From assembly GCA_965198695.1 (NCBI GenBank), contig CBDAPW010000002.1, forward strand, positions 37,768 through 101,767: a stretch of DNA of 64,000 bases. The letters are read 5' to 3'. The first letter of the stretch is position 1. The number at the start of each line of letters is the position of its first letter. This DNA comes from Solirubrobacteraceae bacterium (lineage in GTDB: Bacteria > Actinomycetota > Thermoleophilia > Solirubrobacterales > Solirubrobacteraceae). Below are positions 1 to 64,000 of the stretch, piece after piece. A program made the position numbers and the translations under genes. The notes beneath the pieces were generated by a model. The model made no database searches and was not told the origin of the DNA. It saw nothing but the letters and a program-made list of their open reading frames with translations.

Positions 1-191
1 ACGCGCGGCTGTCGGCCGCGCTGCTCGCGGGGCATCTGTCGCGCGTCGCCTTCGAGGTCGCCGAGATCCTCGAGCCCGGCCGCGACCTGGTCAAGCTGCG
101 CGAGGTGCTCGCCGACGCGGGTGCCGAGGCCCCCGCGCGGGCCGACGACGCCGGCGCTGCGGGCGACACGCCGGTCCCCGACGCGGCCTGA
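1..191 (+). CDS. 3' end of a CDS truncated by the window edge (unknown product)
   Basis: Open frame from nt 3 (ARLSAALLAGHLSRVAFEVAEILEPG...DAA) to TGA 189-191, with GC-rich codon usage, 3 nt before the next gene. Confidence 0.55.
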   Translation, partial: ARLSAALLAGHLSRVAFEVAEILEPGRDLVKLREVLADAGAEAPARADDAGAAGDTPVPDAA

Positions 192-194
192 GCC

Positions 195-965
195 GTGGGT
201 CGCCTGGACGGCAAGGTCGCGCTGATCAGCGGCACCGCCGGCGGGATGGGGCGCGCCGCCGCCCGGGTGTTCGCCGCCGAAGGCGCGACCGTGGTCGGTT
301 GTGACATGGACTCAGAGCGCGAGGCCGAGACCGTCGCGCTGGTGGAGGCCGACGGGGGAGTCATGCATTCACGCGCCCCGGTCGACCTCACCGACCCCGA
401 TCAGGTGACCGCCTGGGTGAACGGCGCGGCGGAGGAGCTCGGCGGCATCGACGTCCTCTACAACAACGCCTCGGTGGCCCGGGTGGGTCCCTGGGACGAG
501 GTGACCTATGCGTCCTGGCGCCATGCCATCACCTACGAGCTGGACATCGTCTTCCTCTCCACCCAGGCGGCGTGGCCCCACCTCGTCGCCCGCGGGGGTG
601 GATGCATCATCAACGTGGGCTCGGTGGCCGCCAGCCGCGGCGCCGGCTTCGTCCACCAGCACGCCCACGGAGCGGCCAAGGGTGGGGTGGTCGCCTTCAC
701 CAAGCACCTCGTGGTCTCCGGGGCGCCCCACGGGATCCGGGCGTTGAGCATCTCCCCGGGGATGATCCGCACGCCGGCCACCTCGGCGCTCATCGACGAC
801 CCCGACAGCCCGCTGCACGCCCACATCCTTCAGACCCCCTCGCGGCGGGTCGGTGAGCCCGAGGAGGTGGCCCGGCTGGCAGCGTTCCTCGCCTCGGACG
901 AGGCCACCTACATCAACGGTGCCGACATCGCCATCGACGGCGGGATCACCGCCGTCACCGGCTAG
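195..965 (+). CDS. SDR family oxidoreductase
   Basis: SGTAGGMG Rossmann motif, NNA, IINVGS, PGxxxT. The YxxxK motif appears as HGAAK. Confidence 0.93.
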   Translation: MGRLDGKVALISGTAGGMGRAAARVFAAEGATVVGCDMDSEREAETVALVEADGGVMHSRAPVDLTDPDQVTAWVNGAAEELGGIDVLYNNASVARVGPWDEVTYASWRHAITYELDIVFLSTQAAWPHLVARGGGCIINVGSVAASRGAGFVHQHAHGAAKGGVVAFTKHLVVSGAPHGIRALSISPGMIRTPATSALIDDPDSPLHAHILQTPSRRVGEPEEVARLAAFLASDEATYINGADIAIDGGITAVTG

Positions 966-975
966 CCCCACCGGC

Positions 976-1013
976 GGGTGACACCAGGGCCGCGCGCGGC
1001 TCAGGTGCCACCC
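976..1013. terminator. Hairpin between convergent SDR and MFS genes
   Basis: GGGTG-ACACC...GCCGCGCGCGGC...GGTGC-CACCC imperfect inverted repeat. Confidence 0.45.
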
Positions 1014-1024
1014 CCTCGGACGGT

Positions 1025-2746
1025 TCAGGCCGTCGGCTCGACGGTGAGGTCTCCGTGCACGGTGACGGCGCCGGATTCCACGCGCGCCAGCTCATCGGCA
1101 TCGTGATCCGCGTCGGCGCGCAGCACTCCGAGGACGAGCACGGCGGCCACCGCGGCGCACACGGCGCAGATCCCGAACACGAACTGGTAGGAGCTGCCGA
1201 GCGCGTTGAAGGCGGTGTCGTGCAGCGGGTTGAGCGGCACCGTCTTGTTGCCCGCCTGCACCGTGGCCGGGACGGCCACCGCTCCCAGCGGCCCCGAATG
1301 CACGGCACCGACCGCCGCGGCGGTCTGGGCCTTGGCGGCGGCGGGCACGTGCGCCACCGAGTTGTAGAACGCGGTGAGACTCTTGCTCAGCGTCGGGTTG
1401 GTGGCGATCGCCTTGTTGATCGAATGTGCCGCGCGGGTCGTGCCAATCGCGATCACCACGGTCGGTCCCAGAGCGAAGCCGAAGTCGCGCAGCAGGCTCG
1501 TGGTCGCCGAGGCCATGCCGGCGAACTGGATCCGCACGGTGTTGACGGCCACCGCGGTCAGTGACGACACCGAGAAGGCGAAGCCGATCCCCACCACGAT
1601 GAGCGGCGGCAGGATGGCTCCGACGGAGTCGTGGTGGATCGAGACGGTGGCCGCCCAGGCCGCGCCGATGGCCTGCACCACCAACCCGCCGCCGAGCAGC
1701 CAGCGCGGATTGACCCGGGGGTTGAGCCAGGCGATGAGCGGCAGCAGGAACAGCGCGAAGCCCTGCAGGGCCACGAACCCCAGGGAGGCCTTCAGCGGCG
1801 AGAAGCCCTGGACGGCGGTGAGCCGGATGCTCGTGGCGCCCGCGCAGCCCAGGAACGCGAACATCCCCAGCACGGTCACCACCGAGTTGATGCTGAAGTT
1901 GCGACTGGCGAACACGCCAAGGCGCAGCAGGGGCTCGCGGGTGGCCAGCTCGAGGCGCACGAACGCCGCGAGGAACACGATGAACACGACGTAGCCGATG
2001 ATGCTCTGGATCCCCAGCCACCCCTTGGAGGACGCCTGGACCACCGCGAAGAGCAGGCCGAACAGGCCGATGGCGAAGGTGATCTGCCCGGGCCAGTCGA
2101 GGGTCCGTCCCTCCGGGGAGCGCGAGTCCTCGGACGCGAAGAAGGTGACGAGAAGACTGAGCACGCCGACGGCCATGACGCCCAGCAGCGCCCAGCGCCA
2201 GGACGCCATCGGGTCACTGCCCCAGTGCACCTTGGTCAGCAGCCCGGCGAGCACCGGGGCGATGAATCCGCCCGAGGACAGCGCCGCGGTGTAGATCGAG
2301 ATGCGCCGGCCGCGCGCACGGGCGGTGGTGGTCCGGGCGGCGATCATCGCCAGGGAGGTCGGGAACAGGGCGGCGCCGCCGATCCCGCCGATCGCGTTGC
2401 CGATCCAGATCACCGTCACCGCGTTATGGGTCCCGGCGTGGGGGGTCAACAGTGCGGCGATCAACTCGCCGATGACCACGAGCAGCGCGCCGCCGAGCAG
2501 CAGGCGCTTGCGCCCGAAGATGTCGCCGATCACCCCGAAGGTCAGCTCGAACAGGGTGAGCGGGATGACGATCGCGGCGGAGATCCAGTTCAGCTGCGAC
2601 GCCGTGGTGCCCAGGTCCTGCTGGAAGAGGCCGTTGAGCACCGCGGGGGTGGCAAAGGCGACCTGGCCCAGGCATGCCGCCAGGCAGGCGGCGACGAGCG
2701 TCCCCGTGCTCAGGTTGGAATCTCGGCCTTCAGCCGCAACCGACAT
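1025..2746 (-). CDS. MFS transporter, DHA2/EmrB-like (about 14 TM)
   Basis: GVIGDIFGRKR motif A and many hydrophobic helices. Start moved to ATG 2746 (MSVAAE) with an AGAGGAG RBS. Confidence 0.9.
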   Translation of the reverse strand: MSVAAEGRDSNLSTGTLVAACLAACLGQVAFATPAVLNGLFQQDLGTTASQLNWISAAIVIPLTLFELTFGVIGDIFGRKRLLLGGALLVVIGELIAALLTPHAGTHNAVTVIWIGNAIGGIGGAALFPTSLAMIAARTTTARARGRRISIYTAALSSGGFIAPVLAGLLTKVHWGSDPMASWRWALLGVMAVGVLSLLVTFFASEDSRSPEGRTLDWPGQITFAIGLFGLLFAVVQASSKGWLGIQSIIGYVVFIVFLAAFVRLELATREPLLRLGVFASRNFSINSVVTVLGMFAFLGCAGATSIRLTAVQGFSPLKASLGFVALQGFALFLLPLIAWLNPRVNPRWLLGGGLVVQAIGAAWAATVSIHHDSVGAILPPLIVVGIGFAFSVSSLTAVAVNTVRIQFAGMASATTSLLRDFGFALGPTVVIAIGTTRAAHSINKAIATNPTLSKSLTAFYNSVAHVPAAAKAQTAAAVGAVHSGPLGAVAVPATVQAGNKTVPLNPLHDTAFNALGSSYQFVFGICAVCAAVAAVLVLGVLRADADHDADELARVESGAVTVHGDLTVEPTA

Positions 2747-2804
2747 CGTGTCTCCTCTCTCGTGATGAACCCAGCTCGCGCCGGGAACTGCCCTCTCGCG
2801 GCGC

Positions 2805-2833
2805 AGCATGGCATACCGACGGATTGTTGACAA
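2805..2833 (-). promoter_or_regulatory. Putative sigma70-type promoter of the MFS gene
   Basis: Minus strand TTGTCA-N17-CATGCT, overlapped by a TGTTG-A-CAACA palindrome (2825-2835). Confidence 0.4.
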
Positions 2834-2880
2834 CATTGGCTACGAGAACCGGGACCCCCGAGCCTGCGGTGACATCGACC

Positions 2881-3330
2881 TCAGCCAGACATCTCCGGGA
2901 ACGTCGTGTTGTAGGCGAAGCGCCAGGCGGGCTCGATGGTCAGTCGCTCGATGCGCCACACCCCGTCAATGCGGCGGAACGCGATGCGGTAGGCGCCCCC
3001 GCCCTGCCAGTAGGCGCTGGCGTCGGGGGCCGTGACGTGGGTGGCAATGAACGTGGCGCGGGCGTTGGCGGTGGCACCCTCGATCGCGATGTCGTAGTTG
3101 CTGGTGAGGTGATGGGTCGCGGCGTAGACGGACAGGTCGGCCTCGACGCGGACACGGATCGCGGCCGGCCCGTCCGCCTGTCCGCCGGGGTGGGCGAGCA
3201 CGCCGTCGTCGGTGAACAGCGCCGCATAATCGTCCCAGCGCCGCTCGTCCAGGTAGCGGGGGTAGCGCACCATCTGCGTGCGGATCGCCTCGGTTTCGAA
3301 CAGCACGCTGAGCCGTGGGTCATCGGTCAT
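2881..3330 (-). CDS. SnoaL/NTF2-like family protein
   Basis: RYPRYLDERRWDDYAALFTDDG...ATHHLTSN...YRIAFRRIDGVWRI. Start at ATG 3330. Confidence 0.85.
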   Translation of the reverse strand: MTDDPRLSVLFETEAIRTQMVRYPRYLDERRWDDYAALFTDDGVLAHPGGQADGPAAIRVRVEADLSVYAATHHLTSNYDIAIEGATANARATFIATHVTAPDASAYWQGGGAYRIAFRRIDGVWRIERLTIEPAWRFAYNTTFPEMSG

Positions 3331-3368
3331 GGTTGGTCCGTATGAAGTTGCACGCCACGATCGTCGCA

Positions 3369-3394
3369 GTCTATTTGACATCCGTCAAATAGAC
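3369..3394. promoter_or_regulatory. TetR-type operator (perfect 11-bp inverted repeat)
   Basis: GTCTATTTGAC-ATCC-GTCAAATAGAC between divergent snoaL and tetR. Confidence 0.8.
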
Positions 3395-3414
3395 AGGTGT
3401 GCCAGCCTGAACCG

Positions 3415-4050
3415 ATGGCCGAGGAGCGCACGACGTCGCGGCGGGTTCAACGCAACCGCCCCGCCCGTCGCGGGGATGACCGTGAGCTGGCGCTGCTCGC
3501 GACGGCCGAGCGGCTGCTCAGCGAGGGCACCTTCACCTCGACGCCCCTGGCCGAGATCGCCAGCTCAGCCGGTGTCTCGCGTCCGGGCTTCTACTTCTAC
3601 TTCGCCTCCAAGGAGGCGCTGCTCAGCACCCTCATCATGCGGACGCTGGACATGCTTGCGGCGGGACTCCCGTCGGTCGCGCTCAGCGCCGATGTCGACC
3701 CCGTGCCGGCGCTCCGCAAAGCGCTGCGGGGGGCGGCCGACCTCTGGCACGAGCATCGTGCGGTGCTCATCGCCGCGACCGAGCTCGGCAGTCACGAGCC
3801 CGCGGTGTTCGACCGACTCGTCGAAGCCCAGGCGGCGCTCGTCACGCCCACGTCATTCCTGCTGGCCCGCGGTTCACGGGTGGGTACTCAGCGCGACGCC
3901 CACAAGCTGGCCGAGATGTTCACCTGGATGGCCGAACGCAACTTCTATGTTCTCGCCCGTCAGGAGCCGACCCGCCGCCAGCTGCGCGCCCTGGCGGACC
4001 GCATGCTCGAGGTGTGGGTCGCGGCGGCCGGATTGGACGTCCAGGCCTAG
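3415..4050 (+). CDS. TetR family regulator, EthR-like
   Basis: GDDRELALLATAERLL...AGVSRPGFYFYFASKEALL closely matches the EthR N-terminal HTH. Confidence 0.92.
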   Translation: MAEERTTSRRVQRNRPARRGDDRELALLATAERLLSEGTFTSTPLAEIASSAGVSRPGFYFYFASKEALLSTLIMRTLDMLAAGLPSVALSADVDPVPALRKALRGAADLWHEHRAVLIAATELGSHEPAVFDRLVEAQAALVTPTSFLLARGSRVGTQRDAHKLAEMFTWMAERNFYVLARQEPTRRQLRALADRMLEVWVAAAGLDVQA

Positions 4051-4322
4051 TCAGCGCTGAGCTTCATCAGAGCGGTCCTCGGTGGGTTCCCCGCGACCGT
4101 GGCCGAGCCATCCCGGCCTCCCTGACCCAAGGGTGACGTTGACCGTTCGCTCGATGCGCTCAGATGGGCCTCGAGGCGGCTCGCGCCCGGTCTGGAGGAT
4201 CTGACCAGCTCGATGTATGGTGCTGGCTCAGTCCAGGGCATGCCACGGTGGGATCGCCATCGAATGACCCGCTCTGAACCCCGGCGGCTGTGACCCGGGC
4301 GCCGCCCCATGAGGAGGAGCCA

Positions 4323-5288
4323 GTGAAACTCGCACGCATCAGGTTCGGCACCGTAGCGCGGACCGCCATCGTCGAGGCGGACGTGGTCCGGATGTTGAGT
4401 GCTGGCGTGTCGATGCTCGACCTGCTGTGCGCGAGCCCGGAGGAGCGCGAGCGGCTCGCTGCGCAAACCGACAGTGAGCTGACGCTCGAGCAGGCGGAGT
4501 TTCTCGCCCCGGTGCAACCGCCGACCATCCGGGACTTCTCGGTGTTCGAACAGCACATCGAGGGAGTGATCAAGGACCGTGATCCCCAGGCAACGGTTCC
4601 GCCCATCTGGTACCAGTCGCCCTACTGCTACTTCACCAATCCCCATGCACTGACCGGCCCGGGTGACGAGATCGCCGTCCCGCCAGGGTGTGAGCGCCTG
4701 GACCTCGAGCTCGAGGTCGCTGCGGTCATCGGGACGGCCGGCTCGAACCTCTCGCCCGGAGAAGCCGAGGGTCACATCGCCGGATACACCATCTTCAATG
4801 ACTGGTCCGCGCGGGACCTCCAGATCACCGAGATGCAACTCGGCCTGGGAACCTGCAAGGGCAAGGACTTCGCCAATACCCTCGGTCCGTGGATTGTCAC
4901 AGCCGACGAGCTGGAGCCCTACCGCGACGGTGACCGCCTCGACCTCGAGCTCCGGGCCGAGATCAACGGCCGCTCCCTGGGCGTCGACACCCTGGCCAAC
5001 ATGGCCTGGAGCTTCCCCGAGCTCGTGTCATACGCATCCCGGGGCACGCGCGTGGTCCCGGGCGATGTACTCGGATCCGGGACCTGCGGCAATGGCTGCC
5101 TGTTCGAACTCTGGGGCCGCAACGGCGCCGACAGCATCGACCCGCTCGGCCCTGGCGACGTCGTCTCCCTGCACGTCGAGGGCATTGGCGTTCTGACCAA
5201 CACCGTGGTGCCCGGCGTCGCACTTCAGCCGCTGCCCTCGGCGCGCCTCGCCCGACGGGTGGCCAGGTCCGCCACCGCGCCGTCTTGA
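4323..5288 (+). CDS. Fumarylacetoacetate hydrolase family protein
   Basis: LDLELEVAAVIG, GYTIFNDWSARDLQ, KGKDF, GDVLGSGT. GTG 4323 preceded by GAGGAG. Confidence 0.92.
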   Translation: MKLARIRFGTVARTAIVEADVVRMLSAGVSMLDLLCASPEERERLAAQTDSELTLEQAEFLAPVQPPTIRDFSVFEQHIEGVIKDRDPQATVPPIWYQSPYCYFTNPHALTGPGDEIAVPPGCERLDLELEVAAVIGTAGSNLSPGEAEGHIAGYTIFNDWSARDLQITEMQLGLGTCKGKDFANTLGPWIVTADELEPYRDGDRLDLELRAEINGRSLGVDTLANMAWSFPELVSYASRGTRVVPGDVLGSGTCGNGCLFELWGRNGADSIDPLGPGDVVSLHVEGIGVLTNTVVPGVALQPLPSARLARRVARSATAPS

Positions 5289-5310
5289 CGGGCGGTTCTG
5301 CGGATCGGGG

Positions 5311-6255
5311 TTAGTGCGACGCCAACCAGATCGCCATGTCGGCGAACAGCTCAGGCGGCGTCCTGGCCGCCTGAGCCGGATCGAACTCGCGGTAGGCCGC
5401 CATCACGTTGACGACGACCCGCTCCGGGTCCCCCCAGTCGGAGAAGTCGCCGATGTCGATGTCCGCCGCGGCGTCCGCGGCGCTCATCCCGGCCTGGAAA
5501 CGCTGGCGGGATTCCTCCCGGATGAACGACAGGTAACGACGCACGTCTCGGACCCCGGAGGCGTCGGTCACCGGGCCGTGACCGGGCACGAGGATCCGCG
5601 CGTCCAGCTCGATGATGCGGTCACACGCAGCGATCCAGTTGCTCAGGCTCGCCCAGACAATCGGAGTCCCGTCGATGAACAGCAGGTCGCCGGTGAACAC
5701 GGTGCCGGAGTCCGGTACATGGACGATCGTATCTCCGCCGGTGTGGGCGGGCCCGAGCTCGAGGAAACGGACCGTGCGATCCCCGACGCTCAGGTCCAGA
5801 GCGCCGGTGAAGGTCTGGGTCGGCAACCGCACGGTGATTCCCTCGAAGTCAAAGGCCCCGAAGGCCCGGTCGATGAACGCGGCCATCTCGGGTGAGCGCC
5901 CGGGGGCGGTCTTGAGGGCCTGGAGCATCTCCGGGGACACCTCCGCCATCTCAGCCGCACTCGTCGCCGATGCGTAGATCGCCGACGTGTCAGGCAGCAG
6001 CTCATTGCCGAAGCAGTGGTCGGGATTCGCGTGGGTGTTGATCGCGGCATCGATCGGGTGGCCAGCGATGACGGGCGCCATGGCATCGAGCATCTCGCGT
6101 GTCAGTCTCAGGTCATACAGCGTGTCGACGAGCAGCGAGGTCCCGTCTGCGGTGATCAGCCCGGCGTTGCTCCAGCCCCATCCACCGCTCGGTTGCAGGT
6201 AGGCGAACAGCCCATCACCAAGTTCGTGCAGCCCCTTTTCATACGCGACTTTCAC
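5311..6255 (-). CDS. MBL-fold metallo-hydrolase (cyclase-like)
   Basis: SNAG, LVDT, THANPDH, AHTGGD, FTGDL, VPGHG. Confidence 0.9.
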   Translation of the reverse strand: MKVAYEKGLHELGDGLFAYLQPSGGWGWSNAGLITADGTSLLVDTLYDLRLTREMLDAMAPVIAGHPIDAAINTHANPDHCFGNELLPDTSAIYASATSAAEMAEVSPEMLQALKTAPGRSPEMAAFIDRAFGAFDFEGITVRLPTQTFTGALDLSVGDRTVRFLELGPAHTGGDTIVHVPDSGTVFTGDLLFIDGTPIVWASLSNWIAACDRIIELDARILVPGHGPVTDASGVRDVRRYLSFIREESRQRFQAGMSAADAAADIDIGDFSDWGDPERVVVNVMAAYREFDPAQAARTPPELFADMAIWLASH

Positions 6256-6422
6256 GATGTCCTCCCTGGACCGATCTGATCAATCGCCACGAACGTACCG
6301 CACGGTCACCGGATGAGTTGCATGGCCAGCCCCATGGAGGCCATGCCGAGGGACATCAGCACCATGGACGGGCTGATATCGAGGTCGCCCGGCAGTTCAT
6401 CCCGAGCAGCGCCAGCGCACCC

Positions 6423-7622
6423 TCAATCCTGCCGCAGTCCGCGCTGGATGAGCAGCGGCCGGATCCGCTCGGCGTAGTCGGCGATCCCGACCTCGTAGTC
6501 GGGGAAGGAGATGGCCATCCCGTCGAGGCCGGCGTCCGCCATCTCGGCAATGCCGTCCACGATGTGTTCGGGGGTGCCGAGCAGCGGAAAGGCGAGGTAG
6601 CCAGCGGCCGCCCGCTCAACCATGGTCTGACGGCGCATCTGATCGGCGATCGTCCGCGTGCTCGTCGAGAAGCCGAGGGTGGCATCCACCCACGCCGACG
6701 CCGTGGCCTGGTCGATCCGGTCTTTGGCGAAGTGGTCGAGCCGCCGCTGGGCCTCGGCCTGGGAATCGGCGCAGATCATGTAGCCGTGTCCAAACACCTT
6801 GACCTCCCGGCCCGCCTCGGCGGCGAGCCGGCGGTTCTCGCGGACCGAAGCCGGAACCGCGTCGAGCGAGGCGAACGCGCCGAAGTTGACCTCGGCGTTG
6901 CGCGCCGAGAACGCCTTGCCGCTCGGGCTGTTGCCCGCGCACATGATCACGGGCCAGGGCGTCTGCACGGGTTTGGGCTCCGAGACGATCGCGGTGCCGT
7001 GGTAGTAGCGGCCCTGATGGTCAAAGGGGGCATCCTCTGACCAGGCACGCCGGATGATCCACAGCCACTCCTCGATCGGCCCGTAGCGGTCGGCGTCGGG
7101 ATCCAGCTCGATGCCGAACATGGCGAAGTCCGCCGCCGAGAAGCCCGCCACCACGTTGAGTCCCAGGCGCCCGCCGCTGATGTGATCGATGGTCGCGGCC
7201 ATCTTGGCCGCCATCACCGGGGCATACAGCGGAACGTGGAAGGTCGCGAACACCTGGATCCGCTCGGTCAGCGCGGCGATCGCCGCCGCCCAGGTGAAGG
7301 AGTCGAACACCCGGTCAAACCGCGGATCCAGGGAGGGCACGTTGCGCCAGCGTGCCAGCGGAATGACCGCGTCGATACCGGCGCGGTCAGCCGCCTGGCA
7401 GATACGCACCGACTCGGGCCAGGTGACCTGCACCAGCGGGTCGCTGTCGAGGGATACGGTGGTGCCCCGCGCGGTGTTGGCACAGAACAGCGCGAGCTTG
7501 AAGCGATTGCGCGGGTTGAGGATCGGCGTGTCAGCCTGCGGAACGGTGTGATCGTGGATCGCCACGTCCCGCACCGGGGTGTCCGCGGCGGCCGGAATGC
7601 CGGTCGTCTCGAGCGAGCTCAT
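6423..7622 (-). CDS. LLM class flavin-dependent monooxygenase
   Basis: DSFTWAAAIAALT, AKMAATIDHISGGRLGLNVVAG, GTPEHIVDGI. Start ATG 7622 overlaps the upstream stop (ATGA). Confidence 0.9.
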   Translation of the reverse strand: MSSLETTGIPAAADTPVRDVAIHDHTVPQADTPILNPRNRFKLALFCANTARGTTVSLDSDPLVQVTWPESVRICQAADRAGIDAVIPLARWRNVPSLDPRFDRVFDSFTWAAAIAALTERIQVFATFHVPLYAPVMAAKMAATIDHISGGRLGLNVVAGFSAADFAMFGIELDPDADRYGPIEEWLWIIRRAWSEDAPFDHQGRYYHGTAIVSEPKPVQTPWPVIMCAGNSPSGKAFSARNAEVNFGAFASLDAVPASVRENRRLAAEAGREVKVFGHGYMICADSQAEAQRRLDHFAKDRIDQATASAWVDATLGFSTSTRTIADQMRRQTMVERAAAGYLAFPLLGTPEHIVDGIAEMADAGLDGMAISFPDYEVGIADYAERIRPLLIQRGLRQD

Positions 7623-8761
7623 CAGATCGCCTCCGCGGGAACGCGGGTGGGCTCGCGCAGGCCGGCCTGTTCCATCAACGGCAGGACCCGGTCGCGCACG
7701 CCGGCGAGTTCGGGAAGCCAGTCGGCACAGATGAGCAGACAGCCGTCCAGTCCGCTGTCGCTGAGCGCGAGCAGGCGATCGACGATCGTCTCCGGCGTAC
7801 CGACGAGCGCACAACCGCCGGCGCCGGCGATGAAGGACTGCCGGGCCGCCCGCCAGGATTGGGCGTCGAACGCGGCCGACTCCACGTTCATCAGGCTCAG
7901 GGCGTTGGTGGCGCCCTCCCAGTCGCCATGCTCGTCGGCGTACCAGCGCAGGTACTCCTCGGCCTCGGCCTGGGTGTCGCGACAGACGACGTAGCCGAGG
8001 CTCCAGGCCTCGATCGAGCGGTCATGCGCGGCCGCCATCGCCTTGATCTGGGCGATCTGGGCTGACGTCTCGTCTGGGTCGTCCCCCGTGATCCGCATGA
8101 AGGCCATATCCGCGTACCGCGCGGCGTATTCCCGGCCCCGTTGGGAGGTGCCGGCATTCATGATCGGCGGGTGCGGGGACTGCAGTGGCTGTGGGGAGGA
8201 CACTCCGGCGCGCACCGACAGCGTCTCACCGGAGAAGTTCACAGGCTCCTGGGCGGTCCACAGCTCGATGAGGATCTGGGTCCACTCCTCCGCCATCTCA
8301 TAGCGACGATCGTGTTCGAGCATGGGAGCGCCAAACATCTCCAGCTCGGGGCGAAACCAGCCGCCGACCGTGTTGATCCCCGCGCGCCCGCCGGAGATGT
8401 GGTCGATCGTGGTCAGCTGCTTGGCGGCCACGATGGGGTGGAGCGTCGGGAGGTGGCAGGTGCTGAAGACGTGGGCATGCTCGGTGACCGAGGCGATCCC
8501 CGCGGCCCAGGCGAAGGTGTCGAACATCGACCCCTGGGGGTTGTGCTCACCCCCGAAGCCGCGCCAGCGGGCGACCGAGACAATCGCCTCCAGGCCCATT
8601 GCGTCCGCCGCCCGGGCGACCTCGGCCTGGGCCGGCCAGGTGACCGGCAGCCGCTCGGGGATCAGGGTCAGGGTCGGACCGCCCTCGAGATTGGTGCCGA
8701 AGGTTCCCAGCTGCAGGCGGTTGGCACTCCCCAGCCGGCTCGGTAAGACACGGGCGCTCAC
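7622..8761 (-). CDS. LLM class flavin-dependent monooxygenase
   Basis: RWRGFGG, DTFAWAAGIA, AKQLTTIDHISGGRAGINTVGGW, VGTPETIVDRL. Confidence 0.92.
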   Translation of the reverse strand: MSARVLPSRLGSANRLQLGTFGTNLEGGPTLTLIPERLPVTWPAQAEVARAADAMGLEAIVSVARWRGFGGEHNPQGSMFDTFAWAAGIASVTEHAHVFSTCHLPTLHPIVAAKQLTTIDHISGGRAGINTVGGWFRPELEMFGAPMLEHDRRYEMAEEWTQILIELWTAQEPVNFSGETLSVRAGVSSPQPLQSPHPPIMNAGTSQRGREYAARYADMAFMRITGDDPDETSAQIAQIKAMAAAHDRSIEAWSLGYVVCRDTQAEAEEYLRWYADEHGDWEGATNALSLMNVESAAFDAQSWRAARQSFIAGAGGCALVGTPETIVDRLLALSDSGLDGCLLICADWLPELAGVRDRVLPLMEQAGLREPTRVPAEAI

Positions 8762-8783
8762 GGCGTACCCTCCTGATCACAGC

Positions 8784-8809
8784 AAAACAGAAAACAAGCT
8801 CTGTTTTCT
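8784..8809. promoter_or_regulatory. AT-rich inverted repeat, probable TetR operator
   Basis: AGAAAACA-AGCTC-TGTTTTCT (8789-8809) between the divergent LLM operon and tetR. Confidence 0.6.
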
Positions 8810-8843
8810 AAACTACCCATGCCGCCCATCACCGTCAACCCCC

Positions 8844-9554
8844 ATGCGATCGTTCCCGTCACACACCCCTACTGTCCGAGGTCCCTTGCCCCCGTCGCCG
8901 CCCCCCAGCTCACCCACCCCGGGCGTGCGGCCTCCTCAGCAGGCGCGGGCCCAGGAGACGTTCGACCGCGTACTGACCATCGGCGCCGAGCTCGTGGCGG
9001 AGAAGGGCTTCGCCGGCCTGTCGATCACCGAGATCTGCCAGCGGGCCGGGGTGTCGGCCGGTGCCCTGTATGCCCGCGTCGAGAGCAAGGAGGCGCTCGC
9101 TCTGGCCATCCACGACCGCGAGCTGGCGCGCATGGCGGTTGAGCACGTCGTCTTCGACCCCTCAGATCGCTGGGCGACGCTCCCGGCTGACCGGCTGATC
9201 CTCGAGTCGGTGCGGGAGCTGGGCGCCCACTACGCCCGCCATGCGCCGCTGCTGCGCGCCTTCATCCTGCGCTCGAGCGTCGACATGACCATGCACGAGC
9301 GGGGAACCGCCACGACCGAGGCGATCGCCCAACGGCTCTGCGCGCTGTGGCTCACCCGTGCCGCCGAGCTGCCCCATCCCGATCCCGCCGGCGCCGCCGG
9401 CGCCGCCTGGCGCATCGTGCACGCCTCCCTCAACTGGCGCGTGGCCTACGGACCGCGTCTGTCCTCCAGCACCGACGCGGGGTGGGGTCGGCACGTGGAG
9501 GACGTCGCCGCCGCCGCGCGGGCCTACCTGCGCACGCCGCCCCTCCTTGTTTGA
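8844..9554 (+). CDS. TetR family regulator
   Basis: PQQARAQETFDRVL...EICQRAGVSAGALYARVESKEAL. Start uncertain (8844 ATG or 8925 GTG). Confidence 0.88.
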   Translation: MRSFPSHTPTVRGPLPPSPPPSSPTPGVRPPQQARAQETFDRVLTIGAELVAEKGFAGLSITEICQRAGVSAGALYARVESKEALALAIHDRELARMAVEHVVFDPSDRWATLPADRLILESVRELGAHYARHAPLLRAFILRSSVDMTMHERGTATTEAIAQRLCALWLTRAAELPHPDPAGAAGAAWRIVHASLNWRVAYGPRLSSSTDAGWGRHVEDVAAAARAYLRTPPLLV

Positions 9555-9578
9555 CAGTTGTCAAATAGCACCTAGCAT
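9550..9578 (+). promoter_or_regulatory. Promoter (TTGACA-N16-TAGCAT) with overlapping TTTGAC-N4-GTCAAA operator
   Basis: TTTGACAGTTGTCAAATAG at 9550-9568 and TAGCAT at 9573-9578. Confidence 0.7.
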
Positions 9579-9630
9579 GTCGGTTGCGCCGCCACCCCGG
9601 GCGGCGGATCGAACCTGAGGAGACGACGCC

Positions 9631-10878
9631 ATGACCGCACCGGTGCACGTGCACCCACCCGAGGGGATGCACGTCCTCATCGCCGGCGGCGGGGTCGGCG
9701 GCCTCGCCCTGGCCCAGGGACTCGTCAAGGACGGCCACACGGTGGAGGTCTTCGAGCGCGACCACGGCGTCGGCAAGCGCCAGGGCTACTACCTGACGAT
9801 CAACGGTGACGGCGGCGAATCACTGCGTCGCGTGCTGCCCGAGGATCTGTATGAGCTGTATCTGGCGACATCGCGGCAGCCCTACCCGACGCAGGCCTCG
9901 ATCGTCCGCACACCCCAGCTGGATCTGCTCGGCTCCCAGCCGAGCCTCGGGCGACGCAACGTCGGTCCCCGGCGCCATACCGGGGTGGACCGACGCACGC
10001 TGAGGCGGATCCTCGCGGGGAGGATCGAGGGTGCGATCCGCTGGGGGGTGACGGCGGAGTCCTACACCGAGGACGCCGACGGCGTCGAGCTCATGCTGAG
10101 TGACGGCAGCAGCGCTCACGGTGACGTCCTGGTCATCGCCAACGGGATCAACTCAGGCCTGCGTGACGTGCGCCTCCCGGAGACCCGGATCGTCGACACG
10201 GCCATCCGCAGCATCGACCTCTACGCCCGGGCTCCTTTCACCGACGCGCTCTTGGCCCAGATCCCGGAGGTGCTGCACGACAGCATGACCATGGTGGTCG
10301 ACGGGAAGGGCAAGCGCTGCCTGCTCGGCTCGTTCCGTCCACGTTCGGAGCTGACCGCGGCTGCGGCCTCGGTCGACGGCGTTGAGCTCGAGCCGATTGA
10401 CGGATACATGATGGTGAGCGCGAGCGTGCCTGACGGGACGCCGATCCCCCCGTTCGCCGAGTGGACGGACCAGACGGGCCATGACATCAAGGCGGCCATG
10501 CAGGCAACCGTCGCGGACTGGCATCCGGCCATCCGCGCGATCCTCGAGGCGGTCGACCCCGAGTCGGTCTTTCCCATCAACTTCCGCTATCTCGACCCCC
10601 AGGCGGACTGGGCGCCCTCCCGCGTGACCGTCATCGGGGACGCCGCCCACGGGATGCTGCCGACCAAGGGCATGGGCGCCAACGCCACCCTCCATGACGC
10701 GGCCGTGCTGTGTGACCGGCTGGCGGACGTCGCGGCCGGGCGCAAGGACGTCGTCAGCGCCATCGGCGAGCACGAAGTCGAGATGCGCTCCTTCGCCTAT
10801 CCCGTCATCGCCATGGCCGCCGACCACGACAACCAGTTCGGGGCCGGGGCAATCACCCGGGCCGAGGCCACCGTCTGA
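9631..10878 (+). CDS. FAD-dependent monooxygenase (group A aromatic hydroxylase-like)
   Basis: GGGVGG, IANGINS (DG motif variant), VIGDAAHGMLPTKGMGANATLHDA. Confidence 0.9.
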   Translation: MTAPVHVHPPEGMHVLIAGGGVGGLALAQGLVKDGHTVEVFERDHGVGKRQGYYLTINGDGGESLRRVLPEDLYELYLATSRQPYPTQASIVRTPQLDLLGSQPSLGRRNVGPRRHTGVDRRTLRRILAGRIEGAIRWGVTAESYTEDADGVELMLSDGSSAHGDVLVIANGINSGLRDVRLPETRIVDTAIRSIDLYARAPFTDALLAQIPEVLHDSMTMVVDGKGKRCLLGSFRPRSELTAAAASVDGVELEPIDGYMMVSASVPDGTPIPPFAEWTDQTGHDIKAAMQATVADWHPAIRAILEAVDPESVFPINFRYLDPQADWAPSRVTVIGDAAHGMLPTKGMGANATLHDAAVLCDRLADVAAGRKDVVSAIGEHEVEMRSFAYPVIAMAADHDNQFGAGAITRAEATV

Positions 10879-10932
10879 TCGACACGCCTCGGGTGCTCTG
10901 AGCGCGAATCGACACGCGCCCGCGGGACACGC

Positions 10933-11571
10933 TCAACTCAGACTTGAAGGTTCCTGAATACCCAGGCTGCGCAGCCAGATGGCGAGCAGGCGCGCCTCGG
11001 TGGGGGCGAGGTCGGCGCGGCGGCGGGCGCGGGGAACCGCGTGGCTGTAGACCCGCTCGTTCATCAGCGCCAGGGTCTCGATGAGCTCGCGCGCGGCGAC
11101 GGGGTCATGGCGCTCGGGCACGGTCCCGTGGCGTAGGAGCAGCTCGGTGCAGGCCGCGTTGACCTGATCCATGGAGGCGATCATCCGCTCGCCGAGTTCG
11201 GGGATCTGCTGAGCGAGTGCGATGGCCGCCGACATGACCGCCCGGTGCTCCCACCATGCCCCGGCCCCGGCCGCCACCGCCGCGGCGAGCCGTTGGGCCG
11301 GCGTCCCCGGTCCGGCCAGCGCCCCGAGCAGCCGCGCCGCGATCTCGGCGTGGGCGGCGTCGATGACGCTGGCCAGCAGCGCGTCCTTGGAGGCGAAGTA
11401 GAAGTAGAAGGTGGGTCGCGACACGCCGGCGTCGGCGGCGAGCTGGGTGACGGACGCCGTGGCGAAGCTGCCGTCCGCGAGGTGGCGCTCGGCGCTGGCG
11501 ATGAGGTCGGTCTCGCGCTGGTCGCCCTTGCTGAGCTGCCGGGCGCGACGCCGCAGCGGGGTGGTCGACAT
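10933..11571 (-). CDS. TetR family regulator, EthR-like
   Basis: GDQRETDLIASAERHL...AGVSRPTFYFYFASKDALL. Confidence 0.92.
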   Translation of the reverse strand: MSTTPLRRRARQLSKGDQRETDLIASAERHLADGSFATASVTQLAADAGVSRPTFYFYFASKDALLASVIDAAHAEIAARLLGALAGPGTPAQRLAAAVAAGAGAWWEHRAVMSAAIALAQQIPELGERMIASMDQVNAACTELLLRHGTVPERHDPVAARELIETLALMNERVYSHAVPRARRRADLAPTEARLLAIWLRSLGIQEPSSLS

Positions 11572-11587
11572 AGCCCCACGGTAGCGA

Positions 11588-11647
11588 GCCGACAGGCGTC
11601 GGCATTCACCGACACCTGTTGACTTTTGCCAGGCCGACCATCACCAT
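11588..11647. promoter_or_regulatory. Tandem GAC-N4-GTC operators and probable leaderless P450 promoter
   Basis: GCCGAC-AGGC-GTCGGC (11588-11603), CCGAC-ACCT-GTTGA (11609-11622), TTGACT-N17-CACCAT ending 7 nt before ATG 11654. Confidence 0.6.
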
Positions 11648-11653
11648 CTCCCC

Positions 11654-12940
11654 ATGCCAACCCGCGTCACCCCCGCCGCCAGCGCCTGTCCCCACCTCGG
11701 CGCCTATGACCCCCTCGCGCCTGAGGAGCTGAGCGACCCCTACCCCACCTACGCCAGCGCTCGGGAGCAGACCCCAGCGTTCCGTTCCGAGCGGTTGGGG
11801 TTGTGGTTCATGACCCGGTACGACGACATCGTCGCCGCGGTCGCTGACACCGAGACGTTCTCCTCGCAGTTCACCGGGATGACGCTGGTCGACCATCTCC
11901 CGGAGTCGCGGCGCGCCGCCGCCGCCGAGGTGATCCGCGCCGGTCTGCCCGATGATTCGCGTTTCCTGCTGACCACCGATCCCCCGGCTCACCACACCCG
12001 CCGCAAGCTCGCTCAGCAGGCGTTCACCCCCAAGCGGGTGCGCGCGCTGGAGCCGGTGATCGCCGCGGCCGCCGAGGCATTGTGTGACGCGATCGCCACC
12101 GGTGAGACCGCTGAGCTGATGGGTGCCTTCGCCTATCCCCTCACCACCACGGTGATCGCGGGGATCCTCGGCCTGGATGCGGAGGCCGCCGGCCAGATGC
12201 GCCAGGTGGCCGAGGACCTGCTGGTGATCAACTCACCCGGCCACCGAGAGCTCGACGACGCAGCCGCCGATGAGGTCCTCGTCCGCCTGGCGCGCATCAG
12301 CGCCCTGCACACCACCATCGCCGAGGCGCTCGCCGCGCGCCGGGAGACCCCGACCGACGACGTCCTCTCCGCCCTGGCCCACACTGCGCTGGCCGATGGC
12401 ACGCGGTTGGAGGACGCCGACATCCTGGCGATCTGCGCCGAGCTGATCCTCGCCGGGACCGACACCACGGCCAATCTCATCGCCCACGCCGTGCTCTACG
12501 CCGCAGCTGACCCCTCGTTGTGGCGCCAGATCGCCGAGAGCCGGGAGCTGGCCCAGCAGGTCACCGAGGAGGCCCTGCGCAAGCGCGGCTCCTCCAAGGG
12601 CCTGTTCCGCATCACCACCCGGGACGTGGACGTCTCCGGGGTGACGATCCCCGCCGGGGCAGTGGTGCAGCTGCTCTACGGATCGGCCAACCACGACCCG
12701 TCCCGCTTCCCCGACGGGGACGCGTTCCGCCTCGGGCGTCCGGGCCTCGACCAGCACGTCGCCTTCGGCCGAGGGACCCATTTCTGCCTGGGCGCCCCAC
12801 TGGCCCGGCTGGAGATGGCGGTCGCCCTCCGGACGCTGAGCCGGCGTTTCCCGAATCTCAGCGTGGCGCCCGGTCAGGAGATCGTCTACCTCCCGGCGCT
12901 GACCACCCACACCATCGCCGCGCTGGAGCTGACGACCTGA
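11654..12940 (+). CDS. Cytochrome P450
   Basis: I-helix AGTDTT, EEALR (ExxR), heme motif FGRGTHFCLG. Confidence 0.96.
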   Translation: MPTRVTPAASACPHLGAYDPLAPEELSDPYPTYASAREQTPAFRSERLGLWFMTRYDDIVAAVADTETFSSQFTGMTLVDHLPESRRAAAAEVIRAGLPDDSRFLLTTDPPAHHTRRKLAQQAFTPKRVRALEPVIAAAAEALCDAIATGETAELMGAFAYPLTTTVIAGILGLDAEAAGQMRQVAEDLLVINSPGHRELDDAAADEVLVRLARISALHTTIAEALAARRETPTDDVLSALAHTALADGTRLEDADILAICAELILAGTDTTANLIAHAVLYAAADPSLWRQIAESRELAQQVTEEALRKRGSSKGLFRITTRDVDVSGVTIPAGAVVQLLYGSANHDPSRFPDGDAFRLGRPGLDQHVAFGRGTHFCLGAPLARLEMAVALRTLSRRFPNLSVAPGQEIVYLPALTTHTIAALELTT

Positions 12941-12947
12941 GTGCGCC

Positions 12948-13727
12948 TCATGAGCTGAGCCGGTCCGCCTCCGGCCGTTGGCGGCGCTGCAGCACGACGA
13001 CCACGCCGAAGATGATCACCGCGGTCACCCCGACGGCCAGGGAGCCGTGCTTGACCAGGGCGACGGCGTTGTCGATCGAGTTCCAGGAGACATAGCCGAC
13101 GAGCGTGCAGGCGGCGGCCCAGACGCCCGCCGCCAACGTGGTCAGGGCGAGGAAACGGCCAGCGGCCATATGTGACGCGCCGGCGATGAACGGCGCGAGC
13201 GCGCGGACGAAGCCGATGAAGCGTCCGAGCAGGATCGTCTTGCCGCCGTGCTGGGCGAAGTAGCGCTCCATCTGCTCGACACGTCCCCGGGTCAGCCCGA
13301 CCCGGGCGCCGTGGGTGATGAGGAACTCCCGCCCCAGGCGACGGCCGAGCAGGAACGACAGCGCGTCACCCGCCACCGCGCAGATCCACACCACGGCGAT
13401 GAGCGGCACCAGACGCACCTCGCCGGAGCCGGCGGCGATGCCGCCGAGCACGACCGCGAGCTCACCGGGGGCGATCAGCCCGATGCCCGCCCCGGTCTCC
13501 AGGAACGCCATCACGCCGACCACCGCGTAGGTCGCTGGGCCCAGGCCCGAGACGGCGCTGCGCACCAGCTGCTCGAGGTTCGGAGTCTCCAGCACGCCGA
13601 CGCCGACGAGGATCAGCGCGGCCCCGGCGATCCCCATGAGCCCACGGGCGAGTCGCGAGCGCAGCGGCTGGCCGGCGATGGCGCCGGCCAGCAGGATTCC
13701 CGCGGCGATCAGAGCCAGCAGGTTCAT
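12948..13727 (-). CDS. DedA family membrane protein
   Basis: ETGAGIGLIAPGE, GDALSFLLGR, ILLGRFIGFVR. ATGA overlap with htpX. Confidence 0.92.
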   Translation of the reverse strand: MNLLALIAAGILLAGAIAGQPLRSRLARGLMGIAGAALILVGVGVLETPNLEQLVRSAVSGLGPATYAVVGVMAFLETGAGIGLIAPGELAVVLGGIAAGSGEVRLVPLIAVVWICAVAGDALSFLLGRRLGREFLITHGARVGLTRGRVEQMERYFAQHGGKTILLGRFIGFVRALAPFIAGASHMAAGRFLALTTLAAGVWAAACTLVGYVSWNSIDNAVALVKHGSLAVGVTAVIIFGVVVVLQRRQRPEADRLSS

Positions 13728-14599
13728 ACCCGGCTCAGGGGACGCGGGCTGTAGGCGCGCAGGCGCCGGATGCGCTCGCTGACCGGAGGGTGGGTGGAGA
13801 ACAGCCCGGCCAGGCTGGTGGCTGCGAACGGGTTGACGATGTACATCGGCGCGGTGGCCGCGGGCACCGCCAGCGCCGGGGCAGCGGTCGCCTCGATGCT
13901 CGCCAGAGCGTCCGCCAGCGGCGCCCCGGAGCCGAGCAGTCTCGCGGCGGTCGCGTCGGCCAGGTACTCGCGCTGGCGCGAGACCCCCAGGCTGAGCAAC
14001 GTGCCGGCCAGCGGGGCGAGGATGAGCGCGGCGAGGGTGCCGACCGGCCCGAGCGGGTTCTCCTCGCTGTCCTCGCCGCCGAACAGGAAGGACAGCGACA
14101 GCACGTTGACCGCCGCCCCCACCGCGCCGGAGATCGTCGCCGCCACCGAGGAGACGAGGATGTCGCGGTTGGCGATGTGCCCGATCTCATGGGCCATCAC
14201 CGCGCGGACATCCGCGGTCGCCATGTGGGTGATCAGCCCGTCGGTCAGGGCGACCGCGGCGTGCCCGGGGTTGCGCCCGGTGGCGAAGGCGTTGGGGGCC
14301 AGGCCCGGGATGACGTAGAGCCGGGGGGTGGGGATCCCCGCGCGCCGGGACAGCTCGGCCAGGGCGGCGTGGACCTCGGGCACGTCGTCCTGCGCCAGGG
14401 GCTGGGCCCGGGCGGCGCGCAGGGCAATCCGGTCGGACTGGAAGTAGCCGACCACGTTGAAGCCGACGGCGGCCAGGACGAACAGCCAGAGGAACCCGCC
14501 GCCGAGCAGCGCGCCGATGCTGATCATCAGCGCGGTCAGGCCGGTGATGAGCAGCCACGTGCGCAGCTGGCTGGTGAGTCGGGTGGCGGTGATTCCCAT
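13724..14599 (-). CDS. htpX: Zinc metalloprotease HtpX (M48)
   Basis: PNAFATGRNP, HEIGH zinc motif, SRQREYLAD, FSTHPP. Confidence 0.95.
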   Translation of the reverse strand: MGITATRLTSQLRTWLLITGLTALMISIGALLGGGFLWLFVLAAVGFNVVGYFQSDRIALRAARAQPLAQDDVPEVHAALAELSRRAGIPTPRLYVIPGLAPNAFATGRNPGHAAVALTDGLITHMATADVRAVMAHEIGHIANRDILVSSVAATISGAVGAAVNVLSLSFLFGGEDSEENPLGPVGTLAALILAPLAGTLLSLGVSRQREYLADATAARLLGSGAPLADALASIEATAAPALAVPAATAPMYIVNPFAATSLAGLFSTHPPVSERIRRLRAYSPRPLSRV

Positions 14600-14654
14600 C
14601 GAGAGCTCCTTTCGGATTGGACTCCTCGAGCATCCCCGCTGGGGGACCGCCTTC

Positions 14655-15497
14655 CTATGAGGGCGAGCGTGTATCTCTCAGGCTGAGCAGCGTGGTCAGC
14701 CCCAGGATCGCGGCGATCACCGCCAGCGACAAGCCGGTCGACAGCTCCGGCACGGCGGCGTGCTGGAGATGGGCGAAGTGGAGCACCAACTTGGCTCCGA
14801 TGAAGGCGAGGATCGCCGCCATGCCGAGCGACAGGTAGACGACGCGCTGGAGCAGCCCGGCGACGAGGAAGTACAGCGGCCGCAGCCCGAGCAGCGCGAA
14901 CACGTTGGCCGCCAGGACGATCCACGCGTGGTCGGTGACCCCGTAGACGGCGGGGATGGAGTCGAGGGCGAACAGCAGATCGGTGCTGCCGAGGGCGACG
15001 AGCACGAGGAACAGCGGGGTCAGCCGGCGCCGGCCCGACTCGAGGCTCACCAGCCGGGTGCCGCGGTAGCCGTCGGTGAAGGCCAACCTGCGCCGGGCCA
15101 GGGCGACCAGCGGGTTGTCGTTCACCGACGGGGTCTGATCGTGGTGGCGCAACAGCTGGACGGCGGTGGCGATGAGCGCCAGGCCGAAGAGCAGGAAGGT
15201 GACCGAGAAGGTGTCGAGCAGCGCCGCCCCGGCGGCGATGAATATCGCCCGCAATGCCAGGGCCAGCCCGATGCCCAGGCTGAGGGCGCGCGGCACGGCC
15301 GGGGCCGGCACGGCGAAGCTGGTGACGATGATCACGAACACGAACAGGTTGTCCACCGACAGGCTCTTCTCCACCACGTAGCCGGCGAGGAACTGGGTGC
15401 CCAGGTCCCAGCCGGCGATCAGTCCGAGCCCCGCCCCGAAGCCGAGGGCGGCACAGACGTAGAACACCGACCAGCCGGCGGCGCGAGCGAGGCTCAT
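14655..15497 (-). CDS. TerC/Alx family membrane protein
   Basis: EKSLSVDNLFVF and DLLFALDSIPA signatures. Confidence 0.95.
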   Translation of the reverse strand: MSLARAAGWSVFYVCAALGFGAGLGLIAGWDLGTQFLAGYVVEKSLSVDNLFVFVIIVTSFAVPAPAVPRALSLGIGLALALRAIFIAAGAALLDTFSVTFLLFGLALIATAVQLLRHHDQTPSVNDNPLVALARRRLAFTDGYRGTRLVSLESGRRRLTPLFLVLVALGSTDLLFALDSIPAVYGVTDHAWIVLAANVFALLGLRPLYFLVAGLLQRVVYLSLGMAAILAFIGAKLVLHFAHLQHAAVPELSTGLSLAVIAAILGLTTLLSLRDTRSPS

Positions 15498-15502
15498 CGC
15501 GC

Positions 15503-16162
15503 TCAGGGCTCGATCAGTCCGTGGCGGATGGCGTAGCGCACGAGCTCCACACGGTCGTGCATCCCCAGCTTCTCCAGGATGTTCGTGCGGTGACGGTCGA
15601 CGGTCTTCTCACTGATCACCAGCGTCTCGGCGATCTGGCGGGTGCTGTAGCTCTCGGCGATCAGCTTGACGATCTCGGTCTCCCGGGGCGTGAGGGGATC
15701 CTCGCGCAGCGAGGCCAGATCGTCGCGGGCAGACTCGAGCAGGTCGCGCACCAGCGGGGTCATCGCCCCCGGGTAGAGGAACCGCTCTCCGCGCATGGCC
15801 GCCCGGCACGCCTCGACGAGGTCACGGTCGACCACCGACTTGAGCACGTAGCCCGAGGCGCCCGCCTTGAGCGACTCGTACAGGTAGCGCTCGTTCTGGT
15901 GCATCGAGAGCATGAGGATCCTCAGCTCCGGCCGGCGGCGGTGCAGCTCCCGCGCGGCCTGCAGACCGGTCATCCGCGGCATGGTGATGTCGAGCACGAC
16001 CAGGTCGACCTCGGCCCGGAGACCGAGCTCGATCGCCTCGGCGCCGTCACCGGCCTCGCCGACCACCTCGAGGTCGGGCTCGGCGTCGAGGACCAGGCGC
16101 AGACCGCGCCGCACCAGCGCGTGGTCGTCGGCGAGCAGGACGCGCGTCTTCAGCGGGGTCAC
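15503..16162 (-). CDS. NarL/LuxR-family response regulator
   Basis: LLADDH, LDITMP, GYVLK, LTPRETEI...SEKTVDRHRTNILEKL. Confidence 0.95.
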   Translation of the reverse strand: MTPLKTRVLLADDHALVRRGLRLVLDAEPDLEVVGEAGDGAEAIELGLRAEVDLVVLDITMPRMTGLQAARELHRRRPELRILMLSMHQNERYLYESLKAGASGYVLKSVVDRDLVEACRAAMRGERFLYPGAMTPLVRDLLESARDDLASLREDPLTPRETEIVKLIAESYSTRQIAETLVISEKTVDRHRTNILEKLGMHDRVELVRYAIRHGLIEP

Positions 16163-17169
16163 GACCCGGCTCCGGTCCCGAGCACGAGCTGGACCCGACA
16201 GCCCGCGTCGCCGGCGGCGGGCCCGACGCTGAGCTGGCCGCCCACCAGCGCGGCACGCTCACGCATCCCGCGCATCCCCGTGCCGGCCACCACGTCGGCG
16301 GGCAGGCCGCGGCCGCGGTCGGTCACCGTCAGGATGAGTGACCCGTCGATGTGTCTCAGCTCGAGCTCGGCCGCCTCGGCCCCGGAGTGGCGCGCGACGT
16401 TGGTCAGCGCCTCCTGGGTGAGCCGGTAGACGACGAGCTCGACCTCCGGGGAGAGCAGCGGCAGGTCGGGCTCGATCCGCTCCTCGATGCGGATTCCGCT
16501 GTGGGCGGAGAAGCGCTCGCACAGCACGGCCAGGGCGCTCTCGAGGCCCAGGTCATCCAGCGCCTCGGGTCGCAGCTCGATGGCGATCTGGCGGACCCCC
16601 TCGAGGCTGTGGCGGACCGCGTCCTGGACCTCGGCCAGGTCGTCCTTCAGTGCCGCGCCGGCCCGGGTCTCGACCCGGCCGAGGCTGAGCAGCACCGCGG
16701 TGAGCTCCTGGCCGATCTGGTCGTGGAGCTCCTGGGCGATGCGCAGCCGCTCGGCCTCCTGGCCGGCCAGGACGCGGCCGGTCGCCTCGTGGCGCTCGGC
16801 CTCCAGGCGGTCGAGCATCTCGTTGAAGGTCAGGGCCAGCTCGACCGCCTCCGAGCGCACCGCGCCGGTGGGCATGCGCTCACTCTCGTGGCTCAGGTCG
16901 ACCCGGCGGGCCAGCTGGGTCAGGGTCTGCACCGGCGCGAGGAGGCGGTGGACGAGGTAGGCGTTGAGGACGACCGTGGCCACCAGCACGAGGAACAGCA
17001 CCACTGCCGCCTCGTCGACGCGGAAGGTCGAGACGCGCGAGGGATCGAGCACCACCACGGCCAGCCCCACGGCCAGTGCGAGCAGCACGGCGTTGAGGCC
17101 CGCCACCCGGTAGCGCAGCGGGAGGTAACGGCGCCGTGCAGGTTCGAGATCGGGGCGGGCGGCGGTCAT
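16159..17169 (-). CDS. HAMP + HisKA_3 sensor histidine kinase (intramembrane-sensing type)
   Basis: Two TM helices with a short loop, RIAQELHDQIGQ, QEALTNVARH, DRGRG, GMRGMRERA. Start moved to ATG 17169. Confidence 0.93.
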   Translation of the reverse strand: MTAARPDLEPARRRYLPLRYRVAGLNAVLLALAVGLAVVVLDPSRVSTFRVDEAAVVLFLVLVATVVLNAYLVHRLLAPVQTLTQLARRVDLSHESERMPTGAVRSEAVELALTFNEMLDRLEAERHEATGRVLAGQEAERLRIAQELHDQIGQELTAVLLSLGRVETRAGAALKDDLAEVQDAVRHSLEGVRQIAIELRPEALDDLGLESALAVLCERFSAHSGIRIEERIEPDLPLLSPEVELVVYRLTQEALTNVARHSGAEAAELELRHIDGSLILTVTDRGRGLPADVVAGTGMRGMRERAALVGGQLSVGPAAGDAGCRVQLVLGTGAGS

Positions 17170-17207
17170 CGGAGGATGATCGGGGAGAACCAACCCGGCG
17201 GGGCGGC

Positions 17208-17888
17208 TCAGCGCCAATCCTGGCGCAGCGACGCCGCCCCGAAGGGCCGGGGGCCGACCGGGTCGGTGCCGAGCCATTCGAGCTTGTGCAGCATCGCCCA
17301 CATGCGCAGGTCGAGGTCAGCCGGGGTCATGCCCAGCGTGGCTGCGACCTCGGCGGTGTCGCTGCCGGCCAGCAGCATGCCGAACACCGCCTGGTCCTGG
17401 ACCTCGAGGCGCCGGCGCATGGCTTGGGCCAGGCGGTAGGGCACCGGCGGCAACGCGCTCGTCCCGGCGGCGACGGCGCGCACCGCCTGGCACAGCTCAT
17501 CCGCCGGTCCGCCCTTGCTCACCAGGGCGTCGGCCTCGGCCACCACGCAGGCGGCGGCGAGCGGACCGTCGCAGTAGGCGGAGTAGACGATCACCCGCGG
17601 CGCCGAGGCGAGGGTCTTGAGCTTGCGGCTCAGCCACAGCCCGCTGCGCGAACCCAGCTGGTAGTCGACGACCGCCACGTCGATGGATGCGGCCCGGGCC
17701 ACCGACAGCGCCGCCTCGGCCGAGCCGACCGCGTCGAGGACCGACAGGCCGGGCTGCTCCTCCAGTAACTGCATGACCCCGGTGCGCACGGCGGCGTGGT
17801 CGTCGACCACGAGCAGGCGCAGATCGCGCTCGGCGCCGAGCGGTGCGCGAGTGGGGACGGGATCGGACTGGACGTGGACACCGGGCAT
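17208..17888 (-). CDS. Response regulator receiver with atypical/degenerate C-terminal HTH
   Basis: LLVVDDH, VVDYQL, LVSK. The C-terminus lacks the canonical LuxR TV..H...KL motif. Confidence 0.8.
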   Translation of the reverse strand: MPGVHVQSDPVPTRAPLGAERDLRLLVVDDHAAVRTGVMQLLEEQPGLSVLDAVGSAEAALSVARAASIDVAVVDYQLGSRSGLWLSRKLKTLASAPRVIVYSAYCDGPLAAACVVAEADALVSKGGPADELCQAVRAVAAGTSALPPVPYRLAQAMRRRLEVQDQAVFGMLLAGSDTAEVAATLGMTPADLDLRMWAMLHKLEWLGTDPVGPRPFGAASLRQDWR

Positions 17889-17983
17889 GGGGACCTCCTC
17901 GGGGAGACGAACGACTCAGGTGACCAGCATCGCCTCCGCGCCCTTGAGTGAGAATGAGGGCGAGCCCCCATCCTCACCGAACG

Positions 17984-19285
17984 TCAGCTCGCGTGGCGCT
18001 GGGGGCTGGCGAGAAGCACCTCGCGCGGCAGCCGGCCGTAGCGGAAGCTGACGCTGACCCGCTCGGCCCGGTAGCCGGTCGCGGTGAAGCTGATGAGCAG
18101 CTTCTGGCCGGCGACGTAGCGAGCCCCGCGGAGCCCGGCGAGCAGGCGCTCGACGCCGCGCGTGCCGCTCGCGCGCCTGGTGCGGTGCGAGCGCGAGCAG
18201 CCGTGTCCGGCACAGCTGACGACCACGTGGGTCCGCGCCGGGAAGCGACCGACCTTGATCTGGCTGAGCCGGGTGCGGGAACGGTTCCAGGTCCAGCGGA
18301 TCACCAGCTTGATCTTGAGCGTGTGTGGGGCGTGGGAGACCGGCACGGTGGTCGCCACCGGAGTGGTACTGACCGGGGAGGAAGTGGGGGTGGTGGTTGT
18401 GGTCGTGGTGGTGGCCGGCGTGGTCGTGGTTGGCGTGGTGGTCGTCGGCGTGGGTGTGGGCGTCGGCGCCGGGGGCGCCGGGGCCGTCTGGCCGAAGCCG
18501 TACACATCACCGGTCTGCCCGAACAGGCGGTAGCCGGGCGCGGTGGTGTTCGCCACGGCGACGATCGGTGCGGGCAGGGATTGGGAGCCGAGCGAGCCGT
18601 CGAACGGTGCGTCGCCGAAGGCGTAGATGCCGCCGTCGGCACCGGCGAGCCAGTAGCCCTTGCCGTCGGGGGTCGCGGTGATGCCGATGATCGGTTTGTT
18701 GAGCACCTGGCCGGTCAGGTCGCCGTAGCTGGTGGCGTCGCCATAGGGGTAGACGCTGCCATCGGAGCCGACCAGCCAGTAGCCGTTGCCGTCCGGGGTC
18801 GCCGCGATCCCCACAATCGGAGCCGGTGGTTTCTCTGATCCGAGCGAGCCGTAGAACGATGCGTCGCCGAACGAATAGATCCCGCCGTCGGAGCCGACCA
18901 GCCAGTACCCGTTGCCATCGTGGGTCGGGGCGACACCCACGATCGGGGCGTTGATCGTCGTGCCGGCCAGCGAGCCCTCAAAGGGCGCGTTGCCGAAGCT
19001 GAACACCCCACCGTCACTGGCCACCAGCCAGTAGCCGCCCCCGCTCGGGGTGGCCGCCATGGCGACGATCGGCTTGGACAGAGCCATCGAGGCGGTGCCG
19101 CCGTAGCCGCCCGCACCGCCGAAGGCCTGCACTCCACCGGTGGAGTCGACCTCCCAGTAGGCGCTGATGCTCGCCGGATCCTGGGCGGCGCCGACGATGC
19201 TCGCCGCCGCGGCGGTGCCGGCCCCCAGCGCCAGAACCACGACGATCGTCCACACCGCCACGCGACGTGTGCTCACCCACCCCAT
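17984..19285 (-). CDS. Secreted protein with about six 42-aa YWLV.SDGG repeats, P/T linker and basic C-terminal domain
   Basis: Signal peptide RRVAVWTIVVVLALGAGTAAAA, repeats and poly-Thr linker seen directly. Start approximate. Confidence 0.85.
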   Translation of the reverse strand: MGWVSTRRVAVWTIVVVLALGAGTAAAASIVGAAQDPASISAYWEVDSTGGVQAFGGAGGYGGTASMALSKPIVAMAATPSGGGYWLVASDGGVFSFGNAPFEGSLAGTTINAPIVGVAPTHDGNGYWLVGSDGGIYSFGDASFYGSLGSEKPPAPIVGIAATPDGNGYWLVGSDGSVYPYGDATSYGDLTGQVLNKPIIGITATPDGKGYWLAGADGGIYAFGDAPFDGSLGSQSLPAPIVAVANTTAPGYRLFGQTGDVYGFGQTAPAPPAPTPTPTPTTTTPTTTTPATTTTTTTTPTSSPVSTTPVATTVPVSHAPHTLKIKLVIRWTWNRSRTRLSQIKVGRFPARTHVVVSCAGHGCSRSHRTRRASGTRGVERLLAGLRGARYVAGQKLLISFTATGYRAERVSVSFRYGRLPREVLLASPQRHAS

Positions 19286-19328
19286 GCCTAGGGGTTTTGT
19301 ATCAGCCGACCGCACGCTCCAGCCTGCC

Positions 19329-21296
19329 TCAGCACTGGAGCTGATGACGAGTGCGCTTCTGCTCGTACATGGCGGCGTCCGCCTCGCTGACCAGGTCGGC
19401 CAGGGGCCGGCCTGGAGTGGCTCGGGCAATGGCCCAGCCGACGCTGGCGGTGACCGTTCCGGCCATCGGGTGCTCGAGCAACTCAGAGCTCAAGGTGGCC
19501 GCGATCATCTCCGCGCGCAGGCCTGCGGCGGTCGGGTCGGCGGCGTTGAAGAACGCGAGGAACTCGTCTCCGGCATGCCGGGCGAGGAGGGCGTCGGAGC
19601 CCAGCGATCGGGCCAACTGCTCGGCGGCCGCGCACAGGACCTCGTCTCCGACGTCGTGTCCGTGCCGGTCGTTGACGCGCTTGAAACGATCGAGGTCGAT
19701 GAACAGCACGGCTGCTGATGCCTCGCCGCGCAGATCGTTCAGCTGCGCTTCGGCGCCGGAGCTGAAGGCTCGGCGATTCAACAGCCCGGTGAGGGAGTCG
19801 TGACTCGCGAGGTAGTGGGCATGATCGTGTTCCTCTCGCAGTTTGCGCTCGGCCTCGACACGATCGGTGACGTCGGTCTGAACTCCGATGTATTGCAGGA
19901 CCCGTCCGCGTCGATCGTGCACGGGTGCGAGGTGGACATCGCACCAGTACGTGGTGCCGTCCTTGCGGAAATTGAGCACCGTCACGCGGCACTCTCGGCC
20001 CTCGCGCATCGCGGCGCCCATCTCGGCAATCGCACCGGAGTCGGTTCCCTCTCCTTGCACGAACTTGCAGTCGCGGCCCGCGATCTCGTCGGCACCGTAG
20101 CCCGTCAGCCGCTCGAATGCCGGGTTGACGTAGATGATGGGCATCCCGGCTTGGACGGCGTCGGCGATCACCACGCCGCTCGTCGCCGAGGCCAGAGCAC
20201 GGTCTCTGACCTCCAGGGTGGTGCCCTGGGTATGACCCGCCCTGGCATCCAATACGAGCCGTCGGTCCACCCGGACCGGGTCGGGCGCAGGGCGGCCCAG
20301 ATACCACCCCTGGCCGAGGTCCGCCCCGAGATCGCTGATGGCAGCGAGTTCAGCCTCCGTCTCAATGCCCTCGGCCACCACGCGCACATCGAGTTCGTGG
20401 GCGTAATCGATGAGTGCGCCCACGAGTCGCTGGCGAGGTGAATCCGCGTCGATGCCGCTGATCAACGCGCGGTCGAGCTTGACCACGTCCGGCCGCAGTT
20501 CGTCGAGATAGGTGAGGCTCGAATGCCCGGCGCCCAGATCGTCCAGTGCGACCATCGCCCCTTGTCCGCGGTACTCGTCGAGGATCCGCCGCAGAAACGT
20601 GACGTCGGGGTACTGCTCGGTCTCGACCACCTCGAAGCAGACCCGCTCCATCGACAGACCGAGGCGACGCGCAATCGCCCACGTCGTACGCAGGCACACC
20701 TGAGGGTCATAGATGGCGGTCGGTGTGAAGTTGACGAAGAGAACCTCATCATCGATGAGCTTCGGCATTCCCTGTTCGAGGGCAACGGTCCGGCCCTTGA
20801 GGTCAAGCGTGAAGACGGCTCCGTGGGCTCGAGCGGCAGCGAAGATCTCACCGCCGTTGAGTTCCCGACCCCCGACCTCACCCCGCAGCAGGGACTCATA
20901 ACCATAGGTTCGGCCGTCAGTCAGCGAGACGATCGGCTGCAGGTGGGGATAGAGAGCGGAACCGTTGAGCAGATCGGGAAGCCATTCGGTACGCGCACGG
21001 GTGAGAACGTCGGCGACGGGCAGCGCAACGCCCGCAGAGCGTCCGCTCAGGGGAGCGGCGAGCAGCGCGGCCCGTTCGGAGTAGGACAGGGCGTCGAGGA
21101 GCGCCGCGAGACGATCGCACCAACCTGGGCCCTCGAGCTGGAGGCCGTCGGCCTGCTCGAGCAGGACCCCGACCCTGTCTCTCACATGACGCCGCTCGGC
21201 GATCAGGACCACTCCACTGATCGCCTCGGAGTCGGCGGCGGTCTGACAATCACACGCGTGACTGCCACAGGCGTTGGCCAGCACTGAAGCGTCCAT
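19329..21296 (-). CDS. EAL - PAS(LOV-like) - GGDEF c-di-GMP signalling protein
   Basis: QPIV..YESLLR, DDLGAGHSSL, KLD, EGIET. GRDCKFVQG...NFRKDG...VQTDVT. DLDRFKRVND, AGDEF. Confidence 0.92.
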   Translation of the reverse strand: MDASVLANACGSHACDCQTAADSEAISGVVLIAERRHVRDRVGVLLEQADGLQLEGPGWCDRLAALLDALSYSERAALLAAPLSGRSAGVALPVADVLTRARTEWLPDLLNGSALYPHLQPIVSLTDGRTYGYESLLRGEVGGRELNGGEIFAAARAHGAVFTLDLKGRTVALEQGMPKLIDDEVLFVNFTPTAIYDPQVCLRTTWAIARRLGLSMERVCFEVVETEQYPDVTFLRRILDEYRGQGAMVALDDLGAGHSSLTYLDELRPDVVKLDRALISGIDADSPRQRLVGALIDYAHELDVRVVAEGIETEAELAAISDLGADLGQGWYLGRPAPDPVRVDRRLVLDARAGHTQGTTLEVRDRALASATSGVVIADAVQAGMPIIYVNPAFERLTGYGADEIAGRDCKFVQGEGTDSGAIAEMGAAMREGRECRVTVLNFRKDGTTYWCDVHLAPVHDRRGRVLQYIGVQTDVTDRVEAERKLREEHDHAHYLASHDSLTGLLNRRAFSSGAEAQLNDLRGEASAAVLFIDLDRFKRVNDRHGHDVGDEVLCAAAEQLARSLGSDALLARHAGDEFLAFFNAADPTAAGLRAEMIAATLSSELLEHPMAGTVTASVGWAIARATPGRPLADLVSEADAAMYEQKRTRHQLQC

Positions 21297-21378
21297 GGGC
21301 TTTTATCGTCGCGGCAGACGAGAACTTGAGCAGAACGGATGAAACCCCGGTGACGTCGGGCGGGCGGCGCTCGACGAA

Positions 21379-21434
21379 GGAATGAGCTGGCCGCGCACGC
21401 TGAGCCAGGCCTGCGATGTGATCCTCTGACCCGG
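21379..21434 (-). pseudogene. Diverged remnant of a yceI 3' end (direct repeat of 23384-23439)
   Basis: 47/56 nt identical to the yceI end. Translates PGQRITSQAWLSVRGQLIP versus PGQMITSKAWLSVRGKLVP. Confidence 0.75.
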
Positions 21435-21436
21435 CG

Positions 21437-23266
21437 TCAGCTGATCGACCTGAGGAAGCGGCGCTGTTCGGCGCGGCTGCCCCGGGTCAGTGGCCGGGCG
21501 GCGATGGCGATCTGGCGGACCACTCCGTGATGGACCTCGAGCACGGCGGTGACCGATCCGTCCCGGCTGAGGTACCACCGGTTGGTCCCGATGCTGAACG
21601 CCCGGCCGAGCTTCAGGTGCCCCCGCGCCACGGCGAGGGTGCTGCCGGGGTGCACGCCGTGCACTGCGGAGTGGACGTTGGCGGTGGCGATCCATGCCAC
21701 CCGGTTGGCGTAGCGCGCTCGGGTGGCGCGGGGCAGAGTGGTCAGCTCGCGGGGGGAGGCGTAGCCGGCCCGGATGACCGCCGGGGTCTGACAGGTTGAG
21801 TCCAGTCGGCTCGCGCGGGCGGACGCCACAGCGACCTGCTCGGGGGTCGCGCCGAGGCGCAGCGCTCCGAGCTGGGTCCCGCTGACCGGACTGGCGGAGC
21901 AGTCGTTCAGTTCGGTGGTCTGCGGGGTCGCGAGGATCTCGCCGTAGGGGTTGATCTGGATGGTGACGGTGCCGGTCGCGTAGTCACCGCTGGCGTCAGA
22001 GACTGTGAAGCCGATCGTGTCGCTACCGCTGTAGCCCGGGTTCGGGGTGTAGGTAAAGGACCCGTCGGGGTTCACCGCGCTCGTCCCGTGGGTCGGGGCG
22101 GTGCTCTGGGTCGCGGTCAGGGTATCCCCGGCCGGACCCCGGCTGTCAGCCTGGATGAGGCCGTTGGCCGCGCTCACCGTCAGGGTCATGTTCTCCTGAA
22201 CAGTGTCGAGGACCGGGCTGGTCACGGTGATCGGGTCGGGGTAGGAGAACACCACCTTGCCGGTGCCGGACTGCACCCCGCTGGCGTAGCTCACGCTGGT
22301 GGCGCTGGATGCGGCATAGCTCGAGCCGCCCCCACCGCCGCCACCGCCACCGCCGGGCTCGTCGTCGGTGGCGCAGGCAAAATCGGAGGCGCCGCCGCCA
22401 CCACCCCCGCCACCGGCGTAACCGCCACCGCCACCGCCACCGCCGAGTGACCTGCCGCCGGTACCGCCGGGGGACGGAGCGCTGCTGAGCTGCCCGGACG
22501 CGCCGACGCTCCCGTCATCACCCGGGAAGGGGTCGCCATCGCGGCAGGTGCTGCCTGACCCGACCGTGCCACCGGGTCCGGGGTTGCCGCCGGTGCCGCT
22601 CGCGCTGGCCCCGCCACCGCCGCTACCGCCGCCCAACGGCAGGGCACCGGCCTGGGGCCCGTCGGGAACGGTCTGGCCTGGCTGGCCGGATCCCGCGCTG
22701 GCACCCGAGAAGGGCTGGCCGCCCGCGCCGCCGGCGCCGTCGGTCAGGGATCGACCCTCGACCAGGGCAGCCGTACCCGAACCACCACCGCCACCGGCGA
22801 TGAACTCCGGGAGGGCGCCGGGAGATCCGGGGAGGACGTCGCTGGCGCCGCCGCCACCCGATCCGTTCCCGCCCGGCTTGCCACCGCCGTTGGTTCCGGC
22901 GGTGTGATAGCCGCCGACGCCACCGACCGTGAGCGTGAACAGCGATCCTGGCGACGTGTTGAGCGTGCCCGACACCTCCCCGCCGAGCCCGCCCGGCCCG
23001 GGAGAGTTCTCCGCCCCGCCGCCGCCCGCGGCGCCATAGGCGGCCACCGTCACCCTGCTCACACCGATCGGCACGGTGTAGGTCGCGGCCGCGCCGGAAT
23101 ACCCGAACGTGTCCGTGCAGACCCCGGCGGTGCACACCGGAGCCGGACTCGCGGCGCTGGCCGCAACCGCTACCGCCCCCGCGGCGGCCACGGTCATCGC
23201 TGCCGCAGCCGCCCCTGCGCCCACGCGCGTGCGCAGCGATCCCACAGCCCAGTCCCGACGTGCCAT
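21437..23266 (-). CDS. Secreted glycine-rich domain + Ig-like (Big_9/cadherin-like) protein with basic C-terminal domain
   Basis: Ala-rich signal peptide, YTVPIGVSRVTVAAYGAAGG, poly-Gly runs, VNPDGSFTYTPNPGYSGSDTIGFTVSD. Confidence 0.85.
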   Translation of the reverse strand: MARRDWAVGSLRTRVGAGAAAAAMTVAAAGAVAVAASAASPAPVCTAGVCTDTFGYSGAAATYTVPIGVSRVTVAAYGAAGGGGAENSPGPGGLGGEVSGTLNTSPGSLFTLTVGGVGGYHTAGTNGGGKPGGNGSGGGGASDVLPGSPGALPEFIAGGGGGSGTAALVEGRSLTDGAGGAGGQPFSGASAGSGQPGQTVPDGPQAGALPLGGGSGGGGASASGTGGNPGPGGTVGSGSTCRDGDPFPGDDGSVGASGQLSSAPSPGGTGGRSLGGGGGGGGYAGGGGGGGGASDFACATDDEPGGGGGGGGGGSSYAASSATSVSYASGVQSGTGKVVFSYPDPITVTSPVLDTVQENMTLTVSAANGLIQADSRGPAGDTLTATQSTAPTHGTSAVNPDGSFTYTPNPGYSGSDTIGFTVSDASGDYATGTVTIQINPYGEILATPQTTELNDCSASPVSGTQLGALRLGATPEQVAVASARASRLDSTCQTPAVIRAGYASPRELTTLPRATRARYANRVAWIATANVHSAVHGVHPGSTLAVARGHLKLGRAFSIGTNRWYLSRDGSVTAVLEVHHGVVRQIAIAARPLTRGSRAEQRRFLRSIS

Positions 23267-23286
23267 CAGATGGTTCTCCCTGTCCG

Positions 23287-23307
23287 CTCGACCCCCCGCG
23301 GGTCGAG
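23287..23307. terminator. Hairpin downstream of yceI
   Basis: CTCGACCC-CCCGC-GGGTCGAG, 8-bp stem. Confidence 0.4.
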
Positions 23308-23356
23308 CCAGTTGACGCGAGAGGGGGACATAACCCCATCAGCAGCCCGCTGGCTA

Positions 23357-23370
23357 GGGACCTAGGTCCC
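23357..23370. repeat. Perfect 14-bp palindrome just after the yceI stop
   Basis: GGGACCTAGGTCCC. Confidence 0.5.
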
Positions 23371-23373
23371 CAG

Positions 23374-23895
23374 TCAGCCGGCGGGGACGAGCTTGCCCCG
23401 CACGCTGAGCCACGCCTTGGACGTGATCATCTGACCCGGTCCACGGGACATGCCGAGCTCGCGCAAGCTGACCCGCGCGACGGCGTCGATCTCAAAGCCG
23501 TCACCGGCCGGCTTCACGTGCGCGGTCGGCACCAGCGGCACCGACCGTCCCGCGGCGCTGAGGGTGCCGGTGACGTGGAGATGATCGCCGTGCACCTCGA
23601 CCTCGGAGGAGGCGAACACCACCTCAGGGTGGCTCGCCACGTTGAAGAAATCCCCGGAACGGAGATGCTCGTCGCGCTGGGCATTGCGGGTGTCCAGGCT
23701 GGCCGCCCCGATGACCAGACGGATCGCCGGCTCGGCCGAGAGGTCAAGGTGCCCCTCATATGACGCAAAGGTGCCGCGCACCCGCACCGCGCCCCACATG
23801 GTGCGGCTGACGAACTCGACCGCCGAGGCATCCGGATCGAGGATCCAGCTGCCGTTCTGCAGCGACGGCGTCGGGGTGGCATCAGTGGCGCTCAT
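23374..23895 (-). CDS. YceI family lipid/polyisoprenoid-binding protein
   Basis: WILDPDASAVEF, SLDTRNAQRDEHLRSGDFF, HPEVVF, VTGTL. Confidence 0.93.
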   Translation of the reverse strand: MSATDATPTPSLQNGSWILDPDASAVEFVSRTMWGAVRVRGTFASYEGHLDLSAEPAIRLVIGAASLDTRNAQRDEHLRSGDFFNVASHPEVVFASSEVEVHGDHLHVTGTLSAAGRSVPLVPTAHVKPAGDGFEIDAVARVSLRELGMSRGPGQMITSKAWLSVRGKLVPAG

Positions 23896-23992
23896 TCACA
23901 CGATCTCCTGGGCGCCAGCTTATCCGCGGATCAGCCTGTGGGGGTTAGGATGCCTGATGAGAGGAGAAGTCGGTGATCCCTGGCGGTTCACA

Positions 23993-25246
23993 GTGACGCA
24001 GGACAACCCACAGCACAATCCGTGGGTCGGCGCGTCGTTCGGGAGAACGTCGCTCGACCTGGCGAAGCGGCTGTCGGACGCCTATGAGCATGAGCTGGCC
24101 GGCGACGCCGAGCCCGAGCGTCCGCTGCTGCGCCCGGTGGTGACCTCCTCCTGGCAGCGCTCGCTCCACGCCGGGGTCGACCCCGAGCACAACGCGGCGC
24201 CGAGTGACGGATCGCCAGATGCCCCGCTGGACCGCTGGGCGGTGCACCCGCTCAATCCGTTCGTCGAGGTGGTCGAGTCGATGCTCGGCTCCTTCGCCTA
24301 CGACGCCGGTCACATCGTGGTGATCGCCGACCACGACGGATGTCTGCTCTGGTCGATGGGCCACCCCAAGGTGCTCATCGCCTCAGAGACAATCGGCTTC
24401 ACCCCCGGTCATGTGTGGACCGAGGAGGCCGTCGGGACCAACGGCGTGGGCACGGCCCTGGCCGTCGACCATCCGGTGCAGATCTTCGCCTCCGAGCACT
24501 TCAAGCGGCCCGTCCACGCCTGGGTCTGCTCCGGCGCACCCATCCATGACCCCGCCACCGGCCAGGTGCTCGGCGTCATCGACGTCTCCAGCGGGATCCG
24601 GGCCGCCCATCCCTACTCCCTGGCCATGGTCTCGGCCACCGCCAAGATGGTCGAGACGCTGCTGGCCAACCAGCAGGCGATCGCCACCGAGCGCCTGCGC
24701 GCGCGGTTCTACGAGCTGGTCGCCCGCCGCCGCGGCGGGGCGCGCGCGCTGATCGATCCGCGGGGGCGCGTGATCGCCAGCCATCCCGACGGCTGGCTCC
24801 CGGGCCCGCTCCTGGCGGCCGGTCCCCATCGCTGGCTCGCCCCCGGCAGCGCGCTGATCCTCGACGGCGAGCCGTTCGCCGACGACTGCTTCCTCGTCGG
24901 GGCCAGCACCGGAACCCAGGCGCCGACCAGCCTGCCGACGCTCGAGGTGCGCCGCCTGGACCGCCGGCGTCTGAGCGTGTCGATTCACGGTGATGACATC
25001 GCGCTGTCTCCGCGGCGCAGCCAGCTGCTGGCCCTGCTGGCGCTCGCCCCCCAGGGCACCCACGGCGCCGCCCTGGCCCGGACCCTCTACGGCCCCGGTG
25101 ACCACGAGGTCGCCCTGCGCGCCGAGGTGTCGCGCCTGCGCCGCCAGCTCGGCGGGGTGATCGCCACCAACCCGTATCGCCTGCTCGCGGAGGTGCGCGC
25201 CGATCCGGCCGTGCTCGCCGGCGTTGCAACCCCGCTGCAACGTTGA
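23993..25246 (+). CDS. GAF-domain transcriptional activator with C-terminal HTH (aldehyde/alcohol utilisation type)
   Basis: SSWQRS, WTEEAVGTNGVG, WVCSGAPIHDP, LRAEVSRLRR..NPYRL. Start uncertain (23957 or 23993). Confidence 0.88.
   Translation: MTQDNPQHNPWVGASFGRTSLDLAKRLSDAYEHELAGDAEPERPLLRPVVTSSWQRSLHAGVDPEHNAAPSDGSPDAPLDRWAVHPLNPFVEVVESMLGSFAYDAGHIVVIADHDGCLLWSMGHPKVLIASETIGFTPGHVWTEEAVGTNGVGTALAVDHPVQIFASEHFKRPVHAWVCSGAPIHDPATGQVLGVIDVSSGIRAAHPYSLAMVSATAKMVETLLANQQAIATERLRARFYELVARRRGGARALIDPRGRVIASHPDGWLPGPLLAAGPHRWLAPGSALILDGEPFADDCFLVGASTGTQAPTSLPTLEVRRLDRRRLSVSIHGDDIALSPRRSQLLALLALAPQGTHGAALARTLYGPGDHEVALRAEVSRLRRQLGGVIATNPYRLLAEVRADPAVLAGVATPLQR
25222..25242. promoter_or_regulatory. 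Probable activator site CGTTGCA-N7-TGCAACG
   Basis: Perfect 7-bp inverted repeat inside the last codons of the regulator, about 110 bp upstream of ALDH. Confidence 0.65.
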
Positions 25247-25352
25247 GCGGGGCGCCGTGAAGGCGCAGTCTCCTCAGCGTGCACATGGCCCGGCCTCACA
25301 GGCCGGGCATAACCGTGTGCCCCCACAGAGGAACCCAAGGAGAGAACACCTG

Positions 25353-26849
25353 ATGGCAATCGCAGATCCCCCCAAGGCCGGCGACGCGACCGAGCGCTTC
25401 CTCGCATCGCCCAAGTGGCTGCTGATCGACGGGGAGTGGCGCAACGCCGCCTCCGGCAAGACCTTCGAGACCTACGACCCGGCCACCGGTGAGGTGCTCG
25501 CCCGCGTCGCTGAAGCCGGCGATGAGGACGTCGACGCCGCCGTCGCCGCGGCCCGCCGCGCCCTGGAAGGGCCGTGGGGCAAGATGGGCGGCTCTGAGCG
25601 CGGGCGCATCATCCACCGCCTCGGCGACCTGATCTCCGAGCACGCCGAGGAGCTGGCCGAGCTCGACTCCCTCGACAACGGCAAGCCCAAGGCCGTCGCA
25701 CTCGCTGCCGACACCCAGAACGCCGCCGACATCTTCTGGTACATGTCGGGCTGGTGCACCAAGCTCAACGGTCAGACGATGTCGCCGACCGTCCCCTATA
25801 TGCCCGGTCAGGAGTTCCACGCCTACACCACGCGTGAGCCGGTCGGCGTGGTCGCCCAGATCATTCCGTGGAACTTCCCGCTGCTCATGGCGGCCTGGAA
25901 GGTCGCCCCGGCGCTGGCCTGTGGCAACACGATCATCCTCAAGCCGGCCGAGCAGACGCCGCTGTCGGCGCTGCGTCTCGGTGAGCTGGCCCTCGAGGCC
26001 GGTGTGCCCGAGGGTGTATTCAACGTGCTCACCGGGTTCGGCGATGTCGGCGCGGCGCTGTCGGCTCACCCGGGGGTCAACAAGGTCGCCTTCACCGGCT
26101 CCACCGAGGTGGGCAAGCTGATCGTCAAGGCGGCGGCCGGCAACCTCAAGCGGGTCTCCCTCGAGCTCGGCGGCAAGTCCCCGAACATCATCTTCGACGA
26201 CGCCGACATCGACGCGGCGATCGCCGGAGCCGCCCAGGGCATCTTCTTCAACCAGGGTGAGGTGTGCACCGCGGGCTCGCGCCTCTACGTCCAGGACCGC
26301 CACTTCGACCAGGTGGTCGAGGGCGTGGCGAACGCCGCCAAGGCGATCAAGGTCGGCCACGGCATGTCCCCGGACACCGAGATGGGCCCGCTGGTCTCCC
26401 AGGAGCAGTTCGACAAGGTCACCGGCTACCTGGCCAAGGGTCCCCAGGAGGGTTCGCGGGCGCTGACCGGCGGCTCGGCCATCGACGGGCCCGGCTGGTT
26501 CGTGGAGCCGACGGTGTTCGTCGACAACAAGGCCTCCAACGCCCTCGTGCGCGAGGAGATCTTCGGTCCGGTCATCTCGGCCATGCCGTTCTCAGACCTC
26601 GACGACCTGGCCGCCCAGGCCAACGACTCGGACTTCGGCCTCGCCGCCGGGGTGTGGACCCGGGACGTGTCCAAGGTGCACGCCATGTCCAAGCGCATCC
26701 AAGCCGGGACGATCTACGTCAACGCCTACCACGTGTACGCGGCCGAGCTGCCCTTCGGCGGCTACAAGCAGTCGGGCTGGGGTCGTGAGATGGGCGCCGA
26801 GGTGCTTAACAGCTACCTCGAGACCAAGACGACGATCGTCGCCCTGTAA
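25353..26849 (+). CDS. NAD-dependent aldehyde dehydrogenase (aromatic aldehyde type)
   Basis: [20 protein letters not shown], catalytic Cys in [17 protein letters not shown] 25353 after AAGGAGAG. Confidence 0.95.
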
Positions 26850-26866
26850 AGCACGACGGTGGGTGG

Positions 26867-26899
26867 CGCCGCTGCGGGCCTTGGGGCTCCGCAGCGGCG
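26867..26899. terminator. Bidirectional terminator-like hairpin
   Basis: CGCCGCTGCGG-N11-CCGCAGCGGCG between convergent ALDH and pobA. Confidence 0.65.
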
Positions 26900-26908
26900 A
26901 CCGGCCGC

Positions 26909-28075
26909 TCAGAACGTCGCGGTGGCCGGCAGTCCCGCGTAGTTCTCCGCCAGGCTCAGCGCCGCGGCATGGGAGCGGGAGAGGTAGTCCAGGCGTGAGA
27001 GCTGCAGGCGGCTCTGGAACTCACCCGCGCCGAGGTCATGCAGCATCTGGGTCATGTAGTTGGAGAACTCCTCCGCTCGCCACACCCGCTGCTGGGCGTG
27101 GGCGCTGTAGCCGGCCAGCCCGGCGTCATCCCCGGACCCGTAGTGCGCCTGGAGGGCGGCGGCGAGCAGCCGCACGTCGTTGATGGCCAGGTTCATGCCC
27201 TTGGCGCCGGTCGGGGGCACGATGTGGGCGGCGTCGCCGGCGAGGTGCAGGCGGCCGTAGCTGAACGGCGTGGCCACGAAGCTGCGCATCGGGGTGATGC
27301 CCCGCTCGAAGATCTCCCCACGGTTGACGCCGCCGAGGCGGACGTCGAGCTCATCCCAGATGCGATCGTCGGGCCAGTCCGCGAGGTCGGTGTCGTTCGG
27401 GACCTGGAGGTAGAGGCGGCTCACGCTGGGCGAGCGCATGGAGTACAGGGCGAAGCCGCGCTCGTGCCAGGCGTACATCAGCTCCCGCGGCTCGGCGTGG
27501 GCGAGGATGCCCAGCCAGCTGAAGGGATAGACGTACTCGTACTCGGTGATCGCGCCGGCGGGCACCGCCGCACGGCACACGCCGTGGAAGCCGTCACAGC
27601 CGGCGAGGAAGTCACAGCTCAGCTCGTGCTCGGCACCGTCGTGGCGGTAGGTGATGCGCGGAGTCGTCTCGAGGTCGCTGACGGCGGTGTCCTCCACGCC
27701 GAAGTGGATCGGCACCCCGCGGTCAAGCAGCGCGGCGATCTCGTCCTTGACCACCTCCTGCTGGCCGTAGATCATGATTCGCCGGCCGGTGAGCTCGGTC
27801 ACGTCGATGTGGATCTCGCGCTCGGCGAAGCGCAGGTACACCCCGCTGTGATCGATGCCCTCGCGGTCGAGGCGTTCGGCCACGTCGAGTGCGTGCAGCA
27901 GGTCGATGGTGTTCTGCTCGAGCAGGCCGGCGCGCACGCGACCCTCGACGTACTCACGCTCGCGGCCCTCGAGCACCACGCAGTCGATGCCCGCCTTGTG
28001 CAACAGCAGCGCGAGGGTGAGGCCGGCGGGACCGGCCCCGACGATCGCCACCTGGGTGTGGGCGCGCTCGGTCAT
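26909..28075 (-). CDS. pobA: 4-hydroxybenzoate 3-monooxygenase
   Basis: RVRAGLLEQ, ELMYAWHERGFAL, GDAAHIVPPTGAKGMNLA, AENYAGLP. Start ATG 28075. Confidence 0.92.
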   Translation of the reverse strand: MTERAHTQVAIVGAGPAGLTLALLLHKAGIDCVVLEGREREYVEGRVRAGLLEQNTIDLLHALDVAERLDREGIDHSGVYLRFAEREIHIDVTELTGRRIMIYGQQEVVKDEIAALLDRGVPIHFGVEDTAVSDLETTPRITYRHDGAEHELSCDFLAGCDGFHGVCRAAVPAGAITEYEYVYPFSWLGILAHAEPRELMYAWHERGFALYSMRSPSVSRLYLQVPNDTDLADWPDDRIWDELDVRLGGVNRGEIFERGITPMRSFVATPFSYGRLHLAGDAAHIVPPTGAKGMNLAINDVRLLAAALQAHYGSGDDAGLAGYSAHAQQRVWRAEEFSNYMTQMLHDLGAGEFQSRLQLSRLDYLSRSHAAALSLAENYAGLPATATF

Positions 28076-28353
28076 CGCGCCTCCTGGGGGTGCTGGGCCA
28101 GCGCCTCGACGTGGACGTCGGTGTAGGGCCACATGGGGAGGGAGACGAGCAGGTCGTGCAGCTCGGTGGCGTCGCTCGCCTCGTACAGCCCCACCGTGGC
28201 GTTGCGTCCCGGCACGCGCCACAGGCGCTTGAGGTGGCCCGCGGCGCGCAGCTCCATCGCCCGCTCGCGCTCGCCGGCGCGCAGTTGGCGGATCTCCTCC
28301 GCGTCGATCCGCGTGGCGGCGTGATTCTCGGTCCGAACCAGGAACTCGGCCAT
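28072..28353 (-). CDS. Muconolactone delta-isomerase family protein
   Basis: EFLV...ERERAMELRAAGHLKRLWRVPG...ELHDLLVSLPMWPYTDVHVEALAQHP, 93 aa. Confidence 0.85.
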   Translation of the reverse strand: MAEFLVRTENHAATRIDAEEIRQLRAGERERAMELRAAGHLKRLWRVPGRNATVGLYEASDATELHDLLVSLPMWPYTDVHVEALAQHPQEAR

Positions 28354-28355
28354 GG

Positions 28356-29072
28356 TCAGTCTCCTCTCGTCATCGACAGTTCGTCCAACCGCTTGGCCAG
28401 GGGACCCGCGGCGGTGGTCATGGCCTGATGGCCGGTGCTCAGCTCCGACACCGGCCAGCCCCGGGCCTGGGCCTTCTCGCGCTGGGGGCGGAACACGCGC
28501 ATCCAGTCCACGCACTCGATGTAGGCCGACGCGATGGTGAGGGACTCAGGCGTCACCCGCGCCGGCTCGTTGAAGGTCCGGTAGGGGTGGGGCACCATCA
28601 GCTGGGTCAGCCAGGCGACGTCCGCCGGGTCGGTGACCCCGAGCACCTCGAGTCCGCGCGGCGGGATCAGCCAGCCGAAGCCACGCTCGTGCACCGACTC
28701 CGCGTAGTGATGGGCGATCTGGGGCGGCTGCTCCTCGGTGGCGGACTGGCCGTCGTCGGGCAGGAACGCGTCGAGGTAGACGAGCTGGGCGATCAGGTCC
28801 GGGCGGGCGCTGGCCACCCCCGCGATGACCTGTCCGCCGTAGCTGTGGCCGACCAGGGTCACCTCGGCGAGGCGCTCGTTGGCCAGCACCGCCAGCACAT
28901 CCGCGACGTGGGTGGACAGGCTCACCTCGGGGCTGAGCAGGTGGGCGCGCTCTCCCAGGCCGGTCAGCGTGGGGGCGAACACCGCGTGGCCGGACGCGCG
29001 CAGGCGCGGGATCACCCGCCCCCAGCTCCAGCCGCCCTGCCACGCCCCGGCGACGAGCACGAAGGTGCTCAC
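28356..29072 (-). CDS. Alpha/beta hydrolase (methylesterase/EstC-like)
   Basis: GAWQGGWSW, GHSYGG nucleophile elbow, YLDA, TGHQAM. GTG 29072 overlaps the upstream stop. Confidence 0.9.
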   Translation of the reverse strand: MSTFVLVAGAWQGGWSWGRVIPRLRASGHAVFAPTLTGLGERAHLLSPEVSLSTHVADVLAVLANERLAEVTLVGHSYGGQVIAGVASARPDLIAQLVYLDAFLPDDGQSATEEQPPQIAHHYAESVHERGFGWLIPPRGLEVLGVTDPADVAWLTQLMVPHPYRTFNEPARVTPESLTIASAYIECVDWMRVFRPQREKAQARGWPVSELSTGHQAMTTAAGPLAKRLDELSMTRGD

Positions 29073-30088
29073 GCGGGCTCCCCCGCCCACAGCGCGAAGG
29101 CCAATCCGATTCCGGTTCCCGCCGGCGTCCGGTAGACGGGCACGTATTCGTCCCAGCGCACCGGCAGGTCCACGCAGGCCCCGGCGGTGGCGATCCAGTT
29201 GCGGATCTCCGAGCTGCCCCCGTTGAGGAGGGCCGGGTCGATCGTCCTCAGCGCCTCGGCGTCGGAGCTGCGACACGCCTCGAGCACGCGCCGGTCGAGC
29301 GCCTCGTCGGTGGTGAAGTGACTCAGGCCGCCGGAGGCGACCACCGCCACGCGCAGATCCTCCGGATAGGACTCGACGGCACGGCGGATGGCCAGGCCGA
29401 GGTCGTAGCTGCGCGGGACGGTCGGCTGATTCGGCGGCCAGTAGGTGTTGACGAGGACAGGGATCTGGGGAATGGCCCCGGGCCGACCCATCAGCTGGGT
29501 CTCCATGATCCCGAAGGAGTGCCCGAGGCCGGTGACGCCGTCGTCGGGGACGTCGGAGACCGCCGTGATGTCGAAGCCCTGGCGCACCAGGTCGCCCACG
29601 AGGTGGGTGCCGAGCCCGGCGTGACCGGGGAAGGTGTGGCGGGCGTCCATCGCGTATCCGGCCATCATCGGGCTGACGTCACCGAGCACCTGCTCGTAGC
29701 TGGCGAAGCGCATCGAGGTGCCCATGGTGAGCGTGGCCCCGTGGTAGATCGCCAGGGCGGGCACGTTGGAGTGGCTGAGCAGCTCCTCCTGGTCGTCACC
29801 GAAGGTGATGAGGACGTCGGGCTCCAGCGCCGCCAGGTCTGCCCGCAGACGCGCCACGGCGCTCACCACCTGCTCGATCTGGTGTCCGAGATGTTCGGGC
29901 GTCGCTTGGTCGGCGTGGTCGTTGCCCTGGATCTGCTCCAGCTCCGCGTAGGTGACGGGCCGGCCGGCCTTGTCCCGCAGGTGCGGGTTGGCCCGGTCGA
30001 TCGCGTCGTGGGCGAGCCACAGCTCCGACTCGGGGGTGACCACCAGTGAGCTGTGCGACATGCCGACGCCAGCCACGATCTTTGCCAT
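29069..30088 (-). CDS. Class III (LigB superfamily) extradiol dioxygenase, LigZ-like
   Basis: GMSH, FGDDQ, GHSFG, VLVNTYWPPNQPT, ASGGLSHF, SEIRNWI, YVPVYRTPAGTG. Confidence 0.88.
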   Translation of the reverse strand: MAKIVAGVGMSHSSLVVTPESELWLAHDAIDRANPHLRDKAGRPVTYAELEQIQGNDHADQATPEHLGHQIEQVVSAVARLRADLAALEPDVLITFGDDQEELLSHSNVPALAIYHGATLTMGTSMRFASYEQVLGDVSPMMAGYAMDARHTFPGHAGLGTHLVGDLVRQGFDITAVSDVPDDGVTGLGHSFGIMETQLMGRPGAIPQIPVLVNTYWPPNQPTVPRSYDLGLAIRRAVESYPEDLRVAVVASGGLSHFTTDEALDRRVLEACRSSDAEALRTIDPALLNGGSSEIRNWIATAGACVDLPVRWDEYVPVYRTPAGTGIGLAFALWAGEPA

Positions 30089-30116
30089 TCATCTCTCCTC
30101 TACTCGGCAGACCTCT

Positions 30117-30138
30117 GTATGTACATACTTACATACTT
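30117..30138. promoter_or_regulatory. PadR box ATGT-N8-ACAT within palindrome/tandem repeat
   Basis: ATGT(30119-22)-ACATACTT-ACAT(30131-34), GTATGTACATAC palindrome, ACATACTT x2. Confidence 0.7.
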
Positions 30139-30164
30139 ACGGGCCATGCAATACCGTGAGGCCC

Positions 30165-30776
30165 GTGAACCTGCGCTTCGCGTTGCTGGCGATCCTCTCG
30201 GCTGCCCCGCGCACCGGGTATGACCTGCTCCAGATCTTCGATGCGTCCGTCGGCTTCGTCTGGCACGCGCCCCACACCCAGATCTATCCCGAGCTGCGGC
30301 GCATGGAAGCGGAGGGGCTTCTGGCCAGCACGGAGATCCCGCGCGGGCCCAAGGCCAGCAAGCGTGAGTACCGGATCACCGACGCGGGCCTGGCGGAGCT
30401 GCGCCGGCTGGCCTCCACGCCGGTCGAGCCGCCGCGCGAGAAGGACGCCTACCGGCTCAAGGCGGCGTACCTCGAGTTCGCGGACCCCGACGGCGCCCGC
30501 GCCCAGTTCGAGTTGCACATCGCCCACTACGAGCACTGGCTGGCGGTCTGGCGCCAGACCGCCGAGGCCATCGGCACCGGCGTCGATCCGGTGGTGAACC
30601 AACGCCTGGAGAACCGACCCCCGGAGGAGCACGAGCTCGCGGTGGCCGCGAAGGTGTTCGCCTACGAGGGGCTGATCGCCCGGGCGCAGTTCGAGGTCGC
30701 CTGGGCCCGACGCGGGCTCGAGCTGCTCGACCGGCTCGGCGCCGAGACGGGGCAGACCCCCGCCTCGGCCTCCTGA
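30165..30776 (+). CDS. PadR family regulator (subfamily 1, with C-terminal domain)
   Basis: LRFALLAIL..RTGYDL..SVGFVWHAPHTQIYPELRRM..KREYRIT..G. Confidence 0.93.
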   Translation: MNLRFALLAILSAAPRTGYDLLQIFDASVGFVWHAPHTQIYPELRRMEAEGLLASTEIPRGPKASKREYRITDAGLAELRRLASTPVEPPREKDAYRLKAAYLEFADPDGARAQFELHIAHYEHWLAVWRQTAEAIGTGVDPVVNQRLENRPPEEHELAVAAKVFAYEGLIARAQFEVAWARRGLELLDRLGAETGQTPASAS

Positions 30777-30788
30777 GCCGGGCCACGC

Positions 30789-31937
30789 TCAGGCGTCGAT
30801 GGCGCCCCACACGTCGGTGGCGACCTCGACGAGCAGCTCCAGCTTGGCCTTCTCGTCGTCGATGCTCAGGTGGTTGCCCTCCTCGGTGGAGGCGAAGCCG
30901 CACTGGCCCGAGATGCACAGCTGGTCGATGTCGACGTACTGGGCAGCCTCGTCGATGCGCCGCTTGAGCAGCTCCTTGTCCTCGAGCTCGGGGCGCTTGG
31001 TGGTGACGATGCCGAGCACCACCATCTTCCCCTTGGGGACGAAGCGCAGCGGCTCGAAGCTGCCCGAGCGGGCGTCGTCGAACTCGAGGTAGTAGGCGTC
31101 GACGGCCAGGTCGTTGAACAGCGCCTCGGCCACGAAGTCATAGCCGCCCTCGGCCGCCCACATCGACTGGTTGTTGCCGCGGCACAGGTGGGTGCCGATG
31201 CGCATGTCCTCGGGGCGGTCCCCGATCGCCCGGTTGATCACCGAGATGTAGTGCTCGTGGAGATGGTCGGGATCCCCGCCGATGGCGGCGATGTGCTCGC
31301 GCTGGGCGGGATCGTTGACGTAGGCGAGGCTGGTGTCGTCGAGCTGGAGGAAGCGACAGCCGAGGTCATAGACGCCGCGCATCTGCTTGGCGTAGGCGGC
31401 GGCCAGGTCGTCCCAGAACACGCTGATGTCGGGGTAGACGGAGGGGTCGATGGAGGAGTTGCCGCCGCGGTAGTGGACCATGCTCGGTGACGGGTCCGTC
31501 AGCTTGGCCACCTCGCCCGGCTCGAGATGATCGCGGACGAAGCTGAAGTCGTCGGCGAAGATCGTCTGATCGATGCCGATCCGGCCGTCGACCCGCATGG
31601 CCGGCGGGGCGTAGTCGTACTCGCCCTCGTCGCTCTTGAACTGCACGTGCAGCGACTCGCCGGAGACCTGGTGGACGCCCTGGAGCTGGTAGATGAAGTC
31701 CATGTGCCAGGAGGTGCGCCGGAACTCGCCGTCGGTGATCGTGCGGATCCCGGCGGCGCGCTGGAGCGCGATGACGTCGAGGATGGCCTGGTCCTCGACG
31801 GCCTTCAACGCTGCCCGGTCGATCTTCTGCGCCTTGAAGTCGGCGCGGGCCTGGTGGAGTTCGGGCGGGCGCAGCAGGCTGCCGACGTGGTCGGCGCGGA
31901 ACGGGGGATAGGTGCGGGTGTGGGTGGTGGTGCTCAT
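30789..31937 (-). CDS. Cobalamin-independent methionine synthase catalytic-domain-only protein (YxjG/H-like)
   Basis: PPFRADHVGSLLRP, TDGEFRR, zinc ligands HLCRGN, EFD, CGFAS. 382 aa, half the size of MetE. Confidence 0.88.
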   Translation of the reverse strand: MSTTTHTRTYPPFRADHVGSLLRPPELHQARADFKAQKIDRAALKAVEDQAILDVIALQRAAGIRTITDGEFRRTSWHMDFIYQLQGVHQVSGESLHVQFKSDEGEYDYAPPAMRVDGRIGIDQTIFADDFSFVRDHLEPGEVAKLTDPSPSMVHYRGGNSSIDPSVYPDISVFWDDLAAAYAKQMRGVYDLGCRFLQLDDTSLAYVNDPAQREHIAAIGGDPDHLHEHYISVINRAIGDRPEDMRIGTHLCRGNNQSMWAAEGGYDFVAEALFNDLAVDAYYLEFDDARSGSFEPLRFVPKGKMVVLGIVTTKRPELEDKELLKRRIDEAAQYVDIDQLCISGQCGFASTEEGNHLSIDDEKAKLELLVEVATDVWGAIDA

Positions 31938-31967
31938 GATTCCTCTCTCAGAAGACTTCTCAATGAT

Positions 31968-32016
31968 GACTCGGGGAAAGAAATGTGTCCCTACGACGCA
32001 TTTCTCGCCCCGAGTC
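31968..32016. terminator. Long hairpin (about 20-bp stem) between the disulfide reductase and metE-core genes
   Basis: GACTCGGGG-AA-AGAAATGTGTC-CCTAC-GACGCATTTCT-CG-CCCCGAGTC. Confidence 0.6.
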
Positions 32017-32024
32017 GGGGTCGC

Positions 32025-33505
32025 CTACTGCCAGGCGGAGACGGGCCGCTGCTCGAGCAGCCGCAGCCAGACCTCCGACACCGTCGGGTAGGACGGGACG
32101 GCGTGCCAGAGATCCTCCAGCGTGACCTTGCCGATGATGGCCGTGGTGGCCGAGTGCAGCAGCTCCTGGACGTCGGAGCCGACGAAGGTGGCGCCGACGA
32201 GCGTGTCGCTGGCCGAATCGATCACCAGCTTGGCCCGGCCCACGTAGTCATCGCGCAGCAGGCTCGAGCCGGCCACGGCGGCGAGGTCGTACTCGAGGGC
32301 CTCCACGTTGATGCCGCGCTCACGCGCCTGGGCCTCGGTCAGTCCCACGGTGGCGACCTGGGGATCGGTGAAGATCACGCCGGGGACGATGGCTCCGTCG
32401 GCGCGGTCGGTGTAGTGCGAGCCGTCGGTGGGCCGCCCCTCGGCGCGGGCGCCGATCACCGCTCCGGCGATCCGGGCCTGGTACTTGCCCATGTGGGTGA
32501 GCAGGGCGCGGCCGGTGATGTCGCCCACGGCGTAGAGCCAGTCCTCGGCCCCGATCACCGCGAGGTGGTCGTCGGTGCTGACGAAGCCGTGGCTGGCGGC
32601 GGTGTCGATGCCGAACTGATCGAGACCCAGGCTGGCCGAGTTCGCCCCCGGCCGGCGGCGACGACGATCTCGTCGACCTCCAGGGTCTGCCCGCCAGCGC
32701 TGATGGTCACCGGGCCGCCGTGGATGTGGCCGATGCCGGTGTCGCTGGCGCCCTCCCGGCTGACCCCCTGCGTCTCGGTGCCGGTGAGCACGGTGATGCC
32801 GAGCTCGCCGAAGCGCTCGGTGATGATGTCGGACACAAAGGGCTCGCGGCCGCCCAGCAGGCCGTCCTCGCGGACGATCAGCGTCACCTGCGCGCCGAGG
32901 CCGTTGAACCAGGTGGCGGCCTCACAGGCGACCACGCCGCCGCCGATGATCGCCACCCGCGCCGGGACCTCGGTCAGGTTGGTGGCGTCGCGGGAGGTCC
33001 ACGGCAGCGCCTCGGCCAGGCCCGACACCGGCGGGATGCTGGCCACGGTTCCCGTGGCGAGCACCACGGCTTGGCGTGCGGCGATGAGTTGGGTCCCACC
33101 GGCGTTGAGCGCGACCTCGACGAGCTTGGGTCCGGCCAGGCGTCCGGCGCCGCGGACGACGTCGATGTTCGCCCCGGTCGCCCACTTCACCTGGCTGGAG
33201 TCGTCCCGGTTGTGAGTGAACTGGTCCCGCCGGGCGAGCACCTTGGCCACGTCGATCGGCCCGGTCGGCGCCGAGCCGGGCAGCGCGCCCACCGTGTCGT
33301 GGATCTCCACCGGGTGCAGCAGCGCCTTGGAGGGCATGCAGGCCCAGTAGGAGCACTCGCCGCCGACCAGCTCGGCCTCGATCATCACCGCGGTGCGCTC
33401 GGAGCCCTGGATCGCGTACTGGGCGACGTTCTCACCCGGGGGGCCACCGCCGATCACGACGACGTCGTAGGTGATATCCGGCTGGGCCTGGCTGGCGGTG
33501 GTCAA
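32025..33505 (-). pseudogene. Class I pyridine nucleotide-disulfide oxidoreductase with a 1-nt frameshift near 32645 (pseudogene or sequencing error)
   Basis: GGECSYWACMPSK, GGGVVA. Frame resumes as NSASLGLDQFG...YAVGD...VIFTDPQ...YPTVSE. Span 1481 nt = 3n+2. Confidence 0.8.
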
Positions 33506-33544
33506 CGTCTCGAGCTCCTTGTCATCGGTTCTGGCACACAGTGT

Positions 33545-35152
33545 CTACCCCTTGGTGCGCACATAGACATACGTCGGCCAGGACCGCAGGTCCGCGGGTG
33601 GGCGCAGGCGCAGGCGCGTGATGGCGCCGGGCAACAGGCGGAAGTCCCGGGCCAGCTGGGGGGCGAGCCAGGTGGGGGGCGGCTCGGCGTCGAGCACCAC
33701 GGCTTCGACATGGTCGCGGTTGAGCGAGCCGACCAGCGCGCGGTTGAGTTCGGTCCGCCCGCGGGCGCTCTTGGAGCGCAGGATCTCCTGGAGGCCGTCG
33801 GCCTGGGCGAAGCTGCCCTTGCCGGCCAGGGTCCCGTACCAGGGATGGCGCAGGACGAGGACGGGTCCGGGCAGCTTGCGCAGGGCGGTCTCCAGCTCGG
33901 TCCCCGCGCGTCGGTCCTCGGTGGTGGGGATCGCCCGGTTCGGGTATTCGTGCCGGATCAGCGACACGGTCTGGAGAGCGACCAGGGCGGTGGCCAGCGC
34001 CACCCCGAGCAGGCCGCCGCGGCGGTGGAGCAGGCCGAAGGCGCAGCCGCCGATCCCCGCACACGCCACGTACCCGGGCATCAGCGTGTTGAGGTAGCTG
34101 CCGGAGTGGATGACCGACACCCAGGCGGCGACGAGCAGGCCGATGGCGGCGGCGAGGTCGTACCAGAAGGGCCAGGCCAGCACGTCTGAGATCACCGACC
34201 GGGTCGACGCGGAGCGGCCCCGCGTGTGCCCGCCGTCCGCCGCGGTTCCGTGGGCTCCCGCGTCCCGCCGCTCGCCCCGCGCGCGGAGCAGGAACACCGC
34301 CGCCCCGGCCAGCAGACCGAGCGCGGCCAACAGGGTCAGCCAGTGCAGGTGGTGATAGAGCGACATGCGCCAGAACCCCACATACTCCTTCTGCACCGAG
34401 GGCTGGCCGGCCAGTTCGCTGACGATGTAGTAGCGGTACCACCCATGGGTCAGGGCGTCGAGGATCAGCGTCGAGGCTCCGCCCAGCACCGCCAGGGTGA
34501 CGAGTGCCGACACCATCGCCCGCGGGCGGGCGAACACCGCGGCGACCAGGGCCGGGGCGACGGCGATGAGGCCGACCTGCTTGGTGAAGAACGCAAGGAA
34601 GCCGACGATCCCCACGAGGATCCCCGCCCCGACTCCCTCGGCGCGGCGTCCCAACCACAGCGCGAGCAGGGACAGGGCCAGGTACATCGAGTCGAGGCGC
34701 CCGACGTCGAAGAACCAGCCGGTCAGCCCGTACATGGCGCCGAACAGGCCCACGGCGACCACGCCGGCGATCCAGTCGCGGCTGGCGTGGCGCACGTAGA
34801 GGAACAGCGCGCCGAAGCTCACCAGCGAGAAGCACCCCGAGACGATCCGCAGCGGCAGGAAACCCAGGCCGGTGATCTCGGCGACCGCCGCGGAGAGGTA
34901 GGAGAACAGCGGCGTGTAGGTGAAGCCGGCGTAACGCAGGTTCGGCGCCGCGTACAGCGACTGGCCGTGCATGACCCGGCCGACCAGCTCCACCGTGCCG
35001 CCCTCGAGCCAGTCGAGCTCGTAGGGATAGCCGATTCGGTGTCCAGCCACCCACAGGTAGATCGCCACCGGAACGGCGGCGATGACCAGCGAGAGTCCTG
35101 CGATCAGCTTGGCGAGTTCGCGCCCAGGCGCGCGAACCAGCGCTCGCCGCAT
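33545..35152 (-). CDS. Polytopic membrane glycosyltransferase (GT-C, ArnT/PMT-like)
   Basis: YPYELDWLEG..YTPLF, GRLDS, FFTKQ, many TM helices. Start ATG 35152. Confidence 0.7.
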   Translation of the reverse strand: MRRALVRAPGRELAKLIAGLSLVIAAVPVAIYLWVAGHRIGYPYELDWLEGGTVELVGRVMHGQSLYAAPNLRYAGFTYTPLFSYLSAAVAEITGLGFLPLRIVSGCFSLVSFGALFLYVRHASRDWIAGVVAVGLFGAMYGLTGWFFDVGRLDSMYLALSLLALWLGRRAEGVGAGILVGIVGFLAFFTKQVGLIAVAPALVAAVFARPRAMVSALVTLAVLGGASTLILDALTHGWYRYYIVSELAGQPSVQKEYVGFWRMSLYHHLHWLTLLAALGLLAGAAVFLLRARGERRDAGAHGTAADGGHTRGRSASTRSVISDVLAWPFWYDLAAAIGLLVAAWVSVIHSGSYLNTLMPGYVACAGIGGCAFGLLHRRGGLLGVALATALVALQTVSLIRHEYPNRAIPTTEDRRAGTELETALRKLPGPVLVLRHPWYGTLAGKGSFAQADGLQEILRSKSARGRTELNRALVGSLNRDHVEAVVLDAEPPPTWLAPQLARDFRLLPGAITRLRLRPPADLRSWPTYVYVRTKG

Positions 35153-35805
35153 TGCCACTTCGCTTCGACTGACAGGCCGGCGAGCTCGGCGATCGCGGCG
35201 ATCTCGGAGACCGACACGCGGGCCCAGGGGAACCACACGCTGACGTCGCTGTCGCTCTCGATCCGGGCCAACGTGGTGCGGGTGTCGGTGCCGGGTGCCT
35301 CCAGCTCGGCCAGGACCGTCCCATCGTGGCGCAGCAGCGAGCGCAGGCGCGAGAGCAGCCGCTTGGGTTGGCCGCCGATGCCGATGTTGCCGTCCAGCAG
35401 CAGCGTGGTCGCCCACTCCCCGGCGCCCGGCACCTCGCCGAACACGTCGCCGACCACCGCATGGGCGCCGCGCCGACAGGCGTACTCGACGGCCACCGGG
35501 CTGAGGTCGACCCCGAGCGCGTAGACGCCCCGGGTGCTCAGCGCGTGAAGATGACGTCCCGGCCCACAGCCGACATCGAGCACCGGTCCGGCGATGCCGT
35601 CGAGCAGCTCGTGGTCATAGAGGTCCGCGTTGGCCATGAAGCGCCCGACCGCCAGCGGGGCCAGGGAGCCGTCGGCGAAGCGCACCTGCATCGGCCCCTG
35701 GACATCGCGGTCACTCAGCGTGGCGGGGGCGTTGACGACGCCGGCCCGGCCGAGCGCGTCAATACCCGCCAGTGCCTGCTCATAGAGCTCGAGTGGACTC
35801 CTCAT
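35104..35805 (-). CDS. Class I SAM-dependent methyltransferase
   Basis: VLDVGCGPGRH, GVDLSP, LLLDGNIGIGG, WFPWARV. Confidence 0.9.
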   Translation of the reverse strand: MRSPLELYEQALAGIDALGRAGVVNAPATLSDRDVQGPMQVRFADGSLAPLAVGRFMANADLYDHELLDGIAGPVLDVGCGPGRHLHALSTRGVYALGVDLSPVAVEYACRRGAHAVVGDVFGEVPGAGEWATTLLLDGNIGIGGQPKRLLSRLRSLLRHDGTVLAELEAPGTDTRTTLARIESDSDVSVWFPWARVSVSEIAAIAELAGLSVEAKWQCGERWFARLGANSPS

Positions 35806-36500
35806 GCGGCCCGTTCGAAACGGTCGGCCGTGGCGTGGTCGTCTGCGGTGAGGACTCCCGAGGGGTCACAACGCGCCAAGGCAGCGGCGAACCGCGTGTC
35901 GGGCGCCTCGGCGGCGACGCGGTAGGCCTCTTGAATGGTGTCGACGTCGCGCAGATGACCGGTGGTGGCGACCGACAGTCCAAGCTCGCCGAAACGCTCG
36001 AGCTGGCGCTCGTAGGTCTGTTCGGTGCTCATGGGGACGCCGTCGAAGGCGCCGGTCACGTGGGCGTTGAAGCCCACGCACCAGTAGCCGCCGTCAAAGG
36101 TCGGGGCGATCACCGCGTCGATCCCGGGGCGGCGCAGCTGCGCCAGCGCGGCGGCGAGGTGCGCGGAGGTGAGCTGGGGGGTGTCCATGCCCACGAGCAG
36201 CGTGGGGCCGCGGTGGCCGGCGTCGAGGAACACGTCGGAGAAGGCGGCGGCGAGCCGCTCACCCAGGCCGTTCCCACGCTGGGTGAGGGTCACGAAGTCG
36301 GGCGGCGCCCAGGCGTCCGGATCGCCCTCGAACACGAGGATCCGGGACGCGGCGGGGGTGTTGGTGACCGCCGCGAGGGTGTCGCACAGCGCGGCGGCGG
36401 CCAGCTCCGCGGCCTGCTCGGGGGTGCACGGCGGACACAGCCGGGTCTTGACCCTCCCGGGAACCGGCTGCTTGGCGATGACCAGAAGAGCGGGATCCAC
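35802..36500 (-). CDS. DUF2064 / TIGR04282-type transferase (CofC-like fold)
   Basis: IAKQPVPGRVKTRL, QRGNGLGERL, LVGMDTPQL, DGGYW, LRDVDT. GTG 36500. Confidence 0.9.
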   Translation of the reverse strand: MDPALLVIAKQPVPGRVKTRLCPPCTPEQAAELAAAALCDTLAAVTNTPAASRILVFEGDPDAWAPPDFVTLTQRGNGLGERLAAAFSDVFLDAGHRGPTLLVGMDTPQLTSAHLAAALAQLRRPGIDAVIAPTFDGGYWCVGFNAHVTGAFDGVPMSTEQTYERQLERFGELGLSVATTGHLRDVDTIQEAYRVAAEAPDTRFAAALARCDPSGVLTADDHATADRFERAA

Positions 36501-36520
36501 GTGATCCCATTCAATGCCCG

Positions 36521-36565
36521 ATTCATTACGAAAGAAAAACACAGCGCTCTCATTCCTTACGAAAG
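36521..36565. promoter_or_regulatory. Direct repeat ATTC(A/C)TTACGAAAG x2 (31-bp period), probable response-regulator site
   Basis: 13/14 identity at 36521-36534 and 36552-36565 in an AT-rich divergent intergenic region. Confidence 0.6.
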
Positions 36566-36624
36566 GGAGACAGGAACGGATCAGAGGTCCAAATCCAACC
36601 GTCGCCGTGAGAGGCTCCGAGTCG

Positions 36625-37971
36625 GTGCCGATACCGCGCTCCCCCAACCTCACCTCCACCCTGGCGCGTCTGCGCCCCGATCCCGACCGGCCGCCCCCGG
36701 GTCCGTTCCGCCCCGGCTTCTGGCGCAGCCCGCTGCGTTCCCCGCGGCTCACCGCGATGCTCGGCCTGGTGCTGCTGATCGGGCTGCCGGTGGTGGCGGT
36801 CACCGGGCTGTTCTCCAACGACGCCTACCAGCCCGGGCTCGGCATGAACGCGTTGGGCCGCGACATCCACGGGCCCCTCGATATCTACCTGTTCGGCTGG
36901 CCCTCGGGCCCCACCTGGCTCTATGCCCTCAGCCAGGGCGCCCACGTGACCCTCGGCCTGGCGCTGTTCCCGGTGGTGCTGGCCAAGCTGTGGTCGGTCA
37001 TCCCCAAGTTGTTCGAGTGGCCACCGGTACGCAGCCCCGCCCATGCGCTGGAGCGCCTCACCCTGGCCTTCCTGGTCGGCGGGGCGCTGTTCGAGTTCGT
37101 CACCGGCATCCTCAACATCCAGTACTGGTACGCGTTCAAGTTCGACTTCCCCCAGGCCCACTACTACGGCGGCTGGGTGTTCATCGGTGCGCTGATCGCC
37201 CACATCAGCGTGAAGTTCCCCACCATGCGCCGCTCCCTGCGGACCCGCGAGGCGGTCCTGGCCGCCGCGGTCACCCCCACCGACGGCGACATGGCGCAGT
37301 GGGCACCGCCCGTCACGGTGGCGACCGCACACGACGGGTTGACCAGCCCGAACCCCCGGCCCCCGAGCATGTCCCGCCGGGCGCTGCTCGGTTCCGTCGG
37401 CGTCGCGTCGGGGATCCTCTTCCTCCAGGGCCTCGGCCAGTCCCTCGGCGGGCCGACACGGGTGCTCGCCTTCCTGCTCCCCCGCGGGGCCACCCGGCCG
37501 GGTCCGCTCGGCTTCCCGGTCAACCGGACCTGGGCGATCACCAAGCTGAAGACCAGCGTGGTGTCCGACGCCAACTGGAAGCTGACGGTCAGCGGCAAGC
37601 GCACGGTCAAGCTCAGCCGCGCCGAGCTGGCCGCCATGCCCCAGTACACCCATGCGCTGACCATCGGCTGTGTCGAGGGCTGGTCGACCACCCAGCACTG
37701 GACCGGGGTGCGCCTGGCCGACCTGGCCCGTCTGGTCGGCAGCGAGGTCGGCGCGGTCAGCGCGACGAACATCTCCCTGGCCGCGGGCGCCTACGGGCAG
37801 GCCACCCTCGCTCATGAGAATGTCGCCAACGAGCAGACCCTGGTGGCGCTCAAGGTCAACGGACGCACCCTGCCCCTTGACCACGGCTACCCGGCACGGA
37901 TCATCGCTCCGGCGATCCCGGGTGTTCACTGCACCAAGTGGCTGACCGAGATCCAGTTCCGGGAGGAGTGA
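36625..37971 (+). CDS. Membrane-anchored molybdopterin oxidoreductase (sulfite oxidase/MsrP-like)
   Basis: N-terminal TM helices with His residues, CVEGWS Mo-ligand Cys, DHGYPAR, KWL. Start approximate. Confidence 0.88.
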   Translation: MPIPRSPNLTSTLARLRPDPDRPPPGPFRPGFWRSPLRSPRLTAMLGLVLLIGLPVVAVTGLFSNDAYQPGLGMNALGRDIHGPLDIYLFGWPSGPTWLYALSQGAHVTLGLALFPVVLAKLWSVIPKLFEWPPVRSPAHALERLTLAFLVGGALFEFVTGILNIQYWYAFKFDFPQAHYYGGWVFIGALIAHISVKFPTMRRSLRTREAVLAAAVTPTDGDMAQWAPPVTVATAHDGLTSPNPRPPSMSRRALLGSVGVASGILFLQGLGQSLGGPTRVLAFLLPRGATRPGPLGFPVNRTWAITKLKTSVVSDANWKLTVSGKRTVKLSRAELAAMPQYTHALTIGCVEGWSTTQHWTGVRLADLARLVGSEVGAVSATNISLAAGAYGQATLAHENVANEQTLVALKVNGRTLPLDHGYPARIIAPAIPGVHCTKWLTEIQFREE

Positions 37972-38414
37972 GCGTGCGGCGAATCTGGCAGCGCTACGGA
38001 GCCGGGCCCGGCCATCTGCTCGCGAGCATCGCGAGTCTGGCCATCGCCGCGGCGGCGATCATCGGCTGGACCCAGCGACCCAAGGACCTCGAGTCGGTGC
38101 TCATCTGGTTCATCGCCGCGATCCTGCTCCACGACCTGGTGCTGCTGCCGATCTACTCACTCGCCGACCGGGTGACCATCGGCTTCCTGCCGCGCCGCGC
38201 CGCGGTGTACGTGCGGGTGCCGGCGCTGATCAGCCTGCTGCTGCTCGCCGCGGTGTTCCCCACCGTGCTCGGCTACGGGGCCCGCACCGAGCACAACGTC
38301 AGCGCCATCGTCGAACACGGCTACCTGGAGCGCTGGCTGATCCTCACCGGCGTGCTGTTCGCGCTGTCGGGGCTCGCCTACGCTCTTCGCGGACGCTTAT
38401 CCGGCGATCAGTAG
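37968..38414 (+). CDS. Small membrane protein coupled to the Mo-oxidoreductase
   Basis: GTGA overlap, about 4 TM helices, ILLHDLVLLPIY. Confidence 0.78.
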   Translation: MSVRRIWQRYGAGPGHLLASIASLAIAAAAIIGWTQRPKDLESVLIWFIAAILLHDLVLLPIYSLADRVTIGFLPRRAAVYVRVPALISLLLLAAVFPTVLGYGARTEHNVSAIVEHGYLERWLILTGVLFALSGLAYALRGRLSGDQ

Positions 38415-38425
38415 GGTTCCCAGCA

Positions 38426-39091
38426 GTGGTTGTCGCCCAGGCCGAGGGGTTGGTCAAGACCGTCGGCGAGGGACGCGCCGCGCGGCGCGTCCTCGATGGC
38501 ATCGACCTGTCCATCGAAACCGACGAGGTGGTCGCGGTGCTCGGGCGCTCGGGCACCGGCAAGTCGACGCTGATGCACCTGCTCGGCGGCCTCGACATCC
38601 CCGACGCCGGTCAGATCAGCATCGCCGGGGAACGCCTCACCGGCCGTCGTCCCCAGCTCCAGGACCGCATCCGCCTGCGCCACATCGGCTTCGTCTTCCA
38701 GCAGTTCCAGCTCATCGAGGAACTCACCGGCCGCGAGAACGTGCTCGTGCCCACGCGACTGCCCGGGGCACCGGCGGGCGGCGCCCAGCGGGCCGCCCAG
38801 CTGATCGCCGACCTCGGCCTCGCACCGGTCGCCGACCATCGGCCCCACGAGCTGTCGGGCGGTGAGCAGCAGCGCTTCGCCATCGCGCGGGCACTGGTCA
38901 ACGACCCCCAGCTCATCCTCGCCGACGAGCCGACCGGCAGCCTCGACGCCGACAACGGGGCAATCGTCCTCGAGCTGCTCTCCAACCTGCCCGGGCGCGC
39001 GGTGATGCTGGTCACCCACGAGGTCGAATCCGCGGCGATCGCCGACCGGGTGCTCACCCTCGAGGACGGCGCGCTGGTGCGAAGTCGATGA
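38426..39091 (+). CDS. ABC transporter ATP-binding protein (LolD/MacB-like)
   Basis: GRSGTGKST, LSGGEQQR, ILADEPTGSLD, VTHE. Confidence 0.95.
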   Translation: MVVAQAEGLVKTVGEGRAARRVLDGIDLSIETDEVVAVLGRSGTGKSTLMHLLGGLDIPDAGQISIAGERLTGRRPQLQDRIRLRHIGFVFQQFQLIEELTGRENVLVPTRLPGAPAGGAQRAAQLIADLGLAPVADHRPHELSGGEQQRFAIARALVNDPQLILADEPTGSLDADNGAIVLELLSNLPGRAVMLVTHEVESAAIADRVLTLEDGALVRSR

Positions 39092-41397
39092 TCGCCGGAG
39101 TCGGGCGGCTCGGCGGCGCGCTGACCGACGCGCGCCAGATGCTGCGCACGCGCCGGCGCCGGACCCTGCTCAGTGCCGTCGGCGTGGTGCTGGCGGGCGC
39201 GATGCTGTCGGCGGCCATCGTCATCGCCGACGGACTCGGCGACGGCTTCAGTCGCGCCGCGCACAAGGCCGACCTGGGTGACCTGATCGTGCGCTTCGAT
39301 CCCGAGTCGACGTCGCTGGTGACCAAGCGGCTGGACGCCCTGCCGGATCTGTCGGGCTTCGCCCTGCGCAACGAGGTGACGAGCGTCGGGGTGCGCTTCG
39401 GCGGGCACTCGGCCAAGACGGCGGTGGCCGAGGTGATCGGTTCGGGCGCTCGCCAGGGCTACGCGGTGGTGGCCGGCCACAACCTCAGCGGCGGCGGGCA
39501 CGACATCCTCGTCGAGCCGGCCTGGGCGTCGGCCTGGAAGATCTCCATCGGCGACTCGATCGACGTCGGCGGACTGGGCCCCGAGCGGGTCGTCGGCTAT
39601 GCCGAGGGACCCGATGACGTCGGCTATCCGTTGGGCGCGCCGCGCTTCTATCTGTCCGAGGGCCAGATCAACGCGCGCTTCGGGGTGCAGAAGAACCCCC
39701 GGGTCAACTTCGCCGAGGTGTGGCTGAACAACCCCAAGTACGTCAGCCAGGTGCTCGTTCAGGCGCGCGATGAGAGCTTCGGCCTCCATGACCTGCAGTT
39801 CGCCACGCGGGCCGGTGTGCAGGTGCTGATCAGCCAGGCGGCGGGGATCGTCATCGACCTGCTCGTCGCCCTGTCGGTGATCGCCCTGGCCACCGCCGCG
39901 GTGCTGCTCGCCTCCTCGGCCCGGGCCGAGGTGCAGCGCCGCCTGCGCTCGATCGGCATCCGTCGCGCGGTCGGCGCCACCCGACGCCAAGTCGCGTTCA
40001 CCCAGGGGGTGGAGGCGGCGATCGTCGCGGTCCCCGCGGCCACCCTCGGGGTGCTCATCGGCTACCTGGTCACCGACGGTCCGGGCAACCGGCTGCTCGG
40101 CCTGCTCAACCAGCCCGGTCCCGGCAGCGCCCTCATCCTGCCCCTCCTCGCCGGCTGGGCCGTGGCCGTGGCCGTGCCGGTGCTCGGCGCGGCGTGGCCG
40201 GCGTGGTCGGCGGCGGGACGCGGGGTGCTCACCCTCCTGCGCGGCGCCGATGTGGCCCGCCGCGGCAAGCGCCGAGGCTCCGCGACGACCAGCGGCGGAG
40301 GCTTCGAGCGCGGTGGGCTGGCTCTGCTCGGCGCCCGGCTGCAGACCGCCCGACGTGCCCGCCTGATCGCCACGATCACCATGCTCACCTGCTCCACCGC
40401 CTTCGTCCTGCTGCTCATCGCGCTGGCGGGAACGCTCAGCTCGCTGGAGACCGACCCCCAGGTGCTCGGCAAGCACTACGAGCTGACCGCCTCGGACCCT
40501 CCCGCCGAGGCGGCCCGGATCGCGACGCTGCCGGGCGTGGCGGCCGCCGCCCCGCGCTATGAGGTCCACGCCGTCGACGGCTACTCCCTCGGTGAGCTGA
40601 TCGACGTGATCGCCTATCCGGGCAACCACGTCCCCTTCGAGTCCCCGGCACTCGATTCGGGTCACCACCTCCAGGGCGATGATGAGGCCGAGGTCGGCGT
40701 GGGGCTGGCCAACGCGCTCGGCTTGGCGCCGGGCTCGGGCCTGCTCATGGAGCTGCCCAACGGCAAGCAGCTCAGCCTCAAGGTGTCGGGCACCGTCAGC
40801 TCGCTGGCCTATCAGGGCCTGGTCGCCTACATCCCGGCCTCGGCGCTGCTGGCCGCCGATCCCAGCGCGAGTGAGAGCATCGCCATCCTGCTCAAGCCCA
40901 AGGCCGACCAGGCCACGGTCATCTCAGAGCTGCGGGCGATCGGCGCGCACCCCAACATCGCCTCGGGGGCGGTCGCCCGCGGGGCGCCGCTGGTGGCGGT
41001 GCTCAAGACGATCCTCATCGCCATCGCGATCGTAGACGGGCTGGTGTGCATCTACGCCCTCGTCCAGGCCTGCGCGCTGACCATGCAGGAGCGTCGACGC
41101 ACCGTCGCGGTGCTGCGCGCGACCGGCGCGGACGCCGGGGCGATCCGACGCCTGCTCGGCGGGGCGGTGCTCGCGCTCATCGCTCCGGCGGCGCTGATCG
41201 GGGTGCTGGTGGAATGGCTGGCCTTGGGGCCAGCCCTGTCGAAGCTGGCGGCCAGCTACGCCACACTCGATCTCAACCCCACGCTCACCGAGCTCGCCGC
41301 CGTGGTCATCGGCCTCGCCCTGTCCGGTGTCGCCGCCGTGTTCTGGGTGACGCGCAGCGCGGTCCGCGAACCGGTGGTCAAGGGGCTGGCGGGATGA
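39088..41397 (+). CDS. FtsX/MacB-like ABC permease (duplicated architecture)
   Basis: Two repeats of an extracytoplasmic domain followed by RRLRSIGIRRAVGA and ERRRTVAVLRATGA TM blocks. Confidence 0.88.
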   Translation: MIAGVGRLGGALTDARQMLRTRRRRTLLSAVGVVLAGAMLSAAIVIADGLGDGFSRAAHKADLGDLIVRFDPESTSLVTKRLDALPDLSGFALRNEVTSVGVRFGGHSAKTAVAEVIGSGARQGYAVVAGHNLSGGGHDILVEPAWASAWKISIGDSIDVGGLGPERVVGYAEGPDDVGYPLGAPRFYLSEGQINARFGVQKNPRVNFAEVWLNNPKYVSQVLVQARDESFGLHDLQFATRAGVQVLISQAAGIVIDLLVALSVIALATAAVLLASSARAEVQRRLRSIGIRRAVGATRRQVAFTQGVEAAIVAVPAATLGVLIGYLVTDGPGNRLLGLLNQPGPGSALILPLLAGWAVAVAVPVLGAAWPAWSAAGRGVLTLLRGADVARRGKRRGSATTSGGGFERGGLALLGARLQTARRARLIATITMLTCSTAFVLLLIALAGTLSSLETDPQVLGKHYELTASDPPAEAARIATLPGVAAAAPRYEVHAVDGYSLGELIDVIAYPGNHVPFESPALDSGHHLQGDDEAEVGVGLANALGLAPGSGLLMELPNGKQLSLKVSGTVSSLAYQGLVAYIPASALLAADPSASESIAILLKPKADQATVISELRAIGAHPNIASGAVARGAPLVAVLKTILIAIAIVDGLVCIYALVQACALTMQERRRTVAVLRATGADAGAIRRLLGGAVLALIAPAALIGVLVEWLALGPALSKLAASYATLDLNPTLTELAAVVIGLALSGVAAVFWVTRSAVREPVVKGLAG

Positions 41398-42956
41398 CCC
41401 GGGGTGGATCGGACGGGCGGCGGTCGGGCGGCCTGAACCGCCGGGAGCTGCTGGTCGCCGGGGCGGTCGGCGCCGGTGCGCTCGCGCTGGCCGGCTGTGG
41501 CGGCCCGGGCGCTGTCGTGGCCGGCGACGGCTCGACGCTGAAGGCCCGCTGGGTCGACCCGAGCGGGGACGGCCAGCTGACCCTCGGCTCCGGTGAGGCG
41601 CTGGTCAACCGCACCGAGCTCGGCGCCGCCCGGGCGCTCACCGGCGAGCTGGCCCGGCTCGCCCACGTCACCGACGCCCACGTCATGGACGCCTCCTCAC
41701 CCGCCCGCGTGCCGTTCCTGGCCCGGCTCGGCCCGCCGGTGCAGTCGACCTTCCGTCCCCACGAGACGCTGACCACCCAGGTCCTGTCCGGTGCCGTCAA
41801 CGCGATCCGGGCGCTCAAACCCCAACTGGTGATCCAGGGTGGCGACCTGGTCGACAACGACCAGAACAACGAGCTCGCCCACGCGCTGGCGCTGCTGGCC
41901 GGCGGGCGGGTCCGCCCGGGCAGCGGGGCCGACGGGTACTACGGCGTGCAGCTGCCCTCGGACCCCGACCCGTTCTACTACCGCCCCGCGATCGACGCGC
42001 CGCGCCACCCGGGGATGCTCAACGCGGCGGTGCGGCCGTTCCGCTCCGCCGGACTCGGAGTGGAGTGGCTGCCGGTGCTCGGCGACCACGACGGGCTGGT
42101 GGCCGGCGAGCTCGTCCCCGACGCCCAGACCCAGGCGCTGGCGACCGGGGACCGGGCGCTGTGGGAGCTGCCGACCAACCTCAAGCTGCCCGACGGCTTT
42201 CGGCTCAACCCGAGCAACTCGCCCGACGGTCCCCCGGACCCCTCCTTCGTCCAGTCCTTCCTCGCCCAGGCGCTCGCCGGACCGACGGTCAAGGTCCCCG
42301 CCGACCCCGCGCGCTATGAGCTCAGCTTTCCCGAGATGATCGGGCGCCTGTGGCGCGGCGCCGGAGTGGCGCACCAGAGCGGCGTCTCGGCTGCGAGCTC
42401 CGCGACGGCGTCTCAACGCCTCGACTACGTGCGTGACGTCGGCGCCTCGCTGCGGGTCATCGTGCTCGACCTGGTGCGCCGCGGCGGCGGCTCGGGCGGA
42501 CAGGTCGTCGGCGGACAGTCGGCCTGGCTGGCCCAGCAGATCGCCTCGGCGGGGCAGCGCTGGATCATCGTGGTCACCCACTTTCCGTTGGTGTCGGCCT
42601 CCGGCGGCGCGCAGCTGCTCGACGTGATGGACCGCGCCCCGCGGGTGGTGGCCGCCCTGGCCGGCCACATCCACCGCAACCAGATCGTCGCGCGCAAGAC
42701 CGCCGCGGGGGGCTACTGGCTGATCACCACCGCGTCGCTGATCGATTTCCCCCAGCAGGCCCGGGGCCTCAGCGTGATGTCCACCGCTGACGGTGGGGTG
42801 GCCCTGGAGACCTGGATGCTCGACCACGTCGGCGCCGGCACGCTGGGCACGATCAGCCGCCAGCTGTCCTACCTCGACGCCCAGGGCGGCCGGGCCAACG
42901 GCTTCAGCGGCGCCGCGACCGACCGCAACGTCCGCTTGTTCCGCGCTCCCGTGTGA
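41394..42956 (+). CDS. Tat-exported lipoprotein metallophosphoesterase (TIGR03767-like)
   Basis: NRRELL twin-Arg, LAGC lipobox, TDAH, GGDLVDN, GDHD, AGHIHRN. Confidence 0.82.
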   Translation: MTRGGSDGRRSGGLNRRELLVAGAVGAGALALAGCGGPGAVVAGDGSTLKARWVDPSGDGQLTLGSGEALVNRTELGAARALTGELARLAHVTDAHVMDASSPARVPFLARLGPPVQSTFRPHETLTTQVLSGAVNAIRALKPQLVIQGGDLVDNDQNNELAHALALLAGGRVRPGSGADGYYGVQLPSDPDPFYYRPAIDAPRHPGMLNAAVRPFRSAGLGVEWLPVLGDHDGLVAGELVPDAQTQALATGDRALWELPTNLKLPDGFRLNPSNSPDGPPDPSFVQSFLAQALAGPTVKVPADPARYELSFPEMIGRLWRGAGVAHQSGVSAASSATASQRLDYVRDVGASLRVIVLDLVRRGGGSGGQVVGGQSAWLAQQIASAGQRWIIVVTHFPLVSASGGAQLLDVMDRAPRVVAALAGHIHRNQIVARKTAAGGYWLITTASLIDFPQQARGLSVMSTADGGVALETWMLDHVGAGTLGTISRQLSYLDAQGGRANGFSGAATDRNVRLFRAPV

Positions 42957-43035
42957 GGCACAGGTTTAACCCCACCGGGTGACGGGGGTGTGAGAATGTG
43001 CCGCGGGGTCTGATCACATTCATCAAGGGGGGGCT

Positions 43036-43455
43036 ATGCCGGACTTCGATGGGCTGTCACGCACGGACTTGACGCGGATCGGCGCCGCGGTCGTCTTCTT
43101 CATCGCGTCGTTCCTGCCGTTCGTCGGGGTCAGCGTGGGCGGACTCGGCGGGGGCTTCAGGATCTCGGTGTCGATCGACGCCTGGCACAGCTTCGCCCTG
43201 CTCGGCGTGCTGCTCGTGCTCGTGGCCATGGTGGCCTGGGCACTGCAGCGCTTCAGCAGTGTCGAGCTGCCGGCCGGACGGGTGGACTGGGCGGTGGCGA
43301 TCCCCGCCGTCGCCGCGATCGGCACCGCGCTGATCGCCCTGCGGGCCATCACCTACGGCAGCGGCATCGGCCTGCGCTACGGCGCCGTGCTCGTCGTCAT
43401 CGCGGGGATCGTCTTCGTCGCCTCGACCTATCAGCGCCGCGGCGCTTCGGTCTGA
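43036..43455 (+). CDS. Small membrane protein (about 4 TM), unknown function
   Basis: Hydrophobic ORF with a GGGG-type RBS and coding-like codon usage. Confidence 0.75.
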   Translation: MPDFDGLSRTDLTRIGAAVVFFIASFLPFVGVSVGGLGGGFRISVSIDAWHSFALLGVLLVLVAMVAWALQRFSSVELPAGRVDWAVAIPAVAAIGTALIALRAITYGSGIGLRYGAVLVVIAGIVFVASTYQRRGASV

Positions 43456-43459
43456 GGAC

Positions 43460-44113
43460 TCAGGACAGCCCGGCGAGCAGGCGCGACATGTCCCGGGCGG
43501 CGCGCAGCGTGCCGGTCACGCTGCCGCTGACCTTGGACTCCCCGCCGGCCCGCACCCGGTAGCGCACCGGGGTCTCCTCGAGGCGCCATCCGGCCGCCGC
43601 CGCGGCCAGGACCATCTCCAGCGGCCAGCCGAAGGCGCGGTCGCGGAGTCCGAGCGCCAGCAGCGCCTCACGACCGCCACAGCGCATCGGTCCGAGGTCG
43701 GTCAGCTTCGTCCCGGCGCGTCGGGTCAGCTCCCAGGCGATGAAGCGGTTGGCCATGCGTGCGTGGATCGGCCAGGCGCCGGGGTCGGGCCGCCGAGCCC
43801 CCATGACCAGGTCAGCCGCACCGGCTGCCACCGGGCCGCTCACCCGCGGCAGCTCGGCCGGGTCGAGGGAGCCGTCGGCGTCCATGAAGCAGACCAGATC
43901 GCTGCGCGCCGCGCTGAGCCCGGCGAAGCAGGCCGAGCCGAACCCGCGCCGCGGTTCTGAGACCACCCGGGCACCGAGCCGACGGGCCACCGCGGCGGAT
44001 CCGTCGTCGGAGCCGTTGTCGACCACCAGGGGCTCGTAGCCGGCGGGAAAGCCCTCCAGCGCATGGGGCAGGGCCTCGGCCTCGTTGAGTACGGGGAGGA
44101 TGACCTCGATCAT
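43460..44113 (-). CDS. Glycosyltransferase family 2 (polyprenol-phosphate sugar synthase-like)
   Basis: ILPVLNEA, VVDNGSDDGS, FMDADGS, DLGPMR, GWPLEM, SKVSG. Confidence 0.93.
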   Translation of the reverse strand: MIEVILPVLNEAEALPHALEGFPAGYEPLVVDNGSDDGSAAVARRLGARVVSEPRRGFGSACFAGLSAARSDLVCFMDADGSLDPAELPRVSGPVAAGAADLVMGARRPDPGAWPIHARMANRFIAWELTRRAGTKLTDLGPMRCGGREALLALGLRDRAFGWPLEMVLAAAAAGWRLEETPVRYRVRAGGESKVSGSVTGTLRAARDMSRLLAGLS

Positions 44114-44203
44114 GGCGCCCGAGACTAGTGCCCTGCGGCAGGACACCAGCTGTGAGTGGGCGGTGCGGATTGTGGCCCCATGCGATCACTTTCCGCGTCG
44201 AAG

Positions 44204-44212
44204 TCCTTACGA
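44204..44212. promoter_or_regulatory. TCCTTACGA motif identical to 36554-36562
   Basis: Located in the second divergent promoter of the same cluster. Confidence 0.45.
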
Positions 44213-44263
44213 CTTGAGAAAACCGGGGCGTGACGCGGGCATTGGGTCTACGGTTTGGTCGCG

Positions 44264-45304
44264 ATGATCCTCGTCACCGGCGGCGCCGGCTTCATCGGCT
44301 CACACATCGTCGACCTCCTCATCGAGGCCGGTCAACCCGTGCGGGTGCTCGATGCGGTCCTCGCCAGCGCCCACCGTGAGACCCCGGAGGTCAACCCCGG
44401 CGCCGAGCTGGTCATCGGCGACGTGCGTGACCCCGAGGTCGTGGCCGGCGTGCTCGACGGGGTGACCGCGGTGTGTCACCAGGCGGCCATGGTCGGCCTC
44501 GGCGTCGACATCCTCGACATGCCGAGCTACGTCGGGCACAACGATCTCGGCACCGCCGTGCTGCTGGCCGAGCTGGCGCGCGCCAGCTTCGCCGGGCGCG
44601 TCGTGCTCGCCTCGAGCATGGTGGTCTACGGCGAGGGCCGCTACCGCTGTGAGGAGCACGGTCTCGTCGCCCCGCCGGCGCGTGAGGTCGCCGCGCTCGA
44701 GGCGGGGGACTTCGAGGTGGCCTGCCCGGAGTGTGGCCGGCCACTGCGTCCCGAGCCGATCCCCGAGAGCGCGGCGGTCGATCCGCGCAACGTGTACGCG
44801 GCGACCAAGTTGCACCAGGAGCACCTCGCCTTCAGCTTCTCGCGGGAGACCGGGGTGCCGGTCACCGCACTGCGCTACCACAACGTCTATGGCCCGCGGA
44901 TGCCCCGCGACACCCCCTACGCGGGGGTTGCCTCGATCTTTCGCAGCGCCCTGGCCGGCGGCGTCGCCCCCCGCGTGTATGAGGACGGTGGTCAGCTGCG
45001 CGACTTCATCCACGTCCACGACGTCGCCCGCGCCAACCTGCTCGCCCTCACCGCCGAGGCGCCGGTGAGCGGCAGCTTCAACGTCGCCACCGGCCACCCG
45101 GCCAGCGTGCTCGACATGGCCCGGGCGCTGGCCGCCGCCTTCCCCGGCGACCTCGAACCCGAGGTGACCGGGCAGTTCCGCCTGGGGGACGTCCGCCACG
45201 TCTTCGCCTCAGCCGATCTCGCCCGCGAGCGGCTCGGCTTCAGCGCCGAGATCGGCTTCAGCGAGGGGATGCGCGAGTTCGCCGACGCGCCGTTGCGCGC
45301 ATGA
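44264..45304 (+). CDS. NAD-dependent epimerase/dehydratase
   Basis: TGGAGFIGS, HQAA, ASSMVVYG, YAATK, LRYHNVYGP, RDFIHV, GDVRH. Confidence 0.94.
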   Translation: MILVTGGAGFIGSHIVDLLIEAGQPVRVLDAVLASAHRETPEVNPGAELVIGDVRDPEVVAGVLDGVTAVCHQAAMVGLGVDILDMPSYVGHNDLGTAVLLAELARASFAGRVVLASSMVVYGEGRYRCEEHGLVAPPAREVAALEAGDFEVACPECGRPLRPEPIPESAAVDPRNVYAATKLHQEHLAFSFSRETGVPVTALRYHNVYGPRMPRDTPYAGVASIFRSALAGGVAPRVYEDGGQLRDFIHVHDVARANLLALTAEAPVSGSFNVATGHPASVLDMARALAAAFPGDLEPEVTGQFRLGDVRHVFASADLARERLGFSAEIGFSEGMREFADAPLRA

Positions 45305-46041
45305 ACCTCCCGGCCACATCGGGAATGTTGGCCGAGAGCGAGAGCCGCGGCACCGTGCTCGTGGTCGATGACGAGCCGACGATCACCGAGGTGGTCTCGC
45401 GCTATCTGCACCGGGCCGGCTACCGCGCCGAAACCGCCGCCGACGGCGCCCAGGCGATCGCCGCGGTCGCCAGCACGCGTCCCGACCTGGTGGTGCTCGA
45501 CCTCATGCTGCCCCGCATCGACGGGCTCGAGGTCATGCGGCGCCTGCGCGAGCAGGACCGCGGGGGCGGCGCCGGTCCCGTCCCGGTGATCCTGCTGACC
45601 GCCCGTGGGGAGGAGTCCGACCGCATCGCCGGTCTGCGCCTCGGCGCCGACGACTACGTGGTCAAGCCGTTCTCCCCGGCCGAGCTGGTCGCCCGGATCG
45701 ACACCGTCCTGCGGCGGGTCGAACGGCCCGTCGAGAGCAGCCCGCTCATCGAGATCGGCGAGATCGTGGTCGACCCGGCGGCACGTCGGGCGCTGGTCGG
45801 CGGCGTCGAGGCCCAGCTGACCGTGCGTGAGTTCGACCTGCTGCTGTTCTTCATCCAGCATCCCGGTCAGGTGTTCCGCCGCGAGCAGCTCATGGACGCC
45901 GTCTGGCAGTACTCCTTCTACACGGACACCTCCACCGTCACCGTGCACATCCGTCGGCTGCGGGCCAAGATCGAGCGCGATCCCACCCAGCCGCGTTACC
46001 TGCAGACGGTCTGGGGCGTCGGCTACCGGTTCCAGCCATGA
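45301..46041 (+). CDS. OmpR/PhoB family response regulator
   Basis: VVDDE, LDLMLP, DDYVVKPF, REFDLL, VTVHIRRLR, TVWGVGY. Confidence 0.96.
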   Translation: MNLPATSGMLAESESRGTVLVVDDEPTITEVVSRYLHRAGYRAETAADGAQAIAAVASTRPDLVVLDLMLPRIDGLEVMRRLREQDRGGGAGPVPVILLTARGEESDRIAGLRLGADDYVVKPFSPAELVARIDTVLRRVERPVESSPLIEIGEIVVDPAARRALVGGVEAQLTVREFDLLLFFIQHPGQVFRREQLMDAVWQYSFYTDTSTVTVHIRRLRAKIERDPTQPRYLQTVWGVGYRFQP

Positions 46042-47243
46042 CGCTGTGGCGCATCCTCGCCGCCGCCTGTACCGCCGCCGCCCTGGGGGTCAGCCTGGCC
46101 GTGCTCGGCTTCGACCACACTCTGGTGGTGCTCGGGGTTCTGGTGGGCATCGCCCTGGTCACGCTGGCCGGCACCGAGTGGGTGATGCGCTCGCGGCGGC
46201 GTGGGGCGGCGGCACCGATCTCGGTGCAGCTGGGGATCGCCATCACCCTGGTGGTCGGGCCGCTGCTGGTGGCGCTGCTCGTGCTCGGTCTGACCATGTT
46301 CGTGTCCGGCACCGACGCCGCACTGGTCGGGGTCATCGTCGCGCTCAGCGGCGTCCTCGGCGTGGGCGCCGCCGCCCGCATCTCCCGCGGGCTGTCGGCT
46401 GACGTCGAGGCGATCCGCGACGGCCTGATCCGGGTCGGAGAGGGTGACCGCGAGGTCCGGGTCTCGGCCTCGAGTGCCGCCGAGCTGGGGGAGCTGGCCT
46501 CACAGGCCAGCGCGATGATCGCCCGTCTCGCCCATGAGGAGGCCGCCCGCGCCGGCTCGGAGGAGGCGCGGCGCCAGCTCATCGCCCACGCCTCCCACGA
46601 CCTGCGCACCCCGGTCACCTCGCTGCGGCTGCTCGCCGCCGCGATCGACGACGAGGTGGTCGACGGGCAGCTGCGCGGCGAGTACGTCCACCGGATGCTC
46701 ACCCACATCGAGGTGCTCTCAGCGCTGATCGACGACCTGTTCGAGCTCTCGCGGATCCAGGCCGGCGACATCAGCTGGAGCCTCGAGCAGGTCGCGGTGG
46801 ATGAGCTGGTGGACGAGACGGTCGCTGCCATGCGGGTGCAGGCCGAGGCCCGCGGCGTCGCCGTCACCGCCGAGATGCCCGAGCGTCTCGCTCCGATCCG
46901 CGGTAACCCGGAGAAGCTCCAGCGGGTGCTGTTCAACCTCATCCAGAACGCCATCCGGCACTCCCCGGCCGACGGGACCGTGGTGGTGCGGGCCCAGAGC
47001 GGCGCCGAGATGATCGAGGTGGAGGTCGAGGACGGCGGCGCGGGCATCCCGGCCGCGGAGCGCGAGCTGATCTTCGACGCCTTCTACCGCGGTGGCCTCG
47101 ACACCTCCCGCTCCACCGACGGGGCCGGCCTGGGCCTGGCCGTGGCCCGGGCGATCGTCGACGCCCACGGGGGCGAGATCTGGCTGGCCGCCGGTGAGGC
47201 GACCGGCACGCGGGTGCGCTTCAGCGTCCCCATCGCCGCCTGA
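46038..47243 (+). CDS. HAMP + HisKA sensor histidine kinase
   Basis: TM helices, SHDLRTP, NLIQNAIRH, DGGAG, GAGLGL. Confidence 0.95.
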   Translation: MTLWRILAAACTAAALGVSLAVLGFDHTLVVLGVLVGIALVTLAGTEWVMRSRRRGAAAPISVQLGIAITLVVGPLLVALLVLGLTMFVSGTDAALVGVIVALSGVLGVGAAARISRGLSADVEAIRDGLIRVGEGDREVRVSASSAAELGELASQASAMIARLAHEEAARAGSEEARRQLIAHASHDLRTPVTSLRLLAAAIDDEVVDGQLRGEYVHRMLTHIEVLSALIDDLFELSRIQAGDISWSLEQVAVDELVDETVAAMRVQAEARGVAVTAEMPERLAPIRGNPEKLQRVLFNLIQNAIRHSPADGTVVVRAQSGAEMIEVEVEDGGAGIPAAERELIFDAFYRGGLDTSRSTDGAGLGLAVARAIVDAHGGEIWLAAGEATGTRVRFSVPIAA

Positions 47244-47308
47244 TCGTGTGGTGAGGCGCGCCCGGGCTGCGCGGCGCGGTGGGGCGCGCGGGTCGCAAGC
47301 ACGTTCTC

Positions 47309-47326
47309 AGCGTGCAAATGCACGCT
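47309..47326. repeat. Palindrome between convergent genes
   Basis: AGCGTGCA-AA-TGCACGCT. Confidence 0.45.
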
Positions 47327-47378
47327 CTGGGGGCATACGCCCGCACAGTTCGCGTCCGACGCCCGGCCGATGAGCGGC

Positions 47379-49316
47379 TCAGCCCCGACGCGTTGCCGGG
47401 CTCCTCAGTGTGACGTTCCGCGTGACGGTTCGAGAGCTGTGCCCGGGGGACGTCACGGTGATGTGGACGCTGACGGTCAACCGGTGGTTGCGCCTGAGGA
47501 CGGCGGCGGCGGCCTTGGAGAGCGTGAGCTTGAGCATTCGTGCCTTGTGGGCGGCGAGGGTGACCCGAGCCGTGGCGATGGTCACCGGCTTGGCGGGTGT
47601 GGAGGTCGCGCGTGCCTCGGAACGGCGAGCCGGCACGGCGTGGGCCTTCAGGCTCGGGGCGGTCGCGGTGAGGCTGACCTGGTAGGTCACGCTGTAGGCG
47701 TTCGGGTTCGCCAGCGTCAGCGCCGGGCCGCTCCCCGGAGTGACCGTGCTCGACAGCGTCAGCGGCCCGGTGGCCGGGGCGGGCTTCGCGGTCGGTGACG
47801 GTGAGGGGGTGGGCGTCGGCGACGGGGCGGGAGATGGCGCTGGTGACGGAGAAGGCGTCGGTGACGGCGAGGGCGAGGGCGAGGGCGAGGCTGTGGCGCT
47901 GACCGTGTAGGTGATCTGGACCGTCGTGCTGAGGCCATCCTGGCTGACCGCGGTGACCGCGTAGGCGAACGTGCCCGCCTTGGACGTGTTCAAGGCCCCG
48001 GCGCCCTGGGTGGCGCCGTTGCTGTCGGTGCAGGAGGCAATGCCGGGGGCTCCCGTGCTGTCGGCGCAGCTGAAGCTCGTGGGCACCGGTTGGCCGACCG
48101 CATAGGTGCCGCCATTGGCCGGCGAGGCGATCGTGGCCGTCGGTGGGGCATGGTCGGCGAAGACTGCGACCTGGTCGGAGCCGGCTTCGGGCACGGCGAG
48201 GAACTGCCCTGACGGGCTGAAGGCGAACTCACCGGGCGAGCCCCCGGGATACGCCTCCGCGACGGCGGGCTCATTCAGGCTTCCGTCGGCTCCTACGTTG
48301 AAGGCCACCAGGCTCCCGTCGCCCAGGACGGCTGCCAGCCAGCCCCGGGAACTGAATGCCACCTGGAGGACCTCCTGGGTGCTCGGATCGGCGAAGGGCG
48401 AGCCCGCCAGCGCCGAGAGGCTCCCGCCGGCTCCCACGTTGAACATGGAGATGTAGGAGGCGTCCTCACCGTTGCTGGTGTCGCGGTCCGCCACCGCGAG
48501 CAGGCTCCCGTCGGGACTGAAGGCGGCGTCGTCGGGGACCGGCTCGCCGGTCGGCGTGGCGCTGAGGAAGGCGACGTTGCCCCCGTCGCCGACTGCCAGC
48601 AGGTCGACCTGGGCGTTGCCTGCATCTGCGACCGCGGCACGAGAACCCGCGGGGTTCACGGCAATGCCGCCGATCGGGATGGCGCCGCTGGGCAGCAGCG
48701 CCGTCGCGCCCGGGGACAGACCGCCGCCGTTGACGGCGTAGCCCTCCACCGCGGTTCCGCTCTGGCCGGGCACGATCTGGGTGGACACCAACAGGGTGTT
48801 GCCGTCAGGGCTGAAGGCCAGGCTCTGGATCTGGCCGGCGTCGAGCACCGGGCCGACCTGGGTGAAGGTCCCGCCCGAACCGATCGCATACAGAGACAGG
48901 CAGCCTTCACCGCAGGACTGACCAGAGGTCGCTTGATTGGCCGCTCCGGCTACGGCGACGTAACCCCCCTGGGGGTCATAGGCGATCGCACCCGGGTAAT
49001 TCGCCAGGCCGGTCGATGCTCCGGTAAGGGTCAGCGCGCCACTGGCGTCGACGTTCATCAGCGTCAGTGACCCGCCGTAGCTACCACTCACCAGGCGATT
49101 GGCGACCACGGCGGTACGGCCATCCGGCCCCCAGCTGAAGTTGAGATCGCCCGCGTTGGCCGCCACGCCATTGGGGTCGGTGCCAAACGGCGAGCCGGGT
49201 ACCTCGGTCAGGGTCGGCGCCGGCGCACTCGTGTACGCCAGGGCGCGTCCCGGCCCCAGCCCCAGCACCAGCGCGGCCACCAGCGCCAGCGCACCCACCG
49301 TCTTGGCAATCGACAT
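47379..49316 (-). CDS. Secreted beta-propeller (lactonase-like) protein with Ig-like domain, PS/PT linker and basic C-terminal domain
   Basis: Signal peptide, repeated AFSPDG / GSPF blades, PPTATIASPANGGTY Ig domain, (SP)n linker. Confidence 0.82.
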   Translation of the reverse strand: MSIAKTVGALALVAALVLGLGPGRALAYTSAPAPTLTEVPGSPFGTDPNGVAANAGDLNFSWGPDGRTAVVANRLVSGSYGGSLTLMNVDASGALTLTGASTGLANYPGAIAYDPQGGYVAVAGAANQATSGQSCGEGCLSLYAIGSGGTFTQVGPVLDAGQIQSLAFSPDGNTLLVSTQIVPGQSGTAVEGYAVNGGGLSPGATALLPSGAIPIGGIAVNPAGSRAAVADAGNAQVDLLAVGDGGNVAFLSATPTGEPVPDDAAFSPDGSLLAVADRDTSNGEDASYISMFNVGAGGSLSALAGSPFADPSTQEVLQVAFSSRGWLAAVLGDGSLVAFNVGADGSLNEPAVAEAYPGGSPGEFAFSPSGQFLAVPEAGSDQVAVFADHAPPTATIASPANGGTYAVGQPVPTSFSCADSTGAPGIASCTDSNGATQGAGALNTSKAGTFAYAVTAVSQDGLSTTVQITYTVSATASPSPSPSPSPTPSPSPAPSPAPSPTPTPSPSPTAKPAPATGPLTLSSTVTPGSGPALTLANPNAYSVTYQVSLTATAPSLKAHAVPARRSEARATSTPAKPVTIATARVTLAAHKARMLKLTLSKAAAAVLRRNHRLTVSVHITVTSPGHSSRTVTRNVTLRSPATRRG

Positions 49317-49436
49317 CCTCACGCCCCCCGATTCACATCCGTCGCGTTCCGTTGCGTCCGCCCGTTGTGGGCGTGTTGCACGCTAGGAGCCGGGCGTTAG
49401 ATGAACGTCACATCGCGATCGGGGGGGCTTCCGGGC

Positions 49437-50315
49437 TCAGGCGAGCACGGCCGGTTTGAGCACCGTCTCGGCCCACTCACGCAAGGTCGTGGGCGTGGTG
49501 GTCTCGGGGGTACGGGCGACGAGGTTGTCCAGGCCGTCGTCCTTGGCGGCCATCATCGCGACCATGGCATCGGTGAAGGCGGGGCTGGCACCCCGGCCGA
49601 GCATCTGGCCGCGCAGGTCCTCGAGGGAGACCTGCTGGTAGCGGACCTCCCGGCCGAGCGCCTCAGAGAGGATCGCGGCCACCTCGTCGAAGGTCAGGTC
49701 CTCGGGCCCGAGCACCGGCACATCGGCGTGCCCACCCCAGCTGTGGTCTGCCAGCAGCGCCGCGCCGACGGCCGCGATGTCCGCCGTGGCGACGAAGGGC
49801 AGCTTGCGGTCCGGCGCGATGGTGCCGAAGAACATCCCCCGGTCCCGCAGGCCGCTCACGTCACGCAGCAGGTTGTCCATGAAGCCGGGATTGGCCAGCG
49901 CGCGGGTGGCCGCTCCGGTGCTCTCCAGCAGCCCGGTCATGGCGATTGACGCGCTGACCAGGCCGGCGTCGTGGGGGTAGCCGCGGCCGAGCGCCGAGAC
50001 GGCGACGACGCGCTCGACGCCGCTGGCGCGGATGGCCGCCGCGGCGGGACGGGTGAACTCGACGTAGCGGTCATAGACGCTGTCGACGTCAAAGCCCGGG
50101 GGGACGTTCCAGAACAGCGAGCTGGCCCCGGCCAAGGCCCGCGTGATGACCTCGGCGTCGCCGTGGGAGCCGGCGATCACCTCGGCCCGGGCGGTGACGT
50201 CGGGGGCCAGCTTGGACGGGTCACGGGCGATGACGCGGATCGGCTCGTCGCCGCCGATGAGTTGGGAGAGGACCTGGCTGCCGATCTGGCCGGTGGGGGT
50301 GGTGATGACGATCAT
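49437..50315 (-). CDS. NmrA/NAD(P)H-binding family protein
   Basis: TTPTGQIGS, PGFMDNL, VATADIAAV, VLGPEDLT, TTPTTL. Confidence 0.9.
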   Translation of the reverse strand: MIVITTPTGQIGSQVLSQLIGGDEPIRVIARDPSKLAPDVTARAEVIAGSHGDAEVITRALAGASSLFWNVPPGFDVDSVYDRYVEFTRPAAAAIRASGVERVVAVSALGRGYPHDAGLVSASIAMTGLLESTGAATRALANPGFMDNLLRDVSGLRDRGMFFGTIAPDRKLPFVATADIAAVGAALLADHSWGGHADVPVLGPEDLTFDEVAAILSEALGREVRYQQVSLEDLRGQMLGRGASPAFTDAMVAMMAAKDDGLDNLVARTPETTTPTTLREWAETVLKPAVLA

Positions 50316-50360
50316 GCGATGCTCCTGAGGTGGTGAGAATTGGATCAAGGGAAGAACGAG

Positions 50361-50387
50361 AAGTAGACTCTACCGTACCGTTTACTT
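50361..50387. promoter_or_regulatory. Probable TetR operator
   Basis: AAGTAGAC-N11-GTTTACTT between divergent nmrA and tetR. Confidence 0.55.
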
Positions 50388-50423
50388 TTATCCCGAATGA
50401 TGCGACGAGCCAAGGAGGTGGAG

Positions 50424-51074
50424 ATGGCGCGTCGGGGTGAGGATCTACGTGTTCACATCCTCTGGGCGGCCAAGGCGGTCTTCCTCGAGTCGGGTTTTGA
50501 GCGCGCCTCGATGGATGAGGTTGCCGCCCGGGCGGAGACCTCCAAACGGTCGCTGTACGCCCACTTCGGCTCGAAGGAGAACGTCTTCCTCGCCGTGGTG
50601 GATCTGGTGCGCGATCTCTACCTCGAGCACCTGGGGATGCCCGCCGATTACGCCGACGATCCCGCCGAGGCGATCAGCCGGTTCCTGGCCCGGGTGTGCG
50701 GGCAGGTGCTGTGGGAGTCGGTGGTCAAGACCTGCCGGCTGGCGATCTCCGAAGCCGAGCAGCTCCCCGAGGCGGCCCGCGGTTATCACGCGGTGATCAT
50801 GGGCGCCCCGGTGGCGCGGATCTCCGATTTCCTCGTCAGCCGGCTCGGCTGGGAGACCGAGCGCGCCGATGCCGCCGCCGCCCAGTTGCTCGCGGTCACC
50901 CTCTACCCCCAGCTGCTGCGCGCCCTGTTCGCCGTGGAGTCGCCGCTGCCGGACATGGCCGGGGGGGACGGCGTGCCCGAGGGGATTGACATCGCGGTGA
51001 TCCGAGGCGCGGTCGCCGAGATGCTGGCTCCGGCCGGCGCTCAGCCGCCGGTGTCGGGCTTGAGCTCCGGGTAG
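50424..51074 (+). CDS. TetR family regulator
   Basis: FLESGFERASMDEVAARAETSKRSLYAHFGSKE. ATG after AAGGAGG. Confidence 0.92.
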   Translation: MARRGEDLRVHILWAAKAVFLESGFERASMDEVAARAETSKRSLYAHFGSKENVFLAVVDLVRDLYLEHLGMPADYADDPAEAISRFLARVCGQVLWESVVKTCRLAISEAEQLPEAARGYHAVIMGAPVARISDFLVSRLGWETERADAAAAQLLAVTLYPQLLRALFAVESPLPDMAGGDGVPEGIDIAVIRGAVAEMLAPAGAQPPVSGLSSG

Positions 51075-52366
51075 GTCGTGGTGAGCGGCTGGGGGTCATC
51101 GGCGGTCCCCGGCGCCGGATAGTTGTTGACGCCCTTGAGGTTGACGATCTGAGCCGCGCCGGTGCCGACCAGGGCGTTGAGCAGCGTCTTGTCCTCATCG
51201 GGCAGGGACTGCAGCGACGCGGCCGACACCACGGGGACCAGCTGGGCCAGCACGCCGTTGGGGTCCGAGGTCTGACCCAGGGAGTCCATGTCGTAGAGGA
51301 GGCTGCCGAGGTCCTTGGCGTAGGGGCTGAGGTAGGAGACGAGCGGGCGCAGCTGGTTGACCACGCCGGCCAGGGGGCCCACCACCGCGGTGAGGCTCGG
51401 GGCGGTCTGCTTCAGCGCGGTGACCAGCCGGCTCGCCACCGGGGTGACCGCCTTGAGGCGGTTGAGGGCCGACACGGTCGCGGCCCCGGCGGCGGGCAGG
51501 TGCTTCAGCGCCGGGGTGAGCGAACCCAGCGCTGCGCCAAGGTCGTCGAGCACCGGGTCCGCGTGGGTGCCCACCTTGGCCAGGCGGTGGGTCACCGCGG
51601 TCACCGTGCTGATCGCCGGAGGCAGGGCGGCGAGGTCCCGGCGCAGGGCGCGGTCACGTGCGGCCACGGTGGTGGCGGCCTGGGTGCCCGCGGTGACGAA
51701 CGCGTGGATCTCGGTGCTGCGCTGGCCCAGGGCGCTGAGCACGCTGGCGAAGTTCGACGCGAAGGCGGCGAGCTGCTGGGACTGATCCGACAGGGCCTGG
51801 GCGACCGGGGCGGCGTTGTTCACCGTGCCCGACAGCGCGTCGAGGGTGTCATTCAGCTGCGGCCCGGTGTTGGCCAGGCCACCGCCCAGACCGGCCAACA
51901 GCTGGCGCATCTTGGCCTGGCGCGCCGGGGTGAAGGTCGACAGGATCTGGTCGAGCTGGACCGCATCCTGGGCCTGGCTGATCGGCAGCGTCCCGCCGTC
52001 GGTCACGCGGCCGGCGACCTTGTCGCCCGGGTTGAGGTCGATGTAGTTCTCGCCCACCAGGGTCTTGGTGGCGACACGCACCGTGCCGTCGCGATAGACC
52101 GGCGCGTACTTCTTGTTCAGAGAGATGCCGATCACCGCGCTGTCACCGCGATTGGAGATGCCCGAGACGGTCCCCACGTTGACGCCGGCCTCGCGCACGT
52201 TCGCGCCCGGGACGAGCTGGATGGCGTCGGGGACGACGGCGTCGAAGTTGTACTTCGCGGCGAAGTCGGTGCCCCCGGAGATGTGCAGGAGCAGGGTAAA
52301 GATGCCGGCGCAGACGATGATGAAGGCGACCAGGACGATCCCCTGGAGACGGCGACGGGCTCTCAT
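51041..52366 (-). CDS. MCE family protein (sixth, MceF position)
   Basis: N-terminal TM, LVPGANVREAGVNVGTV, KTLVGENYIDL, coiled-coil tail. ATGA overlap. Confidence 0.9.
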   Translation of the reverse strand: MRARRRLQGIVLVAFIIVCAGIFTLLLHISGGTDFAAKYNFDAVVPDAIQLVPGANVREAGVNVGTVSGISNRGDSAVIGISLNKKYAPVYRDGTVRVATKTLVGENYIDLNPGDKVAGRVTDGGTLPISQAQDAVQLDQILSTFTPARQAKMRQLLAGLGGGLANTGPQLNDTLDALSGTVNNAAPVAQALSDQSQQLAAFASNFASVLSALGQRSTEIHAFVTAGTQAATTVAARDRALRRDLAALPPAISTVTAVTHRLAKVGTHADPVLDDLGAALGSLTPALKHLPAAGAATVSALNRLKAVTPVASRLVTALKQTAPSLTAVVGPLAGVVNQLRPLVSYLSPYAKDLGSLLYDMDSLGQTSDPNGVLAQLVPVVSAASLQSLPDEDKTLLNALVGTGAAQIVNLKGVNNYPAPGTADDPQPLTTTYPELKPDTGG

Positions 52367-53655
52367 TGGCCGGAGGTGGTCGGGGCGGCCTGGTTGTCGG
52401 CACAGCCGGTCGCCGGGGCGATGGCCGGATCCGCGGTGAGGGTGTTCTGCAGCGCGCCGGTGGCGAGGATTCCGCGGGGCGAGGCGGTCTGGTTGCTCGC
52501 GTTGGTGAACTTCAGCACCGACAGGCTGTAGGCAAAGAACTTGTCGGCTTGGAGCTCGCACGGCACGACGGCGGCGGTGATCGCGTTCAGCTGCGGCACC
52601 TGGGGCTCGAGCTCGCTGAGTGAGCCGTTCAGCGCGTCGGCGGTGCCGGGCAGGTTGCGCACCAGCGGCTCCAGCGCGGTGACCGCGGGGTCAAGCGCGG
52701 TCAGCGCCGGGGAGGCGGCCTGGGCGAAGCTCTTGAGCGAACCCAGCCCGGTGGGCAGCTGCTGGGCGGTGGGCAGCAGATCCTTCAGGGCCGGTCGCAC
52801 GTCGGTCAGCGTCGTGTCGAGCTGGCTGAAGGAGCTGTGGATCTGGTCGAGGGCGCCGGGCAGCTCAGCGATCAGCTGGGACAGCGCCCCGTTCTCAGAG
52901 CCCAGCGCCGACAGGGTGCTCGATCCATGCTTGACCAGGGAGTCCAACTGGGTGTTGCGCTCGTTGAGGGCGCTGAACACCTGACCGCTGTCGTGGATGA
53001 GCGCCTTGACGAGGACCTGGCGCTGGGCCAGGGTGTCTGACAGCTGCTTCTGGGCCACCAGCAGCGGCGCCAGCTCGCCGAAGGCCGTGCGCAGCTGCTG
53101 GCCGCCGGCCGGGCTGAGTCCGGTGGCCAGCTCGTCGAGCAGTTCCTGGAGTCGCTGGCGGATCGGCTCGGAGAAGGTATCGAGCACGTCGGCGACGTTC
53201 ACCGGGGTCTGGACCTGGCTGGCCTGGAGGATCTGGGAGCTGGCGAGCACGCCGGCGCTCGCGTGACCGCGGCTGACCACATCGAGGTACATGTCCGACA
53301 GCGGGGTCGCCGGGCGCAGCTGCACCCGCGCGTCGCGGTAGAGGTGCGCGCCGTCGAGATCGGACGCGTTCATCTCGGCGCTGAGCACCGGCTCGCCGTT
53401 GACGAACTTCTCCCCGGTGATGCGGCCGACCACGATGCCGGCCCAGCGCACCTCGTCGAGCCCGGGCACGACGCCGGTGGCGTTGGAGACGGCGATCTGC
53501 GCGGTGTAGCGGCTCTCCCAGGGGAGATGGACGTTCTCCTTGGAGATGAGGATGCCGATCGCGGCGACCGCGGCGAGGATGCCGATCCCCACCAGCACCA
53601 GCGAGCCGCGGGCCCGGCGCATCTCCACCCGCATGCGGGAGCTGAGCAGGCTCAT
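52363..53655 (-). CDS. MCE family protein (fifth)
   Basis: GVVPGLDEVRWAGIVVGRI, TPLSDMYLDV. Confidence 0.9.
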   Translation of the reverse strand: MSLLSSRMRVEMRRARGSLVLVGIGILAAVAAIGILISKENVHLPWESRYTAQIAVSNATGVVPGLDEVRWAGIVVGRITGEKFVNGEPVLSAEMNASDLDGAHLYRDARVQLRPATPLSDMYLDVVSRGHASAGVLASSQILQASQVQTPVNVADVLDTFSEPIRQRLQELLDELATGLSPAGGQQLRTAFGELAPLLVAQKQLSDTLAQRQVLVKALIHDSGQVFSALNERNTQLDSLVKHGSSTLSALGSENGALSQLIAELPGALDQIHSSFSQLDTTLTDVRPALKDLLPTAQQLPTGLGSLKSFAQAASPALTALDPAVTALEPLVRNLPGTADALNGSLSELEPQVPQLNAITAAVVPCELQADKFFAYSLSVLKFTNASNQTASPRGILATGALQNTLTADPAIAPATGCADNQAAPTTSGQ

Positions 53656-54995
53656 GACGTGCCGGCTCCGAACAGCTGGCCGAGCACCGTGTTGAGGTCC
53701 GAGCACTTGAGCAGCTCCGACGGCGTCGGCGCCTTGACGAACACCGTGCAGGGCACCAGGTCGATCGAGTTGAGCTCCGGCTGGGCCGGGAAATGGATGA
53801 TGTGGCTGTGGTCGTCGTACTCGGAGGCGACCGAGTCGAAGGAGGCCAGCGTCGGCCCGATCAGCTCATACACCGGGCGGTTGAGGTCGCTGTCATCGCT
53901 GTCGAGCCAGGGCAGCAGCTGGGTGTTGAGGCGGGTCAGGGTCGGCTGCAGGCCGGTGAGCACGGTGTCACCGGGGACCGACGCAGCGGACAGGTCGTTG
54001 ATGGCGGGGCGCAGGTCGCCGAGCAGCGGCTGGACCCGGTTGAGCACGGTGCGGAGCTTGCGCACCGTCGGCTCGGTGGCCTTCGCAGCCGGGCCCAGGG
54101 CGCGGGCGCCCGGACCCAGGGCGCTGAGCAGTCGGTTCAGCGGGGGCAGGGTCGTCTCGACCTCCCGGCTCACCGCGACGGTGGCATCCAGCGCCCGCGG
54201 GGCCGTCTGCAGGGTGGCGGCGAGTGCGGGCCGTTGGTCTGACACCGCCCCCAGCGCGGCAGCGCCGCCGTGAACCAGGGACTCGAGGTCGCTGCGGTCA
54301 GCTGCCAGGGTGCCCACGGTCTGTGAGGCGCTGGAGACCATGTGGCTGAGGTCGTTGGTGGTCTCCCCGCGCAGGGCGTCGAACGCGGCCGGGGTCGGGG
54401 TCAGGGTCGGCGCGAGGTCGCCGATCACCGCGCGGAGCTGGGGCCCCGACATCGTCGAGGACAGCTGCTTGAGGTCGCTGCGGGTTGCGTCGGAGGTGCT
54501 GTGGTTGAAGACCCGGAGGATGTCGTCGAACTCGGTCTGCACCGTGGTGTGGGACAGCGCGATGGTGTTGTTCGCCAGATCCGGGGCCGAGGCGGAGCCG
54601 GGATCGAGATTGACCACAAAGTTGGCGCCCAGCAGGGTGCGGTACTGCAGGGCGGCCCTGGCGTCGGAGTGCAGGCTCAGGCTGGAGTCGGTGATGCGCA
54701 GCACGACCCGGCCGCGACGCCCGCCGTCGGCCAGGTTGACCGACTGCACCACCCCGACGTTGATGCCGTCGACGCGGACGGGGGTCTCGCCGGCCTGGAT
54801 CTGGTTGGGTTCACGGAAGTAGACGCTGACCAGCCGGCCGCCCTTGCTCATGAACGGCAGCTGCTTGGTCAGCGCGAAGTAGAAGCCGAGGGCGAGGAGC
54901 AGCGCGGTGGCGCTGCCGATCACCACGAAGCGACGGTTGCTCTGGAGGCGACGTCGCCGGGCCTGGGCCCGGCGGTTGGGTTGGGTGGTGCTCAA
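53652..54995 (-). CDS. MCE family protein (fourth)
   Basis: GETPVRVDGINVGVV, RTLLGANFVVNL. TTG start. Confidence 0.9.
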   Translation of the reverse strand: MSTTQPNRRAQARRRRLQSNRRFVVIGSATALLLALGFYFALTKQLPFMSKGGRLVSVYFREPNQIQAGETPVRVDGINVGVVQSVNLADGGRRGRVVLRITDSSLSLHSDARAALQYRTLLGANFVVNLDPGSASAPDLANNTIALSHTTVQTEFDDILRVFNHSTSDATRSDLKQLSSTMSGPQLRAVIGDLAPTLTPTPAAFDALRGETTNDLSHMVSSASQTVGTLAADRSDLESLVHGGAAALGAVSDQRPALAATLQTAPRALDATVAVSREVETTLPPLNRLLSALGPGARALGPAAKATEPTVRKLRTVLNRVQPLLGDLRPAINDLSAASVPGDTVLTGLQPTLTRLNTQLLPWLDSDDSDLNRPVYELIGPTLASFDSVASEYDDHSHIIHFPAQPELNSIDLVPCTVFVKAPTPSELLKCSDLNTVLGQLFGAGTS

Positions 54996-56287
54996 TGGGT
55001 CCCCGTTCCCGCACAGCCGGACGGATCGGGGTCGGTGCTGACCGGCTCCGGCGACAGGCTCGCGACGTTGATCCCGGGGGCGGCGAGCACCAGGCTGAGG
55101 TTGGTGTAGGGGCCCAGGGCCCCGGTCTGGTCGGGGATGCTCTGGCCGAGGAAGCCACGCCAGTTGTGGGCGAACCCCTCGAAGTCACAGCCGTAGGGAC
55201 CGAGCGTGCTGAGCACCGGCGTGAGGTCGCCCAGCAGCGTCGAGAGGTGCGGCAGCTCGGGGTTCAGCGTCGCGGTCATCTGCTCGGTGGGGGCGATCGC
55301 GGGCTGGAGGTGGTCCAGCAGGGTCTTGGCCGCGCCCAAGGGCCGGCGTCCGGCCACCAGCACGTGGGTCAGGCTGGCCAGGGCGCGGGGGGCCAGGGCG
55401 GTGAACGCGGTGGCGCGCTCGGCGAAGCCCGAGACGTGGTGGAGCACCGTGTCGGTGCGTGACAGCGAGGCGTCGATCGAGGTCATGTCCGCCGGGGCGG
55501 TCTCGAGCAGGTGCGAGACGCTGGAGGACTCCACCTCCAGCGGCGCCAGGCTCTTGGCGCCCTGGCGCAGGCCGGGGGCGAAGTCGCCGCGCACGGCGTC
55601 GAGCTGGGCGGTGACGGCGTTGGCGCCCGCGATCAGCGCCGGGGTGGCGTCGCTGTCGAGCAGCGGGGTGATCCCGTTGCGCAGGTTCTCGAGGGTCGGG
55701 GGGGCGACCGACAGGGTCTGGTTGAGCTCGGGGCCGCGGCCCGCCAGGGCGTCGCCGAGGCCGTTGATCATCTGCTGGAGGTGCAGGCGGGCGGGCGGGG
55801 TGAGCCCGGCGGCCACGTCGGAGATCTGCTCCGCCGCGGAGGTGTGGGTGGCGGGGATGGTGCCGTCGTTGGGGATGGCGGCCCGGGAGTGGCCGGGGGT
55901 CAGCTCGACGTACTCGGCGCCGAGCAGGCCGCGGGGACGGATCCGGGCGCTCGTACCCACCGGCAGGTGCTTGGTGCCGGAGTTCATCTGCAGGTCGACG
56001 GTCGGCACGCCCTTGACGGTGCGCAGATCGACGACCTGGCCGACCAGGTGCCCGGCGATGGTGACATCGGCGCCGGTCTCCAGCGTGCCCACCGAGCGGA
56101 ACTGAGCTGACACGTTGTAGTAGGGCTTCAGCGGGATGCCGGTCGGCGCCTTGAAGGCGACGTAGAGCAGTCCGAAGGCGATGAGGATGGCCAGCGTGCC
56201 GGCGACGGTGAGCGCCATCTTGTGGCGTGCCTCGCGCCGTTTGGCCATGGCGCTGCCGCGGGTCATCTGGCGCCGGCGGGGGCTCAC
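54992..56287 (-). CDS. MCE family protein (third)
   Basis: LETGADVTIAGHLVGQV, RGLLGAEYVEL. Confidence 0.9.
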   Translation of the reverse strand: MSPRRRQMTRGSAMAKRREARHKMALTVAGTLAILIAFGLLYVAFKAPTGIPLKPYYNVSAQFRSVGTLETGADVTIAGHLVGQVVDLRTVKGVPTVDLQMNSGTKHLPVGTSARIRPRGLLGAEYVELTPGHSRAAIPNDGTIPATHTSAAEQISDVAAGLTPPARLHLQQMINGLGDALAGRGPELNQTLSVAPPTLENLRNGITPLLDSDATPALIAGANAVTAQLDAVRGDFAPGLRQGAKSLAPLEVESSSVSHLLETAPADMTSIDASLSRTDTVLHHVSGFAERATAFTALAPRALASLTHVLVAGRRPLGAAKTLLDHLQPAIAPTEQMTATLNPELPHLSTLLGDLTPVLSTLGPYGCDFEGFAHNWRGFLGQSIPDQTGALGPYTNLSLVLAAPGINVASLSPEPVSTDPDPSGCAGTGTH

Positions 56288-57783
56288 GAGCCGCCTCCGG
56301 TGAGGTAGCCGAGCAGGCTCTGCAGCGAGCCGGAGCTCGAGCTGGTCGTCGTGGTGGTGGATTGTGAGGTGGTGCTCGTTGGGGTGAGGCCGAGCTGGGA
56401 GGTGACGCCGTTGACCGTGCTGGAGACCCCTCCGAGCAGCTTGGTCACCGTGCTGGCGGCGCTCGCGCCGAGGTTCTGGGTGGCGCTGCTCAGCGTCTGG
56501 CCGAGGCCGGAGACCGGGTTGGACCCGCTTGAGCTCGAGCCGGAGCTGGTGCCGGCGGCGGCACCGGAGCCGGCGCTCGAGCTGGTCTTGGCCGGCTGGC
56601 TGACCGGGGTGGCGCTGGCGCTGCTGGCGCCGGTGATGAGCGGCGTGAGCTCGCTGATCAACTGCGGCGTCACCACCAGCGAGACGCGGAACTCGTGGCT
56701 GGCCGCGTCGTTGGTCTGGATCGCGCGGGCCCAGTTCTGCAGCGTGCCGAGGAAGTCGTCGATCCCCGCGTCGAGGCTGCTGGTCACCGAGCCGCTGGCC
56801 CCGGCCAGGGACTGCAGCTCCTCCAGGGTGGGCTTCAGCTTGGCGATGACCGGGGCGGCCTCATGTCCGAGGCTGATCAGCTGGGGGGCGATCGAGCGCA
56901 CCTCCCCGAGGGTCGGCAGGGCAGCGCTGGTGAAGCCGGGCAGCTCCTTCAGCGTCGCGGTCAGGGCGGGCGCCGTGGTCTCGAGCCCGCGTGCGGCGGG
57001 CCGCAGCTTCGCCCCGGCCACGTCGAGCCCGCGCAGGGTGGTGTCGAGGTGGGTGAGCAGCGCGGGGGAACGGGCCACGGTCTGGGCCAGGCCCTCGGCG
57101 TGGGTCGCGGTGGCGCTGAGCGCGCCCGAGGCGGTGGCCACGAAATGGGTGAGCGCGGTCTGGTGGGCGTCGAGGGTGGACAGCACGCCGTTGGCGTGGG
57201 TGATCAGACCGGTGAGCTGGCGGTTGGAGGCGTTCACCTGGTTGATCAGGTCCTTGGCGTCCGACAGCGACGGCGGCATCGCCGAGAGCAACTTCGACAC
57301 GTCGGCCCCGCGGCCGAACAGGGCGACGCCGGTCTCGTGGATGAGGATGGCCAGGCGGTCCTGCTCGGTGGGTCCGAGCACGTCGATGACCTGGTCGAAG
57401 TCGGTTGCCTCCTGGGTGTGGTCGGTCGCGATGGTGAAGCCCGCGCGGGCCGGTTGGCGACGGTTGCCGACGGAGAGGTCGACGTACTTCTCACCCAGGA
57501 GATCGGCCGGCCGGATCACCAAGCGCGCGTCGCGTCCGATCGGCGCGTCCTGTGGCTTGATGGCGATGGTCACCATGGCGTGGTCCTGGGGCGTGAGCTG
57601 CAGGGACTTCACCTCGCCCACCGCGATGCCGCCGACCTCGACCCGGGAGCCGGTCAGCAGCCCGTCGGCATCGGCCAGGTTGGCCCGCACCTCATAGCCG
57701 GGGGAGCCCGAGCTGAGCAGGACCACCACGACCGCGATGGCCGCGGCCGCCAACGCCGCCAACAGGGCCGCGCGCAGGGTCAC
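56284..57783 (-). CDS. MCE family protein (second) with Ser/Thr-rich tail
   Basis: GLLTGSRVEVGGIAVGEV, DLLGEKYVDL. GTG 57783. Confidence 0.9.
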   Translation of the reverse strand: MTLRAALLAALAAAAIAVVVVLLSSGSPGYEVRANLADADGLLTGSRVEVGGIAVGEVKSLQLTPQDHAMVTIAIKPQDAPIGRDARLVIRPADLLGEKYVDLSVGNRRQPARAGFTIATDHTQEATDFDQVIDVLGPTEQDRLAILIHETGVALFGRGADVSKLLSAMPPSLSDAKDLINQVNASNRQLTGLITHANGVLSTLDAHQTALTHFVATASGALSATATHAEGLAQTVARSPALLTHLDTTLRGLDVAGAKLRPAARGLETTAPALTATLKELPGFTSAALPTLGEVRSIAPQLISLGHEAAPVIAKLKPTLEELQSLAGASGSVTSSLDAGIDDFLGTLQNWARAIQTNDAASHEFRVSLVVTPQLISELTPLITGASSASATPVSQPAKTSSSAGSGAAAGTSSGSSSSGSNPVSGLGQTLSSATQNLGASAASTVTKLLGGVSSTVNGVTSQLGLTPTSTTSQSTTTTTSSSSGSLQSLLGYLTGGGS

Positions 57784-59093
57784 GGGTCCTCCGGATCGTC
57801 GGCGGCGGTGAGGCCGTCCTGCCCGGCTCCGCACTGGGGCTGGAACCAGCTGGAGCTGGTGCCGGCGTTGTAGCCGGGCGGCCGGATGAGGGCGTAGCCG
57901 ATGTCCGGGTTGCCCCCGACCAGCTGCGCCGGTGTCTCGGTCTGGTCGTTGAGAGCCGGGAAGACCTGGTACAGCGCGCGGGCGTAGTGCCCGGCGTTGT
58001 TGTAGCCCGACAGGAACGACTCCCAGTTCTCGACGAACCCGGAGGCTTCGGGGCCATAGGGCAGGAGGCAGGCCGCGATCGGCTCGGCCGTGTTCAGGGT
58101 GCTCTTGGCGCTGTCGAGCACCGGCTTGGCGGTATCGAGCAGGGTGGTCACCCGCGGGGCGGCCCGCTGGACGTCGACCAGCGTGGTGTTGAGCTCGGGG
58201 GCCACCGTGGTCAGCTCGGTGAGGGCGGAGTTCAGCGGTGAGGCCAGCGCCTTGAGCGCCACCGCGCCGGGCTTGATCTCGTCCACCAGCCGGTTGAGCT
58301 TGGTCAGGGTCGGGTTGACGCGCTGAAGCGCGGTCTGGGCGCTGTCCAGTGCCGGCGCCAGCTGCTTCAGCGTGGCCTGGGTCGCCCGCGCGTTCCCGGC
58401 GATCGTGGCGAAGGTATCGGCGGCGTCGTTGACCAGGCTGACCAGCTGGGGCTGCTGGGCGCGCAGGGCACCGGCGGTGCTGGCGCCGGCGAAGATGAGG
58501 TTCTCCAGCGCGTGGGGATCCTCGCCGAGCTGCTGGAGGACCCCGCTCACCGAGTTCAGGGCGGGTGCGGCCTTGGTCACCCCGGTGTGCAACGCCTTGG
58601 CCTGGTGGGCGAAGGTGCTGGCCCCGTTGTCGATGAGGCTGCCGAGCGATGCGCGGGTGGGGCCGTTGAAGACGTTGAAGAGCTGGTCGAACTCGACGGG
58701 TGTGACGGTGTCCTGGGTCGGCAGCCGCGCGCCGTTGGCGAGCACCGGATCCTTGGCCGGTCCGGGCAGCAGTTCGACGTAGCGGTTGGAGTAGGAGACC
58801 GTGCCGCCCCAGCGGATCTCCGCCCGCGTGCCCTGGCGCAGCGGCCACACCTTCGGGTTGGTGATGTGCAGCGCCACCGCGGCGAGCCCGTTGTCCAGGG
58901 TGATCGCGCCGACCGAGCCGACGGTCACGCCGCCGGCGGTGACGTTGGCGCCCGACACCAGGTTCGTCGCGCTCTGGAAGTTCGCCACGATGGTGTCCTG
59001 GGGCTTGGAGCTCCCCAACGCGTGGACGGCGATCAATGCCACCACCCCAATCAACACTAAACCCACCAAGATGCTCGACAAACGCTGACGCAC
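57780..59093 (-). CDS. MCE family protein (first, MceA position)
   Basis: NLVSGANVTAGGVTVGSV, NRYVELLPG. Confidence 0.9.
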   Translation of the reverse strand: MRQRLSSILVGLVLIGVVALIAVHALGSSKPQDTIVANFQSATNLVSGANVTAGGVTVGSVGAITLDNGLAAVALHITNPKVWPLRQGTRAEIRWGGTVSYSNRYVELLPGPAKDPVLANGARLPTQDTVTPVEFDQLFNVFNGPTRASLGSLIDNGASTFAHQAKALHTGVTKAAPALNSVSGVLQQLGEDPHALENLIFAGASTAGALRAQQPQLVSLVNDAADTFATIAGNARATQATLKQLAPALDSAQTALQRVNPTLTKLNRLVDEIKPGAVALKALASPLNSALTELTTVAPELNTTLVDVQRAAPRVTTLLDTAKPVLDSAKSTLNTAEPIAACLLPYGPEASGFVENWESFLSGYNNAGHYARALYQVFPALNDQTETPAQLVGGNPDIGYALIRPPGYNAGTSSSWFQPQCGAGQDGLTAADDPEDP

Positions 59094-59096
59094 AGT

Positions 59097-59879
59097 TCAG
59101 CCGCCGATCGGGAGCTTGGAGTTGGTGCCCCAGAACAGCAGCGACAACGAGCCGCCGATGAAGTGGATCATCACCAGGTTGACCATCATCGACTTGGCCG
59201 TGGCCTTGCCCACGCCAACCGGTCCGCCCGAGGCCGTGTACCCGTAGTAGGTCCCGACGAGGATGATCGTGACGCCGATGGCCATCGCCTTGACCAGTGA
59301 CTCGAAGTCGAGTCCCAGGGTGTGGGCGGGACCGAAGGCGCCGGACGCCCACCCGGCCCCCGAGTCGGTGCCCACCTGAACGACCACCACGAAGTAGCTG
59401 CCGAAGGTCCCGGCCGCCATCGCCATCAGGTAGGCGAGCGGCAGGACGATGATCGCGGCGAACAGCCGCGTGCCGACGATGTAGCGCATGGAGGGAATGC
59501 CCATCACCTCCATGGCGTCGATCTCCTCGGCGATGCGCATCGAGCCGATCTCGGCGACCAGACCGCAGCCGACCTTGGCCGCGAGGATGTAGCCGAACAT
59601 GTAGGGGAACATCTCGCGTTCGTCACACACCAGGCTGAACAGTCCCACGGCGCCGCTGGCGCCGAAGGACTTGCCCACATAGGAGGTGAACAGGCCGCAC
59701 TCACCGCCGATCACCACCTCCATCCCGACGAGGATCAGCGCCGAGCCGGTGAGCAGGATGCCGGCCTGGCGAAGGATCTCCGCCGCGTAGCGCAGCGTCG
59801 CGCCCAGCTCCAGGAGCGAGCGGACCGAGTGGCTGGTGATCCGGCCGATCTCCTCCGTCCCGTTGCGCAGTGCCGACAT
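59097..59879 (-). CDS. YrbE/MlaE family permease (YrbEB)
   Basis: AKVGCGLVAEIGSMRIAEEIDAMEVMG, GYTASGGPVGVGKAT. Confidence 0.95.
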   Translation of the reverse strand: MSALRNGTEEIGRITSHSVRSLLELGATLRYAAEILRQAGILLTGSALILVGMEVVIGGECGLFTSYVGKSFGASGAVGLFSLVCDEREMFPYMFGYILAAKVGCGLVAEIGSMRIAEEIDAMEVMGIPSMRYIVGTRLFAAIIVLPLAYLMAMAAGTFGSYFVVVVQVGTDSGAGWASGAFGPAHTLGLDFESLVKAMAIGVTIILVGTYYGYTASGGPVGVGKATAKSMMVNLVMIHFIGGSLSLLFWGTNSKLPIGG

Positions 59880-59915
59880 CTACACCGCCCCCGACATCGC
59901 TCGTACCGGCGTCAT
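59880..59915 (-). other. 12-codon mini-ORF (MTPVRAMSGAV*) exactly filling the yrbEA-yrbEB gap, in frame with both genes
   Basis: Minus strand: TAG|ATG ACG CCG GTA CGA GCG ATG TCG GGG GCG GTG TAG|ATG. Confidence 0.5.
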
Positions 59916-60737
59916 CTAGCGCAGTCCCGACAGGGCGGGGAACTCCGCCAGCAGCACCGAGGTGTAGGCGTAGTTGAAGATCCACAGGCCGGCGAAGGCG
60001 ATGACCACGGCCTGGTTGACCGCCCGCCCCACGCCCTGGGAGCCGCCCTCGGCGTTGAGGCCCTTGTAACAGCAGACCGCCCCGATGATCACGCCGAACA
60101 CGAGCGTCTTGAACATGCTCGCGAACAGCTCGGTGGGAACGAAGTTCGCCGCGAAGGTGGCCTCGAAGGAGGCGGCCGCCTCGTTGAACAGCAGCTTCAT
60201 CACGAGGATGCCCGACAGGGTGATCATGAGGATCGCCACCAGGTTGAGCAGCGGCGTCATGATGATCAGCGCGAGCATGCGGGGCAGCACGAGCTGCTTG
60301 ACCGGGTTGATGCCGAGCACGCGCATGGCGTCGAGTTCCTCGCGGATCTTGCGGGCCCCCAGGTCGGCGGTGATCGCCGTGCCGCCCACCCCGGCCACCA
60401 CCATCGCCGTCGCCCAGGTGGCCACCTCGCGCACCGCCGCGGTGACGAATACGCCGCCGGCCCGGTCAGGTGCCCCGAGCGTCTGGAACACGCCGCCGGC
60501 CTCGACCCCGATCGTGCCGAAGCCGAAGGCGAACACCGCCAGCGCGAGGGGCAGGATGCAGCGGACGAGGATGAGGTGGGACTCCTCGACGAACTCGCCG
60601 AACCAGTGATAGGGCCCGCGCACCAGCTCGCGGCCAGCCGAGAACGCCAGCAGGACCATGCCCCCGGCTTCGAGCACGGCGCTCCCTGCCGCCGTAACAG
60701 CGCGCGGCCGTGGGCCGCGCCAACTGATGACGCTCAT
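59916..60737 (-). CDS. YrbE/MlaE family permease (YrbEA)
   Basis: ITADLGARKIREELDAMRVLG, CYKGLNAEGGSQGVGRAVNQAVV. Start 60737 or 60659. Confidence 0.95.
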   Translation of the reverse strand: MSVISWRGPRPRAVTAAGSAVLEAGGMVLLAFSAGRELVRGPYHWFGEFVEESHLILVRCILPLALAVFAFGFGTIGVEAGGVFQTLGAPDRAGGVFVTAAVREVATWATAMVVAGVGGTAITADLGARKIREELDAMRVLGINPVKQLVLPRMLALIIMTPLLNLVAILMITLSGILVMKLLFNEAAASFEATFAANFVPTELFASMFKTLVFGVIIGAVCCYKGLNAEGGSQGVGRAVNQAVVIAFAGLWIFNYAYTSVLLAEFPALSGLR

Positions 60738-60834
60738 CCAGCACTCCCTCTCATCCCTGCCGTCGCCTCCCAGCGACACCTATCGGGCAACGTATCCGAC
60801 TGCGCAGGAGCTTGGCGCCGGTTCCATATCGCCG

Positions 60835-60873
60835 CCTGTGCTCGAAGCCCAGTCACCTGTGCTCGCGCCACAA
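60835..60873. promoter_or_regulatory. PucR/CdaR-type operator candidate
   Basis: CTGTGC-TCGCG-CCACAA (60857-60873) and CCTGTGCTCG direct repeat with 21-bp period. Confidence 0.55.
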
Positions 60874-60916
60874 CCCGGTGTGCGTCCGGGGGCTTAGCGT
60901 CCCAACGCTCACGTCC

Positions 60917-61612
60917 ATGAACCTCCACGGAGCGACCATCCTCATCACCGGTGGCGCGCGCGGGATCGGCCTGGCCACCGCCCGGGCGCTCAGCGCCCGC
61001 GGCGCACAGGTGGCGGTCGGCGACCTCGACGGCGACGCGGCGGCCGAGGCGATCGGCGCCGATGGCCTCGGCCTCGAGCTCGACGTCAGAGACCCGGACT
61101 CCTTCGCGCACTGCGTCGCCGCGGCGGAGGAGCAGCTCGGCACCATCGACGTGCTCATCAACAACGCCGGGGTGATGCCGATCGGGCCGTTCACCGCCGA
61201 GAGCCACGCCACCGCCCAGCAGATGATGGCGGTCAACGTGCTCGGGCCCATCACCGGGATGAAGCTCGTCCTGCCCGCCATGCTGGCGCGACGGCGCGGT
61301 CACATCGTGAACATCGCCTCGATCGCCGGCCGCGAGCCGGCGCCGGGGGGCACCACCTACTGCGCGAGCAAGGCGGCGGTGGTCATGCTCACCGAGTCCG
61401 CCCGCGTCGAGTACGCCGACTCGGGCATCGACTTCACCTGCGTCATGCCGTCGTTCACCGCCACGGAGCTGATCGCCGGCACCCAGGGCACGCGGTTCAT
61501 CCCCACGGTCTCACCCGAGGACGTCGCGGCCGCGATCACCGACGCCCGCGCCGCCTACCACGAGCGCGTGGCCGCGCCCACTGAGCTGTCCGCCTCAGGC
61601 CAGGACCGCTGA
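60917..61612 (+). CDS. SDR family oxidoreductase (possibly internally deleted C-terminus)
   Basis: TGGARGIG, NNAG, NIAS, YCASK, VMPS. 231 aa. Confidence 0.88.
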   Translation: MNLHGATILITGGARGIGLATARALSARGAQVAVGDLDGDAAAEAIGADGLGLELDVRDPDSFAHCVAAAEEQLGTIDVLINNAGVMPIGPFTAESHATAQQMMAVNVLGPITGMKLVLPAMLARRRGHIVNIASIAGREPAPGGTTYCASKAAVVMLTESARVEYADSGIDFTCVMPSFTATELIAGTQGTRFIPTVSPEDVAAAITDARAAYHERVAAPTELSASGQDR

Positions 61613-62851
61613 GCCGAGCTGGGCGGAGAGGACCAGGGCGGCGCGCAGCTCGGCCAACGGGGGCGCCGAACCGCGCGCGGCGAGCAGCTCCTCGCAGGTC
61701 TGGATGCGCGCGCCGACCGTGTTGGGGTGCACGCCGAGTCGGTGGGCGGTGTCGCGTCGGCTGTGCTCGCAGTCGAAGAACACGCGCAGGGTCGCCCGGA
61801 GGCGGGCGGACTCGTCGTCGTCACGGGCCAGGCGACCGAGCGTGTCGATGACGAACGCCCGGGTCCGATCCATGTCGTTGATGGCCAGCGCCGAGAGTTC
61901 CACGTCGCGGTAGAAGACGATGCTGCCGGGACGCCGCCCGGCGTGACGGGCGACCGCCATGGCGGCGATGGCGTCCTGGTGGGAGAGGCGGAAGCCCTCG
62001 GGTCCGCCGGCCGGGTCGCCCACCGCCACCGACACCCGGTCACGTCGCGCGGTGCGGGCCAGCGTCGCGGCCGGTCCGCGGTCGGACTCGTGGGTGGCGA
62101 TCCACGCCCAACCGCAGCTCGCATCGGAGAACACCAGCAACGGCGCCGTGCCCCCGACGGCGTGGGCGATCTCCTCGGCCGCCCGCTGGATCCGCTGGGT
62201 GGCGTCGCGCTCGCCCCCGAGCGTCCACAGCACCATTGCCGTGTGCTGGCGCTCGAGCTCATAGCCGAGCGCCCGACTCACCGCGTCGGGGTTGGCCGGC
62301 GTCGCGTTGAGCAGGGCGCGCACGGTGCGCGCCCGTCGCAGCTCGGTGCTGGCCAGCAGGCGCTGGCGCTCATCGGCGAACTCGGCGAACACCGCCCGGG
62401 TGTAGCCGTCGACGAAGGCGAAGGCCAGCTCGTCGGCCTTGGCCAAGGTCGCCCACCGCGTGCGCGTATCCAAGGCCAGGCGCTCGAACTCGGTCTCCCA
62501 CTGGCTCATCACCGCCGCCTGCCCGAGCTGGATCCAGCGCACGAGCGTTCGCTGGCTGACCTCGAGCTGGGCCAGGCCGCGCACGATGTCGACCGACAGC
62601 TCGGAGTGCTCGGTCCAGGCCGGCGGCTCGCCGCGGCGCACGGTCTCGATGAACGAACCGATGATCTCCGCGCCGACCCGGACGGTCTGGGCGGGGGTGC
62701 GGACCGCGGCGATCTCGGGCACCTCGCGGTGGAGCATGGCCGCGATCTCCGGGAGGATCTCCGTGAAGCGCAGCTCCAGGTTGGCGGTGGCGATGCGGAT
62801 CGCGTCATCGACCTCGAGCGGAGCCGTCGGCCGCGAGGTGGTGCTGGCCAT
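61595..62851 (-). CDS. PucR/CdaR family transcriptional regulator
   Basis: LGYELERQHTAMVLW, GPEGFRLSH, LRATLRVFFDC..TAHRLGVHPNTV..RI. Confidence 0.93.
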   Translation of the reverse strand: MASTTSRPTAPLEVDDAIRIATANLELRFTEILPEIAAMLHREVPEIAAVRTPAQTVRVGAEIIGSFIETVRRGEPPAWTEHSELSVDIVRGLAQLEVSQRTLVRWIQLGQAAVMSQWETEFERLALDTRTRWATLAKADELAFAFVDGYTRAVFAEFADERQRLLASTELRRARTVRALLNATPANPDAVSRALGYELERQHTAMVLWTLGGERDATQRIQRAAEEIAHAVGGTAPLLVFSDASCGWAWIATHESDRGPAATLARTARRDRVSVAVGDPAGGPEGFRLSHQDAIAAMAVARHAGRRPGSIVFYRDVELSALAINDMDRTRAFVIDTLGRLARDDDESARLRATLRVFFDCEHSRRDTAHRLGVHPNTVGARIQTCEELLAARGSAPPLAELRAALVLSAQLGSAVLA

Positions 62852-62903
62852 CGGCCAAGGCTAATGTCCCCACCCCGGCGCTGCGCAGGCATACTCGGGC
62901 GCC

Positions 62904-64000
62904 ATGGAATCGTGGGCATCGACGATCTGCACCAACGCGGATGCGATCGAGGCCGAGCTGCCGCGCTTCCTCGCGGCGACCGCTCGGGACGTCCACCGGA
63001 GCATCCCCACCCTGCCCTCGGATCCGCGCTCGCTCGCCGGCACGCGCCACTCGGTCCAGGACGGGAGCCTGGGGCTGCTCGACGCCTTCCGGCGCATGGC
63101 GCGGGAGGGCGCCGACAGCGAGCTGCTCGCGCGCGAGCTCGCCGGGCAGGAGCTCGAGGTCCTCATGCCCCACGTGGCGCGCGCGGTGCGGCGCCTCGCC
63201 CACACCGACACGCCGCTGGTCGAGGCGATCCGCATCGTGCAGATCATCCACCGCGGCTTCCTCGGCCGCTGGGACGCCGCCCTGTCCGAGCAGCCCGCGG
63301 ACCCGGCCGTGCTGCTCGACGCCGCCCGCCGCTCGCGCCGGCTGTCCTTCGTGTGGGCCGACGCCATGGTCCAGAAGGTCATCGAGGTGTTCGAGTCCGA
63401 GGCGGACCTGCTGGCGGGATCGGGCGAGTCCCGACGCATGGCGATCGTCGAGGCGCTGCTGACCGACGCCACCCACGCCGACGTCACGCCACTGAGCCGA
63501 CAGCTCGGTTACGACCTGAGCGCTCATCACCTCGGCCTGGTGCTGTGGAACGCCGAGGCGGCGGGGGAGGTCGACCTCCACCGCGCCGCCGACGCCCTGG
63601 CCGTCGCGCTCGGCGCCGGACCGGCGCGCCTGCTCATCCCGGTGACCCCGTCCCTGGTTCAGGTGTGGCTGGGGTTCACCGCCCCGCCCCACCCCGAGTC
63701 GATCGGCACGCTCGGCGACGCCCGCCTGCCCGCGGGCGTGTCGGTGGCCCTGGCCGGGCCCGCTCCCGGACCCGCCGGTTTCCGCCGGGTCCATCGCCAG
63801 GCCGACGATGCGTTCCGCTTCGCCCTGGCCACCCGGGCGACCCCGGGCGCGGTGATCGCCCACGACCGCATCCGCCTGGCCGCGCTGTTCGGCGACGACC
63901 CCGAGCGACTCGCCCGCTTCACCCGCCACCAGCTCGGCGAGCTGGCCGAGCCGAGTCCGGAGGCCGCCCGCCTGCGCCGGACCCTGGCGGTCTTCCTCGA
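62904..64000 (+). CDS. Second PucR/CdaR family regulator, truncated by the window end (absent from the ORF track)
   Basis: Read by eye from ATG 62904: MESWAST...LGYDLSAHHLGLVLW...GPAGFRRVHRQA...LRRTLAVFL. Confidence 0.88.
   Translation, partial: MESWASTICTNADAIEAELPRFLAATARDVHRSIPTLPSDPRSLAGTRHSVQDGSLGLLDAFRRMAREGADSELLARELAGQELEVLMPHVARAVRRLAHTDTPLVEAIRIVQIIHRGFLGRWDAALSEQPADPAVLLDAARRSRRLSFVWADAMVQKVIEVFESEADLLAGSGESRRMAIVEALLTDATHADVTPLSRQLGYDLSAHHLGLVLWNAEAAGEVDLHRAADALAVALGAGPARLLIPVTPSLVQVWLGFTAPPHPESIGTLGDARLPAGVSVALAGPAPGPAGFRRVHRQADDAFRFALATRATPGAVIAHDRIRLAALFGDDPERLARFTRHQLGELAEPSPEAARLRRTLAVFL

Follow-up and report, generated by a model that had tools for sequence, protein, structure and literature searches.

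A candidate light-responsive c-di-GMP enzyme with the domain order Cys module-EAL-LOV-GGDEF and an unusually altered flavin pocket in a Solirubrobacteraceae bacterium

The gene described here encodes an EAL, a LOV and a GGDEF domain in the reverse of the usual GGDEF-EAL order, which raises the questions (i) whether this order is a genuine and inherited architecture, (ii) whether the two c-di-GMP domains could both be active, and (iii) whether light could control either of them. The gene lies in a stretch of 64,000 nucleotides of a Solirubrobacteraceae bacterium, hereafter the window, and its features are given below in window coordinates.

19329..21296, minus strand: whole gene, 655 aa plus stop, with the layout N-terminal Cys module-EAL-LOV-GGDEF
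20985..21296, minus strand: N-terminal module, residues 1-104, composed of a Cys-bearing tail (1-20) and a small alpha/beta domain (28-104)
21246..21269, minus strand: CGSHACDC motif, residues 10-17 (C10, H13, C15, C17)
20289..20984, minus strand: EAL phosphodiesterase domain, residues 105-336, all catalytic residues kept
20205..20288, minus strand: EAL-to-LOV spacer, residues 337-364
19857..20204, minus strand: LOV domain, residues 365-480
20067..20069, minus strand: codon (tgc) of Cys410, the predicted flavin C4a adduct Cys (AsLOV2 C450 equivalent)
19941..19943, minus strand: codon of Cys452, in place of the flavin-contacting Asn (AsLOV2 N492)
19791..19874, minus strand: LOV-to-GGDEF helical linker, 28 residues from D475 (D of DVT) to L502 (L of DSLT)
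19347..19808, minus strand: GGDEF domain, residues 497-650, with AGDEF and no RxxD I-site
19560..19574, minus strand: AGDEF active-site motif, residues 575-579

The reading frame at 19329..21296 is uninterrupted over 655 aa. Using Pfam, EAL (E 2.7e-48), PAS_9/PAS (E 2.6e-21) and GGDEF (E 2.4e-36) domains were located at residues 105-336, 365-480 and 497-650 (window 20289-20984, 19857-20204 and 19347-19808, respectively), in the order and, to within a few tens of bases, at the coordinates originally predicted from the sequence. The motifs named in the original prediction were likewise recovered, namely ESL (as ESLLR) and DDLGAGHSSL in the EAL domain, a variant LOV motif (GRDCKFVQG) and the replacement of the WN Asn by Cys (YWC, C452), AGDEF (as HAGDEF) with GSDA at the position of the RxxD, and CGSHACDC at the N-terminus. 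The observation thus held in all details and its interpretation was supported in part. The AF2 model of the 655-aa protein has a mean pLDDT of 90.7, and 30 full-length orthologues were found with 53-82% identity and a coverage of 95-100% of the length; by domain the identity was 85-92% for EAL versus 58-71% for GGDEF, the least conserved one. Judged from these comparisons the gene is a real one for a four-part signalling enzyme (Cys-bearing N-terminal module, EAL, LOV, and GGDEF). This enzyme probably adjusts c-di-GMP levels to light, although its flavin pocket is unusually altered.

The original prediction had named a common and light-independent architecture as evidence against a light switch. 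The architecture indeed proved not to be rare within its family, the EAL-LOV-GGDEF order being present in 89/120 of the best homologue clusters and the conventional order in only 2/120, and canonical versions being carried by cultured Klenkia species, so that this objection holds by half. The family hosts include Klenkia, Quadrisphaera, Deinococcus, and Solirubrobacteraceae, and as far as can be judged from the homologues the reverse order characterises a single EAL subfamily, one with an undescribed N-terminal Cys module. This EAL subfamily is also found fused to LOV-GGDEF, GAF-GGDEF, PAS-GGDEF or bare GGDEF, whereas two Deinococcus species carry overlapping genes for an N-terminal module-EAL protein and then a separate LOV-GGDEF protein. 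Solo proteins of the N-terminal module and EAL, without LOV-GGDEF, occur in many phyla and, together with the split Deinococcus gene pair, bear out the proposed origin from a stand-alone-type EAL and a LOV-GGDEF unit. The Deinococcus pair and the varied GGDEF fusions were counted in favor of a partnership of the two units.

In a tree of the N-terminal module-EAL region covering two actinobacterial fused clades, which may go back to one fusion or to two (FastTree, support values not printed), the solo EALs inside the clade appear to have been derived through loss of LOV-GGDEF and not to be ancestral. Over the history of the clade LOV-GGDEF was repeatedly lost or decayed and the N-terminal module-EAL part was always retained. 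The same genome has a decaying paralogue with His at the position of the adduct Cys, and four shortened EAL-LOV proteins, three of which kept the adduct Cys, have tails that resemble frameshift products. With a match at E 1e-60 in only 2/401 genomes of a phylum-wide sample the distribution is patchy. The Solirubrobacteraceae clade to which the gene belongs is, by its sequence features, a derived one (AGDEF, loss of the I-site, Asn replaced by Cys, changes of Arg positions, and an extra heptad). The window neighbours include secreted repeat proteins, a two-component system, a YceI and a GAF protein, and tblastn found none of six of them at seven related loci. The next-best PAS-GGDEF-EAL protein of the genome (L085) has no LOV motif. 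A DICT domain between EAL and LOV was looked for in four far-family members and was absent from them. In the literature searched we found no characterised member of this sizeable actinobacterial family, and neither the EAL-LOV-GGDEF nor the EAL-PAS-GGDEF order was found in it (the LOV census lying outside this literature).

In the EAL domain the residues E134, R138, N189, E222, E225, D252, D253, K273, D275, E309, E312, and Q329 are invariant across 103 aligned sequences, and its model superimposes on solved EAL domains with TM 0.8-0.88 (Foldseek). Residues 1-336 are predicted to form a first unit, a catalytically competent EAL phosphodiesterase of a distinct subfamily. The following spacer has a low pLDDT (53-62 around residues 351-370), and relatives show a continuous range of EAL-to-LOV distances (81-141 residues from anchor to anchor), with no mod-7 (heptad) preference.

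The connection between LOV and GGDEF is of another kind. The linker is a continuous helix (477-498) in the AF2 model, is 28 residues long in 25/29 close-clade sequences, and in 80/81 family sequences has a length of 21, 28 or 35 residues, i.e., it is heptad-quantised; a Klenkia orthologue has the 21-residue form. Since the length of this linker is quantised in heptads and that of the EAL-LOV spacer varies freely, it is probably the cyclase, and not the EAL domain, that is coupled to light. The LOV-GGDEF half had the cyclase MsLadC as its top structural match (PDB 8C05; Foldseek E 2.3e-23). By phmmer the two align collinearly along 279 residues (E 6.3e-40), the linker having the only gap, one of 7 residues. 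Both proteins have a LOV domain followed directly by GGDEF via a heptad-patterned helical linker and the same DVT and DxLT anchor motifs, and for natural LadCs two heptad-patterned linker classes, of 21 and of 35 residues, have been defined (PMC10396304). Apart from these linker lengths, LadCs are marked by a GG(D/E)EF motif and by standing alone as LOV-GGDEF proteins, whereas the protein here has the N-terminal module and EAL in front, a linker of 28 residues (one heptad shorter than in MsLadC), AGDEF, no I-site, and an altered flavin pocket (N492C, R451K, R467G, and N449D). LadCs were selected as having exactly one LOV and one GGDEF domain and nothing else (PMC10396304); the N-terminal module and EAL ahead place the present protein outside this definition, and the EAL-adjacent LOV-GGDEF genes of Deinococcus fall within it.

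The reading that we favor, and which we hold to be somewhat better than evenly probable, is that of a bifunctional enzyme of two units, an active phosphodiesterase and a LadC-type light-regulated diguanylate cyclase. The second unit (residues 365-655) is predicted to be the cyclase, built of LOV, a coiled-coil helix, and GGDEF, and the protein is probably cytoplasmic and dimeric. Blue light would induce the adduct between Cys410 and the flavin C4a, which would alter the LOV dimer and shift the register of the 28-residue linker, so that the two GGDEF domains would meet productively and c-di-GMP would be made. The tethered EAL domain would hold the c-di-GMP level low in the dark and end the signal quickly.

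In the GGDEF domain the first residue of the active-site motif is A in 28/31 close-clade sequences, whereas the far family has G there in 46/53 sequences and S in the remaining 7/53, and at the I-site (RxxD, five residues upstream of GGDEF), where 51/53 far-family sequences have RxxD, the protein has GSDA and 30/31 close-clade sequences have Gly. An AGDEF domain is catalytically active in VCA0965 (PMC3974145), and that of NbdA was described as degenerate. The AGDEF domain of the present protein may be active as a cyclase. The protein might instead be essentially a phosphodiesterase, in which AGDEF makes no c-di-GMP and has a regulatory role instead, through GTP binding or dimerisation, and in which LOV, photoactive or not, modulates EAL indirectly via quaternary structure. 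Degenerate GGDEF domains acting as regulatory modules are known from PdeA/CC3396 and similar proteins. We consider this unlikely, but to be taken seriously, as it would agree with the changed motif and lost I-site in a clade whose relatives keep GGDEF and RxxD, with GGDEF being the fastest-evolving of the domains, with the retention of the N-terminal module-EAL part through each loss of LOV-GGDEF, and with the degenerate AGDEF of NbdA. These same points (NbdA, loss of the I-site, low conservation of GGDEF, and the repeated loss or decay of LOV-GGDEF) were counted against the two-unit reading. Yet the known metal-, guanine-, and phosphate-binding GGDEF residues (D534, N542, D543, R573, G576-F579, and K647) are all conserved in 29-31 of the 31 close-clade sequences, and the variable, disordered EAL-LOV spacer would be a poor signal conduit to EAL. 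The active AGDEF of VCA0965 (PMC3974145) and the heptad-quantised LOV-GGDEF linker, a hallmark of active sensor-cyclases (PMC10396304), also argue for a working cyclase.

The assignment of the PAS domain to the LOV type, with an adduct Cys (Cys410) and the terminal Gln (Q473) as originally predicted, was confirmed by the PDB, NCBIfam, and alignment comparisons. The 60 best matches listed in a phmmer search of the PDB were all named LOV receptors or LOV-type sensors (best E 6.6e-33), the NCBIfam models for the YtvA family (E 5.7e-35) and for blue-light histidine-kinase LOV domains (E 7.6e-35) both matched over the LOV part, and all of these E-values are far beyond chance. The modelled structure superimposed on the solved LOV domain 9vf7 with TM 0.94 and an rmsd of 0.8 A (Foldseek). 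Cys410, encoded by the tgc at 20069..20067 within 'ggc cgc gac tgc aag ttc gtg caa gga' (GRDCKFVQG), aligns with C450 of AsLOV2 and C62 of YtvA. Cys occupies the adduct position in 31/31 sequences of the close clade and in 49/53 of the far family, the other four far-family members having Met or Leu. Compared to GXNCRFLQ the motif differs by N to D, R to K, and L to V. The equivalents of N482 (N442), Q513 (Q473), and Q454 are each kept in 31/31 close-clade sequences.

The changes in the flavin pocket lie elsewhere. The N492 position is Cys in 30/31 close-clade sequences versus Asn in 53/53 far-family sequences, and the equivalents of the Arg residues contacting the FMN phosphate are K411 (R451) and G427 (R467), so that neither Arg is kept. 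Across the crown clade the R451 position is K/R/S/N/T and the R467 position G/R/A/S, with 6/27 sequences having no basic residue at either site; R467 shows little conservation in the canonical far family as well. In the crown clade the pocket positions do not exceed the remaining LOV core in conservation (mean entropy 0.74 vs 0.75, p = 0.48), whereas those of the canonical far family do (0.66 vs 1.21, p = 0.0065). The lost or variable phosphate Arg residues, N492C, and this low pocket conservation were counted against the two-unit reading. In AsLOV2, N492A and L453V retain FMN binding and the photocycle (PMC3903614), so that the change of N492 to Cys makes a photoreceptor function less certain but still plausible. 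The LOV domain may bind flavin and photocycle, and the enzyme may be light-gated, in a clade that has lost both the contact made by N492 and those usually made to the FMN phosphate.

An alternative that we regard as quite improbable is that the domain is no longer a photoreceptor and has become a LOV-derived PAS with another or no cofactor, acting as a sensor of redox state or of a ligand, or as a plain dimerisation module, in which case the N-terminal Cys motif would make the protein redox-gated and not light-gated. The pocket changes would fit this alternative, as would the Met or Leu of the four far-family members and the His of the paralogue at the adduct position, and the conserved Cys triad and His at the N-terminus. 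It is however at odds with the adduct Cys being kept in every close-clade sequence although adjacent positions vary freely, and with the invariance of the ring-contacting N482, Q454, Q513, F394, W451, and G471 in the close clade. The hosts Klenkia, Quadrisphaera, Deinococcus, and Solirubrobacteraceae are generally known from soil and rock surfaces, a setting in which sensing light would be plausible. The photocycle of AsLOV2 without N492 (PMC3903614) likewise speaks for a photoreceptor.

The N-terminal module matched no Pfam family even at E = 1, residues 1-104 matched no NCBIfam model, and a PDB fold search with the module gave nothing below E = 1. It is modelled with pLDDT 80-97 at residues 21-100 and low values at residues 1-20. 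A profile of the module retrieved 382 representatives, with the module at the protein N-terminus in nearly all of the 150 listed. C10, C15, and C17 are conserved not only in the close clade but also among the solo EALs and in the far family; in 30 sequences of several phyla C15 is invariant and always paired with another Cys in a CxxC and/or CxC arrangement. The stand-alone EALs with this N-terminus (from Myxococcus, Allochromatium, Deinococcus, Phycisphaerales, and others) have the same invariant-Cys module and EAL subfamily; they differ in being without LOV-GGDEF and are uncharacterised, their module falling outside any Pfam family. Any role of the Cys module is hypothetical, and redox gating via CGSHACDC, though the motif is truly conserved, is speculation. 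Very doubtful, in our estimate, is a two-input integrator that would join a redox- or metal-sensing Cys module to a LOV domain with a modified chromophore or redox-gated photochemistry. In its first part, the module (C10, H13, C15, C17, and H37) could regulate EAL as a thiol switch, Zn or Fe-S sensor in about 380 representative proteins of several phyla; in its second part, the clade-specific C452 beside Cys410 and the lost phosphate Arg could give rise to non-canonical LOV photochemistry, with a modified chromophore or a thiol-dependent, redox-gated reaction unlike that of canonical LOV domains.

That the open reading frame is a chance or decaying one without function, for which the decaying paralogue might be cited, is practically inconceivable and already refuted by the conservation data as we read them, given 655 open codons, three domains at E 1e-21 to 1e-48, 30 full-length orthologues (53-82% identity) with catalytic residues kept, and the mean pLDDT of 90.7.

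Returning to the two-unit enzyme, the only characterised EAL-photosensor-GGDEF order that we found in the literature searched is that of Cph2, which is also the only EAL-GAF-GGDEF protein found there. Synechocystis Cph2 (Sll0821) has the layout GAF-GAF-GGDEF*-EAL-GAF(CBCR)-GGDEF, in which a blue/green CBCR, placed after an active EAL, drives an active GGDEF (PMC10124867). Its C-terminal part thus resembles the present protein in having EAL, then a blue-light-responsive sensor, then GGDEF in one chain. As its sensor Cph2 uses a bilin-binding CBCR GAF, the present protein a flavin-type LOV, and in front of EAL Cph2 has a phytochrome module together with a dead GGDEF where the present protein has the Cys module. 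Homology is limited to the EAL and GGDEF families, the sensor and N-terminal modules being unrelated, and the likeness would be one of working and not of descent, the activities here being predicted. In the LOV-GGDEF-EAL protein SL2 of Synechococcus elongatus blue light controls c-di-GMP turnover and acts on the C-terminal EAL. SL2-type proteins share the three domain types, but in the present protein EAL is N-terminal and separated from LOV by a variable spacer of low confidence. YkuI of Bacillus subtilis (PDB 2BAS/2W27) also has EAL and then a PAS-like domain, aligned by Foldseek over about 420 columns of both domains, but it lacks both a GGDEF domain and a LOV signature, and the identity is only 15%. 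To our knowledge no cofactor is known for the PAS-like domain of YkuI.

LOV-regulated c-di-GMP enzymes serve as models for sensor-effector control and as raw material for optogenetic tools. A natural fusion (two genes in Deinococcus) of a light-regulated cyclase with an opposing phosphodiesterase could reveal how cells build fast-resetting or local c-di-GMP light signals. The 28-residue linker, a third natural class between those of 21 and 35 residues in LadC, offers a ready test of the heptad-register model, and the natural pocket series, with N492C and loss of the phosphate Arg while the adduct Cys is kept, bears on the minimal needs of a LOV domain. To this is added an undescribed Cys-bearing N-terminal module on EAL domains across many phyla. 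The current understanding is not overturned by this gene; known principles are extended to an uncharacterised family with cultured hosts (Klenkia species).

The focal gene lies in a window with a GC content of about 70% and has the following features, with domains and the first motif given in residues of the protein and the other features in window positions:

19329..21296, minus strand: focal open reading frame, 655 codons, uninterrupted
residues 105-336, minus strand: EAL domain (Pfam, E 2.7e-48)
residues 365-480, minus strand: PAS-type domains (Pfam PAS_9, E 2.6e-21)
residues 497-650, minus strand: GGDEF domain (Pfam, E 2.4e-36)
residues 10-17, minus strand: CGSHACDC motif
20069..20067, minus strand: codon tgc of Cys410 in GRDCKFVQG

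The domain order EAL, PAS, GGDEF of the original prediction was borne out by Pfam, its coordinates agreed to within a few tens of bases, and every motif that it quoted was found in the protein. The observation therefore stands, and the interpretation put on it is supported in part. The EAL domain carries ESLLR and DDLGAGHSSL, the PAS domain has YWC at the position of the canonical WN and a C-terminal GVQTDVT that includes Gln473, and the GGDEF domain reads HAGDEF, with 'GSDA' occupying the position of the RxxD I-site. The AlphaFold2 model of the whole protein had a mean pLDDT of 90.7.

The PAS domain is of the LOV type, as had been proposed. A PDB sequence search with residues ~362-495 returned LOV domains as top matches (best E 6.6e-33), and the matches listed included phototropin, YtvA-like, PpSB1 and aureochrome LOV domains and the LOV-activated cyclase 8C05. 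Two NCBIfam models also matched there, that of the YtvA family (E 5.7e-35) and that of the blue-light LOV histidine kinases (E 7.6e-35), and the modelled LOV core superimposed on the solved LOV domain 9vf7 at 0.8 A (TM 0.94).

Homologs were taken as the best 120 clusters from a search of 5.8-billion proteins. The reverse domain order, which had been singled out as notable, is real, but as a trait of the family rather than a one-off: EAL-LOV-GGDEF was found in 89 of the 120 best clusters and the conventional LOV-GGDEF-EAL in only two, beside solo proteins of 360-390 amino acids that consist of the N-terminal Cys module (Nterm) and EAL (22 clusters), Nterm-EAL-LOV truncations (six) and EAL-GGDEF (one). 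The close clade (53-82% identity) has Solirubrobacteraceae MAGs as its named members. The far family (~40% identity to the focal protein) was found in the named genomes Klenkia terrae, K. soli, K. marina, K. sesuvii, Aquipuribacter sp. and 'Jannaschia sp. R86511' and in MAGs of Quadrisphaera, Motilibacteraceae, Frankiales and Mycobacteriales. A divergent fused version (LOV identity 32%, 49-residue linker), with Pro where the adduct Cys would be, occurs in an Armatimonadaceae MAG. Among 401 species-representative genomes of the phylum the distribution is patchy, with a match at E 1e-60 in two (the focal genome and one other) and no family member in two genomes of the focal genus; no synteny was conserved around the related loci. 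A literature search for 'EAL-LOV-GGDEF' found no paper with that term.

Just upstream of the focal gene, a 56-bp direct repeat (84% identity; 21379-21434 and 23384-23439) flanks a Gly-rich Big_9 surface-protein gene (21437-23266). The repeat brackets this gene and copies the 3' terminus of the yceI-like gene (23374-23895), an arrangement that fits an insertion of the Big_9 gene between yceI and the focal gene. The product of the downstream gene (17984-19429, minus strand) is probably secreted; it contains about six GYWLVxxDGGVFxFGDAxFxGS repeats and a Thr/Pro-rich linker, and Pfam gave no match for it at E 0.001. The longest open reading frame of this gene overlaps the focal gene 3' end, so translation probably starts at the internal MGWVSTRR.

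For residues 1-104, the Nterm module, no Pfam family was matched. A model of the module alone (pLDDT 82), compared with PDB structures, gave no relative below E = 1. The module is nevertheless conserved. It opens with a poorly structured tail, in which one Cys (C15 in the focal protein) is invariant and always has a second Cys as its partner in CxxC and/or CxC; a small alpha/beta domain comes next, where a His (H37) is frequent and a Glu (E74) nearly invariant. A profile of the module retrieved 382 representatives at E 0.001 from 1.84 billion proteins, and nearly all of the 150 listed carry it at the protein N-terminus. The majority of the matches listed are solo EAL proteins of 345-405 amino acids, hosted by Myxococcota, Chromatiaceae, Deinococcus, Phycisphaerales, Abditibacteriota and others; longer members continue from Nterm-EAL into LOV-GGDEF, GAF-GGDEF, PAS-GGDEF or bare GGDEF. 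Variants with the module include the following database proteins:

P0178: EAL-GAF-GGDEF
P0229: EAL-PAS-GGDEF
P0125: EAL-GGDEF
P0263: PilZ-Nterm-EAL, the single member with PilZ in front

The module (window 20985-21296; loci L031-L083) is joined almost only to EAL domains, with Actinomycetota among the hosts. It defines an undescribed domain family of ~382 representatives, and the reverse order is a trait of one EAL subfamily. Redox control via the Cys motif is only hypothetical, and the conservation of the motif makes testing worthwhile.

In two Deinococcus species the two halves are encoded separately:

L038 5815..7730: split Nterm-EAL / LOV-GGDEF, Deinococcus altitudinis plasmid
L039 5998..7934: split Nterm-EAL / LOV-GGDEF, D. 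alpinitundrae

The Nterm-EAL genes (356 and 355 amino acids, respectively) overlap the start of the next gene, a separate LOV-GGDEF of 288 or 295 amino acids, by ~20 bases. Since the split is common to two diverged species, it is a genuine two-gene arrangement, not the product of a sequencing frameshift. The next downstream ORFs at both loci resemble transposase genes by eye, which, together with the plasmid location of one locus, suggests mobility. The proposed origin from a stand-alone-type EAL joined to a LOV-GGDEF unit gains support from these adjacent genes as against the fusions elsewhere, and fusion in one lineage with adjacency in another is a classic sign that both units cooperate. 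Inside the close clade, solo and decayed forms were interleaved with fused ones in a FastTree tree (branch supports not inspected), which suggests the reverse process too. The focal genome itself carries a 67%-identical paralogue on another contig (C5:34586-36328; locus L001 2845..4353, minus strand), a decaying 502-amino-acid Nterm-EAL-LOV protein whose LOV motif, GRNHTFVHG, has His in place of both the adduct Cys and Gln454, followed by GGDEF remnants broken by two TGA and one TAG; its EAL catalytic motifs look intact. The c-di-GMP network of this 4.2-Mb genome is rich, with 25 or more additional GGDEF and/or EAL loci, and among the matches examined only the focal gene and the decayed paralogue have a LOV motif.

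The focal protein has the full set of residues by which active EAL phosphodiesterases are defined, and these are invariant in 103 aligned sequences. The GGDEF domain retains the residues that bind metal, guanine and phosphate (D534, N542, D543, R573 and K647) as well as GDEF; its first Gly is Ala in 28 of 31 close-clade sequences, and the I-site is gone. Cyclase activity is plausible, and no more, because the AGDEF protein VCA0965 of Vibrio cholerae is active (PMC3974145) and the AGDEF of NbdA is described as degenerate. The explanation we favour, at somewhat better than even, is a bifunctional enzyme that would combine an active EAL phosphodiesterase with a LOV-regulated cyclase; a protein acting mainly as a phosphodiesterase, with a regulatory AGDEF, is a doubtful alternative.

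The wiring was compared with LadC, the LOV-activated diguanylate cyclases. MsLadC (8C05) was the top Foldseek match of the whole model and is collinear with the LOV-GGDEF half over 279 residues (E 6.3e-40), the sole linker gap being exactly 7 residues. For LadC, linker length was taken as the distance between the Asp of D(I/V)(T/S) and the Leu of DxLT; natural linkers fell into two heptad-patterned classes (21 and 35 residues), and light is proposed to free caged GGDEF domains as the linker extends into a coiled coil (PMC10396304). By this ruler the focal linker has 28 residues, the AlphaFold2 model has an uninterrupted helix spanning residues 477-498, and family linkers (n=81) are multiples of seven in 80 cases (21 in 54, 28 in 25, 35 in one), with one off register. 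The EAL-to-LOV spacer is modelled with low pLDDT, and the EAL-LOV anchor distance, taken outside the crown clade, varies continuously between 81 and 141 and shows no modulo 7 preference. From the heptad-quantised linker as against the freely varying spacer we infer that mechanical coupling links the LOV sensor to the cyclase, with the EAL no more than tethered.

The flavin pocket was compared across clades with the AsLOV2 and YtvA sequences and a list of contact residues as rulers; conservation was expressed as entropy, pocket against the rest of the LOV core, with a permutation test. The far family is canonical (GRNCRxLQG, WWN, RxxD plus GGDEF, 21-residue linker), and its pocket is clearly more conserved than the remaining core (0.66 vs 1.21, p = 0.0065). 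In one far-family sub-branch (L021, L027, L028; P0096, P0110, P0114, P0116), from Aquipuribacter sp., Jannaschia sp. R86511 and Actinomycetales MAGs, Met or Leu replaces the adduct Cys and GGDEF and RxxD are kept; the 'Jannaschia' record may be misnamed, because its protein nests among actinobacterial sequences. AGDEF and I-site loss are already seen in basal close-clade members, and N492 to Cys is a later step. The crown group, which includes the focal gene, has a linker longer by one heptad and K/R/S/N/T at the R451 position (K in the focal protein, which has Gly at R467). Its adduct Cys and ring-contacting residues are invariant, yet mean pocket conservation is at background (0.74 vs 0.75, p = 0.48) because ribityl/phosphate-side positions are hypervariable. 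This pattern, together with the absence of any basic residue from both phosphate positions in 6 of 27 crown-group sequences, constitutes genuine evidence against FMN-phosphate binding of the ordinary kind. Three points stand on the other side: the adduct Cys stays invariant amid such variation; the AsLOV2 variants N492A and L453V retain FMN binding and a photocycle (tau 54 s and 160 s, respectively, vs 80 s; PMC3903614); and natural LOV receptors stay functional without even the active-site Gln (PMC9098866). We consider it improbable that the LOV domain is no longer a photoreceptor.

The favoured bifunctional enzyme has the same layout as, and probably the same logic as, Synechocystis Cph2, in which the EAL is active and a C-terminal blue/green CBCR raises downstream GGEEF activity in blue light, the CBCR-GGEEF accounting for the rise in cellular c-di-GMP (PMC10124867). 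The sensor of Cph2 is a CBCR, whereas the focal protein has a LOV domain as its predicted flavin-based sensor and differs in its N-terminal regulator, and the resemblance would be one of working and not of descent. Within a populated family for which we found no published characterisation, the focal protein is a variant of the LadC and Cph2 kinds, and, with the altered pocket as a meaningful doubt, we infer on good grounds that it is under light control, exerted most likely on the cyclase.

Follow-up and report, generated by a model that had tools for sequence, protein, structure and literature searches.

A conserved trio of an extradiol dioxygenase, an alpha/beta hydrolase and a muconolactone-isomerase (MIase)-fold protein probably takes the place of the textbook middle steps in the meta-cleavage pathway by which lignin-derived hydroxybenzoates are degraded. 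The trio lies in a 64,000-nt stretch of DNA, the whole of which is referred to as the window, from a Solirubrobacteraceae bacterium (GCA_965198695.1, contig CBDAPW010000002.1, positions 37,768-101,767). The combination of enzymes was not found described in the literature searched, in agreement with the initial annotation, which had proposed an undescribed route.

Operon organization and regulation

Together with pobA, the trio forms four translationally coupled minus-strand genes divergent from padR. The ORF coordinates and overlaps bear out this arrangement as initially described. The features of the region are as follows.

26909..28075, minus strand: PobA-type 4-hydroxybenzoate 3-monooxygenase, 388 aa (NF006091)
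28072..28353, minus strand: MIase-fold protein, 93 aa (MIase PF02426)
28356..29072, minus strand: SABP2/methylesterase-type alpha/beta serine hydrolase, 238 aa (Pfam Abhydrolase_6, AF2/Foldseek)
29069..30088, minus strand: single-chain LigB-superfamily (LigZ/DesZ-type) extradiol dioxygenase, 339 aa (PF02900, AF2/Foldseek)
30117..30128, no strand: candidate PadR operator, the perfect 12-bp palindrome GTATGTACATAC, in the 67-bp divergent promoter region
30156..30776, plus strand: PadR-family regulator, divergent from the operon (PF03551, 55 bits; predicted GTG start)
30789..31937, minus strand: core-MetE-like (YxjG/YxjH-type) Zn methyltransferase, convergent with padR (NF005085)

The GTG start of the hydrolase gene overlaps the TGA of the dioxygenase gene (as GTGA), 2 nt separate the hydrolase stop from the MIase-fold gene, and an ATGA overlap joins the latter to pobA. 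The start of padR had been placed too early; its first in-frame start is the GTG at 30156. The neighboring Zn methyltransferase scores 433 with NF005085 (cut-off 313) and 317 bits with PDB 1ypx, and its homologues recur beside the module, or beside related dioxygenases, in L004, L005, L043, L142, G052 and G095.

padR adjoins the trio in the window and in L004, L085, L087, L119, L120, L121/122 and L140. The palindrome consists of ATGT/ACAT half-sites and is followed by two copies of ACATACTT. With 0-1 mismatch, the same motif occurs 40-90 bp 5' of the dioxygenase start in L004, L119, L120, L121/122 and L140, all of them PadR-linked loci, and it was not found at the trio loci that lack padR (L084, L123 and a second copy in the genome, on contig C6). 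PadR would repress the trio by way of this palindrome, which lies upstream of the dioxygenase gene.

The PobA assignment is supported by its subfamily model NF006091 (532 vs a cut-off of 351), while TIGR02360 stays below its own (467 vs 539); the protein scores 398 bits to PDB 7on9. Alignment to solved PobA structures confirmed that the substrate and flavin-side residues are kept, with equivalents of Tyr201, Ser212, Arg214, Tyr222, Pro293, Thr294 and Tyr385. That the gene belongs to the conserved unit is not supported: it accompanies the trio only in the window and in the closest relatives, L004 and L119. PobA is an accessory feeder gene of the operon.

The trio is the conserved core

The conserved core is the dioxygenase-hydrolase-MIase trio, not the four genes. 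The trio is present twice in the genome (copies 81/75/71% identical) and was found in at least nine other contigs (loci L004, L084, L085, L087, L088, L119, L120, L121/122, L123 and L140). Strict co-conservation ties the catC-like gene to the hydrolase and to dioxygenases of this clade, and the only two MIase genes of the genome are those of the two trios.

As initially noted, pathway partners are missing from the window, which holds no homologue of PcaH/G/B/C/D, LigA or LigY/LigJ; homologues of PrpF, GalB and CHA aldolase were not found there either. Elsewhere, the genome carries a full pcaIJFHGBDC cluster and, on contig C6, a GalB/GalC-type pair. The C6 trio adjoins LigM (878 bits), MetF, PurU, FolD, a PIG-L protein (GalB-type hydratase) and a CHA aldolase (177 bits vs a cut-off of 179), and in Conexibacter a single operon encodes a Zn-ADH, PIG-L, RraA, a LigB-like protein, the hydrolase and the MIase. 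Besides the monomer feeders, the partners of the trio are those of a GalB/GalC-type lower pathway.

A LigZ-like dioxygenase clade

The dioxygenase matches LigB PF02900 with 63 bits, and none of the NCBIfam dioxygenase models reaches its own cut-off on it. The motifs quoted in the initial annotation (VNTYWPPNQPT, SGGLSHF, SEIRNWI and YVPVYRTPAGTG) are all present in the translation. The AF2 model (pLDDT 91.9) has LigB 1bou_B and DesB as its best Foldseek matches, at 19-20% identity. In the tree, the trio dioxygenases form a single hydrolase- and MIase-associated clade (SH-aLRT 99) that does not cluster with ordinary PCA 4,5-dioxygenases, canonical LigB being a distant outgroup. The enzyme is therefore no ordinary LigAB, as had been claimed; LigA was not found in the genome, nor was any LigB gene besides those of the trios.

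The hhalign alignment showed that His12, His190 (LigB His127), His257 (His195) and Glu294 (Glu242) are kept, whereas the LigB iron ligand His61 aligns with Gln100, in a near-invariant GDDQxE motif. Because this ligand is replaced, even the dioxygenase chemistry of the trio enzyme is a prediction from its fold.

The initially suggested resemblance to LigZ is borne out by context. A LigY-like amidohydrolase (285 bits to LigY vs 221 to LigJ) adjoins members of the wider family in 35 of 80 loci, which makes the dioxygenase LigZ-like by context. In the sister clades, members of this dioxygenase family are paired with the LigY-like C-C hydrolase and an RraA-like aldolase, so that the alpha/beta hydrolase could have assumed the LigY role. 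Close homologues, one of them 97% identical, carry the JGI label 3-O-methylgallate 3,4-dioxygenase, which we treat as a lead only.

Hydrolase and MIase-fold protein

The hydrolase nucleophile Ser77 (GHSYGG) and His215 are invariant in 11 orthologues. The top 50 Foldseek matches of its AF2 model (pLDDT 80.3) are all of the SABP2, MES16, PNAE, HNL, BioH3 or PytH type, with no meta-cleavage-product C-C hydrolase (BphD, MhpC or XylF-type) among them; as modeled, the fold is that of a methylesterase/carboxylesterase and not of a C-C hydrolase. Orthologues (53-72% identity) always adjoin a LigZ-like or LigAB dioxygenase, and a search of three sphingomonad or caulobacterial genomes gave no close homologue (best match 31 bits). 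We propose that the hydrolase acts on the ring-fission product, cleaving its C6 ester or lactone.

The MIase-fold protein scores 100 bits with PF02426. Its Glu28 aligns with Glu27, the catalytic residue of ClcF/MLI, and members of its subfamily in Rhodococcus, Streptomyces, Geodermatophilus and others share 67-74% identity. It is proposed to be a 1,3-proton-shift isomerase whose substrate is 4-carboxy-2-hydroxymuconate or oxalomesaconate.

An MIase with this conserved Glu beside an alpha/beta hydrolase resembles catC-catD, and the genome has pcaIJF. The ring-fission product could accordingly lactonize, the MIase-fold protein shift the double bond and the hydrolase open the enol-lactone to 3-oxoadipate for the pcaIJF gene products. 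This ending is very unlikely: the trio has no linked cycloisomerase, the genes that occur with the module encode a GalB-type hydratase and CHA aldolase rather than being pcaIJF, the CatC equivalog TIGR03221 scores below its cut-off (80.6 vs 130.6), and with 23.5 bits against a cut-off of 256 the hydrolase falls outside the PcaD type.

Linkage of the hydrolase-MIase pair to canonical LigAB

On Rhodococcus opacus pRop44186_a, in one Streptomyces genome and on metagenomic contigs, canonical LigAB is followed by orthologues of the pair (hydrolase 53-58% and MIase about 70% identical). They are accompanied by GCV_T or VanAB demethylases, PIG-L, CHA aldolase and an SDR that is conserved at 56-68% identity and is a candidate for the LigC analogue. 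This linkage in other actinobacteria places the pair after ring cleavage. In Geodermatophilus, an RraA-hydrolase-MIase operon adjoins an OMA tautomerase equivalog (496 bits) and LigJ (572 bits), which indicates that the route there passes through oxalomesaconate.

The initial annotation had the operon degrade an OH-DDVA-like lignin biphenyl dimer or a hydroxybenzoate ester such as a paraben, with the hydrolase de-esterifying the aromatic substrate or standing in for LigY on a biaryl ring-fission product. The LigZ-like context fits this, SABP2-type enzymes hydrolyze aromatic methyl esters, and 4-hydroxybenzoate freed from a paraben would be a PobA substrate. We nevertheless consider it improbable. 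A dimer substrate is disfavored because LigX, LigW and LigY partners and a Rieske gene were not found with the trio, whose partners are the monomer feeders PobA and LigM. An ester substrate is disfavored because the pair follows LigAB alongside vanillate-/syringate-type demethylases, and pobA and the trio are not co-conserved.

A hydrolytic protocatechuate 4,5-cleavage is the less improbable alternative, though still unlikely. Here the dioxygenase would yield CHMS, from which the alpha/beta hydrolase, acting as a C-C hydrolase with no need for a dehydrogenase, would free formate and 4-carboxy-2-hydroxypenta-2,4-dienoate; the MIase-fold protein would ketonize the dienol, the GalB-type hydratase would give 4-hydroxy-4-methyl-2-oxoglutarate, and the aldolase two pyruvates. 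The PobA and LigM feeders do yield protocatechuate, LigZ-like trios have no linked dehydrogenase except in Conexibacter, and the LigY-like pairing of the sister clades is compatible with it. The esterase-only Foldseek matches speak against it, the conserved SDR of the LigAB-type clusters favors an oxidative step, and the Geodermatophilus neighbors favor the oxalomesaconate route.

Proposed pathway

The trio would form the upper module of a 4,5 (meta) cleavage pathway of the protocatechuate/3-O-methylgallate type, with PobA in the operon and LigM beside the paralogue as putative interchangeable feeder enzymes. First, the LigZ/DesZ-type dioxygenase, assigned by family and fold, would open a 4-carboxycatechol beside the 4-OH. 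The ring-fission product carries a C6 ester that the hydrolase would then cleave to give 4-carboxy-2-hydroxymuconate/oxalomesaconate. With 3-O-methylgallate as the starting compound this ester would be the methyl ester CHMOD; the other candidate is the intramolecular lactone, 2-pyrone-4,6-dicarboxylate (PDC). An allylic or tautomeric proton shift by the MIase-fold protein would provide the hydratase substrate, and the PIG-L (GalB-type) hydratase and CHA aldolase encoded on C6 would presumably complete the route to pyruvate and oxaloacetate.

Ester or lactone opening followed by isomerization for GalB/GalC-type steps is the reading that we favor, with modest confidence. Within it, the methyl-ester (3MGA) substrate has a slight preference and PDC is a little less probable. 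PrpF (LigU/GalD) was not found in the genome, which supports this reading, as do the lack of LigA and of any extra LigB or MIase; the JGI label also counts toward it, as a lead. Several observations count against it. No LigC candidate that would turn CHMS into PDC was found in the genome, where SDR and Zn-ADH orthologues were likewise not found (best 33-39% identity), and L004 does not conserve the adjacent ALDH. The feeders PobA and LigM suggest protocatechuate, which pcaHG already serves, and no DesA or VanA homologue was found in the genome as a source of 3MGA. Two LigAB-hydrolase contigs, L141 and L145, lack the MIase gene. The Gln in place of the LigB His61 ligand and the LigY-like pairing of the sister clades likewise weigh against this reading. 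Neither the protocatechuate nor the 3MGA route is complete on paper in this genome.

Comparison with known systems

The trio shares with CatC-CatD the MIase fold, the catalytic Glu and an adjacent alpha/beta hydrolase. It differs in lacking a catA/catB context, in its extradiol dioxygenase partner and in scoring below the CatC cut-off; the genome's own pca cluster relies on PcaC and PcaD. The SYK-6 OH-DDVA dioxygenase LigZ, partnered by the meta-cleavage-compound hydrolase LigY, is likewise a single-chain LigB-superfamily enzyme of about 340 aa, a likeness by context, but no LigY-like partner remains in the trio clade, and LigX and LigW are lacking as well.

The intermediates proposed for the trio (PDC/OMA, KCH and CHA) are those of the canonical LigAB-LigC-LigI-LigU-LigJ-LigK pathway, to which the CHA aldolase near-equivalog links it. 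The R. opacus cluster fits that pathway with a one-to-one step count (LigAB, SDR, hydrolase, MIase, PIG-L, aldolase). LigC, LigI (an amidohydrolase), LigU (PrpF) and LigJ are absent here and probably replaced by unrelated folds, and the studied genome also lacks LigA and a detected dehydrogenase. If the proposed second and third steps hold, the hydrolase and isomerase would be analogues, presumably non-homologous, of LigI/LigU, DesC/DesD and MgaC/MgaD.

A pairing of ring-cleavage dioxygenase, alpha/beta hydrolase and small isomerase is known for the conversion of CHMOD to OMA (PMC12314914; bioRxiv 10.1101/160747). In Pseudomonas sp. NGC7, MgaAB-MgaC-MgaD act in syringate catabolism (3MGA to CHMOD to CHMA to OMA), followed by GalD, GalB and GalC (PMC12314914). 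The trio has the same architecture, feeding a PIG-L GalB hydratase and GalC aldolase, and the likeness is one of architecture: the Mga dioxygenase is a LigAB-like heterodimer rather than a single-chain LigZ/DesZ-type enzyme, its isomerase is SnoaL/NTF2 rather than MIase-fold, and its route uses GalD, which this genome lacks. The isomerase is partly dispensable in the Mga system, and here the MIase is absent from some contigs with the hydrolase. DesD is a GST-type isomerase, unlike the MIase-fold protein, yet DesC/DesD, a predicted methylesterase and isomerase, turn CHMOD into OMA as proposed for the trio, and they cluster with ligM, metF and folate C1 genes, as do the C6 trio and the R. opacus cluster.

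The operon and its control region

The source genome measures 4.2 Mb at about 70% G+C. Four tightly packed genes occupy 26909-30088 on the minus strand, joined by a GTGA overlap, a 2-nt gap and an ATGA overlap, and the first three (dioxygenase, hydrolase and muconolactone isomerase [MIase]-fold genes) are referred to here as the trio. The relevant features are:

29069-30088, minus strand: LigB-superfamily dioxygenase, 339 aa
28356-29072, minus strand: alpha/beta hydrolase, 238 aa
28072-28353, minus strand: MIase-fold protein, 93 aa
26909-28075, minus strand: PobA, 388 aa
from 30156 (earliest in-frame start, GTG), plus strand: padR, divergent from the operon, product matching PF03551
23960-26849, plus strand: MimR_N/GAF-type regulator and aldehyde dehydrogenase, convergent with pobA
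30789-31937, minus strand: core-MetE-like zinc methyltransferase (YxjG/YxjH-type, PDB 1ypx)
32025-33505, minus strand: pyridine-nucleotide-disulfide oxidoreductase, broken into two overlapping ORFs of 316 and 177 aa

The control region between padR and the operon spans 67 bp. A 12-bp palindrome of the ATGT/ACAT type, GTATGTACATAC, lies 5' of the dioxygenase start; its 6-bp arms fall below repeat-finder detection. PadR-linked loci keep it (0-1 mismatch), padR-less trio loci lack it, and this confinement supports PadR control of the trio, with the palindrome as candidate operator. Consensus scans detected neither a sigma-70-type promoter between padR and the operon nor an intrinsic terminator 3' of pobA.

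The motifs quoted for the dioxygenase in the initial annotation are all present in the window sequence. As that annotation also stated, a search of the window returned no gene for an intradiol dioxygenase, LigA, LigY or a cycloisomerase; lower-pathway genes are likewise absent. The aldehyde dehydrogenase and its GAF/MimR-type regulator were considered as the missing dehydrogenase for CHMS, the protocatechuate 4,5-fission product, and set aside: the pair is kept in L119, one of the closest related loci, and absent from L004, the other, and the best family match of the enzyme, a StyD-type phenylacetaldehyde dehydrogenase, counts against that role.

Locus L004 (CAZZVR010000050.1) is fully syntenic to the window, at 82-92% protein identity; its MAG bears the label Burkholderia sp. 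PAMC 26561, and the contig was probably mis-binned. Its syntenic oxidoreductase is a single 498-aa ORF; the split ORF in the window is due to a frameshift or to faulty assembly.

The dioxygenase belongs to a large family, LigZ-like by gene context

The dioxygenase matches PF02900 at 63.4 bits (gathering score 26.3). Its AlphaFold2 model (pLDDT 91.9) has LigB and DesB as best structural matches at 19-20% identity, with a Foldseek E of 2.5e-17 and TMt of 0.72 against LigB (1bou_B). The class III iron site is defined in LigB by His12, His61 and Glu242 (2-His-1-carboxylate), plus the catalytic His195. In the alignment the dioxygenase keeps His12, the equivalents of LigB His127 and His195 (the latter as His257) and that of Glu242 (Glu294). 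The iron ligand His61, by comparison, aligns with Gln100 of a near-invariant GDDQxE motif (Gln100 codon at 29789-29791). This His-to-Gln swap at the second iron-ligand position is shared throughout the family (more than 3,400 members); judged from the alignment, the metal site of the family may differ from the classical triad.

The enzyme does not qualify as a LigAB-type protocatechuate 4,5-dioxygenase: a genome search found no LigA subunit, and NCBIfam scores are far below cut-off (NF009903, 51 vs 317; NF009912, 44 vs 837). Members of the family were matched in at least 590 species genomes of Actinomycetota, Chloroflexota and Pseudomonadota. Neighbours were counted at 80 loci whose members are 40-50% identical to the window dioxygenase: an amidohydrolase resembling LigY (285 bits) more closely than LigJ (221 bits) occurs at 35, a VanA-like Rieske oxygenase at 31, an RraA-like aldolase at 30 and a RidA protein at 22. 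By these counts the wider family is LigZ-like in context, in agreement with the LigZ affinity first guessed from motifs. Clusters of this composition (L006-L083) occur in Burkholderiales, Sphingomonadales, Rhodospirillales and Actinomycetota and may represent a widespread, little-studied LigZ/LigY-type pathway.

The LigY/LigX partnership is seen only in this wider family: the search found no LigY-like or Rieske gene beside any trio or elsewhere in the window. The dimer or paraben route first proposed for the operon now appears quite unlikely. The sole lead to DesZ (3-O-methylgallate [3MGA] 3,4-dioxygenase) is that JGI gives this name to several close homologues. In a maximum-likelihood tree, for which LigB and gene contexts served as the only reference, canonical LigB is a distant outgroup, in line with the initial suggestion that the enzyme stands apart from LigAB. 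The ten dioxygenases linked to hydrolase and MIase genes form one clade (SH-aLRT 99), whose sister is a small clade of proteins linked to LigY plus RraA in Solirubrobacterales-type MAGs.

An esterase-fold hydrolase and an MIase-fold protein

The top 50 Foldseek matches of the hydrolase model (pLDDT 80.3) are all of SABP2, MES, PNAE, HNL, BioH3 and PytH type. The protein is accordingly placed with the SABP2/MES-type carboxyl(methyl)esterases, a group defined by a small-cap fold and a Ser-His(-Asp) triad. Of the triad, Ser77 (the nucleophile) and His215 do not vary among orthologues; Asp189 does, which makes it an uncertain choice for the acid residue. No BphD/MhpC/XylF-type C-C hydrolase appears among these 50 structural matches or the best 60 of 91 PDB sequence matches. 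Homologues were matched in 31 of 401 genomes of the phylum. Of these, only hydrolases of at least about 45% identity with an MIase gene alongside are module members; the matches of 36-47% lie in unrelated contexts. A search of three sphingomonad or caulobacterial genomes for DesC-like homology gave no more than generic alpha/beta similarity.

The MIase-fold protein matches the Pfam fold and carries the catalytic Glu, as a CatC would. It scores below the cut-off of the CatC equivalog TIGR03221 (80.6 vs 130.6), and both genomic copies lie in trios rather than in a catA/catB (ortho pathway) context. A CatC/CatD-like ending, with the isomerase and hydrolase acting in succession, is thus very improbable. 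Members of the subfamily from many cultured actinobacteria are 67-74% identical; of 401 sampled genomes, only 4 carry it, and two congeners lack it.

PobA passes NF006091 (532 vs 351) and fails the strict equivalog TIGR02360 (467 vs 539). Comparison with solved PobA structures upheld the earlier statement that its substrate-binding residues are conserved. A second paralogue (C6:152804-154012, on another contig of the same genome; 42% identity, TIGR02360 371 bits) adjoins an IclR regulator and a MaoC/SDR/amidohydrolase/CoA-ligase set.

The MetE-like gene, seen besides the window at L004, L005, L043, L142 and L124/L125 (G095/G052), lies within 10 kb of the dioxygenase family at 7 of 80 genome loci and also adjoins hydrolase-MIase modules in unrelated lineages. 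We estimate this association to be far above chance, and the gene product might be an unrecognised methyl-transfer (O-demethylation) partner. DmtS was considered as a MetE-like demethylase and dropped, being VanA-like.

The trio is a conserved unit with a second genomic copy

A second trio lies on contig C6, its dioxygenase, hydrolase and MIase being 81, 75 and 71% identical to those of the window. It lacks pobA, has a GntR-type regulator, and is surrounded by an MFS transporter, MetF-like, FchA-like, FolC, PurU and FolD genes and a LigM equivalog (878 bits, cut-off 580). Nearby, C6:148584-151907 (L003:15585-18908) encodes a DUF6282 protein, a GalB-like PIG-L protein, a CHA aldolase (177.2 bits, cut-off 179) and a VOC catechol-2,3-dioxygenase-like protein. 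The DUF6282 protein, encoded 5' of PIG-L, carries a DTHVHV motif; it was considered as a possible LigI-type hydrolase of 2-pyrone-4,6-dicarboxylate (PDC) and gave no Amidohydro_2 or PDB match. VOC dioxygenases of 36-48% identity recur by RraA or PrpF genes (L006, L007, L009, L011, L134).

The trio was seen in at least nine further contexts (L004, L084, L085, L087, L088, L119, L120, L121/122, L123 and L140), with altered gene order in L123 and an adjoining padR in seven. The Conexibacter trio is part of an operon that also encodes a Zn-ADH, a PIG-L protein and an RraA-type aldolase. Beyond the window, pobA accompanies the trio only in L004 and L119.

The hydrolase-MIase pair also accompanies canonical LigAB

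Hydrolase orthologues 53-58% identical, adjoining MIase genes, were found downstream of canonical LigAB in other actinobacteria.

Table. Gene contexts of the hydrolase-MIase pair.
R. opacus DSM 44186 plasmid, operon 1: FolC-like, PabB, GCV_T, MetF, PurU, FolD, LigA, LigB, hydrolase, MIase
R. opacus DSM 44186 plasmid, divergent operon: PIG-L, CHA aldolase, LigM-type GCV_T, SDR
Streptomyces: VanB, VanA, hydrolase, MIase, SDR, LigA, LigB
Metagenomic contigs: LigM-type demethylase, LigAB, hydrolase; MIase and SDR in some
Another family of the same phylum: LigB, PIG-L, RraA, TRAP transporter, MIase, hydrolase, MetE-like gene
Geodermatophilus: RraA, hydrolase, MIase; adjoining these, an OMA-tautomerase equivalog and LigJ

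Across the three LigAB-type clusters, SDR identity is 56-68%. On pRop44186_a, WP_222820324.1 (L221:1737-3140), annotated as hypothetical, is a GCV_T O-demethylase of LigM type that shares 72% identity with the LigM equivalog encoded in the source genome.

Proposed roles of the hydrolase and the MIase-fold protein

Beyond family, fold and gene linkage, we infer the roles of the trio. PDC and the ring-fission product of 3MGA, CHMOD, share one parent acid, of which each is a C6 ester, and the hydrolase is therefore read as freeing 4-carboxy-2-hydroxymuconate/oxalomesaconate (OMA) from the methyl ester or lactone. The MIase-fold protein would then be a proton-shift isomerase preparing the hydratase substrate; a genome search found no PrpF-type tautomerase. 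We lean modestly towards this assignment of C6 ester/lactone opener and pre-hydratase isomerase. In the literature searched, no link was found between MIase-family proteins and syringate, CHMOD or LigAB clusters.

Several observations sit uneasily with it. PobA and LigM indicate protocatechuate as ring substrate, which fits an ester hydrolase poorly, since CHMS must be oxidized before any ester exists. For neither the SDR nor the Conexibacter Zn-ADH did genome searches recover an orthologue, and the aldehyde dehydrogenase beside the operon is not conserved. Protocatechuate is already served by pcaHG in this genome. Against 3MGA as the alternative substrate, neither DesA nor VanA was found in the genome as its source. 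In a less likely variant, the PobA homologue itself would turn vanillate into 3MGA, the methoxy group being lost as methanol only after ring cleavage; this would give a vanillate route without an O-demethylase.

A rival reading is a hydrolytic protocatechuate 4,5-cleavage, in which the trio, a GalB-type hydratase and an aldolase would convert CHMS to formate and CHPD, the latter yielding two pyruvates by way of HMG, the esterase-fold enzyme being recruited as C-C hydrolase and the MIase fold as dienol ketonase. Such a branch was proposed from 1960s enzymology; its genes are not known to have been assigned. The reading calls for no dehydrogenase and has a parallel in the LigY-linked sister clades, whereas the esterase fold of the hydrolase, the conserved SDR and the OMA-specific neighbours speak against it, and we consider it improbable.

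Comparison with known meta-cleavage systems

Sphingomonads and pseudomonads are the groups in which the meta-cleavage of syringate, vanillate and protocatechuate has been mapped well; it has hardly been mapped in Actinobacteria, which dominate many soils and include the lignin-valorisation chassis Rhodococcus opacus and Streptomyces. The clusters described here suggest that, for two or three steps of this pathway, actinobacteria use unrelated enzymes, namely an esterase-fold hydrolase, an MIase-fold isomerase and, in LigAB-type clusters, an SDR. If confirmed, this would point to genes that could be targeted for making PDC or OMA in actinobacterial hosts and would correct the automatic 'muconolactone isomerase' annotation as an ortho-pathway marker.

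Under the proposed roles, the R. opacus gene set corresponds one-to-one with LigAB, LigC, LigI, LigU, LigJ and LigK: the SDR would stand in place of LigC, the hydrolase of LigI (or DesC), the MIase-fold protein of LigU (or DesD) and the PIG-L protein of LigJ. Two published systems take CHMOD to oxalomesaconate by means of an alpha/beta hydrolase plus a small isomerase, the isomerase being of unrelated fold in both: DesC/DesD (bioRxiv 10.1101/160747; PMC8091115) and MgaC/MgaD, followed by GalD, GalB and GalC (PMC12314914). The MIase fold, if confirmed, would be the third independent evolutionary solution, after the GST and SnoaL folds, for the isomerase step past CHMOD/PDC hydrolysis.

What the first reader, a model, noticed from the sequence alone, without database searches (positions are those of the whole stretch)
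33545..47243. 14-kb two-component-controlled glycoconjugate-modification system (GT2, DUF2064, methyltransferase, GT-C, epimerase, Mo-oxidoreductase, FtsX-ABC, Tat phosphoesterase)
Seen in sequence: two divergent promoter units. DUF2064-MTase-GT-C faces Mo-oxidoreductase-membrane partner-ABC-FtsX-phosphoesterase, and GT2 faces epimerase-RR-HK. Most junctions overlap and both promoters share a motif. Established: GT2 plus GT-C pairs transfer sugars via polyprenol phosphate outside the membrane. The DUF2064/TIGR04282 and GT2 pair is linked to radical-SAM ArsS arsenosugar clusters in other bacteria, but no radical SAM gene is here. The core gene set recurs in actinomycetes without a known product, as far as I recall. 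Inference: a stress-induced pathway making and exporting a methylated, redox-modified sugar for envelope or protein decoration. Here it is extended by an FtsX exporter and an exported phosphoesterase. This is the best candidate for an undescribed system in the window.
Basis: partly seen in the sequence, partly recalled or inferred. Interest (0 to 1): 0.72.

Follow-up and report, generated by a model that had tools for sequence, protein, structure and literature searches.

The report
Extended methylthioxylose-type envelope sugar cluster
This 14-kb locus is a soil actinobacterium's (Solirubrobacterales) version of the pathway that tuberculosis bacteria use to attach the sulfur sugar methylthioxylose to their envelope. 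Here it has its own sensor-regulator pair and operator, a methyltransferase, a membrane haem-molybdenum enzyme, a different final transferase and a lineage-specific ABC/phosphoesterase module.

Summary
The gene inventory, the two divergent units, the overlapping junctions and the shared promoter motif are all real. GT2, DUF2064 and the SDR epimerase are one-to-one orthologues (51-55%, 38-41% for DUF2064) of the genes that lie in PE-rich mycobacteria in the published mtx order: MTA phosphorylase, epimerase, GT2 (MtxS position), DUF2064, then GT-C (MtxT position) on the opposite strand. MtxS/MtxT cap lipoarabinomannan with 5-methylthio-xylofuranose.

The window carries the ancestral extended form, which is widespread in Actinomycetota. 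This form adds a methyltransferase, a Sco3746-type haem b/MoCo membrane enzyme with a small membrane partner, and an OmpR-type two-component system.

Points specific to this window:
- The terminal GT-C is not MtxT-type. It belongs to a narrow ArnT-like family.
- The operon is split, and each half keeps a conserved operator (GTyC-N6-TTCGTAAG). A matrix built from other genomes ranks the three window sites 1-3 in the whole 4.2-Mb genome.
- An ABC/FtsX/Tat-lipoprotein phosphoesterase trio is a Solirubrobacterales-only, facultatively linked add-on.
- The MTA-phosphorylase-like gene lies elsewhere, coupled to a second DUF2064 paralogue.

The product, the acceptor, and the roles of the Mo enzyme and methyltransferase remain inferred.

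The parts
33545..35152 (-). Terminal GT-C glycosyltransferase of an ArnT-like, Solirubrobacterales-restricted family. It is not MtxT-type. The start is ambiguous (35152 or 35158).
   Evidence: Pfam GT87 36.5 bits and PMT_2. AF2 model pLDDT 89.7. Best PDB folds are ArnT 5f15/5ezm (E 1e-7, TM 0.52), then STT3/PglB, AftA and Emb. Invariant YPYELDWLEGG loop. hhalign against the MtxT family gives probability 2%. Only 122 relatives were found, mostly Solirubrobacteraceae MAGs.
35104..35805 (-). Class I SAM methyltransferase, translationally coupled to DUF2064 (ATGA overlap). It is a conserved member of the extended cluster and is absent from the reduced Mtb-type cluster.
   Evidence: Pfam Methyltransf_25/11. 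Present in 48 of 53 full loci. AF2 pLDDT 93.6. Nearest folds are small-molecule and NDP-sugar methyltransferases (XhnM1, CcbJ, TylM1, CalS10). Absent from L083-L086 and present in L087-L088.
35802..36500 (-). DUF2064/TIGR04282 GT-A-like protein at the Rv0540 position. Its inferred role is activation of 5-methylthioribose-1-phosphate to a nucleotide sugar.
   Evidence: TIGR04282 144 bits (cut-off 134). PDB 3cgx, E 6e-18. 38-41% identical to the gene next to the GT2 in mycobacteria. Fused to the GT2 in Kitasatospora and Streptacidiphilus.
36524..36542 (-). Operator copy 1 (GTGTTTTTCTTTCGTAATG). It is proximal, about 20 nt upstream of the DUF2064 start, and sense to DUF2064-MTase-GT-C.
   Evidence: Best hit (22.0 bits) in the whole 4.2-Mb genome for a matrix built only from other genomes.
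36555..36573 (-). Operator copy 2 (CTGTCTCCCTTTCGTAAGG), 31 bp from copy 1, in the DUF2064 / Mo-enzyme divergent region.
   Evidence: Third-best genome-wide hit, 20.5 bits. Direct repeat confirmed.
36607..37971 (+). Sco3746-type polytopic haem b / molybdenum-cofactor oxidoreductase. It has an N-terminal membrane domain, an internal twin-arginine motif and a C-terminal exported MoCo domain.
   Evidence: Oxidored_molyb 90.6 bits. Conserved His144/216/230, RR288-289 before the last TM segment, and invariant CVEGW. Family described in PMC5449189. Present in 48 of 53 loci.
37974..38414 (+). Small 4-TM partner of the Mo enzyme. No Pfam or NCBIfam family. The start could be 37938, 37968 or 37974.
   Evidence: Coupled to the Mo gene, with a GGGAGGAG RBS. 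Conserved next to the Mo enzyme, including in mycobacteria at 36-37% identity.
38426..39091 (+). MacB/LolD-type ABC ATPase of the lineage-specific trio.
   Evidence: ABC_tran, LolD-like 196 bits. 63-81% identical copies in 15 Solirubrobacterales loci.
39088..41397 (+). 769-aa permease with two FtsX domains and MacB-type periplasmic domains.
   Evidence: FtsX x2 and MacB_PCD x2. Found only in Thermoleophilia loci.
41394..42956 (+). Tat-exported lipoprotein metallophosphoesterase, TIGR03767-like.
   Evidence: TIGR03767 182.6 bits (below cut-off 330) and Metallophos. RRELL plus LAGC. An orthologue is present in all 12 related genomes tested, often away from the cluster.
43460..44146 (-). GT2 polyprenyl-phosphate sugar synthase, orthologue of the MtxS-position gene.
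   Evidence: Glycos_transf_2. Best hit in each mycobacterial genome is the GT2 beside DUF2064 (E 1e-60 to 1e-63, 51-53% identity); the next-best hit is 1e-17 or weaker.
44205..44223 (-). Operator copy 3 (GTTTTCTCAAGTCGTAAGG), sense to GT2, in the GT2 / epimerase-RR-HK divergent region.
   Evidence: Second-best genome-wide hit, 21.3 bits.
44255..45304 (+). SDR nucleotide-sugar epimerase, orthologue of the epimerase that lies next to MTA phosphorylase in mycobacteria.
   Evidence: Epimerase 147 bits. 52-55% identical to the mycobacterial gene. Present in 52 of 53 loci.
45301..46041 (+). OmpR/PhoB-type response regulator.
   Evidence: Response_reg plus Trans_reg_C. 48-76% identical orthologues beside the cluster in Thermoleophilia, Acidimicrobiia, Streptomyces and PE-poor mycobacteria.
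46038..47243 (+). Histidine kinase with about four TM segments and no periplasmic sensor domain, followed by HAMP-HisKA-HATPase.
   Evidence: HisKA and HATPase_c. Hydropathy and conservation analysis.

Best explanation
The locus encodes a lipid-linked route that makes a 5-deoxy-5-methylthio-pentofuranose (methylthioxylose-type sugar, possibly further methylated) and attaches it to an envelope acceptor on the outer face of the membrane.

Inferred steps:
1. MTA is split by an MTA-phosphorylase-like enzyme encoded elsewhere (C3:1211077-1212006).
2. DUF2064 activates methylthioribose-1-phosphate to a nucleotide sugar.
3. The SDR enzyme epimerises it.
4. The GT2 loads it on polyprenyl phosphate.
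5. After flipping, an ArnT-like GT-C transfers it to an unknown acceptor.

Accessory parts:
- The methyltransferase tailors the sugar or its precursor.
- The Sco3746-type haem b/MoCo enzyme and its 4-TM partner act outside the membrane on the same chemistry. Most plausibly they use quinol electrons to return the sulfoxide form to the thioether.
- The OmpR-type regulator, driven by a membrane-embedded kinase, binds GTyC-N6-TTCGTAAG sites in both divergent regions and co-regulates the split operon halves.
- The ABC/FtsX/phosphoesterase trio is a Solirubrobacterales add-on, co-transcribed here with the Mo enzyme.

Shown: orthology, synteny, folds, operator conservation. Inferred: substrates, acceptor, direction of the redox step, regulator-operator pairing.
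For: Orthology to the mtx cluster:
- PE-rich mycobacterial genomes carry MTAP-epimerase-(3.5 kb)-GT2-DUF2064-<membrane GT. This matches the Rv0535-Rv0541c order.
- The window's proteins are 51-55% (GT2, epimerase) and 38-41% (DUF2064) identical to these.
- The GT2 match is a clear best hit (E 1e-60 against 1e-17 for the next).
- MtxS/MtxT functions and the MTA origin are published (PMC8780516, PMC12088412, PMC11127046).

Link to MTA phosphorylase:
- True MTAP genes lie in the related loci (cluster 14, 8 loci).
- In this genome the only MTAP-like gene is coupled to a second DUF2064 paralogue. That pair is conserved in 5 genomes.
- GT2-DUF2064 fusions exist.

Extended set:
- In 53 full loci: MTase 48, Mo enzyme 48, RR/HK 25.
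- All of these are also present in PE-poor mycobacteria (L087, L088) and all absent together from PE-rich ones.

Operator:
- 62 of 124 TTACGA hexamers in 1.4 Mb lie within 300 bp upstream of core genes.
- The matrix built from other genomes ranks the three window sites 1-3 of 8.4 million positions.
- Of 97 sites in the 80 loci, 41 sit sense-upstream of GT2, 12 of DUF2064, 13 of the Mo enzyme (no Mo-assigned site went into the training list, though a few training sites lie in shared DUF2064/Mo divergent regions) and 4 of MTAP.
- The motif is missing where the TCS is missing, and a GTCAC-N6-GTCAT variant is present where the TCS is present in mycobacteria.

Other:
- GT-C fold confirmed.
- Mo enzyme features match Sco3746.
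- The sulfoxide form of MTX exists in Mtb LAM (PMC8531672).
Against: - No chemistry or expression data exist for this organism. No RNA runs were found.
'Mycobacterial' rests on PE-family content, and the Rv gene order rests partly on my memory. The key paper (Angala 2017) is not held.
- The terminal GT-C is not homologous to MtxT at profile level. No MtxT homologue is in the genome. So acceptor and linkage are unknown.
- MTAP is not in the locus, and the genomic MTAP-like gene scores below NCBIfam cut-offs (155 against 275 bits).
- The methyltransferase has no role in the published pathway, so the product may differ from MTX.
- By sequence the MoCo domain is nearer to sulfite oxidases (E 1e-8) than to MsrP/YedY (E 0.012). 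The sulfoxide-reductase role is therefore not supported by similarity.
- When transcribed separately the ABC trio has no operator. Its orthologues lie far from the cluster in many relatives.
Confidence: 0.66

Rival explanations
1. Same architecture but a different sugar. The GT2/DUF2064/epimerase core in non-mycobacterial lineages handles another 5-substituted or ordinary pentose or hexose, for example an O- or S-methylated derivative made with the cluster's methyltransferase. Methylthioxylose would then be a mycobacterial specialisation.
For: The methyltransferase is nearly universal in the extended cluster and absent from the Mtb-type cluster whose product is known. Its nearest folds include NDP-sugar methyltransferases. 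MTAP is missing from most loci (8 of 80) and from this locus. The GT-C families differ between lineages.
Against: One-to-one orthology of three enzymes at 38-55% identity. MTAP sits inside the cluster in both extended and reduced mycobacterial forms and carries the operator in Kitasatospora and Streptacidiphilus. The MTAP-like/DUF2064b pair is present in this genome.
Confidence: 0.2
2. The 14 kb is a mosaic. Only GT2, DUF2064, MTase, epimerase, GT-C and the TCS work together. The ABC/FtsX/phosphoesterase trio, and possibly the Mo enzyme, are independent envelope functions that merely sit nearby (for example MacB-type export or lipoprotein handling, or sulfite or other S-oxide detoxification).
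For: The trio occurs only in Thermoleophilia. Its orthologues lie tens to hundreds of kb from the cluster in several relatives. It has no operator when separately transcribed. The MoCo domain resembles sulfite oxidases more than MsrP. Sco3746 homologues also occur in phyla beyond Actinomycetota (PMC5449189).
Against: The trio is adjacent in 15 of the related loci in four different arrangements. In two of them it sits inside core operons: MTase-ABC-FtsX-MPE-GT-C, and Mo-TM-ABC-FtsX-MPE. The Mo enzyme is in 48 of 53 loci and has its own operator copy where it is a separate unit (13 sites sense-upstream of the Mo gene, none listed for training). It is lost together with the TCS and MTase in PE-rich mycobacteria.
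Confidence: 0.25
3. An arsenosugar or selenosugar pathway, as the TIGR04282/TIGR04283 names suggest.
For: DUF2064 passes the TIGR04282 cut-off. The GT2 weakly matches TIGR04283 (43.9 bits against 182).
Against: No ArsS-type radical SAM is in the locus or genome (best 61 bits against cut-off 300). No arsenite methyltransferase signature is in the MTase. Orthology points to the mtx genes.
Confidence: 0.03
4. The two-component system is a Bce-like peptide-antibiotic sensing pair that serves the FtsX-type ABC transporter rather than the sugar genes.
For: The kinase lacks a periplasmic sensor domain. An FtsX-type ABC transporter lies 4 kb away.
Against: RR/HK orthologues sit beside GT2-DUF2064 in Streptomyces, Kitasatospora, Acidimicrobiia and mycobacteria, all of which lack the ABC trio. 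The operator lies before GT2, DUF2064 and the Mo enzyme, not before ABC.
Confidence: 0.05

Closest known systems
Mycobacterium tuberculosis methylthioxylose (MTX) capping cluster: MtxS (Rv0539), Rv0540, MtxT (Rv0541c), plus epimerase and MTA phosphorylase (Angala et al. 2017, cited in PMC8780516, PMC11127046, PMC12088412)
   Same: Orthologous GT2, DUF2064 and SDR epimerase. The logic is the same: nucleotide sugar, then polyprenyl-phosphate sugar, then extracytoplasmic GT-C transfer. There is a link to MTA phosphorylase.
   Different: - The terminal GT-C belongs to an unrelated (ArnT-like) family.
- MTAP is not in the locus.
- Extra methyltransferase, haem/MoCo enzyme with partner, dedicated two-component system with operator, and ABC/FtsX/phosphoesterase trio.
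- The host has no known lipoarabinomannan.
Sco3746 family of dual Sec/Tat-inserted haem b-MoCo membrane proteins (Tooke et al. 2017, PMC5449189); distant fusion analogue of E. coli MsrQ/MsrP
   Same: Polytopic N-terminal domain with conserved His residues, a twin-arginine motif before the last TM segment, and a C-terminal Oxidored_molyb domain with a conserved Cys.
   Different: No substrate is known for the family. Here it sits in a sugar-pathway regulon. Sequence similarity to sulfite oxidases exceeds that to MsrP.
PmrAB-controlled Arn pathway (ArnC GT2, ArnT GT-C) of Gram-negative bacteria
   Same: A two-component system controls a GT2 that makes an undecaprenyl-phosphate sugar and an ArnT-fold GT-C that decorates an envelope molecule outside the membrane. 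ArnT is the best structural match of this GT-C.
   Different: The sugar, its origin, the acceptor (lipid A is absent here) and the phylum all differ. There is no homology beyond fold and family level.
Arsenosugar systems with ArsS radical SAM plus TIGR04282/TIGR04283 transferases
   Same: The same DUF2064 family, and a related logic of handling a 5'-substituted 5'-deoxyadenosine-derived pentose.
   Different: No ArsS or ArsM is present. The GT2 is far below the TIGR04283 cut-off.

Membership tests
Mycobacterial mtx (methylthioxylose) cluster | GT2 orthologous to MtxS (polyprenyl-phospho-MTX synthase) | tested here: met
   The best hit in each of 4 mycobacterial genomes is the GT2 beside DUF2064 (E 1e-60 to 1e-63, 51-53% identity). 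The next-best hit is 1e-17 or weaker.
Mycobacterial mtx (methylthioxylose) cluster | DUF2064 gene immediately after the GT2 (Rv0540 position) | tested here: met
   38-41% identity. It is adjacent to the GT2 in L083-L088. In the window the two genes are separated by an operon split, but each keeps the operator.
Mycobacterial mtx (methylthioxylose) cluster | SDR epimerase orthologue | tested here: met
   52-55% identical to the epimerase next to MTAP in L083-L088.
Mycobacterial mtx (methylthioxylose) cluster | MTA phosphorylase in the cluster | tested here: not met
   None in the window. The only MTAP-like gene is at C3:1211077-1212006 (TIGR01694 155 bits, below cut-off 275), coupled to a DUF2064 paralogue.
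Mycobacterial mtx (methylthioxylose) cluster | MtxT-type GT-C | tested here: not met
   hhalign of the window GT-C family against the MtxT-position family gives probability 2%. No MtxT-type homologue is in the genome.
Mycobacterial mtx (methylthioxylose) cluster | Product is 5-methylthio-xylofuranose on a lipoglycan | not testable with these tools
   Needs sugar analysis of envelope fractions.
Sco3746-type haem b/MoCo dual Sec-Tat protein | Polytopic N-terminus with conserved His, twin-arginine before the last TM, C-terminal MoCo domain | tested here: met
   His144/216/230, RR288-289, invariant CVEGW and Oxidored_molyb 90.6 bits. The exact TM count (5) is only approximated by hydropathy.
MsrP-like sulfoxide reductase | Closer to MsrP/YedY than to sulfite oxidases | tested here: not met
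   PDB sulfite oxidases score E 1e-8; YedY 1xdq scores E 0.012. NCBIfam SoxC 41.9 bits against MsrP 34.4 bits, both far below cut-off.
GT-C glycosyltransferases (ArnT-like) | GT-C fold with acidic first extracytoplasmic loop | tested here: met
   The model (pLDDT 89.7) best matches ArnT 5f15 (E 1e-7), then STT3/PglB, AftA and Emb. Invariant Y42, E45, E50 in YPYELDWLEGG.
TIGR04282 / arsenosugar system | TIGR04282 member together with an ArsS radical SAM | tested here: not met
   TIGR04282 is met (144 bits against 134). ArsS is absent (best 61 bits against 300).
OmpR/PhoB two-component system with direct-repeat operator | Receiver plus winged-helix RR, HisKA kinase, conserved operator near regulated genes | tested here: inconclusive
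   Domains are met. A conserved 11-bp-phased element tracks with TCS presence. Binding was not tested.
BceRS/BceAB-type resistance module | TCS co-inherited with the FtsX-type ABC transporter | tested here: not met
   The TCS accompanies the sugar genes in lineages that lack the ABC trio.

The most novel reading that the evidence does not exclude
The ancestral actinobacterial mtx system is a self-contained surface redox device, and this window shows it re-targeted. A methylthio-pentose is installed on an envelope polymer; here an ArnT-like GT-C, not MtxT, puts it on a different acceptor. Oxidants convert the thioether to the sulfoxide. The quinol-fed haem b/MoCo enzyme reduces it back. A membrane-embedded kinase and its regulator tune the whole regulon through the GTyC-N6-TTCGTAAG operator. 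In Solirubrobacterales a MacB-type ABC machine and a Tat lipoprotein phosphoesterase process or release the decorated polymer.
Probability: 0.25. Interest if true: 0.75.

Novelty: new variant of a known kind. Interest (0 to 1): 0.52.

Why it matters
Methylthioxylose is treated as a near-unique marker of the tuberculosis lipoglycan. A recent review of pentofuranose addition says it is unclear whether the reaction exists outside lipoarabinomannan assembly (PMC11127046).

This locus and its 80 relatives show three things:
- The gene set is ancient and widespread in Actinomycetota, including lineages without known LAM.
- The tuberculosis-type cluster is a reduced form.
- The fuller form comes with an uncharacterised regulator pair (inferred to match S. 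coelicolor SCO3740/3741, which is listed without a name in PMC9739842), a methyltransferase, and an orphan haem-molybdenum enzyme family whose substrate is unknown.

The operator defined here gives a direct handle for mapping the regulon. The genetic link gives the Sco3746 family its first testable substrate hypothesis.

Tried and rejected
Literature:
- A search for 'DUF2064' found nothing.
- The key paper (Angala 2017) and a 2018 review are not held.

Expression:
- No usable RNA runs were found for this organism, so co-expression could not be tested.

Sequence and profile searches that gave nothing useful:
- PDB sequence searches gave no hit for the window GT-C or for the MtxT family.
- A 67-aa probe around the CVEGW cysteine motif did not retrieve MsrP/YedY. 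My recollection that this motif is MsrP-like therefore stays unverified.
- The sigma-70 and terminator scan was uninformative.

Readings rejected:
- The conserved element as a -10 hexamer or an ECF promoter. It has no T at the sixth position, and the two halves are 11 bp apart, not 16-17.
- The arsenosugar reading.
- The Bce-like reading.

Left open:
- The fourth-best operator hit (C3:108393) lies in an AT-rich stretch and faces no cluster-like gene. I treated it as probably chance.

Excluded from the system because they have no counterparts in related loci:
- The 139-aa ORF (43036-43455).
- The beta-propeller gene (47379-49322).

Full report
**What is in the window**

The window is about 71% G+C, so frames were chosen by codon-position G+C and by Pfam/NCBIfam hits. 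On the minus strand lie DUF2064/TIGR04282 (35802-36500), a SAM methyltransferase (35104-35805) and a GT-C protein (33545-35152). Diverging from them across 106 bp are:
- a membrane Oxidored_molyb protein (36607-37971);
- a 4-TM protein (about 37974-38414);
- an ABC ATPase (38426-39091);
- a double-FtsX permease (39088-41397);
- a metallophosphoesterase (41394-42956) with a twin-arginine signal and a lipobox.

A GT2 (43460-44146, minus) diverges across 108 bp from epimerase-RR-HK (44255-47243). Junctions inside the units are -4, about 0 or 11 nt. A 139-aa membrane ORF (43036-43455) has no relatives in any related locus and is not part of the system.

**Recurrence of the gene set**

I collected 80 loci around DUF2064 homologues from one-per-species genomes. 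They come from Solirubrobacterales and other Thermoleophilia, Acidimicrobiia, Streptomyces, Kitasatospora, Nonomuraea and others. I mapped the window's proteins onto them and clustered all their ORFs. Counts in the 53 loci with complete 10-kb flanks:

| Gene | Loci (of 53) |
|---|---|
| GT2 | 51 |
| Epimerase | 52 |
| Methyltransferase | 48 |
| Mo enzyme | 48 |
| RR and HK | 25 each |
| Any polytopic GT-C-like gene | 41 |
| FtsX | 11 |
| Phosphoesterase | 10 |

FtsX and the phosphoesterase occur almost only in Thermoleophilia. The usual order is GT2-DUF2064-MTase as one unit. Kitasatospora and Streptacidiphilus fuse GT2 and DUF2064 into one protein. A true MTA phosphorylase (PRK07823, 440 bits) lies in 8 of the loci.

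**Identification of the core**

A literature search on Rv0539/Rv0540/Rv0541c led to the methylthioxylose (MTX) cap of M. tuberculosis lipoarabinomannan. MtxS (Rv0539) makes the decaprenyl-phosphate-MTX donor, and MtxT (Rv0541c) transfers it to the mannoside caps (PMC8780516; PMC12088412). The precursor is 5'-methylthioadenosine (PMC11127046). The primary paper (Angala et al. 2017) is not held. Its five-gene model (MTAP, nucleotide-sugar formation, C-3 epimerisation, MtxS, MtxT) is quoted here from my memory of the abstract.

To test homology with real sequence, I drew 300 genomes from the order that contains a Micromonosporaceae locus and picked mycobacteria by PE-family content. I then located DUF2064 in them and fetched 20 kb around it.
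- Four PE-rich genomes show MTAP-epimerase-(3.5 kb)-GT2-DUF2064-<membrane protein. This is the Rv0535-Rv0541c order.
- The window's proteins match at 50-52% (GT2), 52-55% (epimerase) and 38-41% (DUF2064).
- The GT2 match is a clean best hit in every genome: E 1e-60 against 1e-17 for the next.
- Two PE-poor mycobacterial genomes carry the full extended set (MTAP, epimerase, HK, RR, GT2, DUF2064, MTase, 4-TM partner, Mo enzyme, MtxT-type protein).

The extended form is therefore ancestral across the phylum. The tuberculosis-type cluster is a reduced form that has lost the TCS, the methyltransferase and the Mo pair together.

**What differs in this window**

1. The GT-C is not MtxT-type.
   - The MtxT-position family (23 of 53 loci plus the mycobacteria) and the window's family are not detectably related: hhalign probability is 2%.
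   - The genome has no MtxT-type gene.
   - The window's GT-C belongs to a narrow family of about 120 proteins, nearly all from Solirubrobacteraceae MAGs.
   - Its AlphaFold model (pLDDT 89.7) best matches ArnT bound to undecaprenyl phosphate (5f15, E 1e-7), then STT3/PglB, AftA and Emb. An invariant YPYELDWLEGG loop is present.
   - It is a GT-C enzyme, but probably with a different acceptor.
2. The ancestral GT2-DUF2064-MTase unit is split. The GT2 now faces epimerase-RR-HK, and DUF2064-MTase-GT-C faces the Mo unit.
3. MTAP is absent from the locus.
   - The only MTAP-like gene in the genome (C3:1211077-1212006; best NCBIfam match MTAP, 155 bits, below cut-off) is immediately followed by a second DUF2064 paralogue (TIGR04282, 91 bits).
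   - This pair is conserved in five genomes of the same genus or family.
   - This independently ties the DUF2064 family to the product of MTA phosphorolysis.

**A conserved operator**

- In the 80 loci, 62 of 124 TTACGA hexamers lie within 300 bp upstream of a core gene. Nearly all are sense to GT2 or DUF2064.
- Thirty-seven such sites give the consensus GTyC-N6-TTCGTAAG. The two GT dinucleotides are 11 bp apart, as expected for an OmpR-family direct repeat.
- A matrix built only from other genomes was scanned over both strands of this 4.2-Mb genome. It ranks window positions 36524, 44205 and 36555 first, second and third.
- Across the 80 loci, 97 sites score at least 13 bits. Of these, 41 precede GT2 and 12 precede DUF2064. 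Thirteen precede the Mo enzyme; none of these was assigned to the Mo gene when the training list was drawn up, although a few training sites sit in shared DUF2064/Mo divergent regions. Four precede MTAP.
- In mycobacteria the element is absent before the GT2 where the TCS is absent. A GTCAC-N6-GTCAT variant is present in the RR-GT2 spacer where the TCS is present.

This makes the element the likely binding site of the cluster's regulator. It also places the Mo enzyme and MTAP in the same regulon as the sugar genes. Binding itself is untested. The kinase has about four TM segments and no periplasmic domain, so it probably senses a membrane-borne signal.

**The accessory enzymes**

The Mo protein has every feature described for Sco3746 (PMC5449189): three conserved His in TM segments, a twin-arginine pair before the last TM segment, and a C-terminal MoCo domain with an invariant CVEGW cysteine motif. 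That paper calls the family a distant fusion analogue of MsrQ/MsrP. By sequence, however, the MoCo domain is closer to sulfite oxidases (E 1e-8) than to YedY/MsrP (E 0.012). A sulfoxide-reductase role therefore rests on context, not similarity. The supporting points are:
- the sulfoxide form of MTX exists in Mtb LAM (PMC8531672);
- the enzyme is co-regulated with the pathway;
- it faces outward.

I give that role roughly one chance in three.

The methyltransferase model (pLDDT 93.6) resembles small-molecule and NDP-sugar methyltransferases (XhnM1, CcbJ, TylM1, CalS10). It has no role in the published pathway, so the product here may be a methylated variant.

From literature gene numbering, the S. 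coelicolor counterpart is inferred to be the SCO3740-SCO3746 region. SCO3740/3741 is an unnamed OmpR-type pair (PMC9739842), SCO3744 is listed among the putative methyltransferases (PMC6135851), and Sco3746 is the Mo protein.

**The ABC/FtsX/phosphoesterase trio**

The trio occurs next to the cluster in 15 related loci, all from Solirubrobacterales and allies, in four arrangements. Two of these place it inside core operons: MTase-ABC-FtsX-MPE-GT-C, and Mo-TM-ABC-FtsX-MPE as in the window. Against a strict link:
- the phosphoesterase orthologue is present in all 12 related genomes tested, often far from the cluster;
- separately transcribed copies lack the operator.

It is best seen as a lineage-specific, facultatively linked accessory. 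Its role is unknown.

**Rejected readings**

- Arsenosugar synthesis is not supported, because no ArsS-type radical SAM exists in the genome.
- A Bce-like pairing of the TCS with the ABC transporter is not supported, because the TCS travels with the sugar genes where the transporter is absent.

**Relation to earlier notes of this scan**

After reaching the MTX reading, I found that earlier agents had filed the same reading for similar clusters in other genomes. Those notes are not independent evidence. I tested here the parts they share with this report: the mycobacterial orthology and the Sco3746 features.

Findings I did not see in the excerpts of those notes (I saw only short excerpts):
- the operator and its regulon;
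- the GT-C replacement;
- the MTAP/DUF2064b pair;
- the status of the ABC trio.

**Verdict**

The core is a member of a known pathway type, not an undescribed system. The window holds a variant with an unrelated terminal transferase, plus the uncharacterised extended components. No expression or chemical data exist for this organism.

Noticed in passing
window 32025-33505 (-): The pyridine nucleotide-disulphide oxidoreductase gene just downstream of the GT-C is split by a frameshift near 32555-32620. Pyr_redox_2 lies in one frame and the dimerisation domain in another. The 68-79% identical copy in L026 is a single frame. This is either a pseudogene or a sequencing error.
   Followed up: partly
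own genome C3:1211077-1212653 (L082/L089), outside the window: An MTA-phosphorylase-like gene is immediately followed by a second, divergent DUF2064 paralogue (about 30-35% identical to the window's). The pair is conserved in five genomes of the same genus or family.
   Followed up: yes
own genome C3:108393 and C3:109850-111645, outside the window: The fourth-best operator-matrix hit lies in an AT-rich stretch with three TTGTCAC(A) repeats. It sits near a putative DNA methylase gene and a second GT2 + epimerase pair. No orientation fits a regulated gene, so it may be chance.
   Followed up: no
L022, L053, L057, L074, L078 (about 9.3-10.7 kb in each): Kitasatospora and Streptacidiphilus encode a single GT2-DUF2064 fusion protein (about 460 aa). 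In these loci MTA phosphorylase carries its own operator copy.
   Followed up: partly
L083-L086, just upstream of the GT2: In PE-rich mycobacteria the GT2 is directly preceded by a gene with long Pro/Thr/Gly-rich repeats. There is no operator and no intergenic spacer.
   Followed up: no
window 47379-49322 (-): A 647-aa beta-propeller protein (Lactonase/WD40-like hits) with a Pro-rich stretch lies convergent with the kinase gene. It has no counterpart in the 80 related loci, although an unrelated YNCE-like propeller gene sits in 7 of them.
   Followed up: no
L024, L031, L039, L061, L072: A MoaA (molybdenum cofactor biosynthesis) gene lies within 10 kb of the cluster in five loci. This is consistent with a functional Mo enzyme.
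   Followed up: no
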